From assembly GCF_035626535.1 (NCBI RefSeq), contig NZ_DASPNO010000053.1, positions 12,994 to 76,993 of the forward strand: 64,000 nucleotides of DNA, in the 5' to 3' direction. The number at the start of each line of letters is the position of its first letter. Positions within the stretch are counted from its first letter, which is position 1. Below, one piece after another: positions 1 through 64,000 of this stretch. This DNA is from Brevundimonas sp. Its GTDB lineage: Bacteria > Pseudomonadota > Alphaproteobacteria > Caulobacterales > Caulobacteraceae. The notes under the pieces are model-generated. The model did not search any database, was not told where the DNA came from, and saw nothing but the letters and a program-made list of their open reading frames with translations. The position numbers were made by a program, and so were the translations under genes.

Positions 1-19
1 GGGGGCGTATGATTTCAGC

Positions 20-529
20 ATGGAAACTGCTGAGGCGTTCTTCTTCTGGGTTGGGGTGATTGAATTCGTAGTTCTAGCCGTCGGCGTGATCTATGGACTA
101 TTCCTGTGGGGATCAGGTATTGCGCCAATTCTGTATCGCTTGGGTAATGGCCTAGCGCATCGGAAGATCGCAATCTTCGCGTCAGGCGACAATCTCACAA
201 GCCTGCGTCAGCTCCTCGTGGAGTCGAAGCTTTTCAGGGAAAAGAACCTACTTATCATTCCTTCGATCCGAGAGATTGACGACTCTGAAGGGGCCTCCGT
301 TTTTCTCATGTATTGGCCAGACTGGAACGCGCACCTCGATGAGGTCATGAGGCGCAAAGGACCGAAATGCGCGTTGGTTGTGTATCAACCGTACGACCAA
401 GGCCGGATTCCGGACGAGCAGATGGCGCAACTCGATGGTCGGCGGCACAGCTCAGTTACGAATTTCCGCGGCCGCCTTTTGAACGACCTCGTCACTTCGA
501 TCATGACCACCAGCTATGCGAAGGAATGA
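20..529 (+). CDS. Putative CBASS membrane effector (N-terminal TM plus alpha/beta domain); may extend 5' of the window
   Basis: Hydrophobic FFFWVGVIEFVVLAVGVIYGLFLWG segment; overlaps the CD-NTase start by 14 nt; no in-frame stop between position 2 and the ATG at 20. Confidence 0.6.
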   Translation: METAEAFFFWVGVIEFVVLAVGVIYGLFLWGSGIAPILYRLGNGLAHRKIAIFASGDNLTSLRQLLVESKLFREKNLLIIPSIREIDDSEGASVFLMYWPDWNAHLDEVMRRKGPKCALVVYQPYDQGRIPDEQMAQLDGRRHSSVTNFRGRLLNDLVTSIMTTSYAKE

Positions 530-1841
530 GGTGAATGCGCTTCTGCGCCGATATGCGCAGGAGCACCTATCCCCGACAGAGAACGAGCGACAGTTTGTAA
601 CCCGCGTCTATACGTCGGTTCGGGATGTGCTCGGAGAGGCGAACTGCCTGCAGATCGGCTCATATCCAAGGTACACGGCCATCACGCCGCTCCACGATCT
701 CGACGTTCTATACGTCTTGGGCGCTTGGGACCCGATCGCTCATGATCCTTCTGAAGCGTTACGCCAACTCGAAGCGAGGCTCCGCGCCGAGTACGTGAAT
801 CCAACGGATTTCGAACTTCAGATCGCGCGCCAAACCCACTCTGTGACGCTTCGCTTCTTGGAGAACGGGGAAGAGAAGTTTGGCGTCGATATAGTGCCGG
901 CCTACTCCTCCGAAATGAATGAGTTTGGGACGGACATGTACGTCGTTCCCGAAATCGCCGTTCGTTCTCATCGCGAGCGGCGGCAGATCGTCGAACAGGT
1001 ATCTCGCGGCGAAAAAGCGATGACCTGGATCAAGTCCGATCCGCGGGGGTATATCGCTGTTGCCTCAGCCATAAACCAAGCAAACGAGGACTTCCGAAAA
1101 GCGGTGAAGATCGCAAAAGGTTGGCGATCAGCTTGCAAGAGGGCAGACCCTGATTTCGCGTTGAAGTCTTTCCACCTTGAACAGGCAATCACCCGGTCAT
1201 TCGTTGCCAATCCAGACATTGATATTTTCGGTGCTGTCTTTGAATTCTTTCGAGCGCTGCCGGACTTGGTTCGCTATCCGCAGATCCCCGACAGAGCCGA
1301 TCCCGAGCGAAATATCGATGCGTACGTAGCGGACCTTAGTCATGCGGACCGGACAAAAATCATTCGCTCCCGGGACGCCTTCCTCATCAAGCTTGAGGAA
1401 CTGAGCAACTCGGATGCAGCGATGGAGGACCTCCTGTCGGCAGGAGAGCGTCATCGTGCGAGTCAGACCGAGGCCTATCTCTTCGACTCTGGCATTCCGA
1501 TGCTAACCGAAGTGGAGTTCTCGATAACCGCCACCGCACTGGAGCGCGCAGGCAGCTTCCGACGGATGATCTTGGACCGGATTGGCCGCATTGGTACTGA
1601 CCGAAAGATCGAGTTCCGCCTCGGTGCCGATGCACCCCCTGCAGACGTATACAAGTGGAAGGTCAAGAATGACGACGCCAGTCCCGAGCCCCGAGGCGAG
1701 ATAACGGATCATCGAACACATCAGGACCCGGAAAACACGAAGTACAACGGAACCCATTATGTGGAGTGCTTTGCTATCCGCGATGGCGTTTGCATCGGGC
1801 GGTCCCGTCAGAACGTGGTGTTGCAATGGGGTCAGGGTTAG
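516..1841 (+). CDS. cGAS/DncV-like nucleotidyltransferase (CD-NTase, SMODS) with C-terminal AGS-C domain
   Basis: GSYPRYTAITPLHDLDVL (GS...DxD), VDIVPA, SDPRGY, LKSFHLE; C-terminal YKWKVKN...RGEI...ENTKYNGTHYVECF typical of AGS-C. Confidence 0.88.
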   Translation: MRRNEVNALLRRYAQEHLSPTENERQFVTRVYTSVRDVLGEANCLQIGSYPRYTAITPLHDLDVLYVLGAWDPIAHDPSEALRQLEARLRAEYVNPTDFELQIARQTHSVTLRFLENGEEKFGVDIVPAYSSEMNEFGTDMYVVPEIAVRSHRERRQIVEQVSRGEKAMTWIKSDPRGYIAVASAINQANEDFRKAVKIAKGWRSACKRADPDFALKSFHLEQAITRSFVANPDIDIFGAVFEFFRALPDLVRYPQIPDRADPERNIDAYVADLSHADRTKIIRSRDAFLIKLEELSNSDAAMEDLLSAGERHRASQTEAYLFDSGIPMLTEVEFSITATALERAGSFRRMILDRIGRIGTDRKIEFRLGADAPPADVYKWKVKNDDASPEPRGEITDHRTHQDPENTKYNGTHYVECFAIRDGVCIGRSRQNVVLQWGQG

Positions 1842-3531
1842 CCACGAGTTGCCGGTTGCTAGGACGTCTACCCTGAACCACCACCCGGCAGTCTGATCCG
1901 GGGACGTCAGGGACTTCGGGGACGTTGATTACGTCTATTACGTCGTCCTTAAAGCGCACACACACGCTTCGTAGAAGACGCACGAACTCGTCTCGCTTCG
2001 GCATCTCTTCGATGGCCCGCACCAGTGCGCAATGTGACGTGTTTCGATCCTCGTCCCAGTCCGCCAGCAGACTGGGACAGGCGTTCATTTTCGCCACCTC
2101 CACGAACGGTGGCGCGGCCTGAATGCTGAGTTTTTTGTCCATCAGGGTGGGGTTCGATCCCACCAATTTCAGGATCATCCGCTTTTCGTCCGCGTCGGCG
2201 CGCGAAAACCAATCCGCGGCCTGATTGCTGGCCCGCAGCAGATCGCGCAGGGGTTCGATCCCCAATCCCCCTGACCGGGCGCTTTCCAGCCGCGCGGCGA
2301 TCTCGCCGCGCTCCGTCTCGAGACGGCCACGCTGCGCCTTGAACTCGGCCTCCGTCAGTTGTCCCCTAAGCATCAGGGTGGTGAGCGCATCGGCCTGCCG
2401 GTCGACATCGCGCAACGACGCTTCCAGCGTGGTTCGGTGCGCGGCGTTCAGCCGCGCCATCTCCTGCTCCTGCCGGACGAACTGCTCGATCATCCACTCG
2501 TGCAGACCCGGCTCCAACTGCAGGGTGCGCAGGAACTCGAGGATCTGGTTGTCGAGGGCCTTGGCCTCGACGGACGGTTCCGGGCAGCGGTCGTCGAGCT
2601 TGCGGCGGGCGCAGTGATAATAGAGGTAGCGGCGCGCCCGCTTCTGCTTGCGTTCGGCGGTGATGGCGCGCCCGCAGCGGCCGCAGCGGATCAGGCCGCG
2701 ATAGGGCACCTCCAGCGTCGGCGGCATGGACACCGTCCGGCGCAGCGCCACCTGCAGTCGTTCGAAGGTCCCGAGCTGCACGGCCGGCGGATGCTTGCCG
2801 GGCCAGGTGCGGCCGTTCCAGACGATGACGCCGGCGTAGAAGGGATCGGTGAGGATGCGGTGGGCGGTGCTGTCCGGCAGCGGCACGCCCGGCTTGCCGT
2901 GCGCGGGCGGGGTGATGAAGCCCCAGTCGTCGCGGGCGATGCGCGCTGCCGCGTGGATGCTGCAGCTGCGATGGGCGACCAGACGGAACAGGCCCTTGAT
3001 CAGCGGGAAATAGGTCGGGTCGGCGACGATGGTGCGGCTGGCGCGGTCGTTGCGATAGCCGAGCGGCGCGCGATTGGGCCGCCAGCCGTTCTCCAGCTTG
3101 GTGCGGTTGCCGCGTTTGACGTTTTCGGAGAGGGCGTCGGAATAGTATTTCGACTGGCCGAACATGATCTGCAGCATGAACTTGCCCTGCGAGTTGTTCT
3201 CGAAGGTGTAGGTCGAGAATTTCAGGTCCTTCAGCACGCCACGATCGAGCAGGTAGACCAGCCGGCCTCCGTCGATGGAGTTGCGCGCTAGACGGTCGGG
3301 GGCCCAGGTGGCGATGCCCTGCGCCTCGCCCGCTTCGATGCGCGCGACCATGGCGTCGAAACGAGGCCGGCCCGGCGTCATGGCGCTCCGAGACTCCTCG
3401 ATGATCTCCACCACCTCGACCCCCGGCGAGGTGTTCAGAAGTCGCTCCAGCTCGCGGCGCTGGGATTCGATGGACAACACCTGACGATCCTCGGCCTCCG
3501 AGGATTTCCGGCAGTAGAGAAAGTATTTCAT
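1774..3531 (-). CDS. Large serine recombinase (resolvase + recombinase + zinc ribbon + coiled coil)
   Basis: True start inferred at ATG 3531: MKYFLYCRKSSEAEDRQ (YxRxS), DRLARN, RCGRC...YYHC...C zinc ribbon. Confidence 0.9.
   Translation of the reverse strand: MKYFLYCRKSSEAEDRQVLSIESQRRELERLLNTSPGVEVVEIIEESRSAMTPGRPRFDAMVARIEAGEAQGIATWAPDRLARNSIDGGRLVYLLDRGVLKDLKFSTYTFENNSQGKFMLQIMFGQSKYYSDALSENVKRGNRTKLENGWRPNRAPLGYRNDRASRTIVADPTYFPLIKGLFRLVAHRSCSIHAAARIARDDWGFITPPAHGKPGVPLPDSTAHRILTDPFYAGVIVWNGRTWPGKHPPAVQLGTFERLQVALRRTVSMPPTLEVPYRGLIRCGRCGRAITAERKQKRARRYLYYHCARRKLDDRCPEPSVEAKALDNQILEFLRTLQLEPGLHEWMIEQFVRQEQEMARLNAAHRTTLEASLRDVDRQADALTTLMLRGQLTEAEFKAQRGRLETERGEIAARLESARSGGLGIEPLRDLLRASNQAADWFSRADADEKRMILKLVGSNPTLMDKKLSIQAAPPFVEVAKMNACPSLLADWDEDRNTSHCALVRAIEEMPKRDEFVRLLRSVCVRFKDDVIDVINVPEVPDVPGSDCRVVVQGRRPSNRQLVANPDPIATPRSDGTARCKRHRG
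1901..1946 (+). repeat. 9-bp period direct repeats (GGGACGTCA-like)
   Basis: gggacgtca/gggacttcg/gggacgttg followed by degenerate ttacgtcta/ttacgtcgt. Confidence 0.7.
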
Positions 3532-3539
3532 AGGGGAGG

Positions 3540-3566
3540 GGACGTCCCTGACCTCCCTGACATCCC
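3540..3566 (-). repeat. 9-bp period direct repeats (GGGACGTCA-like), inverted relative to 1901-1927
   Basis: Minus strand reads gggatgtca gggaggtca gggacgtcc, immediately upstream of the recombinase start. Confidence 0.7.
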
Positions 3567-3773
3567 CGAAGGGGCGGTGTCGGAAGCTCTCAGGACGAAT
3601 TGCCAGTCTAGGGCGCCGGGGCCTTGGCCGCGAGTCGCGGCTGGGGAGAGAACGCCGAACCGGCTCAGACATTGGAGCCCGGGCGCGCCCGTCGCGCACG
3701 GCGGGCGTTCGCCTTGGCCGGGGCCGCCCGGAGCAGGGGAGGGCCGCCTTCGGCGACGGCCCTCCCGCCCCGG

Positions 3774-5711
3774 TTACTCCGGAGCGGCCCCGGACCGACG
3801 CAGCAACGGCGGCAGCCAGCCCGTGTCTTTCAGGAGGTCTTCCGCCTTGGCGGCCATGCTCGCCTTGTCGAGGCTGACCAGCGGTCCAGCCGCCTCGGGC
3901 GAGACGCCTTCGGCCACGGCCTCGGCGATCAGGGCCTTGGTGACGCGGCCGAGATAGCTGCTCGCGGTGACGGTCCAGTAGCGGCCCATGTCGAGGCCGA
4001 CGAGTTCGGCCAGAACCCCGGCGTGGGCCAGAGCGCGGCGCGAGGTCCCGACCCGCTGCACGGCGTTGACGCCGAGCGAGACGACATGGGCGAACAGGGC
4101 CAGCCGCCCCTCGTCGGGCAGGGCCTGCAAGGCCGCCAGCAGGGCCTCCGGGTCGTCGGGAAGCTGGCCCGCCCAGAGGGCGTGCCGCGCCTCGAGCGCG
4201 CGCCCCGCCGCCGTCTCCGCCAGACCCTCGGCATGGCCCTCCAGCGCGAGGCTGGCGATCTGGAGGTCGAGGCAGGTTTCGCCGCCGCAATAGAAGGTCT
4301 GCAGGGTCAGGGCGTGCAGGGCGGCGAGGAAGGCGGCCTGCGGCTGTTCGGCGAGGGCGTCGCGCAGCGCCGCCGTGCGGTGGGCGGTGAGGTCGGCGAC
4401 CAGCCGTTCGGACAGGGTCTTGCGGGTTTCCGTCCGGTCCGCCTGATCGTCTGGCGCGTCGGCCTCGCGCTCCGCATCATCGTCCCTGCCGCTCCCGGCA
4501 TCCGGCTCGGTTTCCGCTTGCGCCTCGTCCTCTGGCCGGATGAAGCCGCGCTCGATGCGGACACCCTCGTGGGCGAGGACGGCGAACAGGCCGCCGCGCG
4601 CCACCGCCTCGGGGTCGTAGCGCTCCGGCCGGGCCGCCGCCAGTTCGGCGTCGATCTCGGTCAGGCGGGCGTCCTGTTCCTCGGTCAGACACTCATCCTC
4701 GCCGCAGGACGCGACGATGGCGTCGTACTCCTCGGCGAGGGCGTCGAGCCGGGCCTGCGTCTCCGCGTCCGGCTCCACCACGCGCGGATAGACCCGGCGG
4801 CAACCGTGGTCGTAGGGATGGTCGAGCCGACCTTCCGCCCACCGCCAGCCCTCGGCGGCGCGCACGGCCTCCGCCTCGGCGGCCAGCTTCTCCAGCGCCA
4901 TCCGGTCGAGCAGGGCGGCGTCCGCGAACCAGCCCGAGCCGTCCTCGCTGAACAGGTCGCGCCGGACCGTTCCGCCCGCCGCCTCATAGGCTTCGACGCC
5001 GACGTAGCGGGCGCGCCGGTCGGAGGCCTCGACCTCGTGCTCGGTCATCATGCGTCGGATGAAGGTCGGGGAGCGATTCCAGGACAGGCCGGCGAACACC
5101 TGTTCCTGCCGGGCGTGATCCTCGCTGACCGCGAAGGCCATCAACTGGTCCAGCGTCAGGTCCCCGGTCCGGTAGGCGGCCATCAAGACCGGGCTGACCG
5201 CTCCGAGCCGCATGCGCCGCCGGACCAGAGTGGGTGACACCCCGAAGCGCGCCCCGATCTCCTCGGCGCCCCAGCCCTTGTTGTCCGCGAGATCGCGGAA
5301 GGCCTCGAACTGGTCGGCGGGGTGCATGGCGAAGCGAGTGACGTTTTCGTCGAGGCTGATCTCGAAGGCGTCGTGGGCGGTGTCGACGACGCAGCGGATC
5401 GGCTGGGTCTTCCTGATCTCCTTGCGCTTGGCGCGGAGCAGTTGCGACAGCCGGCGGCCCTCGCCGATGGTGACGAGGTAGTCGCCGGTCGGCTGTCCGT
5501 CCGGCCCGAGCTCAGGCTCGACCACGGGCGGCTGGAGGATGCCCTTCTCGCGAGTGCTGGCCGCCAGCGCCTCGATGTCGGCGGCGCTGTGCGGCGTCTT
5601 GCGGGCGTTGCGCGGCGACTTCTTGAGCCGGTTGAGCGGAATGAAGGCCACGGTCCCATGCTCCGGGACGGCGGCTTCGGCGGTCGGCGCGGTTTCGAAA
5701 GCGGCAGTCAT
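3774..5711 (-). CDS. ParB/RepB/Spo0J-family protein of mobile elements (long form)
   Basis: Start MTAAFET with AGGAG RBS; IPLNRLKKSPRNARK, GILQPPVV, GEGRRL, ENVTRFAMHPADQFEAF and HTH. Confidence 0.85.
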   Translation of the reverse strand: MTAAFETAPTAEAAVPEHGTVAFIPLNRLKKSPRNARKTPHSAADIEALAASTREKGILQPPVVEPELGPDGQPTGDYLVTIGEGRRLSQLLRAKRKEIRKTQPIRCVVDTAHDAFEISLDENVTRFAMHPADQFEAFRDLADNKGWGAEEIGARFGVSPTLVRRRMRLGAVSPVLMAAYRTGDLTLDQLMAFAVSEDHARQEQVFAGLSWNRSPTFIRRMMTEHEVEASDRRARYVGVEAYEAAGGTVRRDLFSEDGSGWFADAALLDRMALEKLAAEAEAVRAAEGWRWAEGRLDHPYDHGCRRVYPRVVEPDAETQARLDALAEEYDAIVASCGEDECLTEEQDARLTEIDAELAAARPERYDPEAVARGGLFAVLAHEGVRIERGFIRPEDEAQAETEPDAGSGRDDDAEREADAPDDQADRTETRKTLSERLVADLTAHRTAALRDALAEQPQAAFLAALHALTLQTFYCGGETCLDLQIASLALEGHAEGLAETAAGRALEARHALWAGQLPDDPEALLAALQALPDEGRLALFAHVVSLGVNAVQRVGTSRRALAHAGVLAELVGLDMGRYWTVTASSYLGRVTKALIAEAVAEGVSPEAAGPLVSLDKASMAAKAEDLLKDTGWLPPLLRRSGAAPE

Positions 5712-5730
5712 GATCACGTCTCCTAGGGTT

Positions 5731-5760
5731 GGGGAGCAGGCGAAATTCCGCCTGCTCCCC
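5731..5760. promoter_or_regulatory. Perfect 12-bp hairpin upstream of the parB-like RBS
   Basis: ggggagcaggcg-aaattc-cgcctgctcccc. Confidence 0.6.
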
Positions 5761-5781
5761 TGCCCGTCGGCGAGACCAGGG

Positions 5782-5925
5782 GTAGCAAGGGCCAGGGCGG
5801 ACCGCGGGGAGGGGGATCGCCCGGTCTGCACGGAGCGCAGCGAAGGAAGACCGGGGACACCCCGCGGGCCGGCGGCGCAGCCGCGCACCCTGGCGCGCGC
5901 GAGGGACGGAGTCCCTTAGCTCTAC
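5782..5925. promoter_or_regulatory. Long nested stem-loop, possible ssDNA promoter or single-strand origin
   Basis: Nested arms 5820-5827/5848-5855, 5798-5809/5860-5871, 5792-5797/5888-5893 and 5782-5791/5913-5925 (last imperfect). Confidence 0.45.
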
Positions 5926-6087
5926 GGAGAGGACGGCCGCGCCGGCGGCTCGATCCGGCCCGCCATCCCCACCTCTGGAAAAACGCGCGCCCCGGCGCGC
6001 TATACTGAAGCGGGCCTGTCTCGAAAGACTCTCCACGCGACCGCCGACCGTCTTTCCGCTCGCCCCGCGGGGCGTAGGCTGAAGGTC

Positions 6088-7395
6088 ATGAGCGACCGCG
6101 CCACTTCAGGGCCGACGCCGACCGTCTCGCGCGTTCTGCCCGACGGGCGGCTGATCGAGCTGCTCTACGACCCGGAGCGCCGCGCCACGGCCCTGGCCTT
6201 GGCGGACCCAGACGGACCCGTCGCCGTCCATGACGCGATCGACCTCGCCGACGGTGAGCGGCTCGTCCCCTACGCCGCCGACAACAATCTGATCGCCACC
6301 GGCTGCGTCCTGCTGCCCTCCGCCGTCGGGGCCTTCACCACCCAGGCGGCGCTGGTGGCCGGGGTGCAGGCCTTCCTGCACCGCTACGTCGACCTGTCGC
6401 CGACCTTCGAGGCGATCGCCGCCCACTATGTGCTGCTGAGCTGGGTCTACGACGCCTTCCACGAACTGCCGTACCTGCGGCTGAGGGGCGACTACGGCAC
6501 CGGCAAGACCCGTGCCCTGACCGCCATCGGGGCGCTCTGCTACAAGCCGTTCTTCGCCTCGGGCGCCTCGACGGTGTCGCCGATCTTCCATGTGCTCGAC
6601 GCCTTCGGCGGCACCCTGGTGCTCGACGAGGCGGATTTCCGCTTCTCGGACGCGACCGCGCCGCTGAGCAAGATCCTCAACAACGGCAACACCGCCGGCC
6701 TGCCGGTGCTGCGGACCATGACCAACCGGCACAAGGAGCTCAATCCACGCGCCTTCCGGGTTTACGGACCCAAGCTGGTGGCCATGCGGCACGGCTTCGC
6801 CGACCGGGCGCTCGAGAGCCGCTTCCTGACCGAGGAGACCGGGCAGCGGCCGCTGCGGTCGGACATCCCGATCCAGACCCCGCCGGAGCTGCACCGGGAG
6901 GCGCTCGACCTGCGCAACGCGCTCCTCGCCTGGCGGCTGACGCAGCGCGCGCGCGTGCGGCCGCACCCGGATCGCCAAGCCGCCGGCGTCGATCCGCGCC
7001 TCAACCAGACCGCCCTGTCCCTGCTGTCGCTGATGGAGGACCCGGCCCTGCGCGCCGAGCTCCATCAGGCGATGTCCCGTGAGCAGCGACGTATGGCCGC
7101 TGAACGCGCCGCCTCGCCCGAGGGCCTGTTGGTCCAGGCGCTCGCCGAGCGCTTCGCCGACCCCGCCGGAGGCCGCGTCACCGTCTCGGCGGTGACCGAG
7201 GCCTTCAACCGGCTTGGCGGTGACAGCCGCACGCCGCCGGCCAGTCCGCGCCAGGTCGGCTGGCGCCTGCGCGAACGGCTGAAGCTGGCCACGGCCAAGT
7301 CCAACGGCGTCTTCGTGATCCCCGCCGGCGAGCGCGGCAAGGTCGAGGCCTTGGCCGCCCGCTACGGCGTTCCGGTCGAATCCGCGGCGGCCTGA
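6088..7395 (+). CDS. P-loop ATPase, helicase-like (DUF3631/SF3-like) replication protein
   Basis: Walker A GDYGTGKT, Walker B LVLDEAD, ESRF arginine-finger-like motif; TATACT -10-like hexamer at 6001. Confidence 0.7.
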   Translation: MSDRATSGPTPTVSRVLPDGRLIELLYDPERRATALALADPDGPVAVHDAIDLADGERLVPYAADNNLIATGCVLLPSAVGAFTTQAALVAGVQAFLHRYVDLSPTFEAIAAHYVLLSWVYDAFHELPYLRLRGDYGTGKTRALTAIGALCYKPFFASGASTVSPIFHVLDAFGGTLVLDEADFRFSDATAPLSKILNNGNTAGLPVLRTMTNRHKELNPRAFRVYGPKLVAMRHGFADRALESRFLTEETGQRPLRSDIPIQTPPELHREALDLRNALLAWRLTQRARVRPHPDRQAAGVDPRLNQTALSLLSLMEDPALRAELHQAMSREQRRMAAERAASPEGLLVQALAERFADPAGGRVTVSAVTEAFNRLGGDSRTPPASPRQVGWRLRERLKLATAKSNGVFVIPAGERGKVEALAARYGVPVESAAA

Positions 7396-7531
7396 CGGGC
7401 CCCGGGAGGGGCCGCGGCCCCGGCCGGCGGCGGTCGCCGCGCGGGGCAATCGGCCGTCTACGGCCAAGGCGCCGTTCAGGGGAAGATGACGGAACGATCG
7501 TCATCGGTCGCTCATCTAACGCTCCCCGCCT

Positions 7532-7873
7532 ATGTCCCACCGCAACTATCTCAGCCTCCATCGCAAGCGATGGGCGCTGTCCCAACGCGAGCTCGCCCTG
7601 CTGCTCGGCCACGCCTCGCGCAGCGTCGTCTCCCGGCTCGAACTCGGCCAGGGGCGGCCGAGCCTGCCGTTCGCCATCCGCTGCGAGGCGGTGTTCGGCG
7701 TCGGCGTCGCCGAACTGTTTCCGGATCTGTTCGAGGAGAACCACGACGTGGTCATGCGCCACGCCGCGCGCCTGGATCAGCAGCTGCGCGGCCGCGTCGA
7801 CGCCGGGGCCGCGCGCAAGCGCGCCCTGCTGCTCGAGATGATCGGGCGCACGCCTAACCCGGACATCGTATGA
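7532..7873 (+). CDS. XRE-family HTH regulator
   Basis: HRKRWALSQRELALLLGHASRSVVSRLELGQGRPSL. Confidence 0.8.
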   Translation: MSHRNYLSLHRKRWALSQRELALLLGHASRSVVSRLELGQGRPSLPFAIRCEAVFGVGVAELFPDLFEENHDVVMRHAARLDQQLRGRVDAGAARKRALLLEMIGRTPNPDIV

Positions 7874-8379
7874 GCTCCGTCGTGGCGACGGCCGCCGGCG
7901 AGCGGGTGCTCGCCTTCCATCCGACCAGCCGCGGCTTCGGTTGGGTGCTGTTCGAGGGCCCCTTCGCACCGGTCGACTGGGGCCTGGTTTCGGTGGGGGC
8001 GGACAAGAACGCCAGCTGCCTGCGCCGTCTCGAGCGGCTGCTCGACCGCTCCGCCCCCGAAACCCTCGTGCTCGAGGCCTACGACCGCGCCACGACCCGC
8101 CGCGCCTTGCGCATCGCCGATCTCTGCCGGGCGGTTCGGCGCGCCGCCGACCACCGCGGCGTCGAAACCGCCGTCTACAGCCGCGCCGAGGTGCGCGAGG
8201 CTTTTTCGGAGGTGAAGGCGCGCACGCGACGGGAGATCGCCGAGGCCGTCGCGCGGCATTGCGAAGCGTTCCGCCACCGGTTGCCAAAGCGGCGCAGGCC
8301 TTGGGAGAGCGAGGACGCACGCGGCGCGCTGTTCGCCGCCGCCGCCGTCGGTCTGGCGCATTATCGCCAAGGCCTCTAG
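7870..8379 (+). CDS. RuvC/RNase H-fold protein
   Basis: VLAFHPTSRGFGWVLFE, LVLE, and C-terminal ED..GALFAAA; ATGA coupling to the XRE gene. Confidence 0.55.
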   Translation: MSSVVATAAGERVLAFHPTSRGFGWVLFEGPFAPVDWGLVSVGADKNASCLRRLERLLDRSAPETLVLEAYDRATTRRALRIADLCRAVRRAADHRGVETAVYSRAEVREAFSEVKARTRREIAEAVARHCEAFRHRLPKRRRPWESEDARGALFAAAAVGLAHYRQGL

Positions 8380-8420
8380 TCCCGCCCGGCAGACGGGTCG
8401 GCGGAACGCCCCCGTAGCGG

Positions 8421-8813
8421 CTAGCCGGAGGAGCGGTCATCCGGCCCGAGCGCGAACGCTTGGGCGATCTGCAGCAGGAGGGCGCGTCGCTCTGGCCCCA
8501 TGGCCGCGAAATGCTCCGTGAGCGCCTCGCCGCCGCGTAGCGACCGGATATCGATACGGGAGTCGGCCGCCGGATCGGGTTCGACGTCCGGAAAGAAGTC
8601 GGCCACAGGCACGCCGAGCGCCTTGCCGGCGCGGACCAACATCGAGGCCGAGATGCGGTTGGTGCCCCGCTCGTATTTCTGGACCTGCTGGAAGCTCAGG
8701 TTCATCGCCTTGCCGAGCTCGGCTTGGGACAGGCCGCAGCGCTGCCGGGCGGCTTTCAGCCGTTGGCCCACGACGAGATCGACGGGGTCGGTGGTGGCGA
8801 TGGCGCGCGGCAT
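8421..8813 (-). CDS. XRE-family HTH regulator
   Basis: DLVVGQRLKAARQRCGLSQAELGKAMNLSFQQVQKYERGTNRIS. Confidence 0.9.
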   Translation of the reverse strand: MPRAIATTDPVDLVVGQRLKAARQRCGLSQAELGKAMNLSFQQVQKYERGTNRISASMLVRAGKALGVPVADFFPDVEPDPAADSRIDIRSLRGGEALTEHFAAMGPERRALLLQIAQAFALGPDDRSSG

Positions 8814-8880
8814 ACAGGTCTCCTTGGGGCGACCTTGGCCGAAAGAGCCCCGGCGAGGCAAGAGCGGTCAGCCGCGTATC

Positions 8881-9150
8881 CTAGGCCGCCGCCGCGAGGG
8901 CCTGGGGGAGGCCGCGAACATAGGCGCGAAGGCGCTGGAGCGCGCGTCGGTCGCGCCCGTCGCCTCGTCCATCCGATCCCTGTTCGAGCAGGACCTCGAA
9001 GACGCCGTCCGCCTCGAGCGGCGTTCCCGGCTTGTGGTCGAGCAGGAAGGCCTCGGCCGAGACGAAGCGGTCCCAGACCGCTTCCAGATCCGTCGTGACG
9101 TGCCGGCGCCAGAAATCGAAGGCTGTCTCAAAAGTCCATTTGTCAGACAT
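8881..9150 (-). CDS. Hypothetical protein (89 aa)
   Basis: MSDKWTFETAFDFW... ordinary protein composition with a GGGGGAC RBS-like site upstream. Confidence 0.6.
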   Translation of the reverse strand: MSDKWTFETAFDFWRRHVTTDLEAVWDRFVSAEAFLLDHKPGTPLEADGVFEVLLEQGSDGRGDGRDRRALQRLRAYVRGLPQALAAAA

Positions 9151-9218
9151 GATGCAGTCCCCCCTCGGGACGGTGGTTGCGGCTTGGCCGCGAACATTGG
9201 AATGATGGGATCGAGCGC

Positions 9219-9647
9219 TCAGCCGCCGGCCGAACGCGGCCGGGCGTAGGTCGCCGTGCGGGCCTCCCACACGCCGAATAGCCCGATCAGCATCAACTCG
9301 ACCCAGACGACGAAGCGGAAGGTGACGTTGGCCCAGACCTGTCCGTCCGGAGTGAGCATGGCCACCGGATAGGTGGCGACGGTGAGCAACTGCACGCCCG
9401 CCGCCGCCATCAGCCACCAACGGTCGGCCGTCAGGCTCAACCAGAGCAGGGCGCCGAAGAGGCTGACCGAGACGAGGGCGACACCCCATCGCAGCCCGTC
9501 GATCTGGACGCCGTCCACCAAGGGCGTGACCAGCATCGCCGCCAGAAAGGCGAGAGCGGCGAGCCGTTCCGCGCCCCGGCCCTTCCACAGCTGGAGCCCG
9601 ATGCTGAGGATGCTCAGGCACAGGACGGAGAGCTGCGTTGAGGTCAT
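9219..9647 (-). CDS. Hypothetical multi-pass membrane protein
   Basis: Four to five hydrophobic segments from MTSTQLSVLCL. Confidence 0.75.
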   Translation of the reverse strand: MTSTQLSVLCLSILSIGLQLWKGRGAERLAALAFLAAMLVTPLVDGVQIDGLRWGVALVSVSLFGALLWLSLTADRWWLMAAAGVQLLTVATYPVAMLTPDGQVWANVTFRFVVWVELMLIGLFGVWEARTATYARPRSAGG

Positions 9648-9666
9648 GCCGGCTCCCAGACCCGCC

Positions 9667-9996
9667 TCAGGCGGCCGCCGGGACCGCCTCGACGACGGCG
9701 ATCGGCTTGTCCTCGAGCGGCCCGTCCAGTCTCCAGCCGATCGCGTGAGCCTCGGCCACGGCGGCGAGCCCGTTGTGGCCGTCCACCACGGCGCCCCTGG
9801 CCTCGGCGAGTTGGGACAGCCCGCGCACCATGTCGAGGAGGGCGGGGTGCCCGACCGCCGCCGCGAACCCCGCATCGGCCCGGCTCTCGATCATGGCCTG
9901 GATCAGGGCGCTGGTCTCGACCATGGCCTTGTCGACGGCGTGTTCCGCAGTCTGGAGGCGGCGGGCGATCCGGACGCCGACATGTCTGTTCTTCAT
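9667..9996 (-). CDS. Hypothetical helical protein (109 aa)
   Basis: MKNRHVGVRIARRLQTAEHAVDKAM...; AGGAAC RBS-like site; sits in an operon-like triad. Confidence 0.7.
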   Translation of the reverse strand: MKNRHVGVRIARRLQTAEHAVDKAMVETSALIQAMIESRADAGFAAAVGHPALLDMVRGLSQLAEARGAVVDGHNGLAAVAEAHAIGWRLDGPLEDKPIAVVEAVPAAA

Positions 9997-10019
9997 AATC
10001 TGGTTCCTAACGCTGGTGA

Positions 10020-10481
10020 TCAGTCCTGCGTCAGGTTGGCGGCGGGCGGCGCGTGCGACGCCAGGGCCCCGACGGCTCCGGACACCACACTCACAATCCC
10101 GACCGTGATCAAGGCGGCGACGGCGGCGAAGACGAGAACCAGACCGAGCCGGAAACCGCGCCGCGGCGGCGGCGGTAGAAACCAGGCGGCGGTCGGGGTC
10201 TCGATCAGTCCCCGCGCGTCATCCGCCGGATCGCCCGGCGCAGGCCGATCCAGCGCCGGGGTCGGCGCGACGGCCATAGCGTCCAGTCCGTATAGCGGTT
10301 CGCATGCTAGTCGGCGCAACGCCGCCTTCCGGGATGAAACCTCAAGCCGGCGGAGGGCTTCGCGAATATGAAGACTGACCGTGTGGTGTGAGATGCCGAG
10401 GTGCCGACCGATATCCTTGTCGGTCATCGTCGCCGACAGCCGCAAGCACTCCAGCTGACGCTGTGTAAGTCGTCCCGTCAT
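10020..10481 (-). CDS. LuxR-type HTH protein with C-terminal TM segment
   Basis: LTQRQLECL...TDKDIGRHLGISHHTVSLHIREALRRLEVSSR; C-terminal LGLVLVFAAVAALITVGIVSVV. Confidence 0.85.
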   Translation of the reverse strand: MTGRLTQRQLECLRLSATMTDKDIGRHLGISHHTVSLHIREALRRLEVSSRKAALRRLACEPLYGLDAMAVAPTPALDRPAPGDPADDARGLIETPTAAWFLPPPPRRGFRLGLVLVFAAVAALITVGIVSVVSGAVGALASHAPPAANLTQD

Positions 10482-10847
10482 CGCCCCTCCGCGTCGCAGC
10501 CTATGTTGGTTAAGACGCGGGCGCCAGACGGGATTCTCGAATCGGGCCCCGCCCCGACGAGCCGGGCTCGGGGTGCAGAGGCCGAGCGTGTTGGGTCGCG
10601 CTCGCAGCGGCCCACCCGTCGGAGAACGGTGGTTGCCAAATATAATACTTTAGGTAACGTGCGGCAGCTTGAACGAGCGTGGATAGGCGGCCGGCGACGT
10701 GCAGGGTCTGCGCCTCGGCGTGCGATCTCCCTGCCGCTCCGGCCTGGATTGGCGGATCAATGCGGCGGACACCGCGCGGCAAGCGAGGCGACCGCTGCAG
10801 AGCGGAGCCGGCGGCGGGGCCTCGCGGCGATGCTCTGGGAGGGGGCG

Positions 10848-11222
10848 ATGAAACTGCTGATACGGCGTGACCAGCGCGCGGGCCTGCTGGGCAAGGTGCT
10901 CTTCACCCTCGAGGTGCGGGCGGACCTGTCCGCCGACGAGAGGGAGCGCATCCGCAAATATAAGCTCCAGGACACGGAGCTTTACGCCAGCCACGAGATC
11001 ACCGGCGGCAGCGGCCTGCTGGGGGTGGCCTCGCGACTGGCCTGGAAGGCGGTGACCCTGACCCTGACGGTGAAGGATCTCGAGGGCGGCAAGCGCATCG
11101 AGGTCAAGGACGTGGTCGAGCTGCTGGCCATCGAGGAGCAGATCCGCGAGGCGGCGCGGACCTTCAAGGCCGTGCTCGACGCCGCCTCCCATTTCGGTGG
11201 CGAAGAAGTCCTCGAACTGTAG
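10848..11222 (+). CDS. Hypothetical protein (124 aa), upstream partner of the ATPase
   Basis: GGAGGGGG RBS, MKLLIRRDQ...; stop is 3 nt before the next start. Confidence 0.75.
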   Translation: MKLLIRRDQRAGLLGKVLFTLEVRADLSADERERIRKYKLQDTELYASHEITGGSGLLGVASRLAWKAVTLTLTVKDLEGGKRIEVKDVVELLAIEEQIREAARTFKAVLDAASHFGGEEVLEL

Positions 11223-11225
11223 CGC

Positions 11226-13907
11226 GTGTTCGGCCGAAGCGACCTTACCAACTGGCTCGCCGGCGGCACCCGCGGGCGGGAGCTGCAGGAGACGCGCGAG
11301 CGCTGGGCCGAGGTAGAGGCCCTGTGGCGCGCCTCGCCCCTGGCCGAGACGCCGGTCGACGATCTGGCCATCGAGGTGGTCAAGGACGTGATTCGGACCT
11401 GCGACCGCATCCCCGCGTTGCCGGTGCTGATCGCCGCCACCGATGCGGCCGAGGGGGTGCTGCGCGGCGAGGATCTGATCGCGTTGGAAGCCGACTGGCC
11501 GGTGATCGAAGGCGACGCGGCGGTCGCCGTCGAGGTCCGCAAGCTGCTCGTGCGCCGGCGCCGCTGGGCGGGGGACTTTGAACGCATGTTCGGCCTCGTC
11601 CGGGGCCGACTCCGGGAGGGCTTGCGCCGCCTGTTCCAGACGCTGCCGGAGGGGTGCTTCGCCCCTTGGGACACGGAGGGCGGCGATGCGCTCGGCGTGC
11701 CCCTGATCGAACTGCTCGACGATCCGGCGGAGGCCGTCGAGCGCTTTGTCATGCTGCCCTATGACGACGAGCCGCTGCGGCTGGAACTGTTCGAGCGCCT
11801 GCGGGTGCGGCTGATCACCAACATGCTCGTCGCCTCGGGCTTCTCGCCGGAGGCCGATCCGCAGGCCGTCTCCGACCGGCTGATCGTCCCGACGCGGCAG
11901 AAGGGCAAGACCCCGTCCGAACTGGTCGAACTGTACCTGGCGGGCACGCCCTTCGCCGACCTGCTCGACCTGCCGGTGCCGTTCCGGGTGCCCGACGCGA
12001 TGCGCTTCGAGCATTGCCACATCATCGGCGGCACCGGCCACGGCAAGACCCAGCTGCTGCAGCGGCTGATCCACGACGATCTGGTCAAGGCGGTCGAGGA
12101 CGGCCGCTCCGTGGTGGTGATCGACAGCCAGGGCGACCTGATCCAGAAGCTGCTGCGGCTGGAGCTGTTCTCGCCGGAGTCGGAAGGGAGCCTCGCCGAC
12201 CGGCTGGTGCTGGTTGATCCGTCGGACATCGAGTTCCCGGCCGCGCTCAACCTGTTCGACGCCCATCTGGATCGGACCGAGGGCTATTCGGCCGTCGACC
12301 GGGAGCGGGTGCTGAACGGCGTCGTCGAGCTCTACGAGACCTTCTTCGGGGCCATGCTCGGGGCCGAGCTGACCCAGAAGCAGGGGGTGATCTTCCGCTA
12401 TCTGGCGCGGCTGATGATCACCATTCCGGGCGCCACCCTCCACACCCTGATGCAGGTCATGGAGGACGGCGCGCCGTTCAAGCCGCACATGGGCCGGCTG
12501 CAGGGCTCGGCGCGGCATTTCTTCGCCACCGAGTTCTTCGCCCCGTCCTTCGCCGCCACCAAGAAGCAGATCCTGCGCCGGCTGTGGGGCGTGCTGTCGA
12601 CCCCGGCCTTCGAGCGCATGTTCTTGCAGCGCGAGAACAAGCTCGACCTCTACGCGGCCATGAACGAAGGCAAGATCATCCTCGTCTCCACCGCCAAGGA
12701 CCTGCTCAAGTCGGACGGCAGCGCCCTGCTGGGGCGGTTCTTCATCGCCATGATCGCCCAGGCGGCGCTGGAGCGGTCGGTCATTGCGGCGGAGAAGCGG
12801 ACGCCGACCTTCGTCTACATCGACGAGGCGCAGGAGTATTTCGGGGACGATGTCGAGACCATCCTCAATCAGGCCCGCAAGTATCGCGTCGGCCTGACCC
12901 TGGCGCACCAGACCCTGGATCAGCTGTCGCCGCGGCTGCGCGCGGCGCTGCACGCCAACACCTCGTTGAAGTTCGCCGGCGGGGTGTCGGCCCGCGACGC
13001 CCGCGCCTTCGCCGACGAACTGCACACCACGGCCGACTTCATCGAAGGCATGCGCCGGCGGCGCGACCGCACCGAGTTCGCCGCGTGGCTGAAGAACATG
13101 ACGCCTGGAGCGGTGCGCCTCACCACCCCGCTCGGCTATCTGGAGCGGCAACCGACCTCGAGCGCGGAGGCCTTCGAGCGTCTGCTGGACGCCAACCGGA
13201 CGCGCTACTGCGGCGCGCCGATGGAGGCGGAGCTGCCGGCGTTTCCCACGGCCTCCGCCGAAGCGCCGCCGGCGCCCGCCGCGGCCCGACCTCCCGACGT
13301 CGGCGCACCGCACCCGCCCCTGCCGGACGCGGAGGACGTCGTCCTCTTACCGGGCCCGCCAGGTCCGCCGCCGGTCCGTCCCACCCGACCGGCCGTCGAG
13401 CCCGGCAAGGGCGGTCCGCAGCACCGCTATCTGCAGGCGCTGATCCGCGAGCTCGGCCAGCAGCAGGGCTTCCGCGCCACCGTCGAGGCTTCCGTCGGCG
13501 GCGGTCAGGCGGACGTGTTGCTCGAGCGGGACGGCCTGCGCGTCGCCTTCGAGGTGTCGGTCACCACGCCGGGCGCCCACGAGGCCGCCAATCTCCGCAA
13601 ATGCCTGTCGGGCGGCGTCGATCAGGCGGCGCTGGTGGTGGTCAAGTCGCGCGCGACCGGCGTGCGCTTCCGCGACGCCGTGCTGGCGGGCCTGGACGAG
13701 CCCGATCGGAACCGGGTGGCGCTTCTCACGCCGGAGGGCCTGCCGGACTACATCCAGGCTCTGGCGCCCCCGCCGGAGCCGAGCGAAACCGTGGTGAAAG
13801 GCTACCGGGTGAAGGTCAGCCGCGTTTCGGCCCCGGCGGACGAAACCCGGACGCGGCACGACGCGGTGGCCCGGATCGTAGCCCGTTCGCTATCGCGCGA
13901 AACGTGA
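11226..13907 (+). CDS. TraD/VirD4/HerA-like P-loop ATPase with C-terminal PD-(D/E)xK-like domain
   Basis: HCHIIGGTGHGKT, VVIDSQGD, VYIDEAQEY, QARKYRVGLTLAHQ; Pro-rich linker; C-terminal ADVLLERDGLRVAFEVS. Confidence 0.8.
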   Translation: MFGRSDLTNWLAGGTRGRELQETRERWAEVEALWRASPLAETPVDDLAIEVVKDVIRTCDRIPALPVLIAATDAAEGVLRGEDLIALEADWPVIEGDAAVAVEVRKLLVRRRRWAGDFERMFGLVRGRLREGLRRLFQTLPEGCFAPWDTEGGDALGVPLIELLDDPAEAVERFVMLPYDDEPLRLELFERLRVRLITNMLVASGFSPEADPQAVSDRLIVPTRQKGKTPSELVELYLAGTPFADLLDLPVPFRVPDAMRFEHCHIIGGTGHGKTQLLQRLIHDDLVKAVEDGRSVVVIDSQGDLIQKLLRLELFSPESEGSLADRLVLVDPSDIEFPAALNLFDAHLDRTEGYSAVDRERVLNGVVELYETFFGAMLGAELTQKQGVIFRYLARLMITIPGATLHTLMQVMEDGAPFKPHMGRLQGSARHFFATEFFAPSFAATKKQILRRLWGVLSTPAFERMFLQRENKLDLYAAMNEGKIILVSTAKDLLKSDGSALLGRFFIAMIAQAALERSVIAAEKRTPTFVYIDEAQEYFGDDVETILNQARKYRVGLTLAHQTLDQLSPRLRAALHANTSLKFAGGVSARDARAFADELHTTADFIEGMRRRRDRTEFAAWLKNMTPGAVRLTTPLGYLERQPTSSAEAFERLLDANRTRYCGAPMEAELPAFPTASAEAPPAPAAARPPDVGAPHPPLPDAEDVVLLPGPPGPPPVRPTRPAVEPGKGGPQHRYLQALIRELGQQQGFRATVEASVGGGQADVLLERDGLRVAFEVSVTTPGAHEAANLRKCLSGGVDQAALVVVKSRATGVRFRDAVLAGLDEPDRNRVALLTPEGLPDYIQALAPPPEPSETVVKGYRVKVSRVSAPADETRTRHDAVARIVARSLSRET

Positions 13908-13938
13908 GCGACGGCAGCGCGATCGGACCGGTCGCCGG

Positions 13939-14682
13939 TCAGATCCGCATCAGCCAGACCAGCCAGACGCCGAGACCGAGAAGCGGGGCGAAGGCGATCC
14001 GGGCGTCCGCCGCCGGGCGGCCGCCGACCGCCCGCCGCGCCACGACGAGGCCGACGCCCGCCGCGGACGCGATCAGGAGGACGGGCGGCAGGCCCTGCCA
14101 GCCGACCCACGCGCCCCCGGCCGCGAACAGGAAGGGATCGCCCCCGCCGAGCCCGTCCCGGCCGCGCAGCCGGCGGTAGGCGAAACCGAAGAGCCACAGC
14201 GCCGCGAAGCCGAGCCCGGCGCCCAGGACGGCGTCGCGGAGCCCGGCGCGCTCGAGCCAGCCCACGGCGAACAGACCGGACGCCAGCAGCGGCAGGGTGA
14301 GCCGGTCCGGCAGCCAGAGATGCTGGAGGTCCACCGTGGCGATCAACAGCAGCTGCCAGCCGAGCAGCGCCGTGAACACCGCGCCGGCCGGGTCCGGGCC
14401 GGCGAGCGCGGCCCAGACTCCCACGCCGGCGGCCGCCAGTTCGAGGAGCGGATAGCGGACGGGAATCGCGCTTCCGCAGGTCCGGCATCGCCCGCGGCTG
14501 GCGGCGTAGCTGGCGACCGGGACGAGATCCGGCCAGGCCAGAGTCCGTCCGCACCCACCGCAGCGGGATCGGCCAGTCACGACATCCTCGCCGGCGGGCA
14601 GGCGCAGGCTGACCAGTCCGAGAAAACTGCCGACGATCAGACCCGCCACGCCCAGCGCCACGGCGAGAAGCGGCGGCGTCAT
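13939..14682 (-). CDS. gspO: Prepilin peptidase (A24)
   Basis: GSFLG, RSRCGGC...RCRTC, YPLLE, VDLQHLWLPD, GLGGGD. Confidence 0.9.
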   Translation of the reverse strand: MTPPLLAVALGVAGLIVGSFLGLVSLRLPAGEDVVTGRSRCGGCGRTLAWPDLVPVASYAASRGRCRTCGSAIPVRYPLLELAAAGVGVWAALAGPDPAGAVFTALLGWQLLLIATVDLQHLWLPDRLTLPLLASGLFAVGWLERAGLRDAVLGAGLGFAALWLFGFAYRRLRGRDGLGGGDPFLFAAGGAWVGWQGLPPVLLIASAAGVGLVVARRAVGGRPAADARIAFAPLLGLGVWLVWLMRI

Positions 14683-15146
14683 CCGCCGGCGGCTGGATCG
14701 GTGGCCGGATCCGGAGCCGCGTCCGAGGTCGGCTCGGTCGCGGCGAACAGCTCGAGGCTCCGATCTCCGGCCGGTCCGCGGACGGTGGCGCTGCGTCCGG
14801 TCACGGCGACCAGTCGCCATCCATCCAGGGTTTGCCCGATGGACACGCCCTCGACTTCGCCGGAGTCGGCGCTGCGCAAATAGGCGCGCCGGCCGGCGAG
14901 ACCGACCAGGACCGGGACGGCGGTCGGGGCGACTACGGTCGGTTCCGCTCCGGCCGCGTGAAGCCGAAGGGGAAAGCCCGCGACGGGACCGCTCCGGCGC
15001 GCCTGGTGATCCGCTCCGAAATAGCGGTCCACGCCCGGCGCTGCCGGGGGGCGGGCCGCGGCGGCCGGCCAGATCAGGATGACGAGCGTCGCCAAGGCGC
15101 ACGCGCCGAGAACCGCGGAGGCCCAAAGCCGCCCGAGCTGCGTCAT
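14679..15146 (-). CDS. T2SS accessory protein, GspN/GspC-like
   Basis: N-terminal TM; LVGLAGRRAYLR...GQTLDGWRLVAV; position in the gsp operon. Confidence 0.5.
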   Translation of the reverse strand: MTQLGRLWASAVLGACALATLVILIWPAAAARPPAAPGVDRYFGADHQARRSGPVAGFPLRLHAAGAEPTVVAPTAVPVLVGLAGRRAYLRSADSGEVEGVSIGQTLDGWRLVAVTGRSATVRGPAGDRSLELFAATEPTSDAAPDPATDPAAGG

Positions 15147-15628
15147 GCGATCACCATCAGCAGCACGAGCGCCACGGTCCCTTCCCGGGTCGGTCCGAGA
15201 CCGAGCGTCAGGGATTTGAGCCGGACGGCTTCGCGATTGACGGCGATCCAGTTGGCGACCGCGGCCGAGGCGGCGGCGTCGCCTAGCGCCTGGACGCGCA
15301 CCTCCGCGAGGTGCAGGCCGCCGCCCAAGGGGCGCAGGTTCGAAGCGTCCACCGCAAGAACCGTCAATCCCAGTTCGGCGAGCCGCCCGTTGAGGTGCTC
15401 GCCGATGGCGATCTCGGCGGTCGCGCCGTTGCGCCGCAGCAGGGGCCGTCCTGGCGTCCACGGCGCGGCCTTGTCGGCCGTGATCGGAGCGCCGCCCGGC
15501 CGGTCGCCGGCCGTCGTCACGGCGCGAAGATCGCGTCCCGCGGCAAGGGCGGAGGTCAGGGCGACAAGGGTGAGTCCGACGGCCGCCAGCGCCGCGCCCC
15601 GGTTGAGCCAGAGGGTGCGCCGCGTCAT
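15143..15628 (-). CDS. GspM-like T2SS protein
   Basis: N-terminal TM plus small alpha/beta C-terminal domain; follows the L-like gene with 4-nt overlap. Confidence 0.5.
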   Translation of the reverse strand: MTRRTLWLNRGAALAAVGLTLVALTSALAAGRDLRAVTTAGDRPGGAPITADKAAPWTPGRPLLRRNGATAEIAIGEHLNGRLAELGLTVLAVDASNLRPLGGGLHLAEVRVQALGDAAASAAVANWIAVNREAVRLKSLTLGLGPTREGTVALVLLMVIA

Positions 15629-16401
15629 CCGCAGACCTCGCTTGGGAAGGTCACGGCCAGAGTCTGGGCTCCGGCGGCCGGGGGCAACTCCAGGGCTGCG
15701 ACCAGGGATGCGGCGTCCGTTCCCGGGGCGAGCGTCAAGCTCACGCGCTGCCCGTCGGCGGCGGCGCCGGTCACCGCCACGCCGTCCGGGCGGACGGCCG
15801 CGATCCGGGTCGCCGCACACAGATAGCGGGTCGCGGCGTCGGTTCGCCCGAGAGCGGCCCAATCGGCTCGCGCCGCGGCCTGCTGGGCGACGAGGCGGGC
15901 CGCGCGGGCGGCGAGACGTTGTTCGGCGGCGATCTCGGGCAGGCGGCGTTCACGCCATTGCTCGGCCCGCAACTGCCCGGCCAGGGCGACCGCGGCGAGG
16001 CCGAGACAGACCATCGCCGCCCTGGGCGCATGCCGCAGCCACCGCGCCTCGCGATCGTCGACGGCGCCCGCGTTGCGGAAGCGGAAGACGACGTCCTGCC
16101 CGCCGACGGTCTTGGCGACCGCGACGATCCGCTGGGCGCCGAAGGCCGGATCGGCCAGGGCCGAGCGCCGCAGGACGCCGAGCGCATAGACGGTTTCGCC
16201 GGCCTCGTGGCCGAGCGGCGCCAGTTCGAAGACGGTGTCGGCGACGGGCAGGGGGGAGAGGCGGTCCAGCTGCAGGCGCGTGATGGCGCGCGCCTGCCGG
16301 AGCGACCGGGTCGGCAGCCGCAGCACGCGCGTCATCACCTCCAGCTCGGGTCGCGGCGCGGAGGCCGGCTTCAGGTCGAGGGAGAGGTCGTCGAGCGGCA
16401 T
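15625..16401 (-). CDS. GspL-like T2SS protein (short)
   Basis: LRLPTRSLRQARAITRLQLDRLSPLP (PilM/GspL-like), central TM, coiled coil. Confidence 0.6.
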   Translation of the reverse strand: MPLDDLSLDLKPASAPRPELEVMTRVLRLPTRSLRQARAITRLQLDRLSPLPVADTVFELAPLGHEAGETVYALGVLRRSALADPAFGAQRIVAVAKTVGGQDVVFRFRNAGAVDDREARWLRHAPRAAMVCLGLAAVALAGQLRAEQWRERRLPEIAAEQRLAARAARLVAQQAAARADWAALGRTDAATRYLCAATRIAAVRPDGVAVTGAAADGQRVSLTLAPGTDAASLVAALELPPAAGAQTLAVTFPSEVCG

Positions 16402-16775
16402 GATTGACTGACGGTATCGTATTCGCAGCGTTCGGGAAGGTCGCACCGGTAGCGGATGCGGTCTTTGGCCGACGCAGCGATCTCGGCGGCGTCGGGTCGG
16501 CACCCCGGCGCGGGCCGATCGGCGAGCCCCGCCTGGGACAGGGCGAGCTGCTGGCTGGCGCGGGCGAGCGCGGAATAGCCGGCGCCGACGCCGACCAGCA
16601 GAATCGAGGCGACCGTCATGGCGATCATCAGTTCGAGGACGCTGTAGCCGGCGCGGGCGGCACGACCGCTTCGACGACCAGGTCCGGGCCGAAGCGCCGG
16701 TCGACCACGATGCGCACCCGCCGCGCCGCGGACGGGACGTCGTCGGTGCCGGCGCCGGTGCTGGTGTAGGTCCAT
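16371..16775 (-). CDS. Minor pseudopilin, GspJ-like (start uncertain)
   Basis: Class III signal RAG|YSVLELMIAMTVASILLVGV. Confidence 0.7.
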   Translation of the reverse strand: MDLHQHRRRHRRRPVRGAAGAHRGRPALRPGPGRRSGRAARAGYSVLELMIAMTVASILLVGVGAGYSALARASQQLALSQAGLADRPAPGCRPDAAEIAASAKDRIRYRCDLPERCEYDTVSQSCRSTTSPST

Positions 16776-17014
16776 GAACGCCCCTCCGTCTCGCCGACCT
16801 GTTGTCCGCCGGCGCGCTCGCCCGCGTAAAGATCCTCGTAGAGATCGTCGGCGATCCTCGTCGCCGTCAAGCGATCTCGCGCCTGGGCCATGCGCGAGAC
16901 CGCGTTGGAGGCCAGCGCCACGGCGGCGGCGACCGCCAGAACGGTGATCGTGAGCGCCACCATGGCGTCGATGGTCAGATAGCCGCCGCGGGCGCTGCTT
17001 GCGTCAGGAGGCAA
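16628..17014 (-). CDS. Minor pseudopilin, GspI-like
   Basis: ARGG|YLTIDAMVALTITVLAVAAAV; GRSWTYT; size 128 aa. Confidence 0.7.
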   Translation of the reverse strand: MPPDASSARGGYLTIDAMVALTITVLAVAAAVALASNAVSRMAQARDRLTATRIADDLYEDLYAGERAGGQQVGETEGRSWTYTSTGAGTDDVPSAARRVRIVVDRRFGPDLVVEAVVPPAPATASSN

Positions 17015-18194
17015 CGGCGTCTCCCACAGCGAGCAAACCCTGGAACACCATCATGGTGATCAGTCCGACCATGGCGCCGACGACGATGATGACCAGAGGC
17101 GTGAGAACGGACAGCAGCCGTTCGATCGCTTCCTGGGCGCGAGCGCCCAGCAGCGCGGCGCCGTCGTTCAGAGCCGCGCTCACCTGCCCGGAGTGTTCGC
17201 CCATCAGGACATAGTGGATCAGGTCGGGGGGACAGGCGGGGATGCGCCGCAGCACCTCCGACAGTCGCACGCCTTCCATCAGACGCTCGTCCTGCGCCGC
17301 AAGGGCGCGGCCGAGCGAGCTTATGCTCACCGGCTCGCGGGCCAGCCGCCAGGCCGGCGCGAGGGGAACGCCGGCGTGGAGCATGACGGCGAGGCGGGCG
17401 GCGAGATTGGCGAAGACGAAGTCGCGCAGCGGCGAGCGCTTGCCGCGCATCAGCAGGCGGGCGACCCCATCGCCGGCCGAGCGCCGCACGGGCGCGAACA
17501 GCGTCATCGCGACGGCCAGACCGCCAGTCGCCGCGGCCAGAATGGGCAGCAACACCCGCACGATGACCCCGAAGGTCAGCACGGCCTGGGTCTGGGCCGG
17601 AATGTCGCCGCCCATGCCCTCGAACGCCGGCTCCAGGGAGGGGAGCACGGCGTAGGCGTAGATGGCGATCGAGCCGAGGGCGACGAGGATGACGAAGGCG
17701 GGGTAGAGGCACAGGGTGATCAGCCGCTTCTTCAGCTGATCGGCGGCGGCGAGCGACCGCGCTCCGGCGGCGAGCACCTCGCTCTGGCGACCGGAGGCCT
17801 CGCCGCCCCGGGCCAGGGCCTGCAGGAACCGGGCGGGCCCGCCGTCCGCGGCCTCGAGCGCGCGGGACAGGGGTTCGCCGGCGATCAATCGCTGTCGCAC
17901 CTCGCGGGCGATCGCGCTCATGCGTGGGGTTTCCCGCGTCTCCAGCAGGGCCAAGGCCTGGGCCAGCGCCATGCCGCTGGTCATCAGCTGGGCCAGGTCG
18001 CGGCCGAACCGCGCCGCCTCGGCGTCGGTCAGGCGCAACCCACCCCGCTGCTGCAGCAGGGTCGGCTGGATGGTGAGCGGGTGAAGGCGCGCCTCCACCA
18101 GACGATCGCGCAGGGCGGCCGCGCCCGGCGCATAACTGACCCCGCGCAGGCGGCGTCCGTCCGGGCCGAGCGCGGTATAGCGAAAGGCCTTCAT
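17004..18194 (-). CDS. gspF: T2SS inner membrane platform protein
   Basis: MKAFRYTALGPDGRRLRG, LAQLMTSGMAL, GEASG, LYPAF, GEHSG, LTPLVIIVVG. Confidence 0.92.
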   Translation of the reverse strand: MKAFRYTALGPDGRRLRGVSYAPGAAALRDRLVEARLHPLTIQPTLLQQRGGLRLTDAEAARFGRDLAQLMTSGMALAQALALLETRETPRMSAIAREVRQRLIAGEPLSRALEAADGGPARFLQALARGGEASGRQSEVLAAGARSLAAADQLKKRLITLCLYPAFVILVALGSIAIYAYAVLPSLEPAFEGMGGDIPAQTQAVLTFGVIVRVLLPILAAATGGLAVAMTLFAPVRRSAGDGVARLLMRGKRSPLRDFVFANLAARLAVMLHAGVPLAPAWRLAREPVSISSLGRALAAQDERLMEGVRLSEVLRRIPACPPDLIHYVLMGEHSGQVSAALNDGAALLGARAQEAIERLLSVLTPLVIIVVGAMVGLITMMVFQGLLAVGDAVAS

Positions 18195-19888
18195 CGGTCG
18201 GCGACGCGCCAGGCGTCGCCCCAGTCGAGCAGACCTTCCGCCGATTGTTCGAGCGCGTCCTGTCGCAAGGTGGCGTAGCCGGGCTGGTCGACCAGGTGTC
18301 GGCGCAGGATCGAGGCGTGGGCGCCCGCGCCGATCAACTCGCCCAGTTCGGGCGTGCAGACCATGAGTTCGCTCACCGCCCTCCGGCCGCGGCGCCCGGC
18401 CCCGCCGCAGGCGGGACAACCCTGCGCCCGTCCCACCAAGGACGGCCGCAGGGACAATCCGGCCTCACCCAGGGCGGCGGTTTCATCGGCGTCCAGCGGG
18501 CTGGTCGTCTTGCAGGCCTGGCAGAGCTGGGCCACGAGGCGTTGCGCCATGACCCCGATCAGGGCGTCGCCGAGCAGATAGCGCTCGACCCCCATGTCGA
18601 TGAGCCGCGACGGCGTGGTGGCCGCATCGTTGGTGTGCACGGTGGCGAGCACCAGATGGCCGGTCAGACTCGCTTGCACGGCCAGGCGTGCGGTTTCCGT
18701 GTCGCGGATCTCGCCGACCAGGATGACGTCGGGGTCGTGACGCAGAAAGGACCGCAGGGCGGTCGAGAAGGTGAAGCCGGCCGCCTCATTGACTTGGCTC
18801 TGCAGGATGTCCTCGAAGACGTATTCGACCGGATCCTCGACGGTGAGGATCTTGTTCCGGGCCGAGGCCAGTTGGCGCAACCCAGCGTAGAGGGTGGTCG
18901 TCTTGCCGCTGCCGGTGGGGCCGGTGACCAGCAACAGGCCGTGGCCGCGCATAAGGAGCTGGCTAAGGCCGGCGGCGACCGGGAGCCGCAGGCCAAGCCG
19001 CTCAAGGGAATAGTCGACGTCGCGCCGGGTGAGCAGGCGAACGACAAGGGATTCGCCGAACACCGTCGGCGCCGTCGAGATGCGGACATCGACCGGGACG
19101 CCGCGGACATTGATCGTGGTGCGCCCGTCCTGTGGGGCGCGGCGCTCGGCGACATCGAGGTCGGAGAGGACCTTGATCCGGGCGATCAGGGCCGGCCCGA
19201 TGTCGACGCCGAGCCGTTCCTGATCCTGCAAGGCGCCGTCGATCCTGAAGCGCACCCGGGTGTGGTCGCTCTTCTGCTCGACATGCACGTCCGAGGCGTT
19301 GAGCAGGAAGGCGCGCTCGAGGATCTGTTCGGAGAGACGAACGACCGGGGCGTCCCGGGCAATGTCCTTCAGCCGCTCGGCGTCATCCAGCCAGGTGGCC
19401 GCGGCGGCGGCCGGCCGCGCGGTCTCGGCGGCGGGTTCGGCCACGTCCTGCACGCGCCGCCAAGCGCTGAGCGTGATGGTGCGCACGGGGATGTCGCGGC
19501 CGAGCGCGAAGCGCAGCGCCTCGCGGGTGGTTTCGTCCCCGGGGTCGACCAGGCCGAGGCACCAGCCGCCCTCTTCGTCGGACATGGCGACGGCATAGCG
19601 ATCCTGCAGGAACCGCACGCTGAGACCCGGCAACTCCAGCCGCTCGATCGGAACGCCGTCGGGCCAACGCGGCGCGTCATGCAGGGCGCTGCAGGCCTCG
19701 GCGATCGCCTCTTCGGTGGCCAGGCCGAGCAGGCTCAAGGCCACGGCCAGCGGCTGACCCGAACTGGCGCTGGCGCGCTGGGCGCGGGCGAGGGCGCTGC
19801 CGCCCAACTGAAGGGCCTCGGCCAGGACCGACCGGGTGTCGGCGGGCGCCGGCAGCTCGAACTCGTCGACAGGTGTAGGTCTAACCAT
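18191..19888 (-). CDS. gspE: T2SS ATPase
   Basis: ASDVHVE, RFRIDG, QDGR, TGPTGSGKTTTLY, TVEDPVEY, LRHDPDVILVGEIRD, LTGHLVLATVHTN, CxxC motifs. Confidence 0.95.
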   Translation of the reverse strand: MVRPTPVDEFELPAPADTRSVLAEALQLGGSALARAQRASASSGQPLAVALSLLGLATEEAIAEACSALHDAPRWPDGVPIERLELPGLSVRFLQDRYAVAMSDEEGGWCLGLVDPGDETTREALRFALGRDIPVRTITLSAWRRVQDVAEPAAETARPAAAAATWLDDAERLKDIARDAPVVRLSEQILERAFLLNASDVHVEQKSDHTRVRFRIDGALQDQERLGVDIGPALIARIKVLSDLDVAERRAPQDGRTTINVRGVPVDVRISTAPTVFGESLVVRLLTRRDVDYSLERLGLRLPVAAGLSQLLMRGHGLLLVTGPTGSGKTTTLYAGLRQLASARNKILTVEDPVEYVFEDILQSQVNEAAGFTFSTALRSFLRHDPDVILVGEIRDTETARLAVQASLTGHLVLATVHTNDAATTPSRLIDMGVERYLLGDALIGVMAQRLVAQLCQACKTTSPLDADETAALGEAGLSLRPSLVGRAQGCPACGGAGRRGRRAVSELMVCTPELGELIGAGAHASILRRHLVDQPGYATLRQDALEQSAEGLLDWGDAWRVADR

Positions 19889-19961
19889 ATGAAACGCCGT
19901 GGACTCGGCTCCGCTCCCCCCTATAGTCGATCATGAGTAGCGTGTTGGTTCGGGGGGAGCC

Positions 19962-20420
19962 ATGGAGAAATCAGCCGAGGGCGCGAGACGAACCGCGCGC
20001 ATCCGCCGGGCGGGCTACACCCTCACCGAAATGCTGGTGGTACTGGTCATCATCGGCCTGATCAGCGCCATCGTCGTGCCCCAGACCCTCGGACAGATGG
20101 ACCGCGCCAAGGTACGGGCCGCCCGCCTGAAGATGGAGAGCGTGGCCGCCGCGCTGGAGATGTATTCCGCCGACTTGGCGCGCTATCCGACCCGCGAGGA
20201 GGGGCTGGACGCCCTCATGGATCCGCCCGAGGGCGTCGCCGAATGGGCGGGCCCCTACCTGTCGGATCCCGCGCTGACCAAGGATCCGTGGGGTCGCGCC
20301 ATCGTCTATGCGCCGCCCGCCGCGGCGGGAGACCGGTTCACCCTGACCAGCTACGGCGCCGACGGCGCCCCCGGCGGCGCCGGTTTCAAGCGCGACATCG
20401 TCCTGGGAACGGCCCGATGA
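19962..20420 (+). CDS. gspG: Major pseudopilin
   Basis: AG|YTLTEMLVVLVIIGL, YPTREEGL, WAGPYL, DPWGRAIVY, SYGADG. Confidence 0.93.
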   Translation: MEKSAEGARRTARIRRAGYTLTEMLVVLVIIGLISAIVVPQTLGQMDRAKVRAARLKMESVAAALEMYSADLARYPTREEGLDALMDPPEGVAEWAGPYLSDPALTKDPWGRAIVYAPPAAAGDRFTLTSYGADGAPGGAGFKRDIVLGTAR

Positions 20421-22444
20421 AGATCGCCACGCGCGCCCTTGTCGCGGCCGGTCTCGGCTTGCTCGCCGCCTGCGAGACCCCGCGGAGCATCCGTCCGGAT
20501 CTGGCGGTCATTCCGCAAAGCCGCCCCGCCGCTCCCGCTTCCGTTCCCGATCCGGCCCAGACGCCGGAGACCGCCGATGACCTGGCCTGGCGGATCGAGA
20601 GCGAGGCGCGGGTGCCGGCGTCGCCGGCGGTTGAGCGTTCGCCCGTGCGGACCTTCAATGTCGTGTTCGATCAGGCGCCGGTCGCCGCCGTCGCCGACGC
20701 GATCCTGGGGCAGACCCTGCGGCGCTCCTTCCGCATCGACCCGTCGGTGCAGGGCGCCCTGACCCTCAGCCTGACAGGTCGCATGAGCGAGGCCGAGGCG
20801 CTCGCCAGCTTCGATCGCGCCCTTCGCAGCCTCAACGCCGCCCTTGTCGCCGAGGGAGGCGGCTACGCCATCGTGCCCGCCGCCCAGGCGTCGCGACTGA
20901 ACGCCCCGCCCGTCGTCGCCCGGGAAGGGGTCGACGCCTTGGCCGGTACGGCCGTCTATCAGGCGAGATCGATCGGCGCGGCCGAGATCGCCCGCCTGCT
21001 GGAGCCGCTGGCCGGGGAGGGGGCCACCGTGCGGGCCGATCCCGCCCGCGAGCAGCTGTACATTTCCGGAGACCCGACCACGGTGAACGCCCTGGTGCGC
21101 ACCGCGCGGTCGCTCGACGTGGACTGGCTCGAAGGCAAAAGCCTGCAGTTCTTTCCCGTCCGGCACGCCACCCCGGCCGACATCGCCTCCGAAATCCGTC
21201 AGGTCTTCGGGGGGGCGGACGGCCCTATGGGCAACCAGATCCAGTTCATCGAGCTCGGTCGGCTGAACGGCTTGTTGGTCATCGCCCGCTCGACCGCCGG
21301 GCTCGATCGGGCGGCGGAATGGATCCAGCGCTTCGACCGCGCGCCGCCGCCGGCCGCGCGCCGTCTGCGTTCGATCCCGTTGGCCAACCTGGAGGCCGAC
21401 CAGTTCGTCACCACCCTGTCGTCTCTGCTCGGGACGGGGACGGCGGGCGCACCTGGGGCCACGGCGGCAGGGGAGTCCCCGTCCGCGGCGACGGCGCCCG
21501 CGTCCGCGGAGGGTTCGTCTCCCCTCGCCGGGTCGTCAGGCGCGGGGATGGCCGGGGCCCTGCGGCTGACCGCGGACGCGCGAACCAATTCCCTGATCCT
21601 GCTCGCAGACGACGCGGAATACCGCAACGTGCTGGACATTGTGCGCGAGCTCGACGCGCCGCCGCCGCAGGTGCTCATCGAGGCGACGATCGCCGAGGTG
21701 ACGCTGAACGACCGGCTGCGCTTTGGCGTGCAATGGTTCTTTGACGACGGCGACCTGACCGGCGGCTTCTCCTCGGGCGCCAATGATGACGCCGCGCCCG
21801 GCTTCCCTGGCCTCTCCGTCCGCTACCTGAACCTCGACGTTCGCGCCGTGCTGAACGCGCTCTCGACCGTCACCGACGTGCAGCTGATCTCCACGCCGCG
21901 CATCCTGGTGCTCTCCAACGAAAGCGCCGAACTGCAGGTCGGGGACCAGGTGCCGATCATCACTCAGACGGCGGTCGGGTTGAACGACGACAGCCGCATC
22001 GTCAACAGCGTGCAGTACCGGGACACCGGGGTGGTCCTGTCGGTGACGCCGCGGGTGACCGAGAGCGGGCGCATGTTCATCCAGATCGAACAGGAAGTGA
22101 GCGAGGTGTCCGGCACGACCTCGTCGGACATCGACTCGCCGACCATCCAGCAGCGGCGCTTGAGCACCCGCATCCAGGTCGAGGACGGGCAGCTCGTCGT
22201 GCTCGGTGGACTCCTTCGCTCCAGCCGCAGCCTGGGCGACACCGGCGTGCCGTACCTGAGCCGCATCCCGGCGCTCGGCGCGCTGTTCCGCTCGCGCGAC
22301 ACGACCGAGCGGCAGACCGAGCTGGTGATGTTCCTGCGTCCGACGGTGATCCGCGCCCGTTCGGACATCGACGCGGTCTCCGCTGAGATGGTGGCGCGGC
22401 TGCAGGCGCTGGGACTACCGGTTGAGACGCCCGTCGAGCCCTGA
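20417..22444 (+). CDS. gspD: T2SS secretin with lipoprotein signal
   Basis: MKIATRALVAAGLGLLAAC; TNSLIL, QVLIEATIAEV, QVGDQVPI, QYRDTGVVLSVTPRV, GVPYLSRIPALGALF. Confidence 0.93.
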   Translation: MKIATRALVAAGLGLLAACETPRSIRPDLAVIPQSRPAAPASVPDPAQTPETADDLAWRIESEARVPASPAVERSPVRTFNVVFDQAPVAAVADAILGQTLRRSFRIDPSVQGALTLSLTGRMSEAEALASFDRALRSLNAALVAEGGGYAIVPAAQASRLNAPPVVAREGVDALAGTAVYQARSIGAAEIARLLEPLAGEGATVRADPAREQLYISGDPTTVNALVRTARSLDVDWLEGKSLQFFPVRHATPADIASEIRQVFGGADGPMGNQIQFIELGRLNGLLVIARSTAGLDRAAEWIQRFDRAPPPAARRLRSIPLANLEADQFVTTLSSLLGTGTAGAPGATAAGESPSAATAPASAEGSSPLAGSSGAGMAGALRLTADARTNSLILLADDAEYRNVLDIVRELDAPPPQVLIEATIAEVTLNDRLRFGVQWFFDDGDLTGGFSSGANDDAAPGFPGLSVRYLNLDVRAVLNALSTVTDVQLISTPRILVLSNESAELQVGDQVPIITQTAVGLNDDSRIVNSVQYRDTGVVLSVTPRVTESGRMFIQIEQEVSEVSGTTSSDIDSPTIQQRRLSTRIQVEDGQLVVLGGLLRSSRSLGDTGVPYLSRIPALGALFRSRDTTERQTELVMFLRPTVIRARSDIDAVSAEMVARLQALGLPVETPVEP

Positions 22445-23087
22445 CCCGAGAGGGCGGGAGGGCTATGTCTCCCTCCTAGCGATCTCGTTTGCCACCGGCC
22501 TCGCCCTGTTCGGCGGCGCGCTGGCCGTCGGGCTGCAGGCCTATCTCGCCGCCGCGGCCGACGAGGCACGCGAGATCCGAACCCGCATCGCCCTGGAGAG
22601 CGCCGTCGCCGCCGCGCTCGGTCGCCTCACCGCCGGCCAGTCTGCGGCGCTCGAGCAGCCGGCGGAGGCCTCGGGCAAGCCCGACATCCTGATCTCGCTT
22701 GTGAGCGCCAAGGCCGATTCGGCGGCGGACGATCTCGAAGTCGTACGGGCAGCCTTGGCGCAAGCGGGTGTGGAAATGACTGGATCGGTCGACCCGAGCG
22801 AGACGCCGGATATGGCCTCACTCTCGAGGCGGCTACGGTTGAACGCGGCCGCCGAGGATTGCCTGCGACGCGCCCTGACCTATGGCCGTGCCCCGGCGGT
22901 GCGGGCCGAGGCCGTCGCCATCTCCGCCATCCAGGGCGTCTCCGCCGGAGATCAGCTCGATGTCCGGGCCCGTCTGCAAACCGAGGATGGCGAGCGGGCG
23001 CTGTGGGTCCGGGCCCGCTTCACGGGCCGGGCCGATGGCTGGGTGGTGCATGACTACCGGCGGCTGACCGGGCCGTTCACCTGCTAA
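22422..23087 (+). CDS. GspK-like minor pseudopilin (short)
   Basis: REG|YVSLLAISF (no Glu5, as in GspK), ALESAVAAAL. Confidence 0.6.
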   Translation: MRRPSSPDPRGREGYVSLLAISFATGLALFGGALAVGLQAYLAAAADEAREIRTRIALESAVAAALGRLTAGQSAALEQPAEASGKPDILISLVSAKADSAADDLEVVRAALAQAGVEMTGSVDPSETPDMASLSRRLRLNAAAEDCLRRALTYGRAPAVRAEAVAISAIQGVSAGDQLDVRARLQTEDGERALWVRARFTGRADGWVVHDYRRLTGPFTC

Positions 23088-23090
23088 TCG

Positions 23091-23894
23091 TCAGGGGCCG
23101 ACCTCGCACTGGTTCTCGCTGGTCGGAACGCATTCCTCGCCCAGGCCGACCTCGACGGTGACCAGGCCGGTGTCGGTCCCGCCGTGGCCGTCGCTGACGG
23201 TGTAGGTGAACGAATAGGAGCCGGCCGTGGCCGGCGCCATGTAATCCACATAGCCGCCGCCGCTGGGTATGGTGGCGGACCCGCCGGTCACGTTCGACAC
23301 GCCGGTGACGGTCAGGGTGTGGCCGTTGGCGTCGGTGTCGTTCGAGAGGACGAAGATCGACTGGGACAGGCTGACCGTGGTGCTGGCGGTGTCGTCGATG
23401 GCAACCGGCGCCGCGTTGGCCGACGATACGGTCACCGTCACGGTCGCCGTCGCCGTGCCGCCCGCGTTGTCCGAAATCGTGTAGGTGAAGTTATAGGTCC
23501 CGACCGCGGCCGGCGCCGTATAGCGGACATAGGTCTGGCCGCCCTGGATGACGACGCTTCCGCCGCTGGGCGTCCCGACCTGGATGACCGTCAAGCTGTT
23601 GCCGTCGGGATCGCTGTCGTTGGCGCGAACGGAAATGTTGACGCTGGCGGAGGCGCTGACGGAGGCCGTGTCGTTGACGGCGACCGGCGGCGAATTGGGC
23701 GGTTGCGAGGTGACGATCTGGGTGCGGTTGCCGGCGGCGTCGTAGCGATACTGGATGACGACGCCGTTGGAATAGATGGCTTTGATCAGCCGCCCCGAGC
23801 TGTCGTAAACGTATTGCACATCGGCTGAGGCCGGCACCGCGGCGAACAAGGCCAAAGCCGTGACGCCAACCTTGAGGAGTGATCGCAGGGTCAT
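23091..23894 (-). CDS. Secreted protein: signal peptide + YD-repeat hairpin + two cadherin/Ig-like (Big_9-type) domains
   Basis: ALFAAVPASA|D; YVYDSSGRL...YRYDAAGNRT; twice PVA.DD...NDxDxxG...FTYT.SD.xGG. Confidence 0.85.
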   Translation of the reverse strand: MTLRSLLKVGVTALALFAAVPASADVQYVYDSSGRLIKAIYSNGVVIQYRYDAAGNRTQIVTSQPPNSPPVAVNDTASVSASASVNISVRANDSDPDGNSLTVIQVGTPSGGSVVIQGGQTYVRYTAPAAVGTYNFTYTISDNAGGTATATVTVTVSSANAAPVAIDDTASTTVSLSQSIFVLSNDTDANGHTLTVTGVSNVTGGSATIPSGGGYVDYMAPATAGSYSFTYTVSDGHGGTDTGLVTVEVGLGEECVPTSENQCEVGP

Positions 23895-24253
23895 TGCGTG
23901 GCCGGCTCCGAACGGTTGGCCGCCGCCAGGGTCGGCGAGAGGTCGGCCTGCATGGCTGCCGCCGCGGACTGACTGGCGCGCCACTCCTGATCGGTCGGCA
24001 GGCGGGGCGGCCCGGGCTGGCGATCCGGCTGAAGCACGACCCAGAGAGAGCCGGCGATCAGAACGGTCAAGGCTCCAGCGACGCCGGCGCGCGGCCAGGA
24101 AACGGCCGCCGCGCGGTCCCTCCAGCTGACGGCGCCGGCCCAGCGATTCCCGTCGAACGTCAGGCGGGCTTCATGTTCGAGCCAGGCGACCCCGCTGCGG
24201 ATTCCGCGCCCGGTTCCGTCCAGCCACTGTGCGGCCCGCGCCCGAATGTTCAC
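23891..24253 (-). CDS. Hypothetical single-TM protein
   Basis: AGVAGALTVLIAGSLWVVL; ATGA overlap with the downstream YD/Ig gene. Confidence 0.6.
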   Translation of the reverse strand: MNIRARAAQWLDGTGRGIRSGVAWLEHEARLTFDGNRWAGAVSWRDRAAAVSWPRAGVAGALTVLIAGSLWVVLQPDRQPGPPRLPTDQEWRASQSAAAAMQADLSPTLAAANRSEPATQ

Positions 24254-24396
24254 TCACGCCTCCCCCGAAACAGGAAGACTAAAGCCCAGCTTCCCACAGG
24301 CGTAAAGCGCCATCCAACCCATGGTGGAGATTTCACCTTTTCATCCCGCCTTCGGCGTGGTCCACCTAAGCGGCGCAATCACGTCGGGGGACGGCT

Positions 24397-27300
24397 GTGA
24401 AGTTTTGGGTGGATCGCATCAGGCCTGCGGGCCGCGTCCTGACCGGCAAGGGCGCCGTTTTCGCCACGCTGGCCCTGGCGGCTGTCGCGATCGTCGCGTC
24501 ACTGGCGCTGCTGAAGCCCTTCGCTTGGGCGCAGACCTGGCCCGCCTACTACAACTCCGCCCAGACCCCGTCCGATCTGCCCGGCATGCGGCTCTCGCTG
24601 CAGTACAACCTGGTCTCCCCGACCAGCAGCGATCTCGTCACCGTTTACGGCACGCCTGCCTCTCCCGCAGCGCCTGCGCCCAGCGCTCGTATCGTCGCCC
24701 TGGCGCGCTCGCTGGAGAACGACCCGGACCGGATTTACCAATTCGTCCACAACAGCATCCTGTTCGAGCCGCAGTTCGGGCTGCACAAGGGGGCCGACGG
24801 GGTGCTGCTGGACGGATCGGGCGGATCCTTCGATCAGGCCCAGCTCATGGTCGAGCTGCTTCGGACGTCGAACATCCAGGCCCGCTATGTGTTCGGCACG
24901 GTCAACCTCACCGGCGCGGATGCCAAGTCGATCTTGCGGGTCGATACCGGCCGTCAGGCCTGCATCCTGCTCGCCACAGCGGGTACGCCCGCGACGATCA
25001 ACAACGGGACGACCTCGTGCGCCAATCTGGGCGCGACCCTATCCGACGTGCAGATGCTGCACGTCTGGGTCGAGGCGTTTATCGATGACCAGTGGTACGC
25101 CTTCGATCCGTCGCTGAAGACGACAACCAAAATCACCGGCGTCGATTTGTGGGCAGCGGCCGACACGAGTGCGTCGGCGGCCTGGAGCAACGTCTCCTCG
25201 GGGGTATCTGTCAGCGGCGGCGACCTGAACGGCGTCAACGCGACCCACATCGAGAACGATATGGTCGCCTACGCTATGGCGCTGCAGACCAACTTGATCA
25301 ACAACCACACGGAAAAGTCGCTGAAGCAGCTGACCGGCGGCTGGGAGATCGTCCGCACCGAGGCGGCCCCGCGCAATATCACCCTGCCGCGGCAGGCCAG
25401 CGTCTCCACCCGCTGGACCGGCGACGTGCCGACGCCCTATCGGGCCACCCTGCGGCTGCAGGCGGCGGGCTTCGATCATGTCTTCGACCTGCCGAGCATC
25501 TACGGTTGGCGAACCCAGGCGCAGTTTCGAGACGGCGTTCTACGGGTTGCCGTCCGCAAGAAGGAACACCTCGACGCTGATGCCGCGGCCTACTTCGCCG
25601 ATGAGCTGGATGGTGGTCTGTCGATCAATCCGTGCGACGGTGTTCACGTCTTTTGCGCCAACGTCCCAGGACAGCATCCGCCTGACGGGCGCCGGCTCAC
25701 CATGACCATCGACCACCCGTACGCCGCGCGCAAGACTGGGGCTCCGACAGCAAACCTGGGCACCTTCGGCGATGAAACCGTCGTTAAGCAACTGCAGGCG
25801 GGCAAGCGCGCTGACATACTCCTGCGCACAGCGGGGGGCAACGGCGGCCGCAAGGCCGCCTGGGCCGCCGCGTACGACCCTATCCAGCAGCATCGTATCG
25901 TCCCCGCCGGGCGCGACTTTGACCAGTGCTACCTGAAGCCCCCGGTCTGGAACCCGGATCTTGAGCGTTGGGAGTGGCACGTAGACAGCCCGAGCGATTG
26001 CGATGAGGCGACCGGCGTGGATTGGCGTTATTGGGTGCCGGACAGCGCCTATGGAAACGGTCCCTTCGCTACGGGAGAGGTCGCCGTCGCCGAGATGGGA
26101 ACCCGCAAGGACTCCCTGCTCAACGGCTGGACCGATCTGTTCGACGGGACCGTCGCTATCCTGGAGCCGCTGTCCGGCGCGCGCATTTTTCACCAGCATT
26201 CCATCGGCGTGGCGCTCACGACCGGTGACAATGTCCTGGATATCGAGACGTCGGTCGGCATCGCCGCCAATGGCGCCGATCAGCCGCATCATATTCTGTC
26301 GGCCCTTGCGGCCCTGGCGGTGACGGAGGAAGCGCTGGCGCTGAGCCAAAGCGGGATGGAGCGTCCGTCCTTTAAGGGCTCGCCTTTCCAGGTCATCACT
26401 GCGCCACGGCGTCTGGCGACCGGCACGGGCCTGAAAGTTCTGACGGCGCCTGGTTCGACCACGAGCCTTCCAGCAGACGTAAATGCCGACACGAAGGACA
26501 GGATCGAGGCCTATCTAACCAAGGGCTACTCCGTCGTGGCGACCACGACGGGCGGCGTGAATGCCTTCCTGGCGCGGCGCAACGATGGGTCGGAGCAGGC
26601 GTGGATCATCCGCTCTTCGGCCGAAGAGACCGGTCATGCCAATCCATTGATCGCTTTCCGTAAGGGCGCGGAGCAGGAGACCCCCAATCCGGTCGATTAT
26701 CTCGGCAAGGCGGAGTCGCGGCGGATAGCGGCCAATGTCGCCGGCTCCCTGCTCGGCGCCGTGGACCTTCGAACCGGCACACTCTCCTTCAGCGAGGGAG
26801 CCGAACTCTCGATCGGTCAGGGCGACTTCCCCTACAGCCTCAGTTTCTCGCGCAGCTATGTCTCAACCGGGCCCATGGAGGGAACAAGCGGCTTGGGCAT
26901 GGGCTGGACACACAATTGGGAGAGTTCGGTCAGCCACGCCATGGATGTCGGCACCCTGTTGCCTCAGGCCGGGACGGAGACTGCGGCGCCTATGCTGATG
27001 GCGGCGATGATCGCCCTGGAAGCGGGGCGAGCCGACACCCTCCAGGCCGCCGTTGTTTCGGGGATCGCCCTGGATTTCCTGCAGGAGCAGGTCGCCACCA
27101 ATATCGTCACCGTGAGCGGCGGGGGTCAGTCCAGCCGCTTCGTGCGCATGGTCGACGGGAGCTGGCGCAATCCGGCCTCACCGACGGAATCCATCGCGCC
27201 CGCCAGCGCGCCGTTCATCGGCGCCGATACGCGCGAGATCAACTGGACCCTGGCCGACGGGTCGGTGATGGCGTTCCGCGATGTCGAGAACCCCAGCACC

Positions 27301-30300
27301 TTGTCCACCTCCACCAACCTTCATGGCGTCGCGACATCCTGGACCTTCCCCACGGGCGTCGTGATCACCCTGACCTACGGCGGGGGAACGGACACCAATA
27401 CGCCGGCGCTGGAGTCGGTCTCGAACAATCTGGGGGCGACGCTCACCTTCACCCATACCCAGACGCCGACCCAGGCGATGATCGAACACTGCCCAACGAT
27501 GGGGGACCCGCAAGCGTGTCATGAGGCGCTGAGCGGCGGCGGCCGTCTGACCAAAGTCCAGGCGGGGCCTGACGAGATCAACTTCGAACACCTGACCTAC
27601 TGCCCGCAGTTCGTCAATTTCTGCGCTTTCCAGCTGTACAGCGCGCAACGGCCCGGACTGCGCAAGCGGATCTATACGTACGGCTTCCCCACGGGCGGCT
27701 TGGCGACGGCGGTCTTTCCGATGGATTATCAGCAGGTCCTGACCCAAGTGAGTGATGAAGGCGTCACGACGCCGCGAGCGCGGTTCGACTGGCGCGCCGT
27801 CGGCGGCCAAGTTGCGCCTTATGTGGCCGAGGCCTTCGACGCCCAGAACCGCAAGACGGTCTACTATCCCTCGACCTTCACCTACTCCGCGGCCAAGGAC
27901 GCCACGGACGCGGTGATCCGGCAGACCTACGACGACGATGGGCGTCTGGTGACGGCGGCGGACGCCATGGGCCGGACCTCCCGCGCCCGCTACGACGGGG
28001 CCGGCCGGTCGAGCTGGATGCAGACGCCTTGGGGCGACACCACCGAGTTCACCTACGACAGGCTCGGCAACCTCAGAGAACGCAAACAGTCGCCGCTCGC
28101 CAACTGCGCCACCGGTCTGACTGTCCAGCAGCAGGCTTGGTGGTGCCAGGAGATCGTCGTCAAGGCGGAGTACGCCAACACGACGTGGCCGACCCGGCCG
28201 ACCAAAATCGTCCTGCCCGCGACCGAGGCGGATCCCCAGGTCCGCGAGTGGGAGATGGAGTACAACTCCCAAGGGCTGGTGACCCTGATCAGGGGTCCGA
28301 GGGTCGAGAACGGGCTTAACAACAATGTCCTCGAGCACCCGACCTGGGCGACCGGCTATGACAATCGGGGTCGGCCTGTGTGGACGCAGGATCCAACTGG
28401 CATCCGGTCAACGATGGCGTACGGTGAGTCCACGATGCCGGCTTTCTGCCTGACCTCCACGACCATGTCGGCTCAGCCCGCTGGCGTGGCCGGGATGATC
28501 ACGAGGATGGAATGCGACGTGGTCGGCAACGTCACCAAGGTGACCGACGCCCGCAACAACGTCACCACATCGACCTATGATAACCTGCGCCGCAAGCGGA
28601 CCGAAGACGGGCCGGCCAGCACGGCCATCAAGACCATCTGGAGCTACAATATCGATGGGGACCTGGACCTGGTGCGGCAGTGGGACTCGACCGGCAACAC
28701 GTGGCGTGACACCATCACCGCCTATTCGGCGACGCACAAGCCTCTGACCGTGACAGACCCCGACGGCGATCTGACCCGGACCTGCTACGACGCCGTGGAC
28801 CGCCCGGTGACCGTGATCGACGGCGAACGCCGGGCCACGCACACCGTCTATAACGCAGCCGGTCAGCCGACCGAAATCCATCGCTTCCAAAGGGCGGCGG
28901 CGGGCTCCTGTGGGTTCTCGACCGAGCTGCCGCAGGACGCCGGCTTCACCGAGACCCGCTGGCGGCGCTTTCAATACAATGCCGGAGGCTTGCAGAGCGC
29001 GGAAATCGACGCCCGAGGCAACGTCACCCAGCAGCAGTACGACGGCGTCGGCCGGCCGATTCGAACCATCTACCCGAACACCCTGCAGGCGTGGACGGCG
29101 ATGGACGAGCGGGGGCAGGTGGTAGTGCGCAAGACCCGCGCCAATCACTGGGCGAGCGTCTTCTACGACGGCATGGGCCGGGACTTCCACGTGCGGGAGT
29201 ACGCCAACAGCGAAACCGCCTACAAGTACAGGGGCCGCAACAGCCGGGCGAACTACGACCTGGCTGGCCGACCTGTCTGGCGGGCGGTGTCGAACCAGAC
29301 CACGCAGACCAATACCTACGATGAGGCGCTGAACCGCGATGTCCGAACCTATAGCTATGACCAAGCCGGACGGCTGACCTCCGAACAGTGGCGGCCGGAG
29401 GGCGTGGCGGGGATCAGCTTCACCACCGGGTACGGCTACGACACTGTCAGCAACCGGACCTCGATCACTTGGCCGGGCGCCTGGACAGCCGCTTACGCCT
29501 ACGACGCGGCCAATCGGGTCAAGTCGGTGAACTTCCCGGGACCCGCAGGCGCGCCGCAAGTCGTGGCCCTGGACCACGACTCTCTCAGCCGCCTCACTAG
29601 AATGGATCGGCCGGGTGCGGCCGCCGACACCACCTACACCTATGATGCGGATAGCGATCTTGCGGTGCTGAGCCATGGCTTTGTCGCAGGAACAGGGCCG
29701 GGGGCGGTGAGCTTCTCCTACGGCCACGACGCGGCGGGCAAGATTACCTCGATTGGGATTGATCAACCGGCCTTCGAGTGGATGCCGACGCTGACATACG
29801 CCCGCAGTTACGGGGCGGCGAATGTGATGAACCAGGTAGCGTCCGAGACGGATAGTGTTACATCGAGGGCGCTATCCTTCGACGGCAACGGCAACCTGTC
29901 CCAAGAGGTGCGCACGCCCGTCGTCGGCGGGACCCCGGTCACCTGGACCTATCACTGGACCTACGGCAACCGCTTGGGTGTGGTCACCAACAACGCCGCG
30001 GTTTCGCCGCTGACTGCGAGTTACCATTATGACTCCGATGATCGCCGCACCAAGAAGGTGGTCAACGGAGTTACCCGGCGGATGATGTGGTCGGGGATGG
30101 ATGAACTAGCGGAGTATGACGTTAACGGCGACTTGCTCCGACGCTTTATCCCCGATGGCACGGGCGCGATGGACGCACGGCTGGCGACGGTGACACCGAC
30201 AGGGGACGTCTACTGGCATCACACCGACCACCAAGGGTCGGTGATCGCCACGTCGAACAGCGCCGGGGAGACGGTCGGTGTGGCCAGCTATTCGCCTTAC

Positions 30301-31086
30301 GGAGAGTTCGGGGGCGATGCGACGACGACGCCGCAGCACAGTCCGTTCGGTTATGCCGGGCGGCAGTACGATGAGGAGACAGGGCTGTATCAGTACCGGG
30401 CGCGATACTATTCTCCGCGCTTGGGACAGTTCCTGTCTAGTGATCCGATTGGGACTAAGGACGATCCGAACCTGTATCTCTACGTCGCAAACGATCCGGT
30501 GAACCTGACCGATCCGACCGGGATGGAATGCAAGAATAACACTGAGGCAGGGACAACGAACTGCGTCACCAAAGACTACAATGTCACATTCAAGACGACG
30601 GATAGTTTTCCTGGGACTGACGCCTCGCGAAGCGACTTCCACTATTATGACGAAACCGCGCAGTCACACTTGGGCGTCGATGCGACCAGGAATTGGGTTC
30701 AGCAGAACCCCACGCCGGGCGATCCTAGCCCTGCGACTCCGGGCGGTACTAGAAATGATGCCACACCAGTGATTGGCGGACTGCCCGGGGATATCAGTCC
30801 CGTATCGTCGATCACGACTACCAATACGGTCAGTGGAAATCCTGTGGTCGTGAACGTTACCTTGCCGGGCCATCCTCTTTTCCCTGGTATAGTCGTTCGG
30901 GAGGTGGTGCCTAACGCCGACGGCACTTCAACCATTCATAATCGGGGTGAGGGCAATGGCGACCTGCAGCGACCGGGCGCTCCTTTTGCCGGGGCAATCA
31001 ACGGCGTGTGGAGAGGTCAGCGTCCGCCTCCGCCGACTCGGCCCTCTGGCCCAACGTGTTCTTACACATTGATGGGATGCCGATGA
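24397..31086 (+). CDS. RHS/YD-repeat polymorphic toxin with Sec-like signal, transglutaminase-like domain, DUF6531-like domain and unknown C-terminal domain
   Basis: N-terminal hydrophobic stretch ending AWA|Q; DQAQLMVELLR..ARYVFG..HVWVE..FDP; GLGMGWTHNWE; many YD repeats; YRARYYSPRLGQFLSSDPIG...NDPVNLTDPTG. Confidence 0.95.
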   Translation: MKFWVDRIRPAGRVLTGKGAVFATLALAAVAIVASLALLKPFAWAQTWPAYYNSAQTPSDLPGMRLSLQYNLVSPTSSDLVTVYGTPASPAAPAPSARIVALARSLENDPDRIYQFVHNSILFEPQFGLHKGADGVLLDGSGGSFDQAQLMVELLRTSNIQARYVFGTVNLTGADAKSILRVDTGRQACILLATAGTPATINNGTTSCANLGATLSDVQMLHVWVEAFIDDQWYAFDPSLKTTTKITGVDLWAAADTSASAAWSNVSSGVSVSGGDLNGVNATHIENDMVAYAMALQTNLINNHTEKSLKQLTGGWEIVRTEAAPRNITLPRQASVSTRWTGDVPTPYRATLRLQAAGFDHVFDLPSIYGWRTQAQFRDGVLRVAVRKKEHLDADAAAYFADELDGGLSINPCDGVHVFCANVPGQHPPDGRRLTMTIDHPYAARKTGAPTANLGTFGDETVVKQLQAGKRADILLRTAGGNGGRKAAWAAAYDPIQQHRIVPAGRDFDQCYLKPPVWNPDLERWEWHVDSPSDCDEATGVDWRYWVPDSAYGNGPFATGEVAVAEMGTRKDSLLNGWTDLFDGTVAILEPLSGARIFHQHSIGVALTTGDNVLDIETSVGIAANGADQPHHILSALAALAVTEEALALSQSGMERPSFKGSPFQVITAPRRLATGTGLKVLTAPGSTTSLPADVNADTKDRIEAYLTKGYSVVATTTGGVNAFLARRNDGSEQAWIIRSSAEETGHANPLIAFRKGAEQETPNPVDYLGKAESRRIAANVAGSLLGAVDLRTGTLSFSEGAELSIGQGDFPYSLSFSRSYVSTGPMEGTSGLGMGWTHNWESSVSHAMDVGTLLPQAGTETAAPMLMAAMIALEAGRADTLQAAVVSGIALDFLQEQVATNIVTVSGGGQSSRFVRMVDGSWRNPASPTESIAPASAPFIGADTREINWTLADGSVMAFRDVENPSTLSTSTNLHGVATSWTFPTGVVITLTYGGGTDTNTPALESVSNNLGATLTFTHTQTPTQAMIEHCPTMGDPQACHEALSGGGRLTKVQAGPDEINFEHLTYCPQFVNFCAFQLYSAQRPGLRKRIYTYGFPTGGLATAVFPMDYQQVLTQVSDEGVTTPRARFDWRAVGGQVAPYVAEAFDAQNRKTVYYPSTFTYSAAKDATDAVIRQTYDDDGRLVTAADAMGRTSRARYDGAGRSSWMQTPWGDTTEFTYDRLGNLRERKQSPLANCATGLTVQQQAWWCQEIVVKAEYANTTWPTRPTKIVLPATEADPQVREWEMEYNSQGLVTLIRGPRVENGLNNNVLEHPTWATGYDNRGRPVWTQDPTGIRSTMAYGESTMPAFCLTSTTMSAQPAGVAGMITRMECDVVGNVTKVTDARNNVTTSTYDNLRRKRTEDGPASTAIKTIWSYNIDGDLDLVRQWDSTGNTWRDTITAYSATHKPLTVTDPDGDLTRTCYDAVDRPVTVIDGERRATHTVYNAAGQPTEIHRFQRAAAGSCGFSTELPQDAGFTETRWRRFQYNAGGLQSAEIDARGNVTQQQYDGVGRPIRTIYPNTLQAWTAMDERGQVVVRKTRANHWASVFYDGMGRDFHVREYANSETAYKYRGRNSRANYDLAGRPVWRAVSNQTTQTNTYDEALNRDVRTYSYDQAGRLTSEQWRPEGVAGISFTTGYGYDTVSNRTSITWPGAWTAAYAYDAANRVKSVNFPGPAGAPQVVALDHDSLSRLTRMDRPGAAADTTYTYDADSDLAVLSHGFVAGTGPGAVSFSYGHDAAGKITSIGIDQPAFEWMPTLTYARSYGAANVMNQVASETDSVTSRALSFDGNGNLSQEVRTPVVGGTPVTWTYHWTYGNRLGVVTNNAAVSPLTASYHYDSDDRRTKKVVNGVTRRMMWSGMDELAEYDVNGDLLRRFIPDGTGAMDARLATVTPTGDVYWHHTDHQGSVIATSNSAGETVGVASYSPYGEFGGDATTTPQHSPFGYAGRQYDEETGLYQYRARYYSPRLGQFLSSDPIGTKDDPNLYLYVANDPVNLTDPTGMECKNNTEAGTTNCVTKDYNVTFKTTDSFPGTDASRSDFHYYDETAQSHLGVDATRNWVQQNPTPGDPSPATPGGTRNDATPVIGGLPGDISPVSSITTTNTVSGNPVVVNVTLPGHPLFPGIVVREVVPNADGTSTIHNRGEGNGDLQRPGAPFAGAINGVWRGQRPPPPTRPSGPTCSYTLMGCR

Positions 31087-31490
31087 TGCACGGCTTTAAT
31101 ATTCGAGCTGGGTTGGCGTTTCTGATTGCACCAGTCGCTTTTGGAATTCTGGCTTTGTTAGTCGCAACGATTTCGGGCAACGCCTCTGAAGGGCTTTGGG
31201 CGCTGAGATTGTCAGCAATGCTCGGGTATCCAGTTGCGCTGCTAACCGGGCTTCCCGCGTATCTGTGGATGACCCAAAGGCGGTGGGTCGGCCTGCCTGC
31301 GTACCTCGGCTTGGCCGTAGTCTACGCGGTCGTCTTGTCGGTGTGGCTATTCCTTAGGCCGGCATTGATGAGGCCAGAACACCTAAATCTGAATGCTCTA
31401 GCGCTTCAAAGCGGAGCGGTGCTGATCGGATGTACCATCACCCTAGTGATATTCTGGCTGATCGCCCGGCCGGATAAAGGGGGTCGGTGA
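31083..31490 (+). CDS. Putative membrane immunity protein (about 4 TM)
   Basis: ATGA overlap with the RHS stop; hydrophobic throughout; lower GC, like the RHS tip. Confidence 0.7.
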   Translation: MMHGFNIRAGLAFLIAPVAFGILALLVATISGNASEGLWALRLSAMLGYPVALLTGLPAYLWMTQRRWVGLPAYLGLAVVYAVVLSVWLFLRPALMRPEHLNLNALALQSGAVLIGCTITLVIFWLIARPDKGGR

Positions 31491-31533
31491 GCGACCGAGT
31501 GCCGGATAAAGGGGGTCGGTGAGCGACCGAGTG
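31470..31533. repeat. Exact 32-bp tandem duplication
   Basis: ccggataaagggggtcggtgagcgaccgagtg at 31470-31501 and 31502-31533. Confidence 0.95.
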
Positions 31534-31595
31534 CAGGATAGGCTTCGCGCCGACATTGTCTGACAGCCTTGGCCGTAGCGGCACGCCGTTCCGGC

Positions 31596-31724
31596 TCAGC
31601 GCTCGTGGTGGTCGCGCGGCTTGGACAGGGCTTGGAGGAGCGCCTTGAGGGCGTAGAGGCCGGCGATGCCGGCTCCGACGACGGCCAGGCCGATGACGAA
31701 GTTGATCGTGAATGCATCGGCCAT
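31596..31724 (-). CDS. Small membrane protein (42 aa), below the ORF-track threshold
   Basis: MADAFTINFVIGLAVVGAGIAGLYALKALLQALSKPRDHHER; strongly GC3-biased codons. Confidence 0.6.
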   Translation of the reverse strand: MADAFTINFVIGLAVVGAGIAGLYALKALLQALSKPRDHHER

Positions 31725-31954
31725 GGTTCGGTCCGCTTCGGGGTCCGGGCGCCGAGGCGCCCCTGTCGCGGTCAAGGATAGCCCAGCGGCTGGTCGTCGG
31801 CGAGGTTCGGCCGAGCGCCTAGAGGGAGTGAAGGCCCCGCCCTAGATCCCGCTCACCCGCGTTGGAATCGAGCGCTCCTCACTATCGCAATCCGAGCACT
31901 CGCACCCCGCGCTGTGTACAGAATCCAGAGCTAAGAAGCTGTCAGGTGATTTAA

Positions 31955-32257
31955 ATGTTTAAAGATGTGACGACGGTAGGAATTATTTCATTCCTAGTGG
32001 CTTGTTCACCGCAAGAGCCGGATGCACAACCGACACCTTCAACGGAGAAGGATGCCGAGTGCCGGGCTATATGGTTGCAACTCACTCCTGAGCAGAGAGT
32101 GGCATTCGGCAGTGAAGCCAACTTCGAACGCAAGTGTGTGGCTTCAACTTGGGTGGTCCAGTGTCAGGGGGGATCTATTGAAGGCGGGGCCGAATTGCAT
32201 CGCCTCTGTAGATCTGATGGTGGTGTCGATCGCACCTTCAAGGGCGAGGACGGGTGA
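31955..32257 (+). CDS. Small Cys-rich lipoprotein
   Basis: Lipobox-like FLVAC at residue 17 followed by four more Cys; lower GC. Confidence 0.6.
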   Translation: MFKDVTTVGIISFLVACSPQEPDAQPTPSTEKDAECRAIWLQLTPEQRVAFGSEANFERKCVASTWVVQCQGGSIEGGAELHRLCRSDGGVDRTFKGEDG

Positions 32258-32514
32258 GTGCTGATCCACACACGCTGCAATAGTCGGGCTCACCTTTCCA
32301 AGTCTCACCAAGTACCGCCGCGCCGCCGACAGCACGGCTGTGTGGCACCGTCCGCCTCAAGGGAAACCTGGCTTCGATTATTCACAATAGTTTATGCAAA
32401 GTAGGGATTCGACTCCGGTGGGGCGAATGTCTGCACTTCATCGCTGAGCTCGGTCGGTCCTCCTGTCACAAGAGCAGTCTGCAGGAAGACTTGGGGGCGA
32501 GGAGTGCTGACGCC

Positions 32515-32703
32515 CTAGCTTGGATCGATCGCATAAACCCAAACCGCAACTGTCGACGGAATTGAAAGCCGGCCGGTTTCCCACTCAAACACGGTCGAAC
32601 GGCTACGATTGAAGATTGTCCCAAGTTCACTCTGAGAGAGGCCCAAGCCCTTGCGCCGACGCCGCAGTTGAACTGGCAAGGACTCACCCTGCCAACGCTC
32701 CAT
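32515..32703 (-). CDS. Small XRE-family HTH protein (62 aa)
   Basis: LRRRRKGLGLSQSELGTIFNRSRSTVFEWETGRLSIP; AGGTGAT SD 10 nt before the ATG. Confidence 0.7.
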   Translation of the reverse strand: MERWQGESLPVQLRRRRKGLGLSQSELGTIFNRSRSTVFEWETGRLSIPSTVAVWVYAIDPS

Positions 32704-33748
32704 GTCGGGCCGGATCACCTGCAAAGTGATCGGCAATTCTCCCCGCAAAAAGGGAAACGCAACTCGCCCTTTGCGGCAGCCAGTCGGCGAGGTGTCCCGG
32801 CGGCGTCTCCCACGTCGGGCGGCTGATGACTCCGAGACGCCAGCCTCGGGACCACAGCCGGAAGCCGAGATCGGCGTCCTCGGTGACGTTGAAGCTGTCC
32901 CAGCCGCCGATCTCGCGCAGCACGTCGACGCGGAAGTGGTTGCTTGTGCCGCCAAGGGGGAAGGGCAGACCGAGGTGGGCCATGCCGGGGAGGGCGGTCT
33001 CGAACAGGCTGGCGTATTCGGCGGCGAACTGGCGATCGAGGAACGGCGAGGCTTCTACCCCTCGGCGTCCCCGCCGGATCCGCAGCGGGGCCTGCAGGCA
33101 CGCCAGCCGTCCATCCGCATCCGCGGCGAACTGCGTGGCCGCCTCCCGCAGCTGCAACGGGTCGGGCTCGTCCTCGGCGTCGTAGACGGTGAGCAAATCG
33201 CCGGTGACATGGGGCAGGGCGCAGTTGAGGGCGCGGGGCTTGGTCCGGGGGCGGCCCGGCGGAGCGACGAAGACCTCCAGCCACGCCGGCCGAGCCGCGG
33301 CCAGCGCCGCGGCGATGGTTTGATGATCGTCGGCCTCGAGGATCAGCAGCCCCTGCAGACGATCCGTCGGATAGTCGAGCCGCGCCAGTCGCCCAACCAG
33401 CTGGTCCATTACCTCCGCCTCATCGTGAAGCGCCACAAGAACGGTGTAGGGCGGAAGCGCGTCGGGCGGCTGATCCGCGTGACCGGCGGGCGGGGAGCTC
33501 AGCACTACGAGCAGGACCCGCCACACGGAGACGGTCAGGAAGGTCGTCGCGGCGCCCGCCACCGCCACGGGTCCGATCACGTCGGGGCGAAACGAGAGCA
33601 GGACGCCCACCGCTGCGACTGCGCCGGACAGCGCCAGCCACTGGAAGCCGGAGAGACCGCGCCACATGGCGCTGCTTAACCGGGGCGGCCCGTGGCGCGC
33701 TGTGTCGCGCCCGCGATCACGACGATCGCTGATCCCCGCCCTGCCCAT
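32684..33748 (-). pseudogene. GT2 (cellulose-synthase-like) glycosyltransferase, 3'-truncated
   Basis: ALHDEAEV, TKPRALN, YDAED, GGTSNHF, NVTEDADLG; ends at WLPQR with the QxxRW motif incomplete and no downstream TM helices. Confidence 0.75.
32743..32776. other. Candidate att site (imperfect inverted repeat)
   Basis: ccgcaaaaaggg-aaacgcaactcg-ccctttgcgg located at the point where the GT2 reading frame loses family similarity. Confidence 0.55.
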
Positions 33749-33804
33749 GGCGAAGGGTTAACGCGCTGATTCGCGGGGGGCAAGCGGTTGGCGCGTGACG
33801 GGGA

Positions 33805-34479
33805 ATGCCGCTATTCAAGGTTTCCGAGTTCGGAGTCCCGCCAAACGTGACCGCCCCCGCCGTCCTGAATCCGCGATCCCAGCGCAAGCCCAAGGGCGAG
33901 GGCCACGCTCGCCGCGCCGAGATTCTGGCCGCCGCCGAGCGCATCTTCGTCGAGCACGGCTACGAGGGCGCCACTATCCGGAAGATCGCCGACGAGGTCG
34001 GCCTGTCCTCCACCGCGCTCTACATGCATTTCGCCGAGAAGGGCGAGATCCTGCATGAGATCTGCCGCCAGGCTTTTGCAGCCTTGCTGGAGCTGAACCT
34101 CGCCGTCGTGGCCGAACCCGGCGGGCCGGAGCAGCGGCTGCGGCGGATGATGCGCGCCTATATCGACTTCGGCTTCGACAATCCGAACGCCTATCGTCTG
34201 GTCTATATGACCCGGCCGGTTGAGCTCCAGCATGGGGCCATGTCAGCGGCCCAGGAACTGGGCGGGGCCCTCTACCGGTCGTTCGAGCAGGTGGTCGAGG
34301 ACGCCGAGACCGACGGCCTGCTGCGCGGCGATGCGCGGACGACGGCCCAGGCTCTCTGGGCCGGATGCCACGGCGTGGTGTCCCTGATGATCACCAAGCC
34401 GTATTTCGACTGGGCGGATCGCGAGACGCTGGTCGCCACCCTGCTGGACGGGTTGTTCGCAGGGCTGATGAAGCCGTGA
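33805..34479 (+). CDS. TetR/AcrR-family regulator
   Basis: ILAAAERIFVEHGYEGATIRKIADEVGLSSTALYMHF. Confidence 0.93.
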   Translation: MPLFKVSEFGVPPNVTAPAVLNPRSQRKPKGEGHARRAEILAAAERIFVEHGYEGATIRKIADEVGLSSTALYMHFAEKGEILHEICRQAFAALLELNLAVVAEPGGPEQRLRRMMRAYIDFGFDNPNAYRLVYMTRPVELQHGAMSAAQELGGALYRSFEQVVEDAETDGLLRGDARTTAQALWAGCHGVVSLMITKPYFDWADRETLVATLLDGLFAGLMKP

Positions 34480-35297
34480 GGCGCGCCGCCGCGGGGTTGG
34501 CGGCCGCCGCACTGGTTCTCGCCCTGACGGCGAGCGGCGCGCCGGCCGGCGCAGAGGAGAGCCGCCCCCTGCGGGTCATGTCGCTGGATCAGTGCGGCGA
34601 CCAATATGCACTGGCGCTGGCGCCCGGGGCGGAGCTGGCCCTTTCCCCTCGCGCCGACGATCCGGATTCGTGGATGCGGGAGGCGGCGGCGGGCCGTCGC
34701 CGGATGCGACCGACGCTGGAGAGCGCGATGGCGTTCCAGCCAGACGTCGTCGTCCGCTACTGGGGCGGCGATGCGCGGCTGCTGGCCCGGCTGGAGGCCC
34801 GCGGGGTCCGCGTCGTCACCATTGCTGACGCCGCGAACTTCGAGGGTGTCCGCGCGAACATCCGGACGGCGGCGTCGGCGCTCGGCACTCCCTCCCGCGG
34901 AGAGGCGCTGATCGCCCGGATGGACGCCCGATTGCGCCTGGCGGCGCCCGCCGGCGGCGCGCCGAAACGGCCGGCCCTGTATCTGACGGCCGGCGGATTC
35001 ACGGCCGGACGCGGCACCCTGGTCGATTCCATCCTGAGCGCCGCGGGGCTGGTCAATCTGGTCGGCGCTCCGGGATTCGCGCCCGTGAGCGTCGAGCGCA
35101 TCGTCCTGTGGCGGCCGGCGCGGTTCGTGCTCGGCTTCTTCGACCAGTCGCGCGGCGACTGGCGCGGCCCCGGCCGCCACCCGGCCGTCCGCAGAGCCGC
35201 CAAAGGCCGGGTGGCGGCGCGGTTGCCGGCGGCGAGCCTGACCTGCCCCGCCTGGTTCGCGGCGGACGCGGCGGCGATGTTGAGGTCGGCCGGGTGA
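34476..35297 (+). CDS. ABC transporter substrate-binding protein (BtuF/FepB-like)
   Basis: Signal peptide; RVMSLDQCGDQ; GTLVDSILSAAGLVN. Confidence 0.85.
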   Translation: MRRAAAGLAAAALVLALTASGAPAGAEESRPLRVMSLDQCGDQYALALAPGAELALSPRADDPDSWMREAAAGRRRMRPTLESAMAFQPDVVVRYWGGDARLLARLEARGVRVVTIADAANFEGVRANIRTAASALGTPSRGEALIARMDARLRLAAPAGGAPKRPALYLTAGGFTAGRGTLVDSILSAAGLVNLVGAPGFAPVSVERIVLWRPARFVLGFFDQSRGDWRGPGRHPAVRRAAKGRVAARLPAASLTCPAWFAADAAAMLRSAG

Positions 35298-36283
35298 CCG
35301 GGCCCGCACGCCTTTCGCTCGTCCTCGCCGCGCTGATCGCGCTGGCGGGGCTGGCGGCTGTCCTGTTCGGCGAAACGGCCTTTGACGCGGTTCAGCTGGG
35401 ACAGGCCTTCACCGATCCATCGTCCGGACCGGCGGAGGTGATGTGGACGGTAAGGGCGCCGCGTGCGGTCACCGCGTTGATGGTCGGGGCGGCGCTGGGG
35501 CTTTCCGGAGCCGTGATGCAGGGCCTGCTGAGGAATCCATTGGCGGATCCCGGCGTGCTGGGGGTGTCGGCCTTGGCGGCGCTGGGCGCAGCCGGCGCCA
35601 TCGTGCTGGGGTGGGCGGTGTTGCCCGGCGCCGTCGAAGTCGCCGCGCTGGCCGGCGCCGTTCTCGCCGGCGGCCTGCTGGTGCTGTTCTCGGCGCGGGT
35701 TCGCTCGCCCGAGGCCCTGATCCTGTTCGGCGTGGCGGTGTCCAGTTTCGCCGGCGCGGCGACGGCGCTGATCTTCAACCTGTCGCGATCCCCGATCGCC
35801 ACCGCCGAGGTGATGAACTGGCTGCTGGGGTCGGTGCAGAACCGCAGCTGGTTCGATGTGGCCTGGGTCACCCCGGCGGTTCTGGCGGCGGCGGCGCTGG
35901 CGGCGCTGGCGGCGCCCGGTTTGCGGATGCTCAGCCTCGGCGAGGAGACGGCGCGGACTTCGGGCCTGCCCATGGCCCGGCTTCGGCTGCTGGCCCTGCT
36001 GGCGACGGCTCTGGCCACCGGAGCCGCGGTGGCCGTGGCCGGTGTGATCGGTTTCGTCGGCCTCGCCGCGCCGCATCTGGTGCGAAGCGCGGTGCGCGGC
36101 GATCCCGCCCGCCTGCTCCTGCCGTCCGCTCTGGCCGGCGGGCTGATGCTGGTGCTGGCCGATCTGCTGGCGCGGCTGACGCCGACCGATCAGGAGCTGA
36201 AGCTGGGTGTGTTCACGGCCCTGGTCGGCGCGCCGCTGTTCGCTCTGATCGCGTGGCGGGCGGCGCGGGAGTGGCGGCTGTGA
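35294..36283 (+). CDS. FecCD/BtuC-family permease
   Basis: RAPRAVTA, QGLLRNPLADPGVLGVS, GVIGFVGLAAPH. Confidence 0.93.
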   Translation: MTGPARLSLVLAALIALAGLAAVLFGETAFDAVQLGQAFTDPSSGPAEVMWTVRAPRAVTALMVGAALGLSGAVMQGLLRNPLADPGVLGVSALAALGAAGAIVLGWAVLPGAVEVAALAGAVLAGGLLVLFSARVRSPEALILFGVAVSSFAGAATALIFNLSRSPIATAEVMNWLLGSVQNRSWFDVAWVTPAVLAAAALAALAAPGLRMLSLGEETARTSGLPMARLRLLALLATALATGAAVAVAGVIGFVGLAAPHLVRSAVRGDPARLLLPSALAGGLMLVLADLLARLTPTDQELKLGVFTALVGAPLFALIAWRAAREWRL

Positions 36284-37077
36284 CGCCGTCGCTGCTCATG
36301 CAGGACGCCGTCGCTCGACTGGGCGGGCGCGCCGTGCTCGACGGCGCCGGTCTGCAGGTGGGCGCCGGCGAACTCGCGGCGATCGTCGGACCCAATGGCG
36401 CCGGGAAGTCCAGCGTGATCCGCGCCTTCGCGGGACTGCTTCCATTGACGGGAGGCGTCGCCCGGCTCGGAGGCGATGACGTCGCGACCTTGTCGGCGCA
36501 GGAGCGGGCGGCGCGGGCGGCCTACCTGCCCCAGGAGCGGCGCATCGCCTGGAACCTGCCGGCGATCGAGGTCGCGGCGCTGGGCGCGCCCTTCCTCGCA
36601 GCGGAAGAAGCCCTGGACCGGGCTCGACGGGCGCTCGCCGACGTCGAGGCGGCCCATCTGGCGGACCGGGGGGTGGCGGAGATGTCGGGGGGCGAGCGGG
36701 CGCGGGTGCTGCTGGCGCGGGCCCTCGCCACGGACGCCCGGGCTCTGCTCGTCGACGAACCGATCGCCGGCCTGGACCCGGACGCCCAGTTGATGGTGCT
36801 TGAGCGGCTGCGCGCCCGCGCCAACGCCGGGCAGGCGGTGCTGGCCAGCCTCCACGACCTGCCGCTGGCGGCCAGGTTCGCCGACCGGGTGGTGGTGCTG
36901 CACCATGGCCGGGTGGTCGCCGACGCCCGCCCCCTGCAGGCGCTGACGACCGAGGTCCTCCAGGCGGTGTTCGGCCTCTCGGGCCGCTGGATCGACGGAC
37001 CCGACGGGCCGCTGCTGTCAGCTGGGCGCCGTCATTCCCCGCCCGTCGGATCCGTCATGGAGCCGCTGGAGACATAG
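36280..37077 (+). CDS. ABC transporter ATP-binding protein (BtuD/FecE-like)
   Basis: GPNGAGKS, MSGGE, LVDEP, HD. Confidence 0.93.
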   Translation: MTPSLLMQDAVARLGGRAVLDGAGLQVGAGELAAIVGPNGAGKSSVIRAFAGLLPLTGGVARLGGDDVATLSAQERAARAAYLPQERRIAWNLPAIEVAALGAPFLAAEEALDRARRALADVEAAHLADRGVAEMSGGERARVLLARALATDARALLVDEPIAGLDPDAQLMVLERLRARANAGQAVLASLHDLPLAARFADRVVVLHHGRVVADARPLQALTTEVLQAVFGLSGRWIDGPDGPLLSAGRRHSPPVGSVMEPLET

Positions 37078-39119
37078 GGCTGCGGGCCCGCCGGCGCGCC
37101 GCGGCGCAGGTCGCTGGACAGGGTCAGCGGCGCCGATCCTCCGTTCAGCCGGGCCTTGTAGACCGACATATTTTCCATCACCCGCATCATGTAGTTGCGC
37201 GTCTCGGTGAAGGGCGCGCATTCGATGAAGTCGACGGGGTCGACCTGGCCGCCGCGGGGATCGCCGCAGCGGGCCACCCACTGCGGCGGGCGGGCCGGAC
37301 CGGCGTTGTAGGCGATCGTCGTCAGCAGCATGGACCCGCCGAAATCATTCATCAGATCCCCGAGATGGAAACTGCCCAGGGTCATGTTGAAGTCGCCGTC
37401 GTAAAGCCGCTCGTCCGAATAGGGCAGGCCCAGCTGACGCGCCACCGCCCGGCCAGTGGCCGGCACGAACTGCATCAAGCCGCGGGCGTTGGCGTGCGAC
37501 CGGGCGCGCGGATCGAAGCTGGATTCCTGGCGCGTGATGGCCTGGGTGAACTCCAGCGGGGCGGCGCCCGCGACCTGCGGCGGAATCCGGATCGGGTATT
37601 GCCGCTCAGGCATCAGGAAGCCGCGCTGGCTGGCGGCGCGGCCGACCATCATGGCCGTGAAGCCTTCGCCATAGGCTCGGGACAGGTCCATCAGCAGGGC
37701 GAGCTGCGCCGCATCCGGCAGATCGTCGTCCAGCTGATAGGCGAAGACGCGGAACAGGCTGGTCTCTCCTGTCTCGCCGAGGATCCGCAGGGCGCGAACG
37801 ACCTCGTTGGCTTCGAAGGCCGCGCGATCGGCCGCGGTCGGGACCGGGTCGGGGGGCAGGGTGAGGGTGGTCTGGCCGGCCTTCTCGGCCGCCAGCTGGC
37901 CGTAGAAGCTTTGGATGTGCTGCGCGCCGTTCCGGTAGAACTGGACCGCCGCCGGCGTATTGCCCCGGGCCTCCGCGGCGCGGCCCAGCCAGTACAGCGC
38001 CCGGCCTTGGGTGATCGGGGTCGAGGACGACTGTCGCAGGATCTCGAAATGGGTGCCGGCGCGGGCCGGGTCGTTCAGCTTGGTCAGGGCGACCCAGCCG
38101 GCGAAGAACTCCGCATCGACCTTGCGCTCGCCCGACGGAAAGCCGTGACCGGCCATGGAATCGTAAGCCGCCTGCCAGTTGCGGCGCTCCAGGGCGTCGA
38201 GGAAGTAGTTGCGCCGCTCGCTCCACAGCGTGTTCTGGCCCTCGGTGTGCAATGGCGCGGCCGGCAGGGCGGCCAGCAGGGCGAAGCCCTCGGACTGGCG
38301 GTTCTGCGAGCGCAGGATGCGGACCCGCTCCAGCACCACGGCCGGGTCCATCGCCTGCGACGGGGTCAGTCCGGCCACGACCGCGTCGGGACTGTAGGCG
38401 GAGCGCAGGGCCATCGCCGCCTCGGCCACCGCCCGCCGCTGCGGCGACACCATCTGCGTCATCGCCCGGGTCGCCGGGCCGTGCGGCCCCAGCAGCAGCA
38501 TGTTCAGCCGCGCCTCGTGGTCGGCTTGGGTCAGCCAGCCGCCCCAGCGCGTCAGGATCCGCGTCTGCAGCGGCTCGTCGAAGGAGCGGGTGCGCCACCA
38601 TTCGGTGATGAGGGCGCGGGCCTCGTCCCGGCGGCCGCGCTGTTCCAGCGCATCGGTCAGGGCGATGGCGCCCTCGGTCGTCGTCGGCGCCGAGCGGGCG
38701 AACAGGGCGAGGGCCGCGTCCGGACCCGCGTAAGCGAGGTCGAGCGCGCGTTCGGCGGCCTCGCGCCGGCTCTCGGCCCGGGGCCAGCCGGCGAAGGCGG
38801 ACTGGGCGGCGGCGAGATCGCTGTACGGCAGTTGCGTCGCCGAGGTGTCGAGCAGGGCCCATTCAACCAGCTTGCGAGCGACCGGGTCGCCGATCTGCGC
38901 CGCGGTGGCGCGCGCGCCGACGACGTCGCGGGCCCGGGCCTGGGCCAGTCCCTGGCGGAAGAGGGCGGTGTCCTGATCGTTCAGGACCCGCGCCTGGACA
39001 CCCTGCGGCGCCACGGCCGAATACGGCGTTTCCTGCGGAACCAGCGTTTCGGGCGCGGGGGCGAGCAGAGCCAGGGCGGCCGCGAGACTGGTTGCGATCA
39101 TGCCGTGTCCGATCTCCAT
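37032..39119 (-). CDS. Soluble lytic transglycosylase (Slt70-like)
   Basis: ITRQESSF, ARGLMQF, AYNAG, IPF-like ETRNYM. Confidence 0.92.
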   Translation of the reverse strand: MEIGHGMIATSLAAALALLAPAPETLVPQETPYSAVAPQGVQARVLNDQDTALFRQGLAQARARDVVGARATAAQIGDPVARKLVEWALLDTSATQLPYSDLAAAQSAFAGWPRAESRREAAERALDLAYAGPDAALALFARSAPTTTEGAIALTDALEQRGRRDEARALITEWWRTRSFDEPLQTRILTRWGGWLTQADHEARLNMLLLGPHGPATRAMTQMVSPQRRAVAEAAMALRSAYSPDAVVAGLTPSQAMDPAVVLERVRILRSQNRQSEGFALLAALPAAPLHTEGQNTLWSERRNYFLDALERRNWQAAYDSMAGHGFPSGERKVDAEFFAGWVALTKLNDPARAGTHFEILRQSSSTPITQGRALYWLGRAAEARGNTPAAVQFYRNGAQHIQSFYGQLAAEKAGQTTLTLPPDPVPTAADRAAFEANEVVRALRILGETGETSLFRVFAYQLDDDLPDAAQLALLMDLSRAYGEGFTAMMVGRAASQRGFLMPERQYPIRIPPQVAGAAPLEFTQAITRQESSFDPRARSHANARGLMQFVPATGRAVARQLGLPYSDERLYDGDFNMTLGSFHLGDLMNDFGGSMLLTTIAYNAGPARPPQWVARCGDPRGGQVDPVDFIECAPFTETRNYMMRVMENMSVYKARLNGGSAPLTLSSDLRRGAPAGPQPYVSSGSMTDPTGGE

Positions 39120-39213
39120 TCCATGACGGTTGCGGCGGCGTCGCCGGCAACCTAACCTCCCACGCTTCGCTTCGGGGCGCATCGCCCCTTTCCCACGCAG
39201 GACCATCGTTTCA

Positions 39214-40101
39214 ATGCCCGCCCCTTTGTTCAAGGGCGTGATCACCGCCCTGATCACACCACTTCGTGACGGAAAGGTGGACGAAGCCGCCTTCAGGGCG
39301 CTGCTGGAACGCCAGATCGCGGCCGGGGTTCACGGCGTCGTGCCGATGGGCACCACGGGCGAGAGCGCCTCGCTGCATCTCGACGAGCACAAGCGCGTCG
39401 TCGAATTGTGCGTCCAGGTCGCCGCCGGCCGCACGCGGGTCATCGCCGGCGCGGGTTCGTCGGCCACTGACAAATCGATCGATCTGGTCCGCCACGCCAA
39501 GACCGTCGGCGCGGACGGCGCGCTGGTCGTCACCCCCTACTACAACCGGCCCTCGCAGGCCGGTATGGCCGCGCATTTCGAGGCCATCGCCGAGGCGGTC
39601 CAGCTGCCCGTCGTGCTCTACAACGTGCCGGGCCGCACCGGCGTGGATCTGGCCAACGAGACGGTCGCCCGGCTGGCGGCGCATCCGAACATCGTCGGCA
39701 TCAAGGACGCCACCGGCGATCTGGCGCGGGTCAGCTGGATGCGGGCGAACATCCTCGACCAGCAGTTCGACCTGATTTCTGGCGACGATCCGAGCTACCT
39801 CGGCTACCACGCCCACGGCGGCGTCGGGGTGATCTCGGTGACGTCCAACGTCGCCCCGGAAGCCATGGTGGCCCTGCACGAGGCGGCCGCGGCCGGCGAC
39901 TATGCCACGGCCCGCCAGTGGCAGGACCGGCTGATCGGCCTGCACAAGGGGCTGTTCCTCGACAACTCGCCGTCGCCGACGAAGTACGCCCTGGCCCGGC
40001 TCGGCTTCTGCACCGAGGAGGTGCGCCTGCCGCTGGCCCCGACCAGCGACTCCGTGAAGCCGGCGATCGACCGGGCCATGGCGGAGGCGGGCGTCGCCTG
40101 A
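39214..40101 (+). CDS. dapA: 4-hydroxy-tetrahydrodipicolinate synthase
   Basis: [27 protein letters not shown]. Confidence 0.96.
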
Positions 40102-40571
40102 TGGCCTCCGAGAAGCCGAAGACCAAACTCATCGCCGAGAACCGCCGGGCGAAATTCGACTATTTCCTCGAGGACTACACCGAGGCCGGGATCCAGCTGC
40201 TGGGCACCGAGATCAAGGCGCTGCGCGACGGCCGGGCCAATATCGCGGAATCCTACGCGGCGGTGGAGGGGCGCGAGATCGTTCTGATCAACGCAGACAT
40301 CCCGCCCTACAAACAGGCCAACCGCTTCAATCACGAGCCGCGCCGGCCGCGAAAGCTGCTGTTGCACCGCAAGCAGATCGACAAGATGATCGGCGCGGTC
40401 CAGCGCGACGGCCAGACCATCATCCCCGTCAAGCTGTACCTGAACGAGGCGGGCAAGGCGAAGCTGGAGATCGCCCTGGCCAAGGGCAAGAAGCTGCACG
40501 ACAAGCGCGAGGCCACGGCGCAGCGCGACTGGCAGCGCGACAAGGCGCGGCTGATGAAGGAACGCGGCTAG
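40101..40571 (+). CDS. smpB: SsrA-binding protein
   Basis: [30 protein letters not shown]. Confidence 0.97.
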
Positions 40572-40771
40572 AGGCCCGAGGCGACCGGTTGCGCCTCCAG
40601 CACGCCCGGCATCGAAACCGCCGCCTGATCCGCGCCCCAGGGGCCGAGCGATGGCTGCGTCCATTGCTGGATCATCAGGGCCGCGAACGCGATGACGCCC
40701 GCAACCAGCAGCGCCCAGAGCGCCGCCTTCCGCTCTTCCGGAGTGAACGCACCCCGTTCCGTCCTACGCAT
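40568..40771 (-). CDS. Small membrane protein
   Basis: [18 protein letters not shown]; GGGAGG RBS. Confidence 0.6.
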
Positions 40772-40904
40772 GACAACCTCCCAGGTCCCGCTCGATCAAC
40801 GCGGGTTCGGCGACGCTGTTCCTGAGGATGGAGGCTACACCCGACGACCGCTGATTCGCGTGGCAGGGGAAACACAGTCCGGCGGCTGGGCGACCAATGT
40901 TCGA

Positions 40905-41549
40905 TCACGTTTCGATGAGCGCCCGGGCCCGCTCAAAGATGTCCTCGAACATCTCCGGGCTGAGCCGGCCCGTGTTCGTGTTGAGCCGGGAGCAGTGGTA
41001 GCTGTTCAAGAGCACATAGGGGCCGATCTGCGCCTGGGCTCCGTGGCCAGCCGGCATGGCGCTGGCGGGTTTGCCGAGCGCCTTCAGCACGTTGCGCCGC
41101 GATACGTCGCCCAGGGTGAGGATGACCCTGAGCCGGGGCAGGGCCGCCAGCCGCGACTGCAGGAACGGCCGGCAGGTCGCCTCCTCGACCGGCAGGGGCT
41201 TGTTGCCCGGCGGGGCGCAGCGGACCGCATTGGTGATCATGCAGTCGACCAGCTCCAGGTCGTCGTCGCCGTTCGGATCGTACCGGCCGCGCGCGAAGCC
41301 GGATTTCTGCAGGGTCTCGTAGAGCAGCCAGCCGGCGTGATCGCCGGTGAACGGCCGGCCGGTGCGGTTGGCCCCGGTGCGCCCCGGTGCGAGGCCGGCG
41401 ATCAGCAGGCGCGCCTGCGGGTCGCCGAACGACGGCGCCGCGCCGTTCCACCAGCCGGGGTTCTGCCGCGCATTCTCCAGCCGGTATTGGACCAGCCGCG
41501 GGCAGAGCGGGCAGTCACGCGGGGCCTCGGGCGGGTACGGCGGGATCAT
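40905..41549 (-). CDS. Uracil-DNA glycosylase superfamily (family 5-like, Fe-S)
   Basis: CPLCPRL, GLAPG, GANRTGRPFTGD, RCAPP, YHCS. Confidence 0.9.
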   Translation of the reverse strand: MIPPYPPEAPRDCPLCPRLVQYRLENARQNPGWWNGAAPSFGDPQARLLIAGLAPGRTGANRTGRPFTGDHAGWLLYETLQKSGFARGRYDPNGDDDLELVDCMITNAVRCAPPGNKPLPVEEATCRPFLQSRLAALPRLRVILTLGDVSRRNVLKALGKPASAMPAGHGAQAQIGPYVLLNSYHCSRLNTNTGRLSPEMFEDIFERARALIET

Positions 41550-42115
41550 TGATCGAACACCCGGGCGGACGGCGAGGCGCCGGGTGTCCGCGGCCGTCCG
41601 ATCTCCGGCAGCAGGTCGTTCAACTCCACGAAGGCGTCGGCCTGGCGCCTGAGCTCGTCAGCGATCTGCGGCGGCTGGCTCTTCATCGTCGAGACGACGG
41701 TGACCCGCACGCCCTTGGCCTGCACCGCCTGCACCAGCCGCCGAAAGTCGCCGTCGCCGCTGAACAGCACGACGTGATCCACGCGCGGCGCCAGCTCCAG
41801 CATGTCGACGGCGATCTCAATGTCCATATTGCCCTTGGTCCGCGAATGGCCCTGGGCGTCCGTGAACCGCTTCACCGGCTTGGTCACCACGGTGAAGCCG
41901 TTGTAGTCGAGCCAGTCGACCAGCGGCTTGATCGGCGAGAACTCTTCGCCCTCGATCACCGCCGTGAAATAATAGGCGCGAACCAGAACACCGTTTGCGC
42001 GATACATCTCCAGCAGCCGGCTGAAGTCGAGGTCGGCGTTCAGCGCCTTGGCGGCGGAATACAGGTTGGCCCCATCGATGAAGAGGGCGATGCGCTCGGT
42101 CGGATAAGGCGTCAT
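41546..42115 (-). CDS. NYN-domain (LabA/DUF88) protein
   Basis: FIDGANLY, KGNMDIEIAVD, SGDGDF, LRRQADAF. Confidence 0.92.
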   Translation of the reverse strand: MTPYPTERIALFIDGANLYSAAKALNADLDFSRLLEMYRANGVLVRAYYFTAVIEGEEFSPIKPLVDWLDYNGFTVVTKPVKRFTDAQGHSRTKGNMDIEIAVDMLELAPRVDHVVLFSGDGDFRRLVQAVQAKGVRVTVVSTMKSQPPQIADELRRQADAFVELNDLLPEIGRPRTPGASPSARVFDQ

Positions 42116-42134
42116 GGAAATCGGTCCCGAAAAT

Positions 42135-42671
42135 ATGGACGTCCCGGTCACCGTCGAAATGGACGGCGACGTCGATCTGGACGAGGCCGTCATCGTCGCG
42201 CTGGGCTGCAATGACAAGGGGGCCTGGCGGGATTGCCGCGAGGCGCTGGAGGCGGCGCTGGCCCGGTTCCGCTCCGAGGGGATTGATGTGGTGATGCGGT
42301 CGTCGTGGTGGCGTTCGGCCGCCTGGCCGGATCCGGACGAACCGCCGTTCCTGAACGGCGTGGTCGTGGTGCGCACGGCTCATGACCCGCACGGCCTGAT
42401 GGCGGCCCTGGGCCGGATCGAGGAGGCCTTCGGCCGGCGGCGCGGCGCGCGGAACGCCCCGCGCACCCTCGATCTCGACCTGATCGCCTACGGCCGGCTG
42501 AGCGGCGACCTCGACGGCCTGATCCTGCCCCACCCAAGGGCGGCGGAACGGAAGTTCGTGATGGGCCCGCTGGCGGAGATCGCGCCGGAGTGGGAACATC
42601 CCGACGGCGCCCATGCGGCCGAACTGGCGGAGAGGGCGACCATCGGGCAGGACGCGGCTCCAGCGCGCTGA
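42135..42671 (+). CDS. folK: 2-amino-4-hydroxy-6-hydroxymethyldihydropteridine diphosphokinase (start approximate)
   Basis: [26 protein letters not shown]. Confidence 0.92.
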
Positions 42672-42756
42672 TCGCCTCATTCCCGCCTATGCGGCGTTGC
42701 ACAATGGCCTCCGACCCTATATTTTGTGCGGTTCTCCCCCGCGCTCGAGGAATTTC

Positions 42757-43116
42757 ATGGCCCGCGTCACTGTCGAAGACTGCATCGAGAAGGTGCCGAA
42801 CCGTTTTGGTCTGGTTCTGCTGGCCGGCCACCGCGCCCGCTCCATCGCCAACGGCGCGCCGCTGACCATCGATCGCGACAACGACAAGAACCCGGTCGTC
42901 GCCCTGCGCGAACTGGCGGAAGACACCGTCAGCCCGGACGAACTGCAGGAAAACATCGTCGTCACCCTGCAGCGCGTCGACGAGCGTACCGAAGCCGAGG
43001 ACGAGGCCGAGGTCGTGGCCCTGCTGGCCGAGCCGCAGCACATGAACATGGCGGAAGCCGAGCTGATCCGCGCGCTGCAAAGCGATCGCGACGGCGGCCA
43101 GGAGGAGCGGTACTGA
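42757..43116 (+). CDS. rpoZ: RNA polymerase omega subunit
   Basis: [29 protein letters not shown]. Confidence 0.97.
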
Positions 43117-45410
43117 CGGCCGAACCCGCCAAAGGTATCACCATCCTGCCGGCGCGGACCTCGCAGCCCGCGCCGTCTCTCAAAGCTGCCAATCTCAACG
43201 ACCCGGAGAACGACCGCTCCGCGGCCGAAGCGCCCGAGCCCTCGCGCGCCCGGGTGCTGCGGCAATTCGAGCTGGTCGAGGCCGTCCGGGCCTATGACCC
43301 GACCGCCGACGAGGGGCTTCTGAACCGCGCCTACGTCTATGCGATGAAGATGCACGGCTCGCAGCTGCGGGCCTCGGGCGACCCCTATTTCGCGCATCCG
43401 ATCCAGGTCGCCGGCATCCTGACCGACTACCGGCTCGACACCGCCACCATCGTCACCGCCCTGCTGCACGACGTGGTCGAGGACACCTCGGCCACCCGGG
43501 ACGATATCGCCGACATGTTCGGCGAGGAGATCGCCTCGCTGGTCGAGGGCGTCACCAAGCTGTCGCGGCTGGAGCTCCAGGCCGAGCACACGCGCCAGGC
43601 CGAGAACCTGCGCAAATTCATCCTCGCCATCTCGCGGGACGTGCGGGTGCTGCTGGTCAAGCTGGCCGACCGTCTGCACAACATGCGGACGCTGAAGCAT
43701 GTGAAGCCGGAGAAGCGCGAGCGGATCAGCCGCGAGACGCTCGAGGTCTATGCGCCGCTGGGCCGGTCGATCGGCATCCACTCGATCGCATCCGAACTGG
43801 AAGAACTGGCCTTCGAACACCTGAACCCGACCGCGCGCACCGCCATCGAGCGCCGGCTGGAGGCGCTGAAGCTCGAGCACGGCCGGGCCATCGACGGCGT
43901 CGCCCGCGAGGTCGAGCGGGTGCTGGAGGAGGCCGGCGTCCACGCCCGCGTGTTCGGCCGCCAGAAGACGCCGTATTCGATCTGGCGCAAGCTGCAGCGC
44001 AAGTCGGTCGGCTTCTCGTCCCTGTCGGACATCTACGGCTTCCGCGTCATCGTCGACGCCGAGGACGACTGCTACCGCGCCCTGGGCGTGATCCACCGCG
44101 CCTGGCCGATGGTGCCGGAGCGGTTCAAGGACTTCATCTCGACGCCGAAGTCGAACAACTACCGCTCCCTGCATACGACGGTGGTCGGCCCGTCAGGGCT
44201 GCGCATCGAGATGCAGATCCGCACCGACGCCATGGACCGCGTGGCCGAGGACGGGGTGGCGGCGCACTGGGCCTACAAGAACCAGTCCTACGGTTTCGAC
44301 AAGGAGGCCATGCAGAAGGACGGCGGGCGCGACCCGCTGCAGAACCTGCGCCACCTCGTACAGGTGATCGAGCACGGCGAGGGCGGCGAGGACTGGGTCG
44401 AGCACGCCAAGCTCGAGATGTATCTGGACCAGGTGTTCGTGTTCACGCCCAAGGGGGCGCTGATCACCCTGCCGCGCGGCGGCATGCCGCTGGACTTCGC
44501 CTACGCCGTGCACACCGAGGTCGGGGACACCGCCGTCGGGGCCAAGATCAACGGCGAGCTGAAGCCGATGCGGACCCAGCTTCAGAACGGCGACGTGGTC
44601 GAGATCGTGCGCGGCGCCAAGCGGGAAATCCCCGTCGACTGGCGCTCGCTGACCGTCACCGGCCGGGCCCGATCGGCCATCCGACGCCACATCCGCACCT
44701 CCGAGCGGGGCGAGTTCCAGAAGCTGGGCCGCGCCACCCTCGAGCAGACCCTGACCCGCGCCGGCAAGGCCGACGCCGAGGTCACCCTGCGCCCGGCTCT
44801 GGAGCAGCTCGGCTTCGCCCACGACGACGACCTGTACGAGGCTGTGGGACGCGGCCGGGTGTCGGCGGCCAAGGTCGGTGAAATCCTGTTCCCGGCCCTG
44901 AAGGGACGGCTTAAGGCGGGGCCGGACCGCAAGCGGATCGGCGACGAGCAGGGCCGCCTGTTCGTGCGCGGAGGCGGACTCACCCCGGGCGTCAGCGTTC
45001 ACTTCGGCCACTGCTGCTCGCCGGTGCCGGGCGACCGCATCGTCGGCATCCTCGAGCCCGAGTCCGGCCTGACCGTGCATACTATCGACTGCCAGCGGCT
45101 GGAGGAGTTCGCCGACGACGACTCGGTCTGGCAAGACCTGCAGTGGACTCCACAGGCCGAGCAGGGGGCCGTCGCCTCGGCCCGCATCCGGGCCACGATC
45201 AAGAACGCGCCGGGCGTGCTCGGCCAGGTGGCGACCATCATCGGCGAGGCCGGCGGCAACATCCTCAACCTGGTGATGAGCCACCGCCAGCAGGATTTCT
45301 TCGACGTCGACATCGACATGGAGGTCGAGGACGCCAAGCACGCCACCGCCATCATGGCCGCCCTGCGCACGAACCCGTCGGTCGATACGGTCGAGCGGGC
45401 GCGGGGCTGA
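43113..45410 (+). CDS. spoT: Bifunctional (p)ppGpp synthetase/hydrolase (start approximate)
   Basis: HD domain (ALLHDVVED), SYNTH (GRQK, YRSLHT, EMQIRT), TGS and ACT domains. Confidence 0.95.
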
Positions 45411-45415
45411 TCCGG

Positions 45416-45748
45416 TTGGCGACGGTCCATTTCGTCAGGCCGTCCGACGGCAGGCGGCGCTACGTCAGCGGCCGCTGGCGGGTCTGGGGCGTCCTGTTCG
45501 GCGTTCCCGCCATGCTGTTCGCCGGTCTCTGGCTGCACGCCCTCATCGCGGCGATCGCCTCCATCGCGATCGGCTTTGCGACCGAGTTCGCCACAGGCCT
45601 GCGCGAGGGCGATCCCAACTACCTGATGACCTATGTGCCCGGCTGGATCGTCGTAATGGTCTATGGCGGCTTTATCCCGAGGCTCCGCATCCGTAAGTAC
45701 GAGCGGCTTGGATGGAAGCGAGTCGAGCCCGCCGATGAATTCGAATGA
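45416..45748 (+). CDS. Small membrane protein (DUF2628-like)
   Basis: TTG start; several TM segments; ends YERLGWKRV. Confidence 0.55.
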
Positions 45749-46319
45749 CGTCCTGACCGAGTTCCGCGACGCGGGCGCCCTGCGCGAGGGGCATTTCGTG
45801 CTGTCCTCGGGCCTGCACAGCCCCGTCTTCCTGCAGAAGAACCTCGTGTTCATGGACGCGGCGCGCTGCGCCCGCCTGTGCAAGGCGCTGGCGGAGAAGA
45901 TCACAGCGGTCGCCGGCCCCGTGGACGTGGCCATTTCGCCGGCGGTCGGCGGCATCATCCCTGGCTATGAGACCGCCCGCTGGCTGGGCGTGCCGTCGAT
46001 GTACGTCGAGCGCGAGGGCGGCGAGTTCCGGCTGCGCCGCGGCTTCCACGTCGAGCCGGGCCAGAAGGTGGTCATGGTCGAGGACATCGTCACCACCGGC
46101 CTGAGCTCGCGCGAGTGCATCGCGGCGATCCGCGCGGCGGGCGGCGACGTCGTCGCGGCGGCCTGCATCGTCGATCGCTCGGGCGGCCGGGCCGATGTCG
46201 GCGTGCCGTTGGTGGCGCTGGCTACGCTGGACGTCCCCGCCTACGCCGCCGACGCCCTGCCACTGGAACTCGCCGCCCTGCCGGTCGAAGATCCCGGCAG
46301 CCGGCGACTGGCGAAATAA
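45735..46319 (+). CDS. pyrE: Orotate phosphoribosyltransferase
   Basis: [22 protein letters not shown]. Confidence 0.95.
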
Positions 46320-46330
46320 GGAGGCGCGCG

Positions 46331-47080
46331 GTGGTCTCGCCCGTCCGGCTCGGCGTCAACATCGACCACGTGGCGACGGTGCGGAACGCGCGCGGCGGCG
46401 TCCATCCCGACCCGGTCCGGGCCGCCCGCGAGGCGCTCGCCGCCGGGGCCGACGGCATCACCGCCCACCTGCGCGAGGACCGGCGGCACATTACCGACAC
46501 CGATATCGAGGCGCTGAGCGAACTCTGCGCCGTCGCGGGCCGGCCGCTGAACCTCGAGATGGCCGTCACCGACGAGATGCTGACCATCGCCCTGCGCCAC
46601 CGCCCGCACGCCGCCTGCCTGGTGCCGGAGCGTCGCGAGGAGGTGACCACGGAGGGCGGTCTCGCCGTCGCCGGTCACGAGGCGCGGATCGCGCCGGTGG
46701 CGAAGGCCCTGACCGGAACGGGCGTGCGGGTCTCCCTGTTCATCGAGCCGGCGCTGGAGCAGGTCGAGGCCGCCCGCGCCGTCGGCGCCCAGGTCGTCGA
46801 ATTCCACACCGGCCGCTACTGCCATCTGTCGGGCGACGCGCGCGCGGTCGAGTTCGCCAGGCTGCAGGCCGCCGCGAGCCGCGCCGCCGACCTCGGCCTC
46901 GAGGTCCACGCCGGCCATGGGCTGGACTACGGGACGGCGGCCGACATGCTGGCCATTCCGGAGGTCCGCGAACTGAACATAGGCCATTTCCTGGTAGGGG
47001 AAGCCGTGTTCGTCGGCCTGACCACGGCCATCCGCCGCATGCGCGCGGCGATGGACGCGGCCCAGGACTTTCCCCGGTGA
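46331..47080 (+). CDS. pdxJ: Pyridoxine 5'-phosphate synthase
   Basis: [35 protein letters not shown]. Confidence 0.97.
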
Positions 47081-47478
47081 TCGTCGGCGTCGGCGCCGAC
47101 CTGTGCGACATCCGGCGCATCCAGAAGTCGCTGGATCGCTATGGCGACCGCTTCAAACAGCGCTGCTTCACCGAACTGGAGCGGACCCGTTCGGACCGCA
47201 AGCCGGACGCGGCGTGGAGCTACGCCAAGCGGTTCGCGGCCAAGGAAGCCTGCGCCAAGGCGCTGGGCACCGGGATGAGACGGGACGTGTACTGGCGCGA
47301 CATGGGTGTGGCGAATCTGCCCTCGGGCCAGCCGACCCTGCACCTGACCGGCCACGCCGCCGAACACCTGGCGCGTCTGACGCCGGCCGGCCATGAGGCG
47401 CGGATCCACCTGACGCTGAGCGACGAACACCCGTACGCACTCGCCTTCGTGGTGATCGAAGCCTTGCCGAGGGCTTAA
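47077..47478 (+). CDS. acpS: Holo-ACP synthase
   Basis: [23 protein letters not shown]. Confidence 0.96.
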
Positions 47479-47539
47479 TCACGTTATACCGCTTTTGCCG
47501 CTGAAAGACCGCGGACAGCGGCTGGGGGACAGGGTCCAT

Positions 47540-48763
47540 ATGAGCGACGAGAACAAGCCGCACGACGAGCATGGCCACGACGCCGGTCATGGCCACGAGT
47601 CGCCCCCTGAGCCCGCCCACGCGGCGCCCGACGCGCATGACGATGCGCATGCGCCGGCCGCGGACGCCCATGGCCATGACGAGCACGGGCACGAAGAACA
47701 CGGCCACGCGGATGCGGCCCATCACGACGATCATGACGCCGGGGCCGTTCCGCACGCCCATGACGAGCCCGCGCACGACAGCCATCCCGCCGCTGACGCC
47801 GATGCGACCGCGCATGGCGATCACGGCCATGAAGACCACGCCGCGCACGACGCGCATCTGACGGCCGCCGACGCCACCGTCGCGGCCGGCGCCGCCGGAG
47901 CCGCCGGAGCCGCGGCCGCGGCCTCATCGAAACAGCCGGTGTGGAGCGACGCCGGCGACGCCCCGTTCGAGGACATCGACGCCACGCCCGTCTATGCGCG
48001 CGGCAAGAAGGGCCGCCGCAAGGGCCGGTCAGGCGGCAACGAGACCTTCGAGATCGTCAAGACGATCTTCTTCGCCCTGCTGATCGCCTTCGTTCTGCGG
48101 GTGCTGCTGTTCCAGCCCTTCACCATCCCGTCCGCCTCGATGGAGCCCAACCTCTACGAAGGCGACTACATCGTCGTCTCCAAGTGGAGCTACGGCTATT
48201 CGAAGCACGCCATCCCGTTCAGCCCGCCGGTGTTCGAGGGCCGCATCTTCGCGCAGGAGCCGAAGCGCGGCGACATCGTCGTCTTCAAGCTGCCGCGCGA
48301 CAACCGCACCGACTACATCAAGCGCCTCATCGGCCTGCCCGGCGACGAGGTTCAGATGGTCAACAACGTCCTGCACATCAACGGCCAGCCGGTGCGCGAC
48401 GTGGTCATCAGCGAGGCGGACGCGACCAACATGTACGGCATGCCGATCATCAAGGCGCGCGAGACCCTGCCCGAGGGCAAGACCTTCACCATTCAGGATT
48501 ACGGCCCCGGCAACGCCGCCGACGACACCCCGGTGTTCCAGGTGCCCGAAGGCCACTATTTCATGATGGGCGACAACCGCGACAACTCGGTCGACAGCCG
48601 CTTCGACGAGCCTGCCGGCGGCGTCGGCCTGGTGCCGGCCGAGAACCTGATCGGCAAGGCCGAGATCATCCTGTTCTCGTGGTCGCCCGGCGCCTCGCTG
48701 TGGAATCCGGTCAGCTGGTTCTCGAAGGTGCGTCCGAGCCGGTTCTTCACCGTCCTGAACTGA
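47540..48763 (+). CDS. lepB: Signal peptidase I with His-rich N-terminal extension
   Basis: IPSASMEP, DYIKRLIG, MGDNRDNS; ~105-aa His/Asp-rich leader. Confidence 0.95.
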   Translation: MSDENKPHDEHGHDAGHGHESPPEPAHAAPDAHDDAHAPAADAHGHDEHGHEEHGHADAAHHDDHDAGAVPHAHDEPAHDSHPAADADATAHGDHGHEDHAAHDAHLTAADATVAAGAAGAAGAAAAASSKQPVWSDAGDAPFEDIDATPVYARGKKGRRKGRSGGNETFEIVKTIFFALLIAFVLRVLLFQPFTIPSASMEPNLYEGDYIVVSKWSYGYSKHAIPFSPPVFEGRIFAQEPKRGDIVVFKLPRDNRTDYIKRLIGLPGDEVQMVNNVLHINGQPVRDVVISEADATNMYGMPIIKARETLPEGKTFTIQDYGPGNAADDTPVFQVPEGHYFMMGDNRDNSVDSRFDEPAGGVGLVPAENLIGKAEIILFSWSPGASLWNPVSWFSKVRPSRFFTVLN

Positions 48764-49479
48764 TGGGCGACCGGCGGGCCGAAGCGGTCGCGGCGCTGGC
48801 GCGCAACCTCGGTCACGACTTCCGCGATCCGTCCCTGCTCGATCAGGCCCTGACGCACGCCAGCGTGGGGGAGGGGGCCGGGCGCGACGCCCGCGGCCGG
48901 CTGTTCCTCGACAACCAGCGCATGGAGTTCCTCGGCGACCGGGTGCTCGGCCTGCTGGTCGCCGACCGGCTGATGCGGGACCTGCCGGCCGCCGACGAGG
49001 GCGAGATGTCGTCCCGCCTCCACGCCCTCGTCGACAAGGCGACCTGCGCCCGCATCGCGGAGGCGCTGGGAGTCGGCGACGCCATGCGGCTGTCGCCCGG
49101 CGAGGCGAAGCAGGGCGGCCGCCGCCGCGAAGGCATGCTCGGCGACGCCATGGAGGCGATCCTGGCCGCCGTCTGGCTGGACGGAGGCATGGAGGCCGCC
49201 CGCTCCCTGTTCGAGCGTGTCTGGGCCGCCGAACTGGCCGCTCCGCCGTGCAAGTCGCTGACCAATCCGAAATCGGCCCTGCAGGAGTGGGCGCTGGGTC
49301 AGGGAAAGCCGCTGCCGACCTACCGCATCGTCGACCGCACCGGCTCCGATCACGCCCCGACATTCACCGTCGAAGCCAGCGTAGCCGGATATCCGCCCTT
49401 GACCGCACAGGGCCGTTCGCGTCAGGACGCGGAGAAGGCGGCCGCCATCGGCCTGCTGCAGCGTGAAGGCGTGATTTGA
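48763..49479 (+). CDS. rnc: Ribonuclease III
   Basis: ALTHAS, NQRMEFLGD, DAMEA, dsRBD (NPKSALQEW). Confidence 0.96.
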   Translation: MGDRRAEAVAALARNLGHDFRDPSLLDQALTHASVGEGAGRDARGRLFLDNQRMEFLGDRVLGLLVADRLMRDLPAADEGEMSSRLHALVDKATCARIAEALGVGDAMRLSPGEAKQGGRRREGMLGDAMEAILAAVWLDGGMEAARSLFERVWAAELAAPPCKSLTNPKSALQEWALGQGKPLPTYRIVDRTGSDHAPTFTVEASVAGYPPLTAQGRSRQDAEKAAAIGLLQREGVI

Positions 49480-50423
49480 CCGATCAACAGAACCAGCGAG
49501 CCGGCTTCGCCGCCATCATCGGCGCGCCCAACGCGGGCAAGTCCACGCTGGTCAACCGCCTGACCGGGACCAAGGTCTCGATCGTCACCCAGAAGGTCCA
49601 GACCACCCGCTTCCCCGTGCGCGGCATCGCCATGGAGGGCGACGCCCAGATCGTGCTGGTCGACACGCCCGGGATCTTCACGCCGCGCCGTCGTCTGGAC
49701 CGGGCCATGGTCGCCTCGGCCTGGGGCGGGGCGGACGACGCCGACGTGGTGGTCCATCTGGTCGACGCGGCCTCCCACATCGCCGCTGAGGGCAAGGAAG
49801 GGACCGCCGCGGACCGCCGCTCGGCCGAGGACACCGAAACCATCATCGCCGCCCTGAAGGCCGCGGGAAAACAGGTCATCCTGGCCCTGAACAAGATCGA
49901 CGGCATGCGCCGCGACACCCTGCTGGCCCTGTCGCAGCGCCTGTTCGAGACCGGCGCCTATTCCGAGGTCTATATGATCTCGGCGCTCAGCGGCGACGGC
50001 GTCGACGACCTCAAGAAGCGCCTCGCCCGCTCGATGCCGGAAGGCCCCTGGCTCTATCCCGAGGACCAGTCCGCCGACGTTCCGATGCGGGTCCTGGCGG
50101 CCGAGATCACGCGCGAGAAGGTCTATCTGCGCGTCCACGAGGAACTGCCCTATTCGGCGGCGGTCGAGACGACCTCGTCCGAGGACCGGCCCGACGGCTC
50201 GGCCCGCATCGAGCAGACCATCTACGTCGAGCGCGAGAGCCAGCGGCCGATCGTGCTCGGCAAGGGCGGCCAGACCCTGAAATGGATCGGCCAGAAGGCC
50301 CGCGAGGAGCTGACCGAGCTTCTCGACCGCCCGGTCCACCTGTTCCTGACGGTCAAGGTCGACCCGAAATGGCAGGACAGCCGCGCCCTCTACGCCCAGT
50401 TCGGGCTGGAATACGACGTCTAG
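49476..50423 (+). CDS. era: GTPase Era
   Basis: GAPNAGKST, QTTR, DTPG, NKID, KH domain. Confidence 0.97.
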   Translation: MTDQQNQRAGFAAIIGAPNAGKSTLVNRLTGTKVSIVTQKVQTTRFPVRGIAMEGDAQIVLVDTPGIFTPRRRLDRAMVASAWGGADDADVVVHLVDAASHIAAEGKEGTAADRRSAEDTETIIAALKAAGKQVILALNKIDGMRRDTLLALSQRLFETGAYSEVYMISALSGDGVDDLKKRLARSMPEGPWLYPEDQSADVPMRVLAAEITREKVYLRVHEELPYSAAVETTSSEDRPDGSARIEQTIYVERESQRPIVLGKGGQTLKWIGQKAREELTELLDRPVHLFLTVKVDPKWQDSRALYAQFGLEYDV

Positions 50424-50427
50424 GCCG

Positions 50428-51654
50428 TTGTTCCACGTTCCCCGACACAGCGGCGGTCATCCCCGGCTGGCGATGGCCTTCCTGGCTGTGCTGTTCGTCG
50501 TCGCCGCCGGCCTGATCGCCTGGGCGACAGTGCGGCCGCTGCCCGAAGCCGCTCCGCCCGAGCCGATGCCGCCCCGGCCGCCGCTGGTCGTGGTGCGGGA
50601 CCTGCCGCAGCTGACCGAACAGCTCGAGCGCTGGGGCGGTTCGGGCGCCTTCACGGGCGGGGTGCTGGTCGCGAAGGGCGATCAGGTGCTGTTCCGCCAG
50701 GTCTACGGTTACGCCGACCGCAGCCTGGGTAAACCGCTGGAGCTGGACTCCCGCTTCCGCCTGGCCTCGGTCAGCAAGCAGTTCACGGCCGCCGCCATTC
50801 TGCGCCTGCAGGACGAGGGGGTTCTGTCGGTCGACGATCCGGTGTGCCGATGGATCGATCCGTGCCCCGCCGCCTGGGCGCCGATCCGGCTGCACCACCT
50901 GCTGTCCCACACCTCGGGCATCCCGGATCTGATGGCCCGCCCCGGCTGGGGCGTCCGCCGGACCGCGCTCGCCACGCCAGAGGAATTGACAGATGATTCA
51001 GCCCGGTATGGCCTCCAGTTCCCGCCGGGTACGAAGGTTCGCTACAACAACGCCGGCTACAACCTGCTCGGCTACGTGGTCCAGAGGGCCAGCGGCCTGC
51101 CGCTGCGGGACTATCTGCGCGACGCCTTCTTCGTGCCGCTGGGCATGGCCGACACCGGCTACGAGGACGACATGTCGGGCGTGGTCATGGGCTACGCCAA
51201 TCTCGCGGGCGGGCCGACGCCGCAGCCGAACCACAACGTCAGCATCATCTTCGGAGCCGGCGCCCTGTATTCGACGCTGGACGACCTGCTGGTCTGGCAG
51301 CGCGCCCTGCACGGCGGGACGCTGCTGAGCGCCGAGAGCTATGCGCAGATGATCGCAGACCATGCGCCGGCCGACACGCCGGACGAGCGCGGCCGCCCGC
51401 GGCGCGACTGGGGCTACGGCCTGTTCGCCAACAGCCTCGGCCGCCGCGTCCGCCCCGACTTCCTCGATCGCCAGATCTACCACACCGGCAGCTGGTCGGG
51501 GTTCCGCAACCTGGTCGCATACCAGCCGGACGAGGACGTCACCGTGATCGTGCTGTCCAACAACTACCACCAGCGCGAGGCGGTCTTCCTGCTCTCGCAG
51601 CAGGGCATGGCCGAGGCGCTGGGGCGGCCGTTCCCGACCGCCATGGCGCGCTGA
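50428..51654 (+). CDS. Serine hydrolase, beta-lactamase/AmpC-like family
   Basis: LASVSK (SxxK), LLSHTSG, YNN, YHTG; N-terminal TM. Confidence 0.88.
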   Translation: MFHVPRHSGGHPRLAMAFLAVLFVVAAGLIAWATVRPLPEAAPPEPMPPRPPLVVVRDLPQLTEQLERWGGSGAFTGGVLVAKGDQVLFRQVYGYADRSLGKPLELDSRFRLASVSKQFTAAAILRLQDEGVLSVDDPVCRWIDPCPAAWAPIRLHHLLSHTSGIPDLMARPGWGVRRTALATPEELTDDSARYGLQFPPGTKVRYNNAGYNLLGYVVQRASGLPLRDYLRDAFFVPLGMADTGYEDDMSGVVMGYANLAGGPTPQPNHNVSIIFGAGALYSTLDDLLVWQRALHGGTLLSAESYAQMIADHAPADTPDERGRPRRDWGYGLFANSLGRRVRPDFLDRQIYHTGSWSGFRNLVAYQPDEDVTVIVLSNNYHQREAVFLLSQQGMAEALGRPFPTAMAR

Positions 51655-51658
51655 CGCC

Positions 51659-52318
51659 TCAGCTCTCCCGCGCCCAGCGTTCGCGCCGTGCCAGCTCGGC
51701 CTGACCCGGATTGTCGTCGCCGAACGATCCGGTGGGCACGTCCCCGTCGCGGCGGTACGTGCCGACGATGACGCCGGCGGCCGTCGCCTCGCTGTTCACC
51801 AGCGTCCAGGCGTGCGGGAGCGAACCCTCGTCGAACAGCCGCTTGCCCCGGCCCAGCACGATGGGGAAGGTCAGGATCGTCAGCTGGTCGATCAGGTCGT
51901 GGGCCAGCAGCGTGTGAATGACCTCGCTCGAGCCCTGGATCAGCAGGTCGCGCCCCGCGGTCGCCTTCAACGCCCGCACCGACGCGGCCAGATCGCCTTC
52001 CAGCCTGTGGCTGTGGGCCCAGTTCAGCGGCGTTTCGGGACCGGCGGCGACGTATTTGTTGACGGCGTTGAATGTGCGGCCGATCTCGTCGTCCTGATGC
52101 GGCCAGTGGGCGGCGAAGATCTCATAGGTGCGACGGCCGAGGAGCAGGTCGTAGTCCTCGCCCATCGCCTGACCCATCAACTCGCCCAACCTCTCGTCGA
52201 AGTGGGGGAAGACCCAGCCGCCGAACCTGAACCCGCCGCCCGGATCCTCCTCGGGACCGCCGGGCGCCTGCATGACGCCGTCCAGAGAGACGAAGGTGGC
52301 GGTTCTGATCTTGCGCAT
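51659..52318 (-). CDS. Dihydrofolate reductase-like (RibD C-terminal) protein
   Basis: FVSLDGVMQAPGG, LLGRRTYE, GS, PIVLGRGKRLF. Confidence 0.88.
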   Translation of the reverse strand: MRKIRTATFVSLDGVMQAPGGPEEDPGGGFRFGGWVFPHFDERLGELMGQAMGEDYDLLLGRRTYEIFAAHWPHQDDEIGRTFNAVNKYVAAGPETPLNWAHSHRLEGDLAASVRALKATAGRDLLIQGSSEVIHTLLAHDLIDQLTILTFPIVLGRGKRLFDEGSLPHAWTLVNSEATAAGVIVGTYRRDGDVPTGSFGDDNPGQAELARRERWARES

Positions 52319-52326
52319 CGCCGGCC

Positions 52327-53286
52327 TCACTCGCTTCCGGGGATGTCGTCGAACAAGCCGCCCGGCGACGGGCGGGTCTGGTCGTCGAGGAAGGGCAGGA
52401 TCATCGCCGCCAGCAGGGCCGGGTCGCCGAACACGTCGACGTGCGAACTCGCCGGCAGGATGGCGAGGCGCGCCGGGGGCGCCTCGGTCAGGAAGGGCTG
52501 GGAGGCCCGCGCCGTGTCGCCGCCGCCGCGCAGACGGTACAGCTCGACCGCATGTTCCGGCCGCACGATGTCGTGGTCGCCGATAATGATGAAGGTGGGC
52601 GAGGTCAGGGTGCGGATCTGCTCCGCCGGCCAGTCCTGGCCCTGATCCATGACCTTGATCTTGTTCACCACCGAGGCGAAGGCGTCCGGGTTGGGCGACA
52701 GACGCTTGAACTCGGCCTCCATCGGCGTGCCGGCGAAGATCTCGGGCGTAATGCCGGCCATCATCTGGGTGAAGCCGGGCAGGTTGCCCGCCTCGTTGAA
52801 GCTGACGGAGGCGACCACCAGGTGGTCGACCCTCTCCGGGTGACGCAGCGCCAGTTGCAGGGCCGCGCCTGCGCCCATGGAATAGCCGACCACATCGGCC
52901 TTCTGCACGCCGGCGTCGGCCAGCACGGCCGCGGCGTCGTCCGCCAGATTCTCATAGGTGATCGGGCCGGGCAGGTCGCCGGTCCGGGCGTGGCCGCGCT
53001 GGTCGACGACGATCAGGGGCCGGTCCGTCATCAGGTCGGTCAGCGGCTTCATCGAGTCCGACGACATGAAGGCGCCATGCAGGATCAGCACCGGCCTCTT
53101 GCCGGAGGTCAGGTCGCCGTGGACGAAGTAGCGCACCTCGCCGCCCTCGACGACGGCAGAATCCGCGCGGGGGGCTGGGGTCTGCGCACTCGCCGCGGCG
53201 GCGGCCGGTGCGCTCTGCGCCATTGCGGGCAGGGCTGTTGCCAGCGTCAGGGCGGCGGCGGCGGCGGTCAACAGGGATCGTTTCAT
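52327..53286 (-). CDS. Secreted alpha/beta hydrolase
   Basis: Signal peptide; ILHG, GYSMG nucleophile motif, GDHD, SSH. Confidence 0.88.
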   Translation of the reverse strand: MKRSLLTAAAAALTLATALPAMAQSAPAAAAASAQTPAPRADSAVVEGGEVRYFVHGDLTSGKRPVLILHGAFMSSDSMKPLTDLMTDRPLIVVDQRGHARTGDLPGPITYENLADDAAAVLADAGVQKADVVGYSMGAGAALQLALRHPERVDHLVVASVSFNEAGNLPGFTQMMAGITPEIFAGTPMEAEFKRLSPNPDAFASVVNKIKVMDQGQDWPAEQIRTLTSPTFIIIGDHDIVRPEHAVELYRLRGGGDTARASQPFLTEAPPARLAILPASSHVDVFGDPALLAAMILPFLDDQTRPSPGGLFDDIPGSE

Positions 53287-53305
53287 ACCTGGCTCCTTCC
53301 TTGTG

Positions 53306-53338
53306 AGGCCCCGGGCCGTGTGGGACGGCCCGGGGCCT
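53306..53338. terminator. Perfect 14-bp GC hairpin inside the operon (terminator or mRNA stabiliser)
   Basis: aggccccgggccgt-gtggg-acggcccggggcct; no U-tract. Confidence 0.45.
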
Positions 53339-53348
53339 GCGACGGGTC

Positions 53349-53834
53349 TCAGTTCGCGGTCTCTGCGACGACCTCGCGTTCGAGCTTGTCGAGGCTCTGC
53401 GACCAGCCTGCCTCCATCCCGGCGAGCGGGCCGAGAGCGGATTCGTCGGCGGTGAGCACCCGCGCGTCGAGGGTCTGGACCGTGCGGCCGCCGGCCTCGT
53501 CGAAGGTGATCGTGTTCTCGACCTCGAACCATGTCGTCCCGTCGGGGTGCTGGACCCAGGTTCGCATCACCAGCCGCTCCGGTTCCTCGACTTCGACGAA
53601 GCGGCCGTCGAAGGGCATGTCGGCGCCGTTCGGGGCGCGCATGACCATATGGATGGCCCCGCCGGGGCTTACGTCCATTTTCACCACCGGCGTGGTGAAA
53701 TGCTCGGGCCCCCACCAGGCGGCGACGTGGGCGGGGTCGGTCCACATTTTCCAGACGAGGGCGCGCGGGGCGTCGAAGGTGCGGACGATCTGCAATCGGC
53801 GCAGATGGTCGGGAATGGCGGCGGCGACGGTCAT
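53349..53834 (-). CDS. SRPBCC/AHSA1-family protein
   Basis: RTFDAPRALVWKMWTDP, GMEAGWSQSLDKL. Confidence 0.9.
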   Translation of the reverse strand: MTVAAAIPDHLRRLQIVRTFDAPRALVWKMWTDPAHVAAWWGPEHFTTPVVKMDVSPGGAIHMVMRAPNGADMPFDGRFVEVEEPERLVMRTWVQHPDGTTWFEVENTITFDEAGGRTVQTLDARVLTADESALGPLAGMEAGWSQSLDKLEREVVAETAN

Positions 53835-54211
53835 GATTGGCTCCGTCGGATCGGAAACACGGCCCGAAGCGACGCATCCCGCAGCCACAGGCCGCCCCAC
53901 ATGAACAGGCCGAGGTAGATCGAGAACAGCACGTGGCTGAACAGCGGGCTTTCGGCCCGGATCTGCGTCGCCATCGCCCCGCCGAGCAGGCCGGTGAACA
54001 GCACGGCACCGAGCAGGCTGGTGCGCGGGATCAGGTAGAGGATCAGGAAGCCCAGCTCCATCAGCCCGATCATCAGCACATGGCCGGAGGGCCAGCCCAG
54101 CTGGGCCATGGTCTCCTCGGCGATCGGCATGCCGCTCAGTTTCGGAAAGGCCGAGGCGCCGAGGATGAACAGGGCGAACAGGCCTGTCAGAACGCGGCCG
54201 GTCCAGATCAT
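53831..54211 (-). CDS. DoxX-like membrane protein
   Basis: LYLIPRTSLLGAVLFTGLLGGAMAT. Confidence 0.85.
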   Translation of the reverse strand: MIWTGRVLTGLFALFILGASAFPKLSGMPIAEETMAQLGWPSGHVLMIGLMELGFLILYLIPRTSLLGAVLFTGLLGGAMATQIRAESPLFSHVLFSIYLGLFMWGGLWLRDASLRAVFPIRRSQS

Positions 54212-54222
54212 GGGCGAGGCCT

Positions 54223-54663
54223 TCACGACGCGGGCTTCCAGTCGGCCGACGGCATGGTGTTGACCATCCACGGCACGCCAAACTTGTCCGTCAACGATCC
54301 GAAGCCCGGAGACCAGAAGGTCTCGGCGAAGGGCATGCCGACCCGGCCGCCCTCGGACAGGGCATCGAACCAGCGCCGGGCGTCGGTCGTGTTGTCGGCG
54401 TGCAGGGTGACGTCGAAACCGTTCTTGGGCTTGTCGACGTTGGGCGCCCATTCGACGTCCATATCCGCGCCCATGATCGCCTGGTCGCCGACCTGCAGCC
54501 AGCAGTGCATCAGCCAGTCCTTGTACTGCTCGCCCACCGGCATGTCGGGCGGGCCGTCGCCGTAGGGCATGGCGGCGGTGATCTCGCCGCCCAGCACTTT
54601 GGCGTAGAACTCGAAGGCCTCGCGGCACTGGCCGCGGAAGCTGAGGCTGGTCACGATCTTCAT
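54223..54663 (-). CDS. VOC/PhnB-family protein
   Basis: AFEFYAKVLG, FAETFWSPGFGSLTDKFGVPWMV. Confidence 0.9.
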   Translation of the reverse strand: MKIVTSLSFRGQCREAFEFYAKVLGGEITAAMPYGDGPPDMPVGEQYKDWLMHCWLQVGDQAIMGADMDVEWAPNVDKPKNGFDVTLHADNTTDARRWFDALSEGGRVGMPFAETFWSPGFGSLTDKFGVPWMVNTMPSADWKPAS

Positions 54664-54715
54664 GGTCTTCGCTCCGTGAGCAGGTTGAACTGAACGCGTG
54701 ACGCCGTCGGCGCCG

Positions 54716-55198
54716 TTACTGATCCGCGCCTCCGGCCGCCAGGAAGGCTTCCAGCCGCTCGAAGGTGCTGGTCCAGCCATGCCTGTGGCCGACGAGGCTC
54801 TGTTCCGACTTCAGGCCTTCGTGGGTGAAGTCCATCAGGGTGCCGCCGCCCGGCGCGTCGCTGAGCTGAACCGTGACGAGGGTTTCGACGGGAGGGCCGT
54901 CCTCGTGGGACTCGTCCCACTTGAAGGTGAAGACCAGCCGCTCCTCGGGCACGATCTCCCGGTAGACGCCGCCCTGCCAAAGGTCCTGTCCGGTCTGCGG
55001 CGAGCGCAGGCAGGCCCGCCATGCGCCACCGACCCTGAGGTCCTGCGAGGCGCTGACCGCCGGCCATTCGACCGGACCCAGCCAGAGCACCATGACCTCG
55101 GGGTTGGTCCAGGCCCGCCACACCAGCGCCCGCGGCGCGTCGAAGAAGCGCTGCATCTGCAGGGTGGGACGGATGGCCAGATCTTCTACCAGGGTCAT
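54716..55198 (-). CDS. SRPBCC/AHSA1-family protein
   Basis: RFFDAPRALVWRAWTNP, GWTSTFERL. Confidence 0.9.
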   Translation of the reverse strand: MTLVEDLAIRPTLQMQRFFDAPRALVWRAWTNPEVMVLWLGPVEWPAVSASQDLRVGGAWRACLRSPQTGQDLWQGGVYREIVPEERLVFTFKWDESHEDGPPVETLVTVQLSDAPGGGTLMDFTHEGLKSEQSLVGHRHGWTSTFERLEAFLAAGGADQ

Positions 55199-55239
55199 CG
55201 GGCGGGCTCTTCAGCGGGTCCGGTCGCGGCCGGGGAGGG

Positions 55240-55746
55240 TCAGTTGGGCTTCTTCAGCAGCTCGGCCAGCTGGTCGGCGCACTGGCCCCAGCCTTCATGG
55301 AAACCCATGGCCTCGTGCTGCTTCATCGTCTCGGCGTTCCAGTGGCGCGCCGTGGCGACGTAGTCGGTCTTGCCGTCCTCGCGCGGCGTCAGCTCGACCG
55401 TGGCCACCATGAAAGGCTGTCCGGCCGGCTCCCAGTCGGGCGTCAGGGCGTCGGTCGTGATCCAGCGGCGGTTCGGCTCGACCGCGAGAAAGATTCCGCT
55501 GTTGGGGAAGCGCTCGCCGTCCGGTCCGTGCATTACGAAGTTGAACACGCCGCCGGGACGCGGATCGACCTGCACGTCCGAGATCGTCCACGGCCTGGGC
55601 GCGAACCACTGCTGCAGCAGTTCCGGCGTCATCCACGCCTTCCAGATCTGCTCCGGCGTGGCGTCGATGACGCGGCGCAGGACGAGGGCGTGCTGGTGGG
55701 CCACGCCGTCGGTGTTGCAGGGATTGGTTTCAGTTTCTTGGGCCAT
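55240..55746 (-). CDS. SRPBCC/AHSA1-family protein
   Basis: RVIDATPEQIWKAW, HEAMGFHEGWG. Confidence 0.9.
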   Translation of the reverse strand: MAQETETNPCNTDGVAHQHALVLRRVIDATPEQIWKAWMTPELLQQWFAPRPWTISDVQVDPRPGGVFNFVMHGPDGERFPNSGIFLAVEPNRRWITTDALTPDWEPAGQPFMVATVELTPREDGKTDYVATARHWNAETMKQHEAMGFHEGWGQCADQLAELLKKPN

Positions 55747-56083
55747 TGGGGTCCCCTTTCTGGATTTTCTTCAGGTAGGCGTCGAGGCGGTCGAAGCTGG
55801 CGTCCCAGTAGCGGCGGTAGTGCTCCAGCCACTCGGCGATGCCCTTGAGGCCCATGGGTTCGAGCCGGGCGGGGCGCCATTGCGCCTCGCGGCCCCGGCT
55901 GATCAGCCCGGCCTTTTCCAGCACCTTCAGATGCTTCGACACGGCCGGCAGGCTCATGTCGAACGGTTCGGCCAGATCGTTGACGCTGGCCTCGCCCTCG
56001 CACAGCCGCGCCAGAATGGCCCGACGGGTCGGATCGGCGAGGGCGGCGAACTTGGCGCTGAGGGGATCGGTTTCCATGGTCAC
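55730..56083 (-). CDS. ArsR/SmtB-family regulator
   Basis: FAALADPTRRAIL, SLPAVSKHLKVLEKAGLI. Confidence 0.93.
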   Translation of the reverse strand: MTMETDPLSAKFAALADPTRRAILARLCEGEASVNDLAEPFDMSLPAVSKHLKVLEKAGLISRGREAQWRPARLEPMGLKGIAEWLEHYRRYWDASFDRLDAYLKKIQKGDPNGPRN

Positions 56084-56093
56084 GCTTCGTATC

Positions 56094-56146
56094 TAACTGA
56101 CAGGTTAAATGAACCCGCCGTATCGTGTTGTCAACCGTCTGGTTAA
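56094..56146. promoter_or_regulatory. Two near-palindromic operator-like boxes upstream of the arsR-family gene
   Basis: taactgacaggtta (56094-56107) and caaccgtctggttaa (56132-56146). Confidence 0.6.
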
Positions 56147-56224
56147 ATAAAATCCAGCGGCCGTCGCTTCCGCCCCGCCCGGGGCTGGTCTAGCACTGGT
56201 CCGTCACATCGGGAGGACGCCGCA

Positions 56225-56683
56225 ATGCTCGCACTCGTCGCCGCGCTGGCCCTGGTCGCCGCGCCCATCGAAACGCCCGAGGAGGAGGCCGCGGCCACCA
56301 TCGACGCCCTGCACGCGGCCGCCTCGCGCGCCGACGGGCCGGCCTATTTCGACCTGTTCACGCCGGACGCCCGCTTCATCGGCACCGACGCCACGGAGCG
56401 GTGGACGCTGACGGAGTTCCGCGCCTACGCCGAGCCGTATTTCGCACGCGGGCAGGGCTGGACCTACACCCCGGTCGAGCGGACGGTGACGGTGGCGCCG
56501 ATCCAGTGCGGCTGCATCGCCTGGTTCGACGAGGTGCTGGACAGCCGGAGCTACGGCGTCACGCGTGGCTCAGGCGTGCTGCGCAAGACCCGCTCGGGCT
56601 GGAAGATCGAGCAGTACGTCCTCAGCTTCGCCGTGCCCAACGAGCGGGCGCGCGCGGTGGTGGAGACGATCGCCGCGGAATGA
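56225..56683 (+). CDS. Secreted NTF2/SnoaL-like protein
   Basis: Signal peptide; FIGTDATERW, AWFDE, WKIEQY. Confidence 0.85.
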   Translation: MLALVAALALVAAPIETPEEEAAATIDALHAAASRADGPAYFDLFTPDARFIGTDATERWTLTEFRAYAEPYFARGQGWTYTPVERTVTVAPIQCGCIAWFDEVLDSRSYGVTRGSGVLRKTRSGWKIEQYVLSFAVPNERARAVVETIAAE

Positions 56684-56701
56684 TCGCCGGCTCTGTCCGC
56701 C

Positions 56702-57658
56702 TCAGTCCCGGATGGCCGCCTCGATGACGCGGTCGATGCCCGCATTGGTCGCCTGGTCCAGGGTGGCGATCTCGGCATAGAGCTGGTCGTGCTCGCTCGA
56801 GGCCGCCCTGCGGTCGCGGCCGATCCGGTTCAGCTGGTTGAGCAGGGGCATGCTGGACACCGTCCCGCCGCCGTAGCCGTTCGGCCGCCAGCGGCCGCGG
56901 TTGGCGTAAAGCAGGTTCACCTCCTCCTCGCTGAGGGCGACCAGCCGGTCGTGCACCGCCCAGACCTTCTCCATCAGGGCCTTGCGCTTCACCTGGGCCG
57001 TGTCGAAACGGACGAGGACGGCTTCGCGGTCGGCCTCGTCGGCGATGACGTCCGCCAGCGCGGCGCGCGCCTCGGCCTGGCCCTTGTCGTAGTCGCCGCG
57101 AGCGGCGGCCAGCAGGTCCTTGTGCCCGGCGATGGCCTTGCGCGCCTGCTCCAGACCCCCGGAGGAGCGGAGCGCCTCGATGCCGAAGCCCTGGTGCCGG
57201 GCGAGCAGATGCATCCGGCGATAGAAGTCCGTCTCGGAGCGGCGGGCCGCGATCCGCGCATCCGACACCGCCTCCTTGAGCCGCATCTCGTAGCCGGCCC
57301 GATCGGCTTCCATGCCGTTGGCCACGCTCATCGGGGCCGCGCCCAGCGCCGCCGCCAGCATCAGCCAGCCGCTCCACTTCAGGGCGCCGTCACGTCCGGC
57401 CGGCGACAGGAAGACCCCGTTCAGCAGTGCGCCGACCCCGGCGCCGATGGCCAGCGCCGGGATGATGATGTTCGACGCGGTCTTGACCCAGACCACCGCC
57501 CGTCCGCCCGAGGTGCCGTCGCCGAGCAGCACGCCGCTGGCGTAGAGGCTGACCAGCGCGCCACCCGCGACCGCGATGGCCAGGGCGGCGGCGAGGAAGG
57601 GCCAGAGCGGCGCCTTCGACTGCCAGGTGGCGCGGCGCCGGCTGGTGAATTTATCCAT
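56702..57658 (-). CDS. Hypothetical membrane protein with helical C-terminal domain
   Basis: Three N-terminal TM segments from MDKFTSRRR. Confidence 0.7.
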   Translation of the reverse strand: MDKFTSRRRATWQSKAPLWPFLAAALAIAVAGGALVSLYASGVLLGDGTSGGRAVVWVKTASNIIIPALAIGAGVGALLNGVFLSPAGRDGALKWSGWLMLAAALGAAPMSVANGMEADRAGYEMRLKEAVSDARIAARRSETDFYRRMHLLARHQGFGIEALRSSGGLEQARKAIAGHKDLLAAARGDYDKGQAEARAALADVIADEADREAVLVRFDTAQVKRKALMEKVWAVHDRLVALSEEEVNLLYANRGRWRPNGYGGGTVSSMPLLNQLNRIGRDRRAASSEHDQLYAEIATLDQATNAGIDRVIEAAIRD

Positions 57659-57763
57659 GAACGCCCCCCGGCGCGACACGCGAACGATGCCGAACGCTAA
57701 CGCAGAGGTTGCCTGGGGCGCAAGCCGCTGGCGTGGCTGCTCCCTGCGTTCTAGGTCTGCCCG

Positions 57764-58495
57764 ATGGAATTCACCGACGACGCCTTCGTCCTCTCGGCCC
57801 GTGCGCACGGCGACACCGGCGTGGTCGTCGAGCTGCTGACCGAGGGGCACGGCCGGCGCGCCGCCTATGTCGCCGGCGGGGCGTCGCGCAAGATGAAGCC
57901 CTTCCTGCAGCCCGGCGCCCGCGTCGTCGCCGACTATCGCGCCCGGACCTCGGACCATCTCGGTTCGGCGCGTCTGGAGCCGGTGGGGGAGGGGCCCAGC
58001 GCCCTCTTCGACGACCCGCTGGCCCTGACCGGCCTCGCGGCCGCCGCCGCGGTGGCGCAGGGCGCCCTGCCCGAGCGGGAGCCGCATCCTGGCGCCTTTC
58101 ACGCCTTCGAGGCGCTGATGGCCGCCTTCGCCCTTCCCGATGTCTGGCCGGCCATCTTCGTGCGCTTCGAGGCCGGCCTGCTGGAAGATCTCGGCTTCGG
58201 CCTCGACCTGTCGCGCTGCGCCGTCACCGGGACCATGGACGATCTCGTCTGGGTCAGCCCGCGCACCGGCCGCGCCGTCAGCCGGCAGGCGGGCCAGCCC
58301 TATGCCGACAAGCTGCTGGATCTGCCGCCCTTCATGCTCGGCGCCCAGGCCGGACTGGGGGAGGGCGACGTCGGCGCGGGGCTCGGCCTGACGGGTCATT
58401 TCCTCGAGCAGTTCGTCTTCCACCCGCTCGACCGACCGCTGCCGCCCGCGCGGGTGTGGATGATCGACAAGCTGCGCGAGGCGGGGCGGCTTTAG
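57764..58495 (+). CDS. recO: DNA repair protein RecO
   Basis: MEFTDDAFVLSAR, LLEDLGFGLDLSRCA, YVSP-like WVSPRTGRAVS. Confidence 0.95.
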   Translation: MEFTDDAFVLSARAHGDTGVVVELLTEGHGRRAAYVAGGASRKMKPFLQPGARVVADYRARTSDHLGSARLEPVGEGPSALFDDPLALTGLAAAAAVAQGALPEREPHPGAFHAFEALMAAFALPDVWPAIFVRFEAGLLEDLGFGLDLSRCAVTGTMDDLVWVSPRTGRAVSRQAGQPYADKLLDLPPFMLGAQAGLGEGDVGAGLGLTGHFLEQFVFHPLDRPLPPARVWMIDKLREAGRL

Positions 58496-58534
58496 GCGCT
58501 AGACTCCGGGGTTCAGATTGCCGATTCGGACCCC

Positions 58535-60736
<2,202 letters not shown>

Positions 60737-60747
60737 CCACCCCTCAT

Positions 60748-60884
60748 CCGTCATCCTCGGGCTTGACCCGAGGATCAGATTGGCCGGTGCTCGTCGATGG
60801 GCGCTTGCTGACGGATCGCCGGGCCGCCCCCTTCGCACAGCCCCGCTTCGCCTCCGACCCTCGGGTCAAGCCCGAGGGTGACGG
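60748..60884. repeat. Inverted pair of REP-like palindromic elements
   Basis: ccgtcatcctcgggcttgacccgaggatc (60748-60776) and gaccctcgggtcaagcccgagggtgacgg (60856-60884). Confidence 0.85.
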
Positions 60885-60977
60885 CGAGAAGGAGGTTTCA
60901 CCGATTTCACTATCAGCCGCCCGCTATCCGCACCATATTCAAGCGTGGCCGACATCCGGCCGGGATGGGAGATCGAC

Positions 60978-61556
60978 ATGCTCACGACCCTGATCGTCAT
61001 CGGCGTCATCGTCGCCGTGGTGCTGTTCGTCGTCGTCGGCGGCTACAACAAGCTGGTCGCGCTGGATCAGCGGGCGGACCAGTCGTTCGCCGATATCGAC
61101 GTCCAGCTAAAGCAGCGCCAGGACCTGATCCCCAATCTCGTCGAGACGGTGAAGGGCTACGCCACCCACGAGCGCGGCACCCTCGACGCCGTCACCCAGG
61201 CCCGCGCCGCCGCCGCCGGAGCCACCTCGGTCAACGACAAGGTCCAGGCCGAGAACATGCTGACCGCCACCTTGGGTCGACTGTTCGCCGTCGCCGAGGC
61301 CTATCCGGACCTCAAGGCCAACACCAATTTCCAGCAGCTCCAGTCGGAGTTGTCGGACATCGAGAACAAGCTCGCCGCCGCCCGCCGTTTCTTCAACAAC
61401 GCCGTCAGCGAGTTCAACGCCGTGCGCCGCCAGTTCCCGACCGTCCTGTTCGCCGGCATGGTCGGCTTCGGCGCCGACAAGCCATTCTTCGATCTCGGCG
61501 AGGCCGACCGGGCCACGTTGAGCGCGGCGCCGCCGACGGTGAATTTCCAGGCCTGA
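60978..61556 (+). CDS. lemA: LemA-family protein
   Basis: YNKLV, IDVQLKQRQDLIPNLVETVKGY, YPDLKA, ARRFFN. Confidence 0.95.
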   Translation: MLTTLIVIGVIVAVVLFVVVGGYNKLVALDQRADQSFADIDVQLKQRQDLIPNLVETVKGYATHERGTLDAVTQARAAAAGATSVNDKVQAENMLTATLGRLFAVAEAYPDLKANTNFQQLQSELSDIENKLAAARRFFNNAVSEFNAVRRQFPTVLFAGMVGFGADKPFFDLGEADRATLSAAPPTVNFQA

Positions 61557-61559
61557 TCC

Positions 61560-62579
61560 ATGGGCGCCGTCGGGCTCCAGACCCACATCTGGGCGAACAA
61601 CACCCGCTCGATCCTGCTGCTCGTCGCCTTTCCGGTGCTGATGGTCGCCATCCTCTATGGCGTCCAGCTGATCCTGATGGGTCTCGGCTATCTCCCGGGA
61701 ACCGGGCGGGGACTGGGCGACGACATGGCGCTGGCCGCGTCATGGCTGGGCTGGACCGTGCCGACGGCGCTTGTCATCGCCGGCATCTGGTTCGCCATCG
61801 CCTATTTCGGCAACCAGGCCATGATCGACGCCTTTACCGGCGCCCGAAAGGTCGAGCGCCGGACCCAGCCGGAACTCTACAACCTGCTGGAAAACCTCGC
61901 CATCTCTCGCGGCCTGCGCACCCCGACGCTGCGCATCATCGAGACCGACAGCCTCAACGCCTTCGCCACCGGCCTGCATGAGGGCCGTTACAGCGTGACC
62001 GTTACACGGGGGCTGCTGAACACCCTGACCCGCGACGAGCTGGAGGCGGTGCTCGCCCACGAGCTGACCCACGTCATCAACAAGGACGTGCGGACCATGG
62101 TGATCGCCTCGATCTTCGCCGGCATCATCAGCGTCATCGCCGAGCTGGTGTTCCGCGGCCTCGTCTATTCCCGCGGCGGCCGGCGCGACAACAAGAACGC
62201 CATGCCGCTGATCCTGATCGGCCTGGCCTTCGCCGTGATCGGCTTCGTGCTCGCCTTCGTCATCCGCATGATGCTGTCGCGCACCCGCGAGTTCGTCGCC
62301 GACGCCGGCGCGGTCGAGCTGACCAAAAACCCCGACGCGATGATCTCGGCCCTGCGCAAGATCGAGGGCCGGTCGTCGATTAAGGGGCCCGACGAAGTGC
62401 AGCAGTTGTTCCTCGACAACCAGCCCGACGGCGTGGGTTTGGAAGGCCTGTTCGCCAGCCATCCACCCATCCAGAAGCGGATCGACGCGCTGGTGAAGTT
62501 CGGCGGAGGGCGCGATCCGGGTCCCTGGCAGGGGGATGGGCTGTCGGAGTACGAGACCTCGACGCCGGTGACGGGTTAG
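61560..62579 (+). CDS. M48 zinc metallopeptidase (HtpX-like)
   Basis: NAFATG, AHELTH (HExxH), SRTREF.AD, SHP. Confidence 0.92.
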   Translation: MGAVGLQTHIWANNTRSILLLVAFPVLMVAILYGVQLILMGLGYLPGTGRGLGDDMALAASWLGWTVPTALVIAGIWFAIAYFGNQAMIDAFTGARKVERRTQPELYNLLENLAISRGLRTPTLRIIETDSLNAFATGLHEGRYSVTVTRGLLNTLTRDELEAVLAHELTHVINKDVRTMVIASIFAGIISVIAELVFRGLVYSRGGRRDNKNAMPLILIGLAFAVIGFVLAFVIRMMLSRTREFVADAGAVELTKNPDAMISALRKIEGRSSIKGPDEVQQLFLDNQPDGVGLEGLFASHPPIQKRIDALVKFGGGRDPGPWQGDGLSEYETSTPVTG

Positions 62580-63310
62580 GGCAGACGCTCCCAGCCCAGC
62601 CGGGTCAGCTGCTCCAGCGGCCGGAAACCGGCCTTGTAGTCCATCTTCTTCGAGCCCCGGACCCAGTAGCCCAGATAGACGAAGGGCAGCCCTACCATGG
62701 CCGCCTGGCGCACGTGATCGAGGATGGCGAACCGGCCGAGGCTGCGCGCCTCGAGCGCCGGATCGAAGAAGCTGTAGACCATCGACAGCCCGTCGGAGAG
62801 CAGGTCGGTCAGGCACACCCCGACCAGATCGCCGGGCCCGCCGTCGTCGGACGGCCGCCGGTATTCGATCAGATGGGTCCGCACCGCCGTGTCCTCGACC
62901 ATGGCCACATAGTCGAGCCAGCCCATGGTGCTCATGCCGCCGCCGGGGTGCCGGCCGTGCAGATAGCGGCGCAGCAGGTCGAACTGCTCCATGGTCGCCT
63001 CGGCCTCGACCAGGTCCCGGGTCAAATCATCGTTGCGCTTGAGGACCTTGCGCTCGGACCTTGAGAAGCTGAATTCGGGCACCGGCAGCCGGACCGACAC
63101 GCAGGCGTCGCAGCCTTCGCAGGCGGGACGGTAGGCGATGTTCTGGCTGCGCCGGAAGCCGGCCTGGGTCAGTTCGTCGTTGACGTGGGCTCCCTCGCTG
63201 AAGGGCAGGTTGGCGAACACCTTCCGCTCGGTCTGGCCCGGCAGATAGGGGCAGGGGGCCACCGAGGTCATGTAGAAGCGAAGCTGACGCGTGGGTACGA
63301 ACTGGGTCAC
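62576..63310 (-). CDS. Arginyl/aspartate-glutamate leucyltransferase (ATE/Bpt-like)
   Basis: CPYLPG, GFRRSQ..AYRPAC..C, YLGYWV, MDYK. Confidence 0.9.
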   Translation of the reverse strand: MTQFVPTRQLRFYMTSVAPCPYLPGQTERKVFANLPFSEGAHVNDELTQAGFRRSQNIAYRPACEGCDACVSVRLPVPEFSFSRSERKVLKRNDDLTRDLVEAEATMEQFDLLRRYLHGRHPGGGMSTMGWLDYVAMVEDTAVRTHLIEYRRPSDDGGPGDLVGVCLTDLLSDGLSMVYSFFDPALEARSLGRFAILDHVRQAAMVGLPFVYLGYWVRGSKKMDYKAGFRPLEQLTRLGWERLP

Positions 63311-63434
63311 GGGCGACAGCTCCCCACCCAATTCCGACGACAGTTTGGCGCCCGCTTCGGCATCCGCTGATTTGGCGCCGCTCCGGCCTGCGCGGCAAGG
63401 CCCTTCGCCCGACGCCTGAGCGGCGGGCGGGCGG

Positions 63435-64000
63435 TCACAGGCTGGTGTCCGTGGGCAGCACCGGGGCCTCCCGCAGCAGCACGATGGCGATGCGGCGGTT
63501 GCCGGCGAGTGTCGGGTCGTCCGGATAGAGCGGGTCCGAGCCGGCCTTGCCCGACACCTGATAGACGCGGTCGGGATCGACGCCGGCGCTCTGCAGGATC
63601 AGCCGCGAAGCATTGGCGCGCGCCGCCGACAGGGTCCAGTCGTTCGGCCCGGTGGCGCGGTTGGAGCCTGGCGCGGCCGACGTATGGCCGGTCACCGAGA
63701 TGCGATTGGGTAGCTGGTTGATGACCCGCGAGATGGCCCGCAGCAGCAGCTGGGCGCGCGGGTTCGGTCGGGCCGAATTCTGCTCGAACATCGAGCGGCC
63801 CTCCTGGTCGACCAGCTGGATGCGCAGACCTTCCGGGGTCTGGTCGATGATCAGCTGTTTCGACAGCTCCGCCAGTTCCGGCATGGACTGCATGGCCTGG
63901 CGCAGGGATTCCGCGGCCGAGGCGAACTCCGCCGCCTCGCGCCGGGCGATTTCCTCGCGCAGGGCCGCTTCGCTGGCCGCGGCGAGGTTCTGGCTCTGGC
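63435..64000 (-). CDS. motB: Flagellar motor protein MotB, C-terminal part (gene continues beyond the window)
   Basis: EGLRIQL, GHT, NDWTLSAARANA, NRRIAIVLL. Confidence 0.85.
   Translation of the reverse strand, partial: QSQNLAAASEAALREEIARREAAEFASAAESLRQAMQSMPELAELSKQLIIDQTPEGLRIQLVDQEGRSMFEQNSARPNPRAQLLLRAISRVINQLPNRISVTGHTSAAPGSNRATGPNDWTLSAARANASRLILQSAGVDPDRVYQVSGKAGSDPLYPDDPTLAGNRRIAIVLLREAPVLPTDTSL

Follow-up and report, generated by a model that had tools for sequence, protein, structure and literature searches.

Membrane proteins constitute the largest class of CBASS effectors, and one category among them, designated '1TM', stems from the CBASS classification of Millman et al. (2020), as that classification is quoted in later papers; the class itself is defined bioinformatically only. 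In type III CRISPR systems, cluster 59 of Shah et al. (2018), or C3a59, with Nos7107_2826 as its representative, is listed as a 'trans-membrane' accessory of types III-A, III-B and III-D. A further entry, Cam2 (CRISPR-associated membrane protein 2), was described from 26 type III CRISPR loci as a protein with an N-terminal transmembrane (TM) helical part and a C-terminal REC-like domain, for which cA3 binding and membrane perturbation were predicted (Hoikkala et al., 2024, NAR); the description of Cam2 is confined to type III CRISPR loci and makes no mention of CBASS. The union of a small TM module with a cytoplasmic cyclic-nucleotide sensor is also found in Cam1, Csx23 and Cap1 from type III CRISPR and in Cap15 from CBASS, which depolarise or disrupt the membrane upon ligand binding. 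Our literature search found no paper with an experimental characterisation of the 1TM/C3a59/Cam2-like family, nor any that equates 1TM, C3a59 and Cam2 or reports the pairing of this family with CdnC operons.

In this work, we analysed a stretch of 64,000 nucleotides from Brevundimonas sp. (hereafter, the window), in which a preliminary description, made from the sequence alone, had placed an unfamiliar and possibly new effector in a CBASS operon. Our results indicate that the protein does not represent a novel type of effector but an additional member of a known, bioinformatically defined family, and since defence-annotation tools already call the gene, it carries no weight as the discovery of a new effector. 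The useful outcome lies in the link between systems, by which three separate catalogue entries are connected (CBASS 1TM, CRISPR C3a59 and probably Cam2), and in the hypothesis of cA3 signalling that derives from the pairing of the family with a CdnC-HORMA-TRIP13 operon.

The effector gene and its cyclase partner

The operon comprises the following features:

20..529, plus strand: effector gene encoding 169 aa, a member of the CBASS '1TM' / type III CRISPR 'C3a59' family (open reading frame; PADLOC models PDLC00664 and PDLC01057; 443 homologues)
516..1841, plus strand: CD-NTase gene encoding 441 aa, with catalytic residues G48-S49, D61-x-D63 and D125 (PADLOC Cyclase PDLC00785, Pfam, motifs)
1506..1820, plus strand: AGS-C (Ig-like) C-terminal domain of the CD-NTase, residues 331-435 (Pfam PF18134, E=2.9e-14)

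The window starts inside contig C53 (G000:C53) of an assembly of 2.74 Mb in 93 contigs, and the reading frame had been regarded as possibly extending beyond the window edge. In the upstream sequence of the same contig, an in-frame TGA is located at -49..-47, and no ATG, GTG or TTG lies between it and the ATG at position 20. Since this ATG is therefore the first start after an upstream stop, the protein is complete and the suspected longer N-terminus can be discarded. Its length agrees with that of the family (165-175 aa) and with the coverage of the PADLOC profile.

Based on sequence profiles, the effector almost certainly belongs to the catalogued CBASS '1TM' family, and this family is one and the same as the C3a59 accessory of type III CRISPR. 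The PADLOC model PDLC00664 ('Effector 1TM') matched the protein over practically its full length, with residues 5-168 aligned to positions 10-173 of 174 (E=4.4e-54, 181 bits), and model PDLC01057 ('C3a59 - trans-membrane') was matched over positions 13-167 of 167 (E=1.9e-44). So confident an assignment to an established effector family refutes, by the standard that the preliminary description itself had set, the unfamiliarity which it assigned to the protein. The third and last of the PADLOC models matched, more weakly, was Mem_04, a type III CRISPR membrane protein (E=8.5e-7), and the models for patatin, TIR-STING, Cap4, Cap15 and SLATT were unmatched, as were CARF and SAVED models in PADLOC and Pfam. 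The annotation of Mem_04 in PADLOC as a protein that 'could be a diverged CARF' is a guess of its annotators. Further, neither Pfam nor NCBIfam returned a match to the 169-aa protein (in Pfam, none at E<=1), and the sole match of a sequence-profile search against the PDB was a designed TIM-barrel repeat, which is spurious. The family comprises 443 homologues at E<=1e-3, which without exception bear the name 'hypothetical' and nearly all measure 165-175 aa; among 1.8 billion representatives it accounts for 236 clusters at the 50% identity level. Therefore, the open reading frame is not due to chance.

The adjoining CD-NTase is intact and matched PADLOC Cyclase PDLC00785 with E=3.5e-191. Its score against Pfam SMODS (24.2 bits) is slightly below the 26.5-bit cut-off, and its best PDB sequence matches, CdnC and CdnD, are weak (E~1e-6). 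The AGS-C domain at its C-terminus is an Ig-like domain which modulates phage specificity in type I CBASS. As had been noticed before, the effector gene overlaps the start of the CD-NTase gene, by 14 nt if translation begins at ATG 516; an alternative start is the in-frame GTG 531, located 5 nt after a Shine-Dalgarno-like AAGGA and 1 nt after the effector stop. In homologous loci the overlap is mostly 7-10 nt. The overlap makes translational coupling of the two genes probable. Neither Cap2/Cap3 nor HORMA/TRIP13 genes were found next to the pair, the upstream side being occupied by a non-coding recombinase remnant and the downstream side by a convergent serine recombinase. The best explanation of positions 20..1841 is that they probably form a minimal two-gene type I CBASS operon with anti-phage function, and the placement of the protein in the effector slot of such an operon was thus upheld. 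Upstream of the operon we found no convincing promoter, a consensus scan giving no more matches than shuffled sequences, and a terminator scan was uninformative.

Membrane segment, soluble domain and conserved residues

Within the effector, four segments were delimited:

35..133, plus strand: single hydrophobic TM segment, residues ~6-38 (Kyte-Doolittle hydropathy, AF2 helix 2-47, alignments)
116..163, plus strand: juxtamembrane linker G33-x2-P36-x3-R40-L-G42-x-G44-L, 94-100% conserved across the family
164..514, plus strand: cytoplasmic REC/flavodoxin-like alpha/beta domain of five beta/alpha units, presumed nucleotide sensor (AF2, Foldseek)
461..487, plus strand: signature of the family, N148-F-R-G-R-L-L-N-D156, where beta5 meets alpha5; conservation is 98-99% whether the members are linked to CBASS or to CRISPR

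The preliminary description of one N-terminal TM segment followed by a flavodoxin-like alpha/beta domain agrees with hydropathy, AlphaFold and Foldseek results. No second hydrophobic stretch was detected in the Kyte-Doolittle profile, and the segment is flanked by an acidic N-terminus (METAEA) and by basic residues on the far side (R40, H47, R48, K49), which predicts an N-out/C-in topology with the globular domain in the cytoplasm. In the alignments, residue 15, inside the TM segment, is a conserved polar position (E/D/S/T). The AlphaFold monomer of the full-length protein (pLDDT 86.9) displays a long helix spanning residues 2-47 and then the five beta/alpha units, and the soluble domain modelled alone, also as a monomer, reached a pLDDT of 89 and a pTM of 0.85. 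The top Foldseek matches of the full-length model were GPCR fusion constructs, an artefact of the long helix, and hence the soluble domain was used instead.

Against the PDB, the soluble domain matched receiver domains (TM 0.57-0.66, rmsd 3.2-4 A over ~120 residues) and the N-glycosidases MilB and DNPH1 (TM 0.60-0.64), with a best E of 2.5e-3, these being generic flavodoxin-like folds; against viral structures, generic REC and deoxyribosyltransferase folds were the only ones recovered. CARF, SAVED, TIR and STING folds were absent from the top 50. The preliminary description had been unable to assign the protein to patatin, SAVED, STING-TIR, Cap4, Cap15 or SLATT, and this is confirmed by the lack of any such PADLOC or Pfam match and by the position of those folds outside the Foldseek top 50. 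REC/CheY-like receivers constitute the best structural class for the domain. Nevertheless, a canonical receiver was ruled out, since the protein has no match to PF00072, the equivalent of the phospho-acceptor (D101) is N, E, A or S in other clades, and N-F-R-G-R stands in place of the beta5 Lys; furthermore, the gene has no kinase partner.

The linker from G33 to its final L, N76, W99, Y122, P124, R142 and the N148-D156 block are kept at 91-100% in all genomic contexts, and the NFRGRLLND motif is invariant across CBASS-linked and CRISPR-linked alignments. This motif had been noted beforehand as the end of the protein; it is indeed present and close to the C-terminus, but it occupies residues 148-156 of 169. 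In the model, the conserved residues of the soluble domain are located at or just after the C-terminal strand ends, the usual ligand face of such folds, and their richness in arginine and aromatic side chains is what would be expected of a nucleotide site. R142, N76 and N148-FRGRLLND156 thus likely make up the predicted phosphate- and base-binding site, with R142, R150, R152, F149 and N148 as named candidate binding residues.

The resemblance to MilB and DNPH1 raises the alternative that the alpha/beta domain is a membrane-tethered enzyme, for example a nucleotide N-glycosidase of that kind, with the TM segment as a mere anchor. Both proteins are among the best Foldseek matches and nucleosidase effectors are known in CBASS; yet, with 11-13% identity, they do not surpass the receiver domains as matches, sequence searches of Pfam and the PDB gave no true match, and the juxtamembrane linker and the polar TM position are strictly conserved, which speaks for coupling to the membrane segment. 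A natural variant argues in the same direction: in protein P0249, of 276 aa (L085), a TIR-like enzyme domain stands in place of the TM helix, which suggests that the N-terminal part of the family is an output module. We therefore regard the enzyme alternative as quite improbable, and retain a sensor domain coupled to a membrane segment as the preferred architecture.

P0249 is encoded on a 1-kb metagenomic contig. Its TIR-like/DNPH1-like N-terminal domain matched the PADLOC CBASS model 'Effector TIR' (E=4.8e-7) and its C-terminal domain is the NFRGRLLND domain of the effector family, a layout which, for this one protein on its short contig, suggests a C-terminal sensor module and an N-terminal output. 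Two other proteins with a sensor domain devoid of a TM segment, P0251 (joined to a reverse-transcriptase fragment) and P0254 (joined to an EF-Ts-like UBA segment), are probably chimeras of gene calling or assembly, and were not used as evidence.

Compared with the described systems, the effector shows no family difference from the CBASS 1TM class, with which it shares the full-length profile match, the single TM segment and the adjoining CD-NTase. The likeness to C3a59 includes the profile match and the presence of six homologous loci in type III operons, the difference being that the copy in the window belongs to a CBASS operon and not to a type III CRISPR-cas cassette. The TM part, the REC-like fold and the CRISPR linkage of homologues correspond to the published description of Cam2, and by that description the family is likely Cam2. 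The same logic proposed here is that of Cam1, Csx23, Cap1 and Cap15; however, their sensors (CARF, ubiquitin-like/PB1-like, CARF-like and beta-barrel) and their numbers of TM segments differ from those of the effector, and none of the four was matched in sequence or fold by PDB sequence-profile and Foldseek searches.

Genomic contexts, candidate ligand and proposed mechanism

The neighbourhoods of 80 effector-homologue loci (numbered with the prefix L) were surveyed in GTDB genomes. By iterated HMM and PADLOC searches, a strong linkage to CD-NTases of several clades was found, with a CD-NTase gene on the same strand in 63 of them, directly downstream of the effector in 50 of these 63, with a gap of mostly -13 to +26 nt. 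A weaker linkage, as indicated by tblastn with the window cyclase (42 of 80), was rejected: the cyclases that this search missed are divergent proteins of short or middle length, including the 255-aa PDLC00803 type and the PDLC00823 type. In 7 loci the cyclase is located ~1.5 kb upstream of the effector; the one that was checked (L064) is a full type III CBASS, and the assignment of the other 6 is inferred from spacing. Another 6 of the 80 loci lie inside type III CRISPR operons (L029, L035, L042, L045, L075 and L080), where the neighbours are Cmr6 (L029, L035, L080), Csm3 (L042, L045) or, directly after the effector gene of L075, a Cas10 with HD and GGDD motifs; CARF-RelE is also among the neighbours of CRISPR-linked loci. 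Three of the 80 are on truncated contigs, and the remaining 8, mostly from Ktedonobacteria/Thermogemmatispora, have no signal generator (cyclase or cas genes) within 5 kb. These orphan loci (L026, L033, L039, L050, L053-L055 and L061) group in one clade together with CRISPR-linked members, and in L026 and L053 the next downstream gene has a weak match to DUF1648, under the Pfam cut-off.

In a maximum likelihood tree of 81 effectors these contexts are interleaved, with at least three origins of CRISPR linkage and at least four of the type III CBASS-like arrangement, which indicates that the effector is a module repeatedly exchanged among generators of cyclic oligonucleotides. The clade of the window, with 27 effectors, was found with type I-like cyclases only (short 255-aa, mid-length and AGS-C), without CdnC or CRISPR. 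In the metagenome-assembled genome of a Methanosarcinales archaeon (L080), a family member directly follows cmr6 in a type III-B operon. This archaeal effector is 59.5% identical to that of the bacterial locus L071, which is paired with another AGS-C cyclase, thus indicating exchange of the effector between domains.

The nature of the ligand can be approached through these pairings. In L064 (Maricaulis), the effector closes an operon with the order cyclase-bacHORMA_1-TRIP13, in which the 1TM protein occupies the slot of NucC, and the cyclase is a close homologue (E=6.4e-133) of CdnC from E. coli MS115-1. The latter enzyme reportedly makes cA3, which activates NucC. Between the effectors of L064 and L074 the identity is 77.5%, the L074 effector being paired with an AGS-C cyclase 61% identical to that of the window, and the window effector is 52% identical to the type III-B CRISPR-linked effector of L029; type III CRISPR systems signal with cA3-cA6. 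On the basis of the CdnC pairing, of the L064/L074, L071/L080 and L029 identities and of the type III CRISPR signals, we tentatively favour cA3 or a cA3-like molecule as the ligand, and the CdnC pairing points to cA3 independently of the prediction made for Cam2. Given that the clade of the window is seen with type I-like cyclases only, the argument reaches this clade only by transitivity.

For this reason, the alternative that specificity diversified on the same scaffold, with a cyclic dinucleotide (cGAMP or of cUA type) as the ligand in the clade of the window, has to be weighed. It would fit the cyclases of this clade, as well as the identity of only 40-41% between the window effector and those of L064 (CdnC-linked) and L075 (CRISPR-linked). 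Fusions with AGS-C are known from clades B, H, F and G of the CD-NTases, and several of these clades make dinucleotides. Conversely, the presumed binding motif (R142, NFRGRLLND and N76) does not vary with context, the CRISPR-linked L029 effector is 52% identical to that of the window, and near-identical effectors switch between CdnC and AGS-C cyclases. A dinucleotide ligand consequently appears doubtful, and cA3 or a relative of it is kept as the preferred candidate.

By analogy with Cam1, Csx23, Cap1 and Cap15, we consider it probable that the protein is a signal-activated membrane effector, whose predicted role is probably to sense a cyclic oligonucleotide and to damage the membrane so as to stop the phage; ligand binding, the oligomeric state and membrane activity are here inferred. 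In the mechanism that we propose, phage infection would activate the AGS-C CD-NTase, whose product would most likely be cA3 or a closely related trinucleotide. This molecule would bind the cytoplasmic domain where R142 and N148-F-R-G-R152 form a face at the strand ends, and the linker G-x2-P-x3-RLG-x-GL, which is invariant, would relay the binding to the TM helices of an oligomer, with the polar residue 15 in the membrane. The oligomer would then permeabilise or depolarise the inner membrane, and the infection would be aborted.

A cyclase paired with a TM effector could also work in the opposite sense, as a guard in which the constitutive product of the cyclase keeps the effector off until phage sponges or nucleases deplete the signal and release it. 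Two-gene operons of cyclase and TM effector with such logic exist in Panoptes of types I and II, the latter having a cA3-controlled CARF-TM effector; but the Panoptes cyclase is mCpol, not a CD-NTase, the family studied here also occurs in operons of type III CRISPR and of CBASS under HORMA/TRIP13 control, which produce their signal upon infection only, and operons with AGS-C CD-NTases behave as conventional inducible defence. Such a guard is hence very improbable for this operon, and activation by a signal made upon infection is the reading that we pursue.

As a broader and more novel possibility, somewhat less likely than not, the REC-like domain with its R...NFRGRLLND residues might represent a third kind of receptor for cyclic tri-adenylate, independent of CARF and SAVED, which type I CBASS, type III CBASS and type III CRISPR would share because the gene has been exchanged repeatedly; in that case, the partnered AGS-C CD-NTases, including that of the window, would synthesise cA3 and thereby drive a trimeric, single-pass pore gated by the ligand. 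With its 169 aa, the effector is a tractable protein in which a receiver-type fold could be shown to sense a cyclic oligonucleotide and to gate a single-pass TM assembly.

The mobile setting of the cassette

The operon is accompanied by elements indicative of mobility:

1774..3531, minus strand: large serine recombinase of 585 aa, from MKYFLYCRK, convergent to the operon and marking the end of a mobile island (Pfam Resolvase, Recombinase, Zn_ribbon_recom)
1897..2068, no strand assigned: downstream copy of a 172-bp direct repeat which brackets the cassette, 86% identical to the upstream copy (blastn, alignment)
-328..-157, outside the window (L002 12665-12836), no strand assigned: upstream copy of the 172-bp direct repeat (blastn, alignment)

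The 172-bp repeat is the antisense of the 3' end of the serine recombinase gene; thus, its upstream copy is what remains of a gene for a related recombinase. The GC content of the cassette is 53-58%, against 61-75% in the surrounding sequence, and the best explanation for the CBASS operon is that of low-GC cargo carried by a mobile island, at the end where the recombinase lies. The same 2.1-kb cassette, corresponding to window positions -24..2068, was found with 91% nucleotide identity in a metagenome-assembled genome of Brevundimonas sp. (L003 4957-7057), whose flanks differ from those of the window beyond these limits and include a large AAA-type ATPase open reading frame downstream. The family was found in 2 of 41 related genomes, as expected of a mobile defence gene.

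This setting bears on whether the cassette may be a decaying remnant which is no longer functional. In the L003 copy, with an effector 92% identical to that of the window, the CD-NTase frame is interrupted and its first ~67 codons are separated from the rest; a recombinase-gene remnant flanks the cassette, and, as mentioned, a promoter was not detected. Against decay, neither gene of the operon is disrupted, and none of the conserved and catalytic residues is missing, which renders this alternative extremely improbable and leaves a functional defence operon as the preferred reading.

Two minor observations may be added. A genome of the same genus carries an effector paralogue or xenologue, 42% identical (L084; G003:C1:1742673-1743170). 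The 172-bp repeat, for its part, contains 9-bp periodic GGGACGTCA-like units which, on the minus strand, encode a peptide repeat of DV(I/P) type.

Follow-up and report, generated by a model that had tools for sequence, protein, structure and literature searches.

Gene Content of the Secretion Cluster

Positions 13939–31490 of the window (the whole 64,000-nucleotide stretch of Brevundimonas DNA analysed) contain a compact T2SS-type gene cluster next to a secreted protein with YD and Big_9 domains, a Sec-signal RHS protein, and an ORF with four TM helices. The cluster is formed by GspO, F, E, G, and a GspD of the lipoprotein type, together with a GspL-like protein, two bitopic proteins, and three other ORFs with prepilin-like G|Y leaders. 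GspO, GspF, GspE, GspG, and GspD were identified by Pfam and NCBIfam models. The genes are the following.

13939–14682, minus strand: prepilin peptidase of the GspO/PilD type, 247 aa (Pfam A24_N_bact 1.5e-25, Peptidase_A24 3.5e-20)
14679–15146, minus strand: bitopic membrane protein, 155 aa, with an N-terminal TM helix; GspC/N-like by position and topology only
15143–15628, minus strand: bitopic membrane protein, 161 aa; GspM-like by position and topology only
15625–16401, minus strand: GspL/PilM-like assembly-platform protein, 258 aa; its fold matches the PilM/GspL cytoplasmic domain
16371–16775, minus strand: minor pseudopilin-like protein, leader G|YSVLE (Pfam N_methyl 7.7e-5, TIGR02532)
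16628–17014, minus strand: minor pseudopilin-like protein, GspI-like, leader G|YLTID (TIGR01707 gspI E 5.5e-7, 30 bits, below the cut-off of 44)
17004–18194, minus strand: GspF inner-membrane platform protein, 396 aa (Pfam T2SSF 3.4e-31)
18191–19888, minus strand: GspE secretion ATPase, 565 aa (Pfam T2SSE 1.1e-116)
19962–20420, plus strand: GspG major pseudopilin, leader G|YTLTE (TIGR01710 126.7 bits, above the cut-off of 88.85; Pfam T2SSG 4.2e-30)
20417–22444, plus strand: GspD secretin, 675 aa, lipoprotein type with an LLAAC lipobox (TIGR02517 435 bits, above the cut-off of 351.35)
22422–23087, plus strand: 221-aa ORF, possible GspK-like minor pseudopilin by position and prepilin-like leader (G|YVSLL, without Glu5)

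Of the components expected of a T2SS, the following were present: a GspD with N0, N1–N3, and secretin domains, the GspE ATPase with its GspF platform, and GspG with a prepilin peptidase. By Pfam, GspD is built of N0, three Secretin_N, and Secretin domains; its Cys19 is invariant across 8 relatives, and the gspD start overlaps the gspG stop as ATGA. The top NCBIfam models for GspE and GspF were type_II_gspE (463 bits, cut-off 630) and GspF (185.7 bits, below the equivalog cut-off), and both proteins are therefore divergent members of their families. The gspO gene is kept in some orthologous clusters and missing from others.

The L-like protein was recognized by its fold. Its AF2 model had a mean pLDDT of 83, and the best 11 matches of a Foldseek search against the PDB were all PilM or GspL/EpsL/PulL cytoplasmic domains (prob 0.63–1.0, E 4e-3 to 0.15); sequence-level similarity was not found, and hhalign against the canonical GspL of the same genome was negative. 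The 155-aa bitopic ORF, common to the Brevundimonas loci (42–65% identity), gave a single weak match to XpsN (E 4.8e-4, 19.8 bits against a cut-off of 400). The 161-aa ORF is retained across orthologous clusters, and it gave no family match in Pfam or NCBIfam and was negative by hhalign against the canonical GspM of the genome. Similarly, the 221-aa ORF is found in the same place behind gspD in all relatives, had no family match, and was negative by hhalign against the canonical GspK. With regard to the minor pseudopilins H, I, J, and K, there are three prepilin-like ORFs, of which only one matched gspI, below threshold, and none matched a J or K model. The first-pass annotation had described a complete cluster with E, F, G, D, I, J, K, L, M, N/C-like, and O. 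The models for O, F, E, G, and D and the L-like fold bear this out in part; its assignments of I, J, K, M, and N/C are tentative, because the model matches are subthreshold or absent and hhalign against the canonical GspM and GspK was negative.

The RHS Protein, Its Partner, and the Variable Tip

The rest of the locus and its right-hand side comprise the following features.

23091–23894, minus strand: secreted YD/Big_9 partner with a signal peptide, one YD hairpin pair, and two Big_9/cadherin-like domains
23891–24253, minus strand: 120-aa ORF that precedes the YD/Big_9 gene and is coupled to it by an ATGA overlap
24397–30522, plus strand: conserved part of the RHS protein, with signal peptide, inactive transglutaminase-like head, DUF6531, YD shell, and DPxG...DPxG (Pfam, model)
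30523–31086, plus strand: predicted polymorphic C-terminal toxin tip, 187 aa, downstream of the break point
31083–31490, plus strand: candidate immunity protein by position, 135 aa, about four TM helices, with an ATGA overlap with the RHS stop
32766–32772, no strand: right junction inside a truncated GT2 gene, a homology boundary against congeners

The RHS gene (24397–31086, plus strand) encodes 2229 aa, with a predicted signal peptide at residues 1–45 and the transglutaminase-like head at about 99–238. The N-terminus has a basic n-region and a 20-residue hydrophobic stretch followed by AWA|Q. An AxA|Q ending was also present in all 8 readable orthologue N-termini despite their sequence divergence, so that the cleavable-looking signal of the first-pass annotation holds as a predicted site kept in orthologues. 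The hydrophobic stretch could instead be an uncleaved anchor, which is a point against export. The RHS homologues of Ponticaulis and of Betaproteobacteria have short classical signal peptides.

The head matched Pfam Transglut_core (1.6e-12), and its model gave fold matches to transglutaminase-like proteases (prob 0.99). Its motif GSGG-S-FDQA carries Ser in place of the nucleophile Cys, and S, A, or P occupies this position in all orthologues. Pfam also detected RHS_repeat (1.4e-19) and DUF6531 in the protein, and the C-terminal DPxG-(x)n-DPxG autoproteolysis motif, DPIGTKDDPNLYLYVANDPVNLTDPTG, is located at residues about 2016–2042. A YD shell, this motif, and unrelated tips past a fixed break point, each with a small gene of its own behind it, are features of RHS/YD polymorphic toxins and are seen here. 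The orthologues are alike in sequence as far as the DPxG cleavage motif, and the nine read to the C-terminus all carry unrelated tips of 167–192 aa; at the nucleotide level, homology to 11 orthologous loci stops at 30521–30536. No Pfam match was obtained for the 187-aa tip of the window, and a 64% identical tip was found in an orphan array in a genome of another family (G040:C27). The tips of relatives include Ntox24 and PT-HINT+HNH, the latter with DUF7668.

The membrane gene described earlier as ATGA-coupled to the RHS gene does overlap its stop codon and encodes about four TM helices. Family models (Pfam, NCBIfam) gave no match for it, and its position suggests that it is the immunity protein. 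Such a candidate suggests, in turn, a toxin acting at the membrane or from the periplasm.

The secreted YD/Ig protein was likewise recovered as annotated, with a signal peptide ending ASA|D, RHS_repeat (1.5e-8), and Big_9 (2e-38). Of 79 related loci, about 65 have a small YD ORF next to the RHS; the partner of Beta- and Gammaproteobacteria is cut down to a signal peptide and a YD pair. The 120-aa ORF shows 30–60% identity among Brevundimonas loci, and a family search gave no match for it.

Other Secretion Systems and Borders of the Region

Neither a PAAR nor a VgrG domain was found in the RHS protein by Pfam. TssC/VipB was not found in its own genome or in three complete cluster-carrying genomes, while the E. 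coli positive control matched. These results agree with the absence of T6SS markers noted in the first pass. The RHS protein does not fit a T6SS Rhs effector, given its signal-peptide N-terminus, the lack of PAAR, and the lack of TssC/VipB in the four genomes. A canonical gspC–M cluster is located on contig C63 of the same genome, and the gsp cluster of the window is a second, accessory T2SS. Another signal-peptide RHS is encoded on contig C23 of this genome, and its presence counts against the export of the toxin by the accessory machine.

On the left side of the region there are serine recombinase, ParB-like, and TraD-like genes. On the right side, the GT2 gene of the window stops at ...WLPQR and continues into unrelated sequence; its relatives run on as ...WLPQRTRWLKG for about 170 more residues. 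In congeners with the GT2 gene, homology starts at query positions 82–113 (window about 32766–32796), and the remaining congeners match the TetR-FecCD part only. The mobile island proposed previously is thus half supported, by a right junction and by recombinase, ParB-like, and TraD-like genes at its left.

Linkage and Co-Inheritance across Genomes

Among 151 Brevundimonas species genomes, five had both the accessory secretin and the RHS head, one had the secretin only (a genome 77% complete), one the RHS only, and 144 neither (Fisher p 6e-8, uncorrected for phylogeny). In B. intermedia the accessory secretin is missing and the only RHS is truncated. What is conserved as a block in Brevundimonas is exactly the T2SS, the YD gene, and the RHS core, and the flanks vary.

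In the secretin tree, RHS/YD-linked loci made up 10/13 of the Brevundimonas clade, 2/2 of the L007/L020 clade, and 3/3 of the Hyphomonadaceae. Two of the three unlinked Brevundimonas-clade loci are on truncated contigs, and the genome of the third has an orthologous RHS on another contig. In Ponticaulis, YD/Big_9, RHS (PT-HINT+HNH), DUF7668, secretin, gspG, gspE, and gspF follow one another on one strand, so that the RHS, its putative immunity gene, and the T2SS genes form a single string.

The reverse test, starting from the RHS head domain, gave gspD/E/F/G within 10 kb in 31/79 loci, which span at least 10 alpha-, beta-, and gammaproteobacterial families. Eight GspE sequences of Burkholderiaceae and Oxalobacteraceae form one clade that is wholly RHS-linked, and the Variovorax loci have gspG alone near RHS. 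The linkage of this gsp clade with signal-peptide RHS genes carrying variable C-termini, put forward for checking by the first pass, was found in many genomes, and the refuting outcome that it had named, gsp clusters with no linkage to RHS genes, did not occur. The other 48/79 loci lack T2SS genes within this distance, which counts against export of the toxin by the machine. The Caulobacter clade, with the nearest RHS-free T2SS relatives, has 16 loci without nearby RHS and three genomes without any RHS; hence, the machine can occur with no RHS beside it. In view of these loci and genomes, the term "dedicated" applied earlier to this T2SS can only be suggested.

Proposed Export Pathway and Alternatives

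Taking these data together, we consider it probable, with some reserve, that the locus is an accessory polymorphic-toxin module in which the second, compact T2SS acts as the export machine. Sec would export the RHS precursor, and the signal peptide would be cut at AWA|Q. In the periplasm the YD shell would fold and enclose the 187-aa C-terminal toxin, which aspartyl autoproteolysis at DPxG would free within the shell. The GspG pseudopilus would push the shell through the lipoprotein secretin GspD, with power from GspE and with GspF and the L-like protein as platform. The head, an inactive transglutaminase-like domain, and the YD/Big_9 protein secreted with it would probably take part in machine recognition, surface retention, or target binding, and the 4-TM protein would shield the producer. 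It counts against T2SS export that a folded shell of about 240 kDa would rank among the largest T2SS substrates and that the M, C/N, and K labels are positional. The cluster may be a candidate route for such toxins across the outer membrane without a type VI system. Gene content, the lack of a T6SS, the second T2SS, co-inheritance, and tip polymorphism are observed; the passage of the RHS through this T2SS, the part played by the YD partner, toxicity, and immunity are inferred.

A broader proposal, which we hold only tentatively and with clear doubt, is that of a widespread, distinct T2SS subtype specialised for the export or presentation of Sec-delivered RHS cocoons, with the mini-YD protein as adaptor between the shell and the pseudopilus tip or secretin. 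The traits of this proposed subtype are a liposecretin, a truncated GspL, and a reduced pseudopilin set. If true, Rhs toxins would have a new delivery pathway alongside that of the T6SS.

It is also possible, but unlikely, that the adjacency reflects co-transfer on accessory DNA; the accessory T2SS would have other cargo, and the RHS would leave by the housekeeping T2SS, vesicles, or lysis. The Caulobacter-clade clusters and genomes without RHS and the many loci of this RHS type without T2SS genes nearby are consistent with this, as are the use of the housekeeping Xps by Bcn-A (PMC7259588) and the release of Tc-type RHS cocoons by lysis (PMC10847048). Against it, the linkage holds at 33–38% secretin identity and across gene orders and classes, including the same-strand string of Ponticaulis; co-occurrence at genus level is strong, and in Brevundimonas only the T2SS, YD, and RHS core is conserved between differing flanks.

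An improbable explanation too is that the T2SS-like machine is a device for surface display or contact-dependent delivery, in which the pseudopilus or secretin presents the RHS shell to neighbours and the YD/Big_9 partner and the inactive transglutaminase head hold it. RHS toxins elsewhere need close apposition to their targets, which counts for display, and so do the nearly universal small YD partner beside these RHS genes and the adhesin-type Big_9/cadherin domains of the alphaproteobacterial partners. However, no anchor, such as a sortase signal, lipobox, or outer membrane barrel, was seen on the RHS or YD protein, GspG is a standard T2SS major pseudopilin and not a long-pilus pilin, and Bcn-A, an RHS bacteriocin, shows its activity in cell-free supernatant (PMC7259588).

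Finally, it is very improbable that the RHS is not secreted and acts from the inner membrane or periplasm of the producer through a signal anchor: the h-region is about 20 residues long and in Zhang et al. (PMC3482391) the transglutaminase domain is preceded by a "signal peptide or TM helix", but the AxA|Q conserved in 8/8 orthologues, the short classical signal peptides of the Ponticaulis and betaproteobacterial homologues, and the polymorphic tips with cognate downstream genes, which imply action on other cells, argue against it.

Comparison with Known Systems

The export of the RHS by the accessory T2SS, which we prefer, has precedents. RHS polymorphic toxins with an inactive transglutaminase domain and a Sec/"T2SS" route were defined by Zhang et al. 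2012, Biol Direct (PMC3482391). Members of that class have a signal peptide, a transglutaminase-like domain in which a catalytic residue is missing, RHS repeats, and a variable C-terminal toxin, with bacterial Ig domains near some of them; the RHS protein of the window has the signal peptide, a head without the full Cys-His-Asp triad, and RHS repeats. In contrast, "T2SS" there means the default Sec route, with no signature neighbourhood genes listed, whereas the toxin of the window is co-inherited with a second gsp operon and a mini-YD partner.

Marutani-Hert et al. 2020 (PMC7259588) described the loss of Bcn-A activity in Xanthomonas perforans when the secretin gene xpsD is mutated. By its description, Bcn-A is alike in being an RHS-family antibacterial toxin with accessory ORFs and a downstream immunity gene, roles that are predicted for the toxin of the window; it differs in its size (1398 aa) and in using the housekeeping Xps, with no dedicated machine adjoining. 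Gomez Cabrera et al. (2025, bioRxiv 10.1101/2025.05.08.652813) predicted export by the T2SS for two Rhs families, XRhs F VIII of Xanthomonas and RRhs F II of Ralstonia. These Rhs genes are also syntenic with a T2SS pseudopilin gene, the comparison being of gspG synteny alone, and the linkage reported for them is to gspG only, within 5 kb upstream or 3 kb downstream (10.1101/2025.05.08.652813). The window, unlike them, has the full D, E, F, G, O, and putative platform set as a second T2SS.

Considering these three reports, the route is not without description, as had been supposed, and the idea is in part already known. What appears to be undescribed is an apparently complete, second T2SS operon co-inherited with a signal-peptide RHS and a mini-YD partner, with export of the toxin through it as the likely function. 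From the initial interpretation as a whole, the accessory T2SS, its linkage to RHS, and the lack of a T6SS sheath gene are supported, and the novelty of the route, the dedication, and the full island are not fully so.

Hxc is the second T2SS of Pseudomonas aeruginosa, with the liposecretin HxcQ and the substrate LapA. Likened by description, both systems are accessory to a housekeeping T2SS and have a lipoprotein secretin and a substrate gene adjoining the machine, but the cargo of Hxc is a phosphatase, not a polymorphic toxin, and the canonical gene set is kept. With the T6SS PAAR/VgrG-linked Rhs effectors (such as Tse5 and RhsA) the RHS protein shares the YD shell, the DPxG autoproteolysis motif, the predicted polymorphic C-terminal toxin, and the putative downstream immunity gene; unlike them, it starts with a signal peptide where they have prePAAR/PAAR, it lacks VgrG and an Eag chaperone, and its genome has no TssC. 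WapA of Bacillus subtilis is also a Sec-signal RHS/YD polymorphic toxin with an immunity gene, and since its host is monoderm, it meets no outer membrane and has no secretin machine.

Organization of the RHS Locus

The first-pass annotation had described a gsp-type cluster beside a signal-peptide RHS gene, a secreted YD/Ig protein and an ATGA-coupled ORF, and this observation was confirmed. Gene models in the window (contig C53:12994-76993) were obtained from third-position G+C and family searches.

Genes of the accessory T2SS cluster and the RHS locus (window positions, strand)
13939-14682, minus: GspO prepilin peptidase (family search)
14679-15146, minus: bitopic protein, 155 aa, C/N-like by position
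15143-15628, minus: bitopic protein, 161 aa, M-like by position
15625-16401, minus: 258-aa protein, L-like (fold match)
16371-16775, minus: small prepilin-like protein
16628-17014, minus: small prepilin-like protein
17004-18194, minus: GspF (best model T2SS, below equivalog cut-off)
18191-19888, minus: GspE (best model T2SS, below equivalog cut-off)
19962-20420, plus, divergent from the minus-strand genes: GspG (above NCBI T2SS equivalog cut-off)
20417-22444, plus: GspD (above NCBI T2SS equivalog cut-off)
22422-23087, plus: prepilin-like ORF, 221 aa
23091-23894, minus: secreted YD/Big_9 protein, one YD hairpin pair and two Big_9/cadherin-like domains
24397-31086, plus: RHS protein, 2229 aa

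The RHS protein is formed, in this order, by a signal-like N-terminus ending in AWA↓Q, a transglutaminase-like domain, DUF6531, RHS repeats, a DPxG...DPxG segment and a tail of 187 aa, which gave no family matches. The predicted signal peptide was corroborated by the orthologues, where a basic n-region, a hydrophobic core and AxA↓Q were present in 8 of the 8 readable N-termini; in more distant RHS homologues the signal peptides are short and classical. A Tat signal was considered on account of the RR pairs in some orthologue leaders; as these pairs are missing from the window protein and several others, Sec was preferred as the more likely route. In the AF2 model, which covered residues 46-815, only the transglutaminase-like core was confident (pLDDT 74-93), not the other ~550 residues. 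This core matched transglutaminase-like cysteine proteases with a probability of 0.99, and none of the orthologues retains the nucleophile Cys, which has given way to Ser, Ala or Pro. Searching PDB by HMM with the head alignment gave no matches. The 135-aa candidate immunity ORF, with four hydrophobic segments, has an ATGA overlap with the RHS stop codon, and the YD/Big_9 gene is ATGA-coupled to a 120-aa ORF upstream.

The first-pass annotation had noted the lack of T6SS markers in the window. The T6SS sheath protein VipB/TssC was found neither in the own genome nor in three complete genomes carrying the module, in a search in which the E. coli positive control matched. Considering that TssC and PAAR are absent and that a signal peptide is present, transport of the RHS protein as T6SS cargo was rejected.

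Identity of the Accessory T2SS

The source assembly (2.74 Mb, 70% G+C, completeness 92%) also contains a canonical cluster on contig C63, gspC-D-E-F-G-(H)-I-J-K-L-M, and close to it a separate prepilin peptidase gene; the window cluster is thus the second T2SS of this genome. GspG and GspD exceeded the T2SS equivalog cut-offs and the best models of GspE and GspF were those of T2SS, which ruled out a type IV pilus or Tad identity and, together with the L-like fold, indicates a divergent but recognisable T2SS. The AF2 model of the 258-aa protein was confident (pLDDT 83) and its best 11 matches among PDB folds were all PilM or GspL/EpsL/PulL cytoplasmic domains. Its L-like assignment comes from this fold search only, since the comparison by hhalign of the L-like, M-like and 221-aa ORF families with the canonical GspL, M and K of the genome showed no similarity. 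The remaining small proteins of the cluster had no significant family match. Therefore, of the complete gsp cluster first proposed, the T2SS identity stands, while the labels I, J, K, M and N/C are positional only. The N-terminus of GspD (20417-20480) is MKIATRALVAAGLGLLAAC, with a lipobox (LLAAC) whose Cys is invariant in 8 relatives; judging from this motif, the window secretin is a predicted liposecretin, as in the Hxc-type accessory T2SSs.

Linkage between the T2SS and the RHS Toxin

The search with an RHS head profile, built on residues 46-815 of ten orthologues, detected 80 loci in Alpha-, Beta- and Gammaproteobacteria as well as in a few other phyla, nearly all of them coding for RHS proteins of ~2000-2300 aa. 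gspD, E, F or G was located within 10 kb of the RHS gene in 31 of 79 head-domain loci, belonging to at least 10 families, which against a generous chance expectation of 3% corresponds to p ~1e-26 with relatedness ignored. Full D+E+F+G sets were found near RHS in Paraburkholderia, Burkholderia, Caballeronia, Massilia, Janthinobacterium and Phenylobacterium. A small YD ORF adjoins the RHS gene in ~65/79 loci, and in Beta- and Gammaproteobacteria it is cut down to a signal peptide and a single YD pair. In the GspE tree, 8 sequences of Burkholderiaceae and Oxalobacteraceae, all RHS-linked, formed their own clade. Taken together, the RHS-linked T2SSs are not monophyletic in this tree and make up at least two separate linked clades.

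The linkage proposed in the first-pass annotation also held within the genus. Among 151 Brevundimonas species genomes the accessory secretin was present in 6, the RHS head in 6, both in 5 and neither in 144; one genome (77% complete) had the secretin only and one the RHS only (Fisher p 6e-8, phylogeny uncorrected). The complete genome of B. intermedia is without the accessory secretin and has no RHS other than a truncated one, whose alignment covers residues 23-1423.

Starting from the secretin, homologues of the window GspD with 70-91% identity were found in many Brevundimonas assemblies of a large protein collection. Brevundimonas sp. M20 and B. naejangsanensis have this T2SS block as well, with YD/Big_9 genes and a transglutaminase-RHS gene of 2232-2246 aa after it; the outer flanks differ. 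In a tree of 84 secretin loci, the window secretin fell within a well-supported Caulobacterales clade. RHS linkage was observed in 10 of 13 Brevundimonas members and in 0/16 Caulobacter-clade loci, and RHS/YD linkage in both loci of the L007/L020 clade and in 3/3 Hyphomonadaceae loci (Hyphomonas beringensis shows only the small YD ORF before the contig end). Two of the three Brevundimonas exceptions are contigs ending inside or just past the YD/Big_9 gene, and the third genome has an orthologous 2208-aa RHS on a different contig. Of four Caulobacter-clade genomes searched, one had four transglutaminase-RHS genes elsewhere and three had no RHS. An uncultured Ponticaulis (52% G+C), whose secretin is 34% identical to that of the window, has an uninterrupted string of genes on one strand. 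It starts with a YD/Big_9 gene and two unknown ORFs; a signal-peptide RHS of 976 aa with PT-HINT and HNH follows, then a DUF7668 protein, the secretin and an ORF of 231 aa, and finally gspG, gspE and gspF. In the same tree, loci of "uncultured Flavobacteriaceae" MAGs (L041, L045, L057-L061, L129, L141 and L143) grouped with Micropepsaceae and other Alphaproteobacteria; these taxonomic labels are probably wrong.

Zhang et al. 2012 (PMC3482391) described RHS toxins in which an inactive transglutaminase domain stands between the signal peptide and the RHS repeats, and assigned such toxins to a default Sec/"T2SS" route with no signature neighbourhood genes. The only functional hint that we found on how signal-peptide RHS toxins cross the outer membrane in diderms is the loss of activity of the RHS bacteriocin Bcn-A in an xpsD mutant (Marutani-Hert et al. 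2020, PMC7259588). Gomez Cabrera et al. 2025 (bioRxiv 10.1101/2025.05.08.652813) reported gspG-linked Rhs families in Xanthomonas and Ralstonia, with T2SS export predicted and, by the authors' statement, functionally unconfirmed. The route is thus not undescribed, contrary to the first-pass annotation: both this class of toxin and its proposed export by a T2SS were known before, and what appears to be new is the co-inherited, probably dedicated T2SS with its mini-YD partner. Our literature search found no paper on a complete second T2SS operon co-inherited with such RHS toxins. Taking into account the linkage and the co-occurrence, export of the RHS protein by the accessory T2SS is a strong genomic inference, not a demonstrated pathway. 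In hosts that lack a T6SS, the locus and its relatives represent a small system whose parts can be separated genetically: an accessory T2SS, an RHS toxin, a small YD partner and a candidate immunity gene, one of each. It bears on whether a YD shell of ~240 kDa can travel through a T2SS, on the roles of the inactive transglutaminase head and the mini-YD protein, and on whether this is a general T6SS-independent interbacterial toxin route across Proteobacteria.

Polymorphism of the Toxin Tip

Nine orthologues share a common core up to DPIGTKDDPNLYxYV..DPVN.TDPTG and then continue into nine unrelated tips of 167-192 aa; nucleotide homology with 11 loci stops at 30521-30536. An orphan array of three RHS C-terminal cassettes was found in a genome that belongs to a different family within the order (G040:C27:35272-38713). 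Its first cassette is 64% identical to the window tip, which points to movement of this tip family between lineages. An orphan RHS C-terminal fragment, probably a toxin tip that has been displaced, lies at C53:11581-12405 (L091), immediately to the left of the window; it sits in a 275-aa frame and has 70% identity to the window RHS over residues 2010-2058. The own genome has, at C23:~17500-20155 (L092), a second RHS gene with a signal peptide, which is shorter and ends in a Pro-rich, hydrophobic tip. In an uncultured Brevundimonas (L011:8581-9381), the interval from gspE to gspG has ~2 kb of extra DNA and contains an RHS-core fragment.

Borders of the Accessory Region

Genes flanking the T2SS-RHS module (window positions, strand)
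20-1841, plus: two-gene unit of low G+C (56%), a 169-aa protein with N-terminal TM helices, then an SMODS/AGS_C nucleotidyltransferase
~1774-3500, minus: large serine recombinase (Resolvase, Recombinase, Zn_ribbon_recom)
11226-13907, plus: HerA/TraD-like ATPase, 893 aa, no TM helices
32684-33748, minus: GT2 glycosyltransferase, truncated inside the QxxRW motif (ends …WLPQR, then unrelated sequence)

The T2SS-RHS module is clearly accessory and occupies different contexts in different genomes. At the right junction, homology to GT2-carrying congeners starts inside the GT2 gene, at ~32766-32772 in the closest and up to ~32796 in others; congeners without GT2 match only the TetR-FecCD part, further right. 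GT2 relatives have ~499 aa, and the window GT2 is without ~170 C-terminal residues, which were not found anywhere in the assembly. The 14-20 kb adjoining this junction in three congeners likewise had no counterpart there, so a simple insertion model was not confirmed. Of the proposed mobile island, the accessory character, the variable contexts and the right junction were established, and the left border and the mobility mechanism were not. To the left of the cluster there are the SMODS/AGS_C gene, the serine recombinase, a 704-aa ParB-like gene and two HTH_3 regulators that neighbour the recombinase, and the HerA/TraD-like ATPase. The recombinase is a possible integrase of the element carrying the module. 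In a single further Brevundimonas MAG (L015), this T2SS block is likewise immediately preceded by the ATPase gene, with 83% identity. At its left edge, the accessory region has the SMODS/AGS_C unit, which resembles a CBASS-type defence module.

Follow-up and report, generated by a model that had tools for sequence, protein, structure and literature searches.

The 187 residues that follow the self-cleavage motif of a 2229-aa RHS protein in the window (the whole stretch of 64,000 nt of Brevundimonas sp. DNA that was analysed) constitute a real, widespread and strongly conserved family of RHS C-terminal cargo that has no named relative. At E <= 1e-3, this C-terminal tip has 283 relatives in a set of cluster representatives (50% identity), and the pairing of its gene with a small downstream gene recurs in many taxa; the observation therefore goes beyond chance. 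With a probability of about 0.55, the tail is read here as the toxin of a new toxin-immunity family, which would act at the inner membrane from within the periplasm and possibly on a lipid-linked target. The features concerned are compiled in Table 1.

Table 1. Coordinates of the RHS gene, its tip, its downstream partner and neighboring features within the window.
Feature	Position	Strand	Basis
RHS polymorphic toxin gene, 2229 aa	24397..31086 (stop included)	+	ORF; Pfam RHS_repeat, DUF6531, Transglut_core; NCBIfam Rhs_assc_core, YD_repeat_2x
Sec-type signal or anchor, N-terminal (predicted)	24397..24531	+	Hydropathy: residues 21-39 hydrophobic; AWA/Q at 43-46
Transglutaminase-like core domain, residues 99-238, RHS N-terminus	24691..25110	+	Pfam PF01841, E 1.6e-12
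RHS-associated core with C-terminal autoproteolysis motif (…DPIGTKDD…NDPVNLTDPTGM)	30289..30525	+	TIGR03696, residues 1965-2043, E 3.4e-25
C-terminal toxin tip (putative), 187 aa, unnamed family	30523..31083	+	Family membership, alignment, 169-sequence conservation, AF2 model
Immunity candidate, 135-aa four-helix membrane protein	31083..31490	+	ATGA overlap with RHS stop; AF2; hydropathy; homologues
32-bp tandem duplication, 2.2 copies	31469..31540	.	Tandem Repeats Finder; covers last codons and stop of the immunity gene
Compact T2SS-like cluster: prepilin peptidase A24, GspF, GspE, GspD secretin	13939..22444	.	Pfam
Small secreted protein, YD repeat and Big_9/cadherin-like Ig domains, divergent from the RHS gene	23091..23984	-	Pfam

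Carrier architecture and conservation of the tip

The RHS protein contains the YD/RHS repeats of the shell (PF05593, E 1.4e-19; TIGR01643, E 1.2e-18) and an RHS-associated core that is closed by a DPxG(L/M) self-cleavage motif predicted from sequence (NDPVNLTDPTGM/ECK), directly after which the tip begins. As residue 2043 starts at nt 30523, positions 30523-31083 encode exactly the 187-aa tail, and the initial annotation, in which a domain of this length had been placed behind the DPxG motif, was correct on this point. The elements that define RHS polymorphic toxins, namely repeats, a core with the DPxG motif and a variable tip accompanied by a small downstream gene, are all present at the level of sequence.

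The conserved core of the tip comprises tail residues 1-167 (30523-31023), corresponding to a family domain of approximately 165 residues, and is followed by a Pro-rich end with a second Cys pair that varies across the family. The motifs NVTLPGHPLFPGIVVR and NRGEGNG, the four Cys (tail positions 3, 14, 178, and 186) and the richness in Pro, Thr, and Gly described in the initial annotation were all recovered; Thr, Gly, and Pro account for 24, 22, and 22 of the 187 residues, respectively. The tip is hydrophilic (GRAVY -0.57, pI 5.7) and exhibits no transmembrane-like segment. In an alignment of 169 family members, C3 is present in 100% and C14 in 98% of the sequences, and a set of polar residues is nearly invariant: H40 (99%), Y42 (97%), N78 (99%), S/T96 (100%), N111, T113, and H117 (99% each), and Q149 (97%). 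R126 and E143 are usually kept, and the alignment reveals further Cys pairs near the C-terminus across the family.

Full-length RHS carriers of the tip number 20, at 39-62% identity; their bodies range from 1285 to 2229 aa. Judged by sequence reading, 18 of them begin with a signal peptide, resembling the N-terminus of the window protein. In about 170 relatives the tip domain ends 0-25 residues from the protein C-terminus. Short forms of approximately 245 aa also exist, in which a signal peptide and a RFLQxDPxGY…DPxG peptide precede the toxin domain; in Solilutibacter silvestris, the short form of signal peptide and toxin is a stand-alone gene. Cultured carriers exist for both forms, namely Asticcacaulis tiandongensis for the RHS form and S. 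silvestris AM20-91 for the short one. A Pfam scan of ten tip-bearing proteins with non-RHS N-termini gave no match. The distribution of the tip is sporadic (3/121 genomes of the taxonomic family) and the GC content of the cassette is below that of its surroundings. A tblastn search against the PLSDB plasmids yielded no match.

The absence of HNH, deaminase, ADP-RT, and EndoU motifs, noted in the initial annotation, held in Pfam, NCBIfam, PHROGs, and PADLOC. For the window tip, no toxin-tip family of Pfam or NCBIfam (HNH/AHH, deaminase, ART, EndoU, Ntox, Tox-*) was found at E <= 1, and none of the 20 tips, when scanned separately, gave a Pfam match at E <= 10. Neither the tip nor its membrane partner matched a family in Pfam, NCBIfam, PHROGs, or PADLOC, in scans that included 20 tips and 14 immunity candidates one by one, and searches of the PDB by sequence and by profile produced only chance-level matches. 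As far as computation shows, the proposal of a new tip family stands, as a conserved RHS cargo that lacks matches in Pfam, NCBIfam, PHROGs, PADLOC, and the sequences of the PDB and is accompanied by a co-conserved membrane protein.

Predicted fold of the tip

The AF2 model of the tip (pLDDT 90.5, pTM 0.85) opens with a beta-hairpin at the N-terminus, after which an antiparallel beta-sheet packs on two helices; the predicted order is beta-alpha-beta(5)-alpha. C3 and C14 occupy in-register positions on the two strands predicted for the hairpin (residues 2-6 and 11-15). The nearly invariant residues H40, Y42, N78, S/T96, N111, T113, H117, and Q149, usually together with R126 and E143, look like a putative catalytic or ligand-binding site.

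The only consistent fold neighbors of the tip in the PDB are the START/Bet v 1/PYR-PYL (SRPBCC) helix-grip proteins, which have the beta-alpha-beta(5)-alpha order in common with it and, as lipid- or ligand-binding proteins, account for all of the best 50 Foldseek matches. The resemblance is weak (best E 3.7e-3, TMq 0.37-0.47, TMt <= 0.55). In comparison with SRPBCC proteins, whose TM-scores with the model lie between 0.37 and 0.55, the tip adds a predicted N-terminal disulfide hairpin and a Pro-rich loop, and its C-terminal helix, which in helix-grip proteins is long and borders a hydrophobic ligand pocket together with the sheet, is short in the model (10 residues, 156-165); there is no Pfam match, and hhalign of the tip family against 18 Polyketide_cyc2 proteins of relatives gave a probability of 0.24%, indicating no similarity. 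The fold comparison proposed in the initial annotation yielded a weak START/Bet v1 likeness in structure that was not reproduced by profiles. A search of the viral BFVD with the tip model gave no match. Colicin M, TelC, and Lipocone domains were absent both from the best 50 Foldseek PDB matches and from the Pfam matches of the tip.

A weak match to the FabZ/FabA hotdog dehydratases (E 0.16 in the PDB, 0.061 in NCBIfam) was rejected. The catalytic His of the FabZ motif HFPxxPxxPG aligns with T113, the segment forms a beta-strand in the AF2 model rather than the hotdog helix, and hotdog proteins do not occur among the fold matches.

The downstream membrane protein and the export route

The ATG of the downstream gene overlaps the RHS stop codon in an ATGA arrangement (ATG at 31083, TGA at 31084-31086); the reading frame is open from 31008 and homologues favor the start at 31083. 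Its product of 135 aa had been described as having about four transmembrane segments. Indeed, the AF2 model (pLDDT 83.8) shows four long helices (residues 7-30, 34-66, 71-96, and 103-128), in concordance with hydropathy. A Foldseek search of this model against the PDB gave no match. The tandem duplication at the end of the gene is possibly a scar of the cassette boundary.

A homologous four-transmembrane gene lies directly 3' of the tip in 23 of 28 loci, which span Alpha-, Beta-, and Gammaproteobacteria as well as Acidobacteriota. At three other loci, its place is taken by small membrane proteins of unrelated families, a second polytopic type in L012 and L014 and a third one in L022. As the survey was queried with a 4-sequence alignment of tips, these counts favor tips in which the VVVNVTLP/GHPLFPG motifs are retained. 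The immunity candidate diverges faster than its partner (toxin 81% vs immunity 66% identity; toxin 64-67% vs immunity 37-39%), and no significant correlation was found across loci between toxin and immunity identities to the window pair (rho 0.32, p 0.19).

The genomic context points away from the T6SS. A Pfam scan of the 2229-aa protein detected no PAAR domain, nor VgrG or prePAAR, and precomputed domain lists contained no PAAR among the 20 RHS carriers. TssC, the T6SS sheath gene, was not found in the organism's own genome, which is 92% complete. The PAAR/prePAAR/VgrG link and the T6SS that characterize T6SS-dependent RHS effectors were thus not detected, and the protein has a Sec-type N-terminus. 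As in the window, the RHS genes of L002 and L005 have T2SS genes nearby, and in L001 and L002 a homologue of the small YD/Big_9 secreted protein precedes the RHS gene. Judged from these sequences, export of the RHS carrier across the outer membrane probably proceeds via the T2SS, without a T6SS.

The in-register Cys pair, the signal peptides of the carriers, the stand-alone signal-peptide forms, the lack of PAAR and TssC, and the adjoining T2SS suggest extracytoplasmic action. [quoted passage not shown]

Mode of action and relation to known systems

Toxicity, neutralization by the neighboring gene, compartment and nature of the target are what we infer, and they are combined in the following model. 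The RHS carrier would be exported by Sec and then, probably by the T2SS and without involvement of the T6SS, across the outer membrane. The 187 residues behind the self-cleavage motif would represent the encapsulated cargo toxin of the RHS shell, which would fold with a disulfide-stapled N-terminal beta-hairpin and attack a target embedded in the membrane, reaching it from the periplasmic face of the inner membrane. The first guess for this target is a lipid-linked precursor of the envelope or some other membrane lipid. In the producer, the translationally coupled four-helix immunity protein would block the toxin at or within the membrane. A lipid-type target is weakly indicated by the START/Bet v1/PYL fold matches and by analogy with the Lipocone toxins (PMC12419801). 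This idea draws mainly on analogy, since the START-like resemblance is weak, the profile probability is 0.24% and the C-terminal helix is short. A bolder version of the model is less probable. In it, an undescribed enzyme or ligand-extracting toxin fold, widespread in Proteobacteria and Acidobacteriota and borne by RHS carriers of the Sec/T2SS type or by small secreted proteins, would kill from the periplasm through an attack on a lipid-linked intermediate of the envelope, and the dedicated four-helix protein would neutralize it in the bilayer.

The constant presence of a membrane partner would also be expected of a toxin that collapses the proton-motive force by inserting into the inner membrane or oligomerizing on it, with the four-transmembrane protein blocking it within the bilayer. 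Pore-forming colicins, Tse5/Tsi5 and Ssp6/Sip6 serve as models for such a mechanism, and bacteriocins and effectors that form pores are typically recognized by their polytopic membrane immunity proteins. The occurrence of three unrelated families of small membrane proteins downstream of the tip and the lack of a recognized enzymatic family in it would fit this scenario, which nevertheless appears unlikely. The tip is hydrophilic and no segment exceeds the hydropathy threshold or resembles a transmembrane helix, a glycine zipper or the hydrophobic helical hairpin of pore-forming colicins and Tse5-like toxins; moreover, it is predicted to be compact, beta-rich and globular, and its approximately ten near-invariant polar residues would be less usual in a pore former than in an active or binding site. 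Such a site, an invariant constellation of the His/Ser/Asn/Glu type, could also belong to a periplasmic cell-wall enzyme, i.e., a peptidoglycan hydrolase, amidase or transferase, which conserved disulfides and Sec export would place in the right compartment. This too is an unlikely solution, as no peptidoglycan-enzyme family was found in Pfam or NCBIfam or among the best 50 PDB fold matches, and the membrane protein would be an unusual immunity protein: the immunity proteins of T6SS amidase and muramidase pairs are normally soluble periplasmic proteins or lipoproteins, whereas the candidate consists almost entirely of transmembrane helices.

The most conserved residues of the immunity candidate (R8, G56, P58, and FWLIARPD) are predicted at the cytoplasmic ends of the helices, a modelled placing that gives no hint of an interface in the periplasm. 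It would suit an enzyme that crosses the inner membrane of the target cell and acts in the cytoplasm, be it as a nuclease, as an NAD(P)ase or by modifying proteins of translation or division, the membrane protein neutralizing it at the cytoplasmic face or blocking its entry. Most characterized RHS tips do work in the cytoplasm. This reading is regarded as improbable in view of the invariant disulfide-type Cys pair and the further Cys pairs, the existence of stand-alone signal-peptide forms, an immunity protein with almost no soluble domain, and the lack of any nuclease, deaminase, ART or NADase match in profiles or folds. A pair without antibacterial function seems more improbable still. The cargo would then be aimed at eukaryotes or be a secreted ligand-binding protein, with the membrane protein acting, e.g., as a receptor or export helper. 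Helix-grip-like proteins are usually binders rather than toxins, and the T2SS releases proteins into the medium and not into neighboring cells; however, the classical polymorphic-toxin layout, in which the tip follows the cleavage motif and is tied to a small downstream gene that evolves fast, the sporadic distribution and the lower GC content of the cassette speak against it.

The periplasmic toxin-immunity model has counterparts in several known systems. The window locus resembles T6SS RHS effectors such as Tse5/RhsP1-Tsi5 of P. aeruginosa and RhsA (structures in PMC8765631 and PMC8636562) in its RHS beta-cage, its C-terminal motif for aspartyl autoproteolysis, the variability of the tip and the immunity gene candidate next to it; the immunity protein of Tse5 is a small inner-membrane protein. 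In contrast to these effectors, the window protein has no PAAR, VgrG or prePAAR, no TssC was found in its genome, and it exhibits a Sec signal and a transglutaminase-like N-terminus; its tip is hydrophilic and beta-rich in the model rather than a hydrophobic helical pore former. In the T2SS-associated Rhs families of Xanthomonas and Ralstonia (bioRxiv 10.1101/2025.05.08.652813) and in the Rhs bacteriocin BCN-A of X. perforans (PMC7259588), the RHS gene adjoins gsp rather than T6SS genes, as it does here, and most tips of these families are without assigned function. The host in the present case is a Caulobacterales alphaproteobacterium, with the closest locus in Brevundimonas sp., and the likeness to the Xanthomonas and Ralstonia families concerns gene neighborhood. 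The colicin M class, TelC/TipC and the Lipocone toxins (PMC12419801) combine membrane-bound immunity with a soluble secreted domain that acts on a membrane-embedded substrate from outside the cytoplasm, as is proposed for the window pair; no sequence or fold similarity to its tip was detected in Pfam or among the best 50 PDB matches, and the analogy is a functional one. Polymorphic toxins that target lipid head groups have transmembrane immunity proteins, including a four-transmembrane type, and a START-like helix-grip tip occurs in one polymorphic toxin system (PMC12419801). Those START-like tips are found in Bacteroidota lipoproteins, fused to a cystatin-like domain and accompanied by BamE-like or jelly-roll immunity proteins, and not as RHS cargo with a four-transmembrane partner.

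About 70% of tips had no assigned function in one recent survey, and the family described here is one of very many uncharacterized RHS tips: a solid lead rather than a surprise. Time and again, new antibacterial activities and weak points of the cell have come to light through RHS and related polymorphic toxins. With 283 clusters at 50% identity and a broad phylogenetic range, the family is confidently modelled but unnamed, so that a single experimental series would provide annotation for hundreds of proteins. The constant pairing with a polytopic partner, the conserved disulfides and the Sec/T2SS carriers point to an envelope target that is reached without a T6SS, and a defined activity of the tip could expose a new vulnerability of the envelope. 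If the reading of a lipid-linked intermediate as the target is true, the tip would represent a new class of envelope-targeting antibacterial toxin that is delivered without a T6SS.

The RHS tip and its membrane-protein partner

The 187 C-terminal residues of the RHS protein in the window, referred to here as the tip, are predicted to serve as cargo toxin in an RHS polymorphic-toxin system, with the downstream gene as its predicted immunity gene (probability about 0.85). The protein contains DUF6531 and RHS repeats (Pfam) as well as YD repeats and an RHS-associated core at residues 1965-2043 (NCBIfam, E 3.4e-25), which terminates ...SDPIGTKDDPNLYLYVANDPVNLTDPTGM and is followed by the tip. Since residue 2043 corresponds to nt 30523, the tip start proposed in the initial annotation is exact; the two motifs and four Cys quoted there are all found in the sequence, and the described Pro/Thr/Gly-rich composition is reflected in 68 of the 187 residues being Thr, Gly or Pro. 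Hydropathy analysis revealed no hydrophobic segment in the tip (GRAVY -0.57, pI 5.7). At the opposite end of the protein, a transglutaminase-like core occupies the position where T6SS RHS proteins have PAAR. This N-terminal region is very similar to that of P0021, another tip carrier, and more distantly similar to those of P0007-P0009.

The next ORF is open in frame from 31008, and homologue alignment puts its start at the ATG at 31083, so that this start and the RHS stop codon share bases in the sequence ATGA. Its 135-aa product had been annotated as having about four transmembrane segments, in agreement with hydropathy and with an AF2 model (14-sequence alignment, pLDDT 83.8) of four long helices (7-30, 34-66, 71-96 and 103-128). 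Judged by Lys/Arg counts, an N-in/C-in topology is favoured, in which the periplasmic loops are very short. The family signature consists of R8, IAP in helix 1, GYP in helix 2, G56-x-P58 and a C-terminal FWLIARPD; neither a Pfam family nor a PDB fold neighbor was found for it.

The GC content of the tip-immunity unit (0.57-0.61) lies below the values of about 0.65 for the RHS body and 0.70-0.75 for the flanks, which suggests a separately acquired cassette. Within window positions 30000-32500, GC is low (0.57-0.63) across the tip, the immunity gene and about 1 kb beyond the latter, where two small ORFs could represent orphan immunity-like genes or be unrelated. A short tandem duplication at the end of the immunity gene may mark the cassette boundary as a scar of recombination. 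Few relatives carry the tip, which is present in three of 121 genomes from the same family and in none of eight other sampled genomes of the genus. The tip-immunity unit looks like an exchangeable cassette.

Coordinates of features in the window and in homologous loci (L-numbers; positions within the respective locus)
Feature	Position	Strand	Details
Compact T2SS-like cluster plus YD/Ig protein	window 13939-23984		A24 prepilin peptidase, GspF, GspE, GspD secretin and YD/Ig protein
RHS ORF	window 24397..31086	+	2229 aa, one very long ORF
Transglutaminase-like core, RHS N-terminus	window 24691-25110		residues 99-238; Pfam PF01841, E 1.6e-12
32-bp unit GCCGGATAAAGGGGGTCGGTGAGCGACCGAGT	window 31469-31540		2.2 tandem copies; repeats the immunity gene's last codons and stop
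59-aa protein	window 31596-31775	-	single hydrophobic helix; small low-GC ORF past immunity gene
100-aa Cys-rich protein	window 31955-32257	+	lipobox-like LVAC motif; small low-GC ORF past immunity gene
Different small polytopic membrane protein	L012 629-1036; L014 8535-8909		~125 aa, common to both loci
Third membrane protein	L022 (Bryobacteraceae) 8208-8492		95 aa
Stand-alone short form	L010 (Solilutibacter silvestris AM20-91) 7797-8925		in-frame stop 10 codons upstream

Tip family and toxin-partner pairing

A search with the tip alone identified 20 RHS proteins of 1285-2229 aa with tip identities of 39-62%, and an exhaustive phmmer search over 1.84 billion cluster representatives yielded 283 proteins at E<=1e-3 and 126 at E<=1e-10. 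In nearly all of these relatives, 0-25 residues lie between the end of the domain and the C-terminus, which is the position expected of a polymorphic-toxin tip. Among 169 aligned members (residues counted from the tip start), C3 (100%), C14 (98%), H40 (99%), Y42 (97%), N78 (99%), S/T96 (100%), N111, T113 and H117 (99% each), Q149 (97%), and G142 and G144 (about 100%) are conserved, and R126 (91%) and E143 (87%) lie slightly below this near-invariant set. None of the 20 tips matched Pfam even at E<=10, and NCBIfam, PHROGs, PADLOC and PDB (sequence or profile) returned chance-level matches only. Public names of members are limited to “hypothetical protein” or “RHS repeat-associated core domain-containing protein,” and no description of the tip or immunity family was found in the libraries or literature searched. 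The tip belongs to a genuine, sizeable family that has no name.

HMMs of the tip and immunity families were searched against 27 further loci, of which five came from exact look-ups of RHS homologues and 22 from a set with one genome for each species. Including the window, 23 of 28 loci encode a member of the four-helix family starting within a few bases of the toxin stop codon. Hosts of the pair include Brevundimonas, Robiginitomaculum, other Caulobacterales, Micropepsaceae, Solilutibacter, Rhodanobacter, Dyella, Massilia, Methylococcaceae, an Enterobacterales MAG and Acidiferrales (Acidobacteriota). Among the five exceptions, L012, L014 and L022 have the same toxin tip followed by small polytopic membrane proteins that show no relation to the main immunity family; L025, with no evident membrane-protein ORF downstream of the tip, and L027, with a weak tip fragment only, are uninformative. 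Consequently, every informative locus has a small membrane-integral protein as the partner, and three unrelated families are represented. The partner diverges faster than the toxin, as is usual for immunity genes: identities are 81% (toxin) versus 66% (partner) for the closest locus and 64-67% versus 37-39% for the next two, and over all loci the correlation between the two is not significant.

Predicted fold of the tip

The AF2 model of the tip is confident (20-sequence alignment, pLDDT 90.5, pTM 0.85). Three short N-terminal strands (2-6, 11-15 and 20-24) are followed by a strand (40-48), a helix (52-61), a Pro-rich loop, further strands (76-79, 93-101, 106-113, 122-130 and 136-144) and a helix (156-165), and the final 20 residues are poorly ordered. 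C3 and C14 lie in register across the first hairpin of the model, making a cross-strand disulfide geometrically plausible.

Foldseek against the PDB gave nothing below E 1e-3 and no match was obtained in a viral library; the predicted fold has no close solved relative. All of the top 50 PDB matches are helix-grip proteins of the START/Bet v 1/PYR-PYL/AHSA1 type, a likeness that is weak (TMq 0.28-0.47, TMt up to 0.55), and a profile-profile comparison against 18 Polyketide_cyc2 proteins taken from related genomes returned a probability of 0.24%. On these scores, the modeled fold is at most distantly helix-grip-like and is not filed in the SRPBCC superfamily. The FabZ match over LPGHPLFPGIVVRE is weak and was put down to chance, as the catalytic His of FabZ falls opposite T113 and the model shows a beta-strand here.

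Export context and site of action

The N-terminus of the window RHS protein is hydrophobic at residues 21-39, followed by AWA|Q, and by inspection 18 of the 20 full-length carriers have signal-peptide-like N-termini. Their precomputed domain lists contain no PAAR; in two (P0016 and P0020), Pfam lists an N-terminal Peptidase_C39 of the bacteriocin-processing type, which hints at yet another export route. Family members of ~245 aa (P0195, P0197-P0199, P0202 and P0206) combine a signal peptide, the last RHS-core peptide (A|RFLQxDPxGY...DPxG) and the tip without an RHS cage, and a few others have unrecognised N-termini. P0150 (402 aa), in which the tip precedes a ~195-residue Tyr/Ser/Asn-rich repeat tail (…SYNYTTGYNYGSLYTP…), has neither signal peptide nor RHS part. 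Each short-form locus examined encodes its own four-helix partner, including that of Solilutibacter silvestris, where no co-oriented RHS gene lies upstream.

In the host assembly (2.74 Mb, 92% complete), the tip is single-copy and no T6SS sheath gene was found. The Sec-signalled RHS gene is immediately preceded by the T2SS-like cluster and by a small protein carrying a YD repeat and Big_9/cadherin Ig domains; carriers in L001, L002 and L005 are also flanked by secretin, GspE/F genes or the YD/Ig protein. Because Xanthomonas and Ralstonia are reported to have Rhs families linked to T2SS (bioRxiv 10.1101/2025.05.08.652813), the association is not new in itself, and RHS tips with immunity genes but without T6SS are an already known system type.

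The toxin is predicted, with somewhat better than even odds, to work at the inner membrane from its periplasmic face. An oxidising compartment would suit both the Cys pair that is near-invariant and placed across two strands and the additional Cys pairs; Sec would bring the toxin into the producer's periplasm, in some members without an RHS cage, so that protection would be needed there; and the partner is always predicted to be embedded in the inner membrane, almost without a soluble part. Against this stands the position of the most conserved immunity residues at predicted cytoplasmic helix ends; a less likely rival reading is a tip that acts as a cytoplasmic enzyme.

As to the target, a lipid-linked or lipid substrate is the favored, if tentative, guess. 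The tip appears to be a soluble polar-site module whose only fold neighbors bind hydrophobic ligands, and polymorphic toxins targeting lipid head groups have been described with transmembrane immunity proteins, including one 4-TM type, and in one system with a START-like tip (PMC12419801); the weak structural link to helix-grip proteins and the predicted cytoplasmic position of the most conserved immunity residues speak against it. A pore or ionophore is a less likely rival to be set beside the soluble, polar character of the tip, and a peptidoglycan enzyme is another less likely candidate on the periplasmic side. Less likely still, the tip and membrane protein might form a pair without an antibacterial role, a reading to be weighed against the C-terminal placement of the tip and the recurrent pairing.

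The short forms offer convenient minimal systems, and Solilutibacter silvestris AM20-91 is cultured. Because uncharacterised RHS tips are common, the tip-immunity pair represents a good, testable lead rather than a surprise.

Follow-up and report, generated by a model that had tools for sequence, protein, structure and literature searches.

A large serine recombinase island in Brevundimonas that probably splits both a synthase-type GT2 gene and its own integrase gene

Several mobile elements are known that interrupt a bacterial gene and restore it upon removal by a serine recombinase. The skin element in sigK (SpoIVCA) and the fdxN element of Anabaena (XisF) belong to this kind (PMC5025042). 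In both, excision is a developmental and terminal event. Most known cases of a gene that is split by an element and restored by its excision come from Firmicute phages and cyanobacteria. SCC elements insert at the 3′ end of rlmH without destroying this gene. In Bacillus subtilis, the large serine recombinase element SPβ is reported to split the polysaccharide-synthesis gene spsM, which its precise excision rebuilds (PMC4191935, PMC5499854). The SPβ attP is described as a symmetric site around a central dinucleotide, which is served by the integrase SprA and the directionality factor SprB (PMC5499854). In a further group, attP is reported to lie inside one of the element's own genes, and the product is truncated or partitioned on integration; SSV1-type integrases of archaea and mycobacteriophage BPs, with its integration-dependent immunity, are the examples (PMC8371274, PMC4557955).

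Here we describe a locus that shares features with both groups. It lies in a stretch of 64,000 nucleotides (the window) of a Brevundimonas sp. assembly (G000). It is very probable, in our judgment, that an island of at least 45.7 kb is inserted in a GT2 gene between R and RW of the QxxRW motif by conservative site-specific recombination through its own large serine recombinase, LSR-1, and that attP is situated inside the LSR-1 coding sequence, so that two genes are split and excision would rebuild both. The features of the locus are collected in Table 1.

Table 1. Features of the GT2 locus and the island, in window positions.
Feature	Position	Strand	Description or basis
GT2 ORF including tail	32684..33748	(-)	354 aa; translation
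Synthase-type GT2 5′ part, codons 1-327, end ...DWLPQR	32768..33748	(-)	ORF/translation, Pfam GT2 families
GT2-frame tail, 27 codons + stop	32684..32767	(-)	Predicted out-of-frame read of integrase linker/HTH region
Severed C-terminal part of the island's large serine recombinase	32515..32766	(-)	83 codons: RVAFPFL... linker + Xre-type HTH
Predicted crossover dinucleotide	32766..32767		Gene strand GC here, AC in G001/G002
P′ arm of att site, ACGCAACTC on + strand	32757..32765		Sole exact copy in window
Imperfect inverted repeat, B arm paired with outer P′ arm	32743..32776		Bulged, marginal
Island, accessory DNA	1..32765		Runs on to left end of contig C53, 12,993 nt beyond window
RHS-repeat protein, 2229 aa	24397..31086	(+)	Pfam RHS_repeat, Transglut_core, DUF6531
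Membrane ORF, 160 aa	31008-31490		Putative RHS immunity protein
Type II secretion/type IV pilus-like genes	13939..22444		Prepilin peptidase, GspF-like, GspE-like ATPase, secretin (Pfam)
LSR-2, second large serine recombinase, 588 aa	1774..3540	(-)	Pfam Resolvase, Recombinase, Zn_ribbon_recom

The GT2 open reading frame matched Glyco_tranf_2_3 in Pfam with E = 1.6e-17, and the Glyco_trans_2_3 profile was covered only at positions 3-137 of 198, approximately its first two thirds. The GT2 part closes with ...TWETPPGHLADWLPQR, and the C-terminus reads ...DWLPQR followed by ASCVSLFAGRIADHFAGDPARHGALAG and a stop, which is located 27 codons past the R. The GT2 of the window is 84% identical to residues 1-328 of P0002, a relative of 496 amino acids, and the homology ends at 32766/32765, in a family with a length of roughly 497 amino acids. 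The GT-A domain retains its DxD and TED motifs, as YDAED and TEDAD align to VFDADH and TEDAE of BcsA. The QRGRW sequence of BcsA (4hg6/4p00) aligns to QRARW of the GT2 family; therefore, the GT2 of the window is cut inside QxxRW. Its motif is incomplete, with Q-R-A followed by foreign sequence, and the membrane C-terminus after QxxRW is missing: residues 329-496 of P0002 were unmatched in the G000 assembly. Residues after QxxRW are present in the GT2 relatives, where their membrane character was judged by eye. The initial annotation had described a translation that follows the family up to WLPQR and then breaks within QxxRW, with a stop 27 codons later. The break is confirmed by the translation, the Pfam coverage and the relatives, its place inside the motif is borne out by the BcsA alignment and the intact loci, and the translation gives the same stop.

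Of 8000 candidates scored in a protein search, 6916 were relatives at E <= 0.001. Most of the 120 relatives listed are 440-505 amino acids long and come from Brevundimonas and related Caulobacterales. The relatives go on as ...WLPQR(T/A)RWLKGYMQTWGVH... for about 170 further residues, with the shared form ...QR(T/A)RWLKGYMQTW.... At the DNA level, the match to the window ends at 32772, 32769 and 32765 in the intact loci L002, L006 and L010, respectively. The TED motif was found by regular expression in 71 of 80 related loci (nine gave no match); QxxRW is kept in 69 of these 71, and the other two (L001 and L003) break at the same point as the window. Intact relatives therefore do not end at 32766, which disposes of the objection, raised in the initial annotation itself, that they might.

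The full-length relative P0002 scored 39.7 against a cutoff of 699 for the CelA equivalog and 36.8 against a cutoff of 422 for the PgaC equivalog (NCBIfam). Judged by these scores, the GT2 is an orthologue of neither CelA nor PgaC/IcaA. Some GT2 relatives carry the label XagB in some sources. In the related genome G001, the ORFs that separate the GT2 gene from dnaE had no match in Pfam, and hence gave no candidate partner or product. A BcsA-type synthase without the W of QxxRW and the C-terminal membrane part cannot polymerise or export. Because a synthase of this type needs both, the GT2 activity would be lost, and the glycan would be off, while the island is integrated.

The break and a homologous tail are common to three protein clusters (P0003, P0005 and P0059), two of which are placed in the species genomes G002 and G001 (loci L001 and L003). 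In both genomes the 3′ half of the GT2 gene is found on a contig other than that of the 5′ half (C61:75331-75930, minus strand, in G001; C100:829-1404 in G002). These 3′ halves start exactly at RWLKGYMQ and are open for 171-172 codons to the usual end of the family. The two halves abut between QR and (T)RW, and joining them restores the exact ORF, as in a gene split by an intervening element. The 3′ half lies at the far end of an island of roughly 70 kb, beside a large serine recombinase of 497 amino acids, LSR-1.

On the gene strand, attB reads ...CAGAGA-AC-GCG(A/G)TGG..., attL reads ...CAGAGA-AC-GAGTTGCGT..., and attR reads ...ACGCAACTC-AC-GCGATGG.... The junctions are base-precise, with nothing duplicated and nothing lost, and the att sites share just 2-3 nt. 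On either side of the dinucleotide, the island ends are inverted repeats of each other over 9 nt without a mismatch; over 30 positions, 16 are symmetric. In G001 and G002, the island closes at attR with 9 nt that are the reverse complement of the P′ arm of the window (nine contiguous matches in the arm comparison). Position 32766 is the last one common to attL and the intact allele. With a crossover of 2 nt, an imperfectly palindromic attP as reconstructed here, and little identity between attP and attB, the anatomy of the junctions is, as far as the aligned ends can tell, that of large-serine-recombinase sites. The proposal in the initial annotation that an island ends here, integrated site-specifically in the manner of a large serine recombinase, is upheld by the base-precise junction, the identity of 2-3 nt, the palindromic attP that can be inferred, and the uninterrupted identical allele described below. 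The central dinucleotide of the G000 lineage, GC, is itself a palindrome. In the serine integrases studied, a palindromic central dinucleotide would not set polarity.

Pattern searches gave the distribution of these sites. The attR pattern was found in only two of 185,579 species genomes, namely G001 and G002, which is a small sample. A scan of metagenome contigs for attL gave one match, L303, with a junction of the G001 type; in all, the junction is identical to the base in two other assemblies and one metagenome contig. The attP pattern with 24 specified bases had 0 matches in the metagenome collection. The 16-base attP palindrome had at least 121 unspecific matches in genome contigs, and none of the 80 listed was from Brevundimonas.

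The initial annotation had also pointed to an imperfect inverted repeat spanning the break as an att-like site. Such a repeat is present, but it is weak and bulged. The pairing of 32743-32754 with 32767-32776 needs a 2-nt bulge, and an ungapped repeat finder listed four other short pairs within 300 nt and not this one. The folding of the region as RNA was no better than that of shuffles (z = 0.09). As DNA, the 34-nt span reached -8.2 kcal/mol, a value attained by 10% of all 34-nt windows in the 64-kb window and by 1.5% of those at similar G+C; two relatives have a weaker hairpin at this junction (-4.9 and -7.3 kcal/mol). The repeat was rejected as the att palindrome, which is formed by the 9-nt arm at 32757-32765 and the partner arm at the other island end. 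The B arm resembles the outer P′ arm, and one apparently compensatory change from A/T to G/C was observed between genomes. The spacing of this likeness misfits the half-sites of serine integrases.

In both G001 and G002, LSR-1 is directly adjacent to attR, and its reading frame crosses the site. The G001 protein has the domains of a large serine recombinase, Resolvase (3.9e-33) and Recombinase (9.1e-14) in Pfam; the zinc ribbon is only weak in LSR-1 relatives, and the window holds just the C-terminal 83 codons. The best NCBIfam matches of LSR-1 were CcrB (122 bits) and CcrC (108 bits), both with cutoffs of 900, and XisF gave 90 bits. Because 90 bits compares with a cutoff of 375, LSR-1 is not an XisF orthologue, and by the profile scores it belongs to none of the CcrB, CcrC and XisF subfamilies. 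Among the best 80 LSR-1 family loci, only the G001 and G002 members adjoin a GT2 3′ half.

The severed fragment in the window reads RVAFPFL...(20 codons)...MERWQG..., continues into an Xre-type HTH, and is offset by one base from the frame of the GT2 tail. The HTH_31 profile scored 28.4 bits on it against a cutoff of 27, and an internal ATG, that of MERWQG, is located at 32706. The island-side DNA beside the junction is conserved for about 200 nt in all three genomes. The GT2-frame tail is poorly conserved in P0003 and P0005, whereas the other frame is conserved: three of four differences between G000 and G001 in the first eight fragment codons are synonymous, and the HTH part has a dN/dS of 0.2-0.3 between genomes.

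The tails of 80 LSR-1 family loci were examined. Seven relatives are contiguous (601-663 amino acids), with ...ATR.H(G/R) RVAFLPF... followed by one or two HTH domains (Pfam scan of four of the seven); two more, which are cut short, look the same. The fragment in the window aligns to the C-terminal HTH domain of the contiguous relatives, and LSR-1 of G001 ends where the fragment starts. At the same place in the ORF, the contiguous members have an imperfect palindrome, GGCAACGCAAC...GCGTTGCC, with 7-10 of 12 positions symmetric and akin to the arms found here. We regard this palindrome as a candidate attP; the relatives that contain it sit on long contigs. At that same place, the ORF of other LSR-1 members gives way to the 3′ part of a Mg-chelatase/ComM-type gene (three of three tested). 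The attR frame reads ...AAC TCA CGC GAT GGC TGA, and the attL fragment starts with CGA GTT GCG...; since these frames fit, the joined site would read straight through. The occurrence of both contiguous and split members, the continuity of the frame across the predicted attP, and the palindrome at the same ORF position argue together that attP lies inside the LSR-1 coding sequence and that integration cuts both the integrase gene and its target. With attP at this position, the tail of the GT2 frame would be the integrase linker read out of frame. The initial annotation had called this tail unrelated sequence, a description that does not hold, as it corresponds to the C-terminal part of the integrase. 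In the literature searched, the coverage of which is incomplete, we found no description of an attP inside a serine integrase gene or of such an island in Brevundimonas.

DNA from around the break is present in 13 public runs, and contigs of four runs were aligned to window positions 31000-35000. In X1, the likely source sample, a contig of 1454 nt bridges the attL junction (31505-32958). Two contigs from other samples, a 4590-nt contig of X2 (depth 134) and a 1790-nt contig of X3 (depth 70), are identical to the window at 32766-35000 and 32766-34044, respectively, with 0 differences. To the left of 32766, the reverse complement of both contigs encodes RWLKGYMQT. The identical GT2 allele thus exists uninterrupted in other samples. 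Since these contigs match up to 32766 and then encode RWLKGYMQT, the exchange point in the G000 lineage is the GC dinucleotide at 32767/32766. X1, X2 and X3 are all soil metagenomes from 2018, perhaps of a single campaign. They show the island to be polymorphic for presence and absence, possibly within one population. As other soil samples contain this gene in its uncut form, the insertion is likely to be reversible. The uncut allele could be an excision product, or it could come from a lineage that never carried the island. In X2 and X3, positions 31804-32741 have no contig cover, and this was not taken as evidence that the island is absent there.

From 32765 leftward, contig C53 consists of accessory DNA up to its end, which sets the minimum length of the island. 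By tblastx and blastn, colinearity with the G001 island holds between 32765 and about 1864, with 81-87% nucleotide identity where conserved; the chromosomal flank is 84% identical to G001. Against 30 other genomes, of which 18 belong to the same genus, bases 1-9500 of C53 had no matches other than short ones of the paralogue type. The RHS protein has an N-terminal transglutaminase-like domain and a variable C-terminal end, and the adjoining membrane ORF may encode its immunity protein. G+C falls to 0.59-0.60 across 30001-33000. The type II secretion/type IV pilus-like genes are 81% identical in nucleotides to the G001 island, and genes for a ParB-like protein and a HerA/FtsK-like ATPase are also carried. 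A PHROGs scan of 17 island ORFs found no phage structural genes, and the island is not phage-like.

G000 shows attL only, and the far end of the island was extrapolated from relatives. A tblastn search of the 2.74-Mb assembly of 93 contigs with a full-length relative recovered residues 1-328 only (best stray match E = 0.5), and the LSR-1 N-terminal part likewise had no tblastn match in the assembly. In G001, the DNA downstream of the 3′ half shares its synteny with 12 intact relatives; the identity is 82-91% for 11 and lower for L026. This DNA encodes DnaE, a class II tRNA synthetase (ProS-like), EF-Ts and ribosomal protein S2. Orthologues of dnaE, proS, tsf and rpsB are absent from the G000 assembly, in which only 25%-identical paralogues were found; synteny is taken up again 16.5 kb further along, precisely at base 2 of contig C20, and the completeness of the bin is 92%. 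Because these four genes are absent too, the missing 3′ half and recombinase point to an assembly gap and are not evidence of loss; the whole stretch, including any attR, appears to be unassembled in G000. The initial annotation had named the absence of the 3′ half from the far island end as grounds for giving up its reading. Formally this is what the search returned, but the outcome is uninformative, as essential flanking genes are absent as well.

In the mechanism that we favor, LSR-1, which is whole in relatives only, would be the catalyzing enzyme and would recombine attP with attB at the central dinucleotide. On integration, the GT2 would lose RW and a membrane C-terminus of roughly 170 amino acids. 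The integrase would lose its Xre-type HTH domain, which would land at attL right behind the GT2 fragment in the same orientation (32766..32515). Recombination of attL with attR would restore both reading frames, and such excision may still be occurring in the G000 strain. The comparison of G001 with G002 gave a dS of 0.61 and a dN/dS of 0.037 for LSR-1. The orphan GT2 3′ halves have a dN/dS of 0.205, compared with 0.12-0.25 for intact pairs, and synonymous divergence is similar for the island (dS 0.61) and host genes (0.51-0.52). This similar divergence suggests a long association without gene decay. Together, the values would fit a long association with continuing excision and re-integration, and they would also fit repeated recent integrations.

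Other explanations of the junction were weighed against integration by LSR-1. Because G000 is a metagenome bin of 93 contigs, a chimeric contig or a random rearrangement might be suspected; the independent X1 contig bridges the junction, and the same junction recurs to the base in two other assemblies and one metagenome contig, which makes an artefact exceedingly improbable. The island might instead have been inserted into the GT2 gene by LSR-2, the sole complete serine recombinase in the window, which is oriented as LSR-1 is in G001. This is very unlikely, given that LSR-2 is only 23% identical to LSR-1, that its G001 homologue is internal and about 30 kb from attR, that it has an end motif of its own (...GAAGTCCCTGACGTCC...) past which all copies diverge, and that the ORF running across the GT2 junction is a member of the LSR-1 family. 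Some 40 nt past the LSR-2 end motif there is a GCAACTC-like word, which was rejected as a possible relic of attR, since the DNA there differs between all copies and G001. It is also conceivable that the far end of the island, with the integrase N-part, attR and the 3′ half, was deleted in G000, leaving the GT2 gene a permanent pseudogene and the island fixed. The 3′ half and LSR-1 are indeed absent from the assembly, the 30 kb between LSR-2 and LSR-1 in G001 have no counterpart in G000, and the DNA to the left of LSR-2 is different accessory material. We nevertheless consider such a deletion unlikely: dnaE, proS, tsf and rpsB, which directly follow the GT2 gene in G001 and the 12 intact relatives, are missing too at 92% completeness, an unassembled stretch up to the start of C20 explains all of these absences, and the severed HTH fragment is an intact ORF.

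Two further readings accept integration by LSR-1 and add a function to it. In one, a cue triggers excision of the island, the GT2 is restored, and a surface or extracellular glycan is turned on, as SPβ does for spsM. A genetic switch of this kind, perhaps with changes to phage or toxin receptors, had been proposed in the initial annotation. Such a regulated switch would agree with the open GT2 halves under purifying selection in G001 and G002, the strongly conserved integrase, the similar dS of island and host, the cut and uncut forms of an identical allele in soil samples of the same year, and the position of the integrase HTH part downstream of the GT2 promoter in the same orientation. However, recent or repeated integration into functional genes explains the purifying selection equally well, and a presence/absence polymorphism indicates mobility, not regulation. 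The 24-base attP pattern, moreover, was not found in the metagenome collection, and no recombination directionality factor was identified. We therefore hold the switch as a tentative and rather improbable reading. The second is a double split-gene device, in which the severed HTH behind the synthase promoter would be driven by the demand for glycan and would act in trans on the truncated integrase, leading to excision and the rebuilding of both genes. We rate this as quite unlikely; if true, it would constitute a self-contained reversible on/off switch for a glycan on an island that bears toxin and secretion genes. Integration by LSR-1 with attP inside its own gene is the reading that we retain for the discussion that follows.

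The locus would represent a base-precise case of a split gene in an alphaproteobacterium, in which a non-phage island with RHS and secretion genes hits the most conserved codons of a synthase-type GT2. Cut and uncut states of one allele are both present in nature. The splitting of the integrase gene by its own attP is the more general point, as relatives of LSR-1 do likewise to ComM-type genes, and it suggests a built-in route to different forms of the integrase in the integrated and the excised state. If true, this matters for the control of directionality where a classical directionality factor is lacking, and for designing tools based on serine integrases.

Among known systems, SPβ in spsM is the closest. 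The two have in common a serine integrase, a polysaccharide gene and precise reconstitution. They differ in that SPβ is a Firmicute phage with excision tied to sporulation, whereas a non-phage island in an alphaproteobacterium is involved here, and in the att core, which is 16 bp in SPβ compared with the 2-3 nt shared here. The target in Brevundimonas is the catalytic QxxRW motif, and no directionality factor has been identified, unlike SPβ with SprB. For SPβ, sprA is not reported to be split by attP, whereas LSR-1 is split here. XisF of the fdxN element is among the NCBIfam matches of LSR-1, far below its cutoff. The SCCmec cassettes (CcrA/CcrB/CcrC) are likewise islands that enter a conserved gene by means of large serine recombinases. 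SSV1-type elements and BPs use tyrosine recombinases, and the gene cut in BPs is that of the repressor. In contrast to both, the integrase in Brevundimonas is a serine integrase that would lose its C-terminal HTH, and a host gene would be split in the same event.

The second large serine recombinase of the island (LSR-2) appears, like the recombinase at the GT2 site (LSR-1), to carry its own site within the 3′ end of its gene. This 3′ end occurs as three direct copies (33–172 nt, 86–97% identical), which flank low-G+C cassettes of 2–3 kb. All of the copies and the homologue in G001, a Brevundimonas genome with the same GT2 break, share the sequence up to ...GAAGTCCCTGACGTCC(C/T)CGG and diverge beyond it. 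Inverted copies of the motif are located immediately 5′ of the LSR-2 start (window 3541–3565). Judged from the sequence, the arrangement looks like tandem accretion of cassettes at a site borne by the recombinase. One cassette, with an LSR-2 end copy on either side, codes for a protein in which SMODS and AGS_C domains occur together, a signature that suggests a CD-NTase-like protein of the CBASS type.

Coordinates of the features in the window and in contig C53, from which it was taken
Feature	Location	Strand
LSR-2 and end-motif copies	window 1774–3565; C53:9574–9781 and C53:12488–12836 (both left of the window)	
SMODS + AGS_C domain protein, in a low-G+C (0.55) cassette	window 516–1841	+
Cargo block also kept in the G001 island	window 13939–31490	
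Repeats of ~50 nt, left end of C53 (left of the window)	C53:101–149, 452–500, 963–1012, 1384–1432	

The cargo conserved in G001 includes an RHS protein of 2229 aa, which begins with a transglutaminase-like domain and varies at its C-terminus. Alongside it are a protein with Big_9/cadherin repeats and a set of secretin, GspE-like, GspF-like, and prepilin-peptidase genes. The combination of a type II secretion or type IV pilus-like apparatus with an RHS toxin is unusual.

Other members of the LSR-1 family are found at other targets. At three loci (L227, L235, and L249), the recombinase ORF reads in frame into the 3′ portion of a gene of the Mg-chelatase/ComM type, with tails matching the Mg_chelatase profile at 155–207 and then Mg_chelatase_C; the target of these members is therefore another conserved gene, joined at the same position in the integrase ORF. 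Some 20 further members have a common tail resembling ...ATRPQGF(I/M)AATSW.RAG, derived from their target. Two further short GT2 relatives, P0079 and P0113 (354 and 325 aa), read through QRTRWLKGY before the sequence changes and stops; this break is distinct from the island junction, and a frameshift is its likely cause.

The 93-contig bin of the window genome lacks orthologues of dnaE, proS, tsf, and rpsB; therefore, at least 16 kb of core sequence beside the GT2 gene was either not assembled or not binned. The repeats at the left end of C53 have many matches in other genomes of the genus, and they probably represent a small dispersed repeat that caused the assembly break.

In the lineage of the window, the central dinucleotide (window 32766–32767) is GC, a palindrome; it has this form at the island/GT2 junction (attL) and also where two soil metagenome runs (X2 and X3) carry the allele uncut. 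It is AC in G001 and in G002, which has the same GT2 break. In serine integrases that have been studied, a palindromic dinucleotide would not fix the polarity of recombination.
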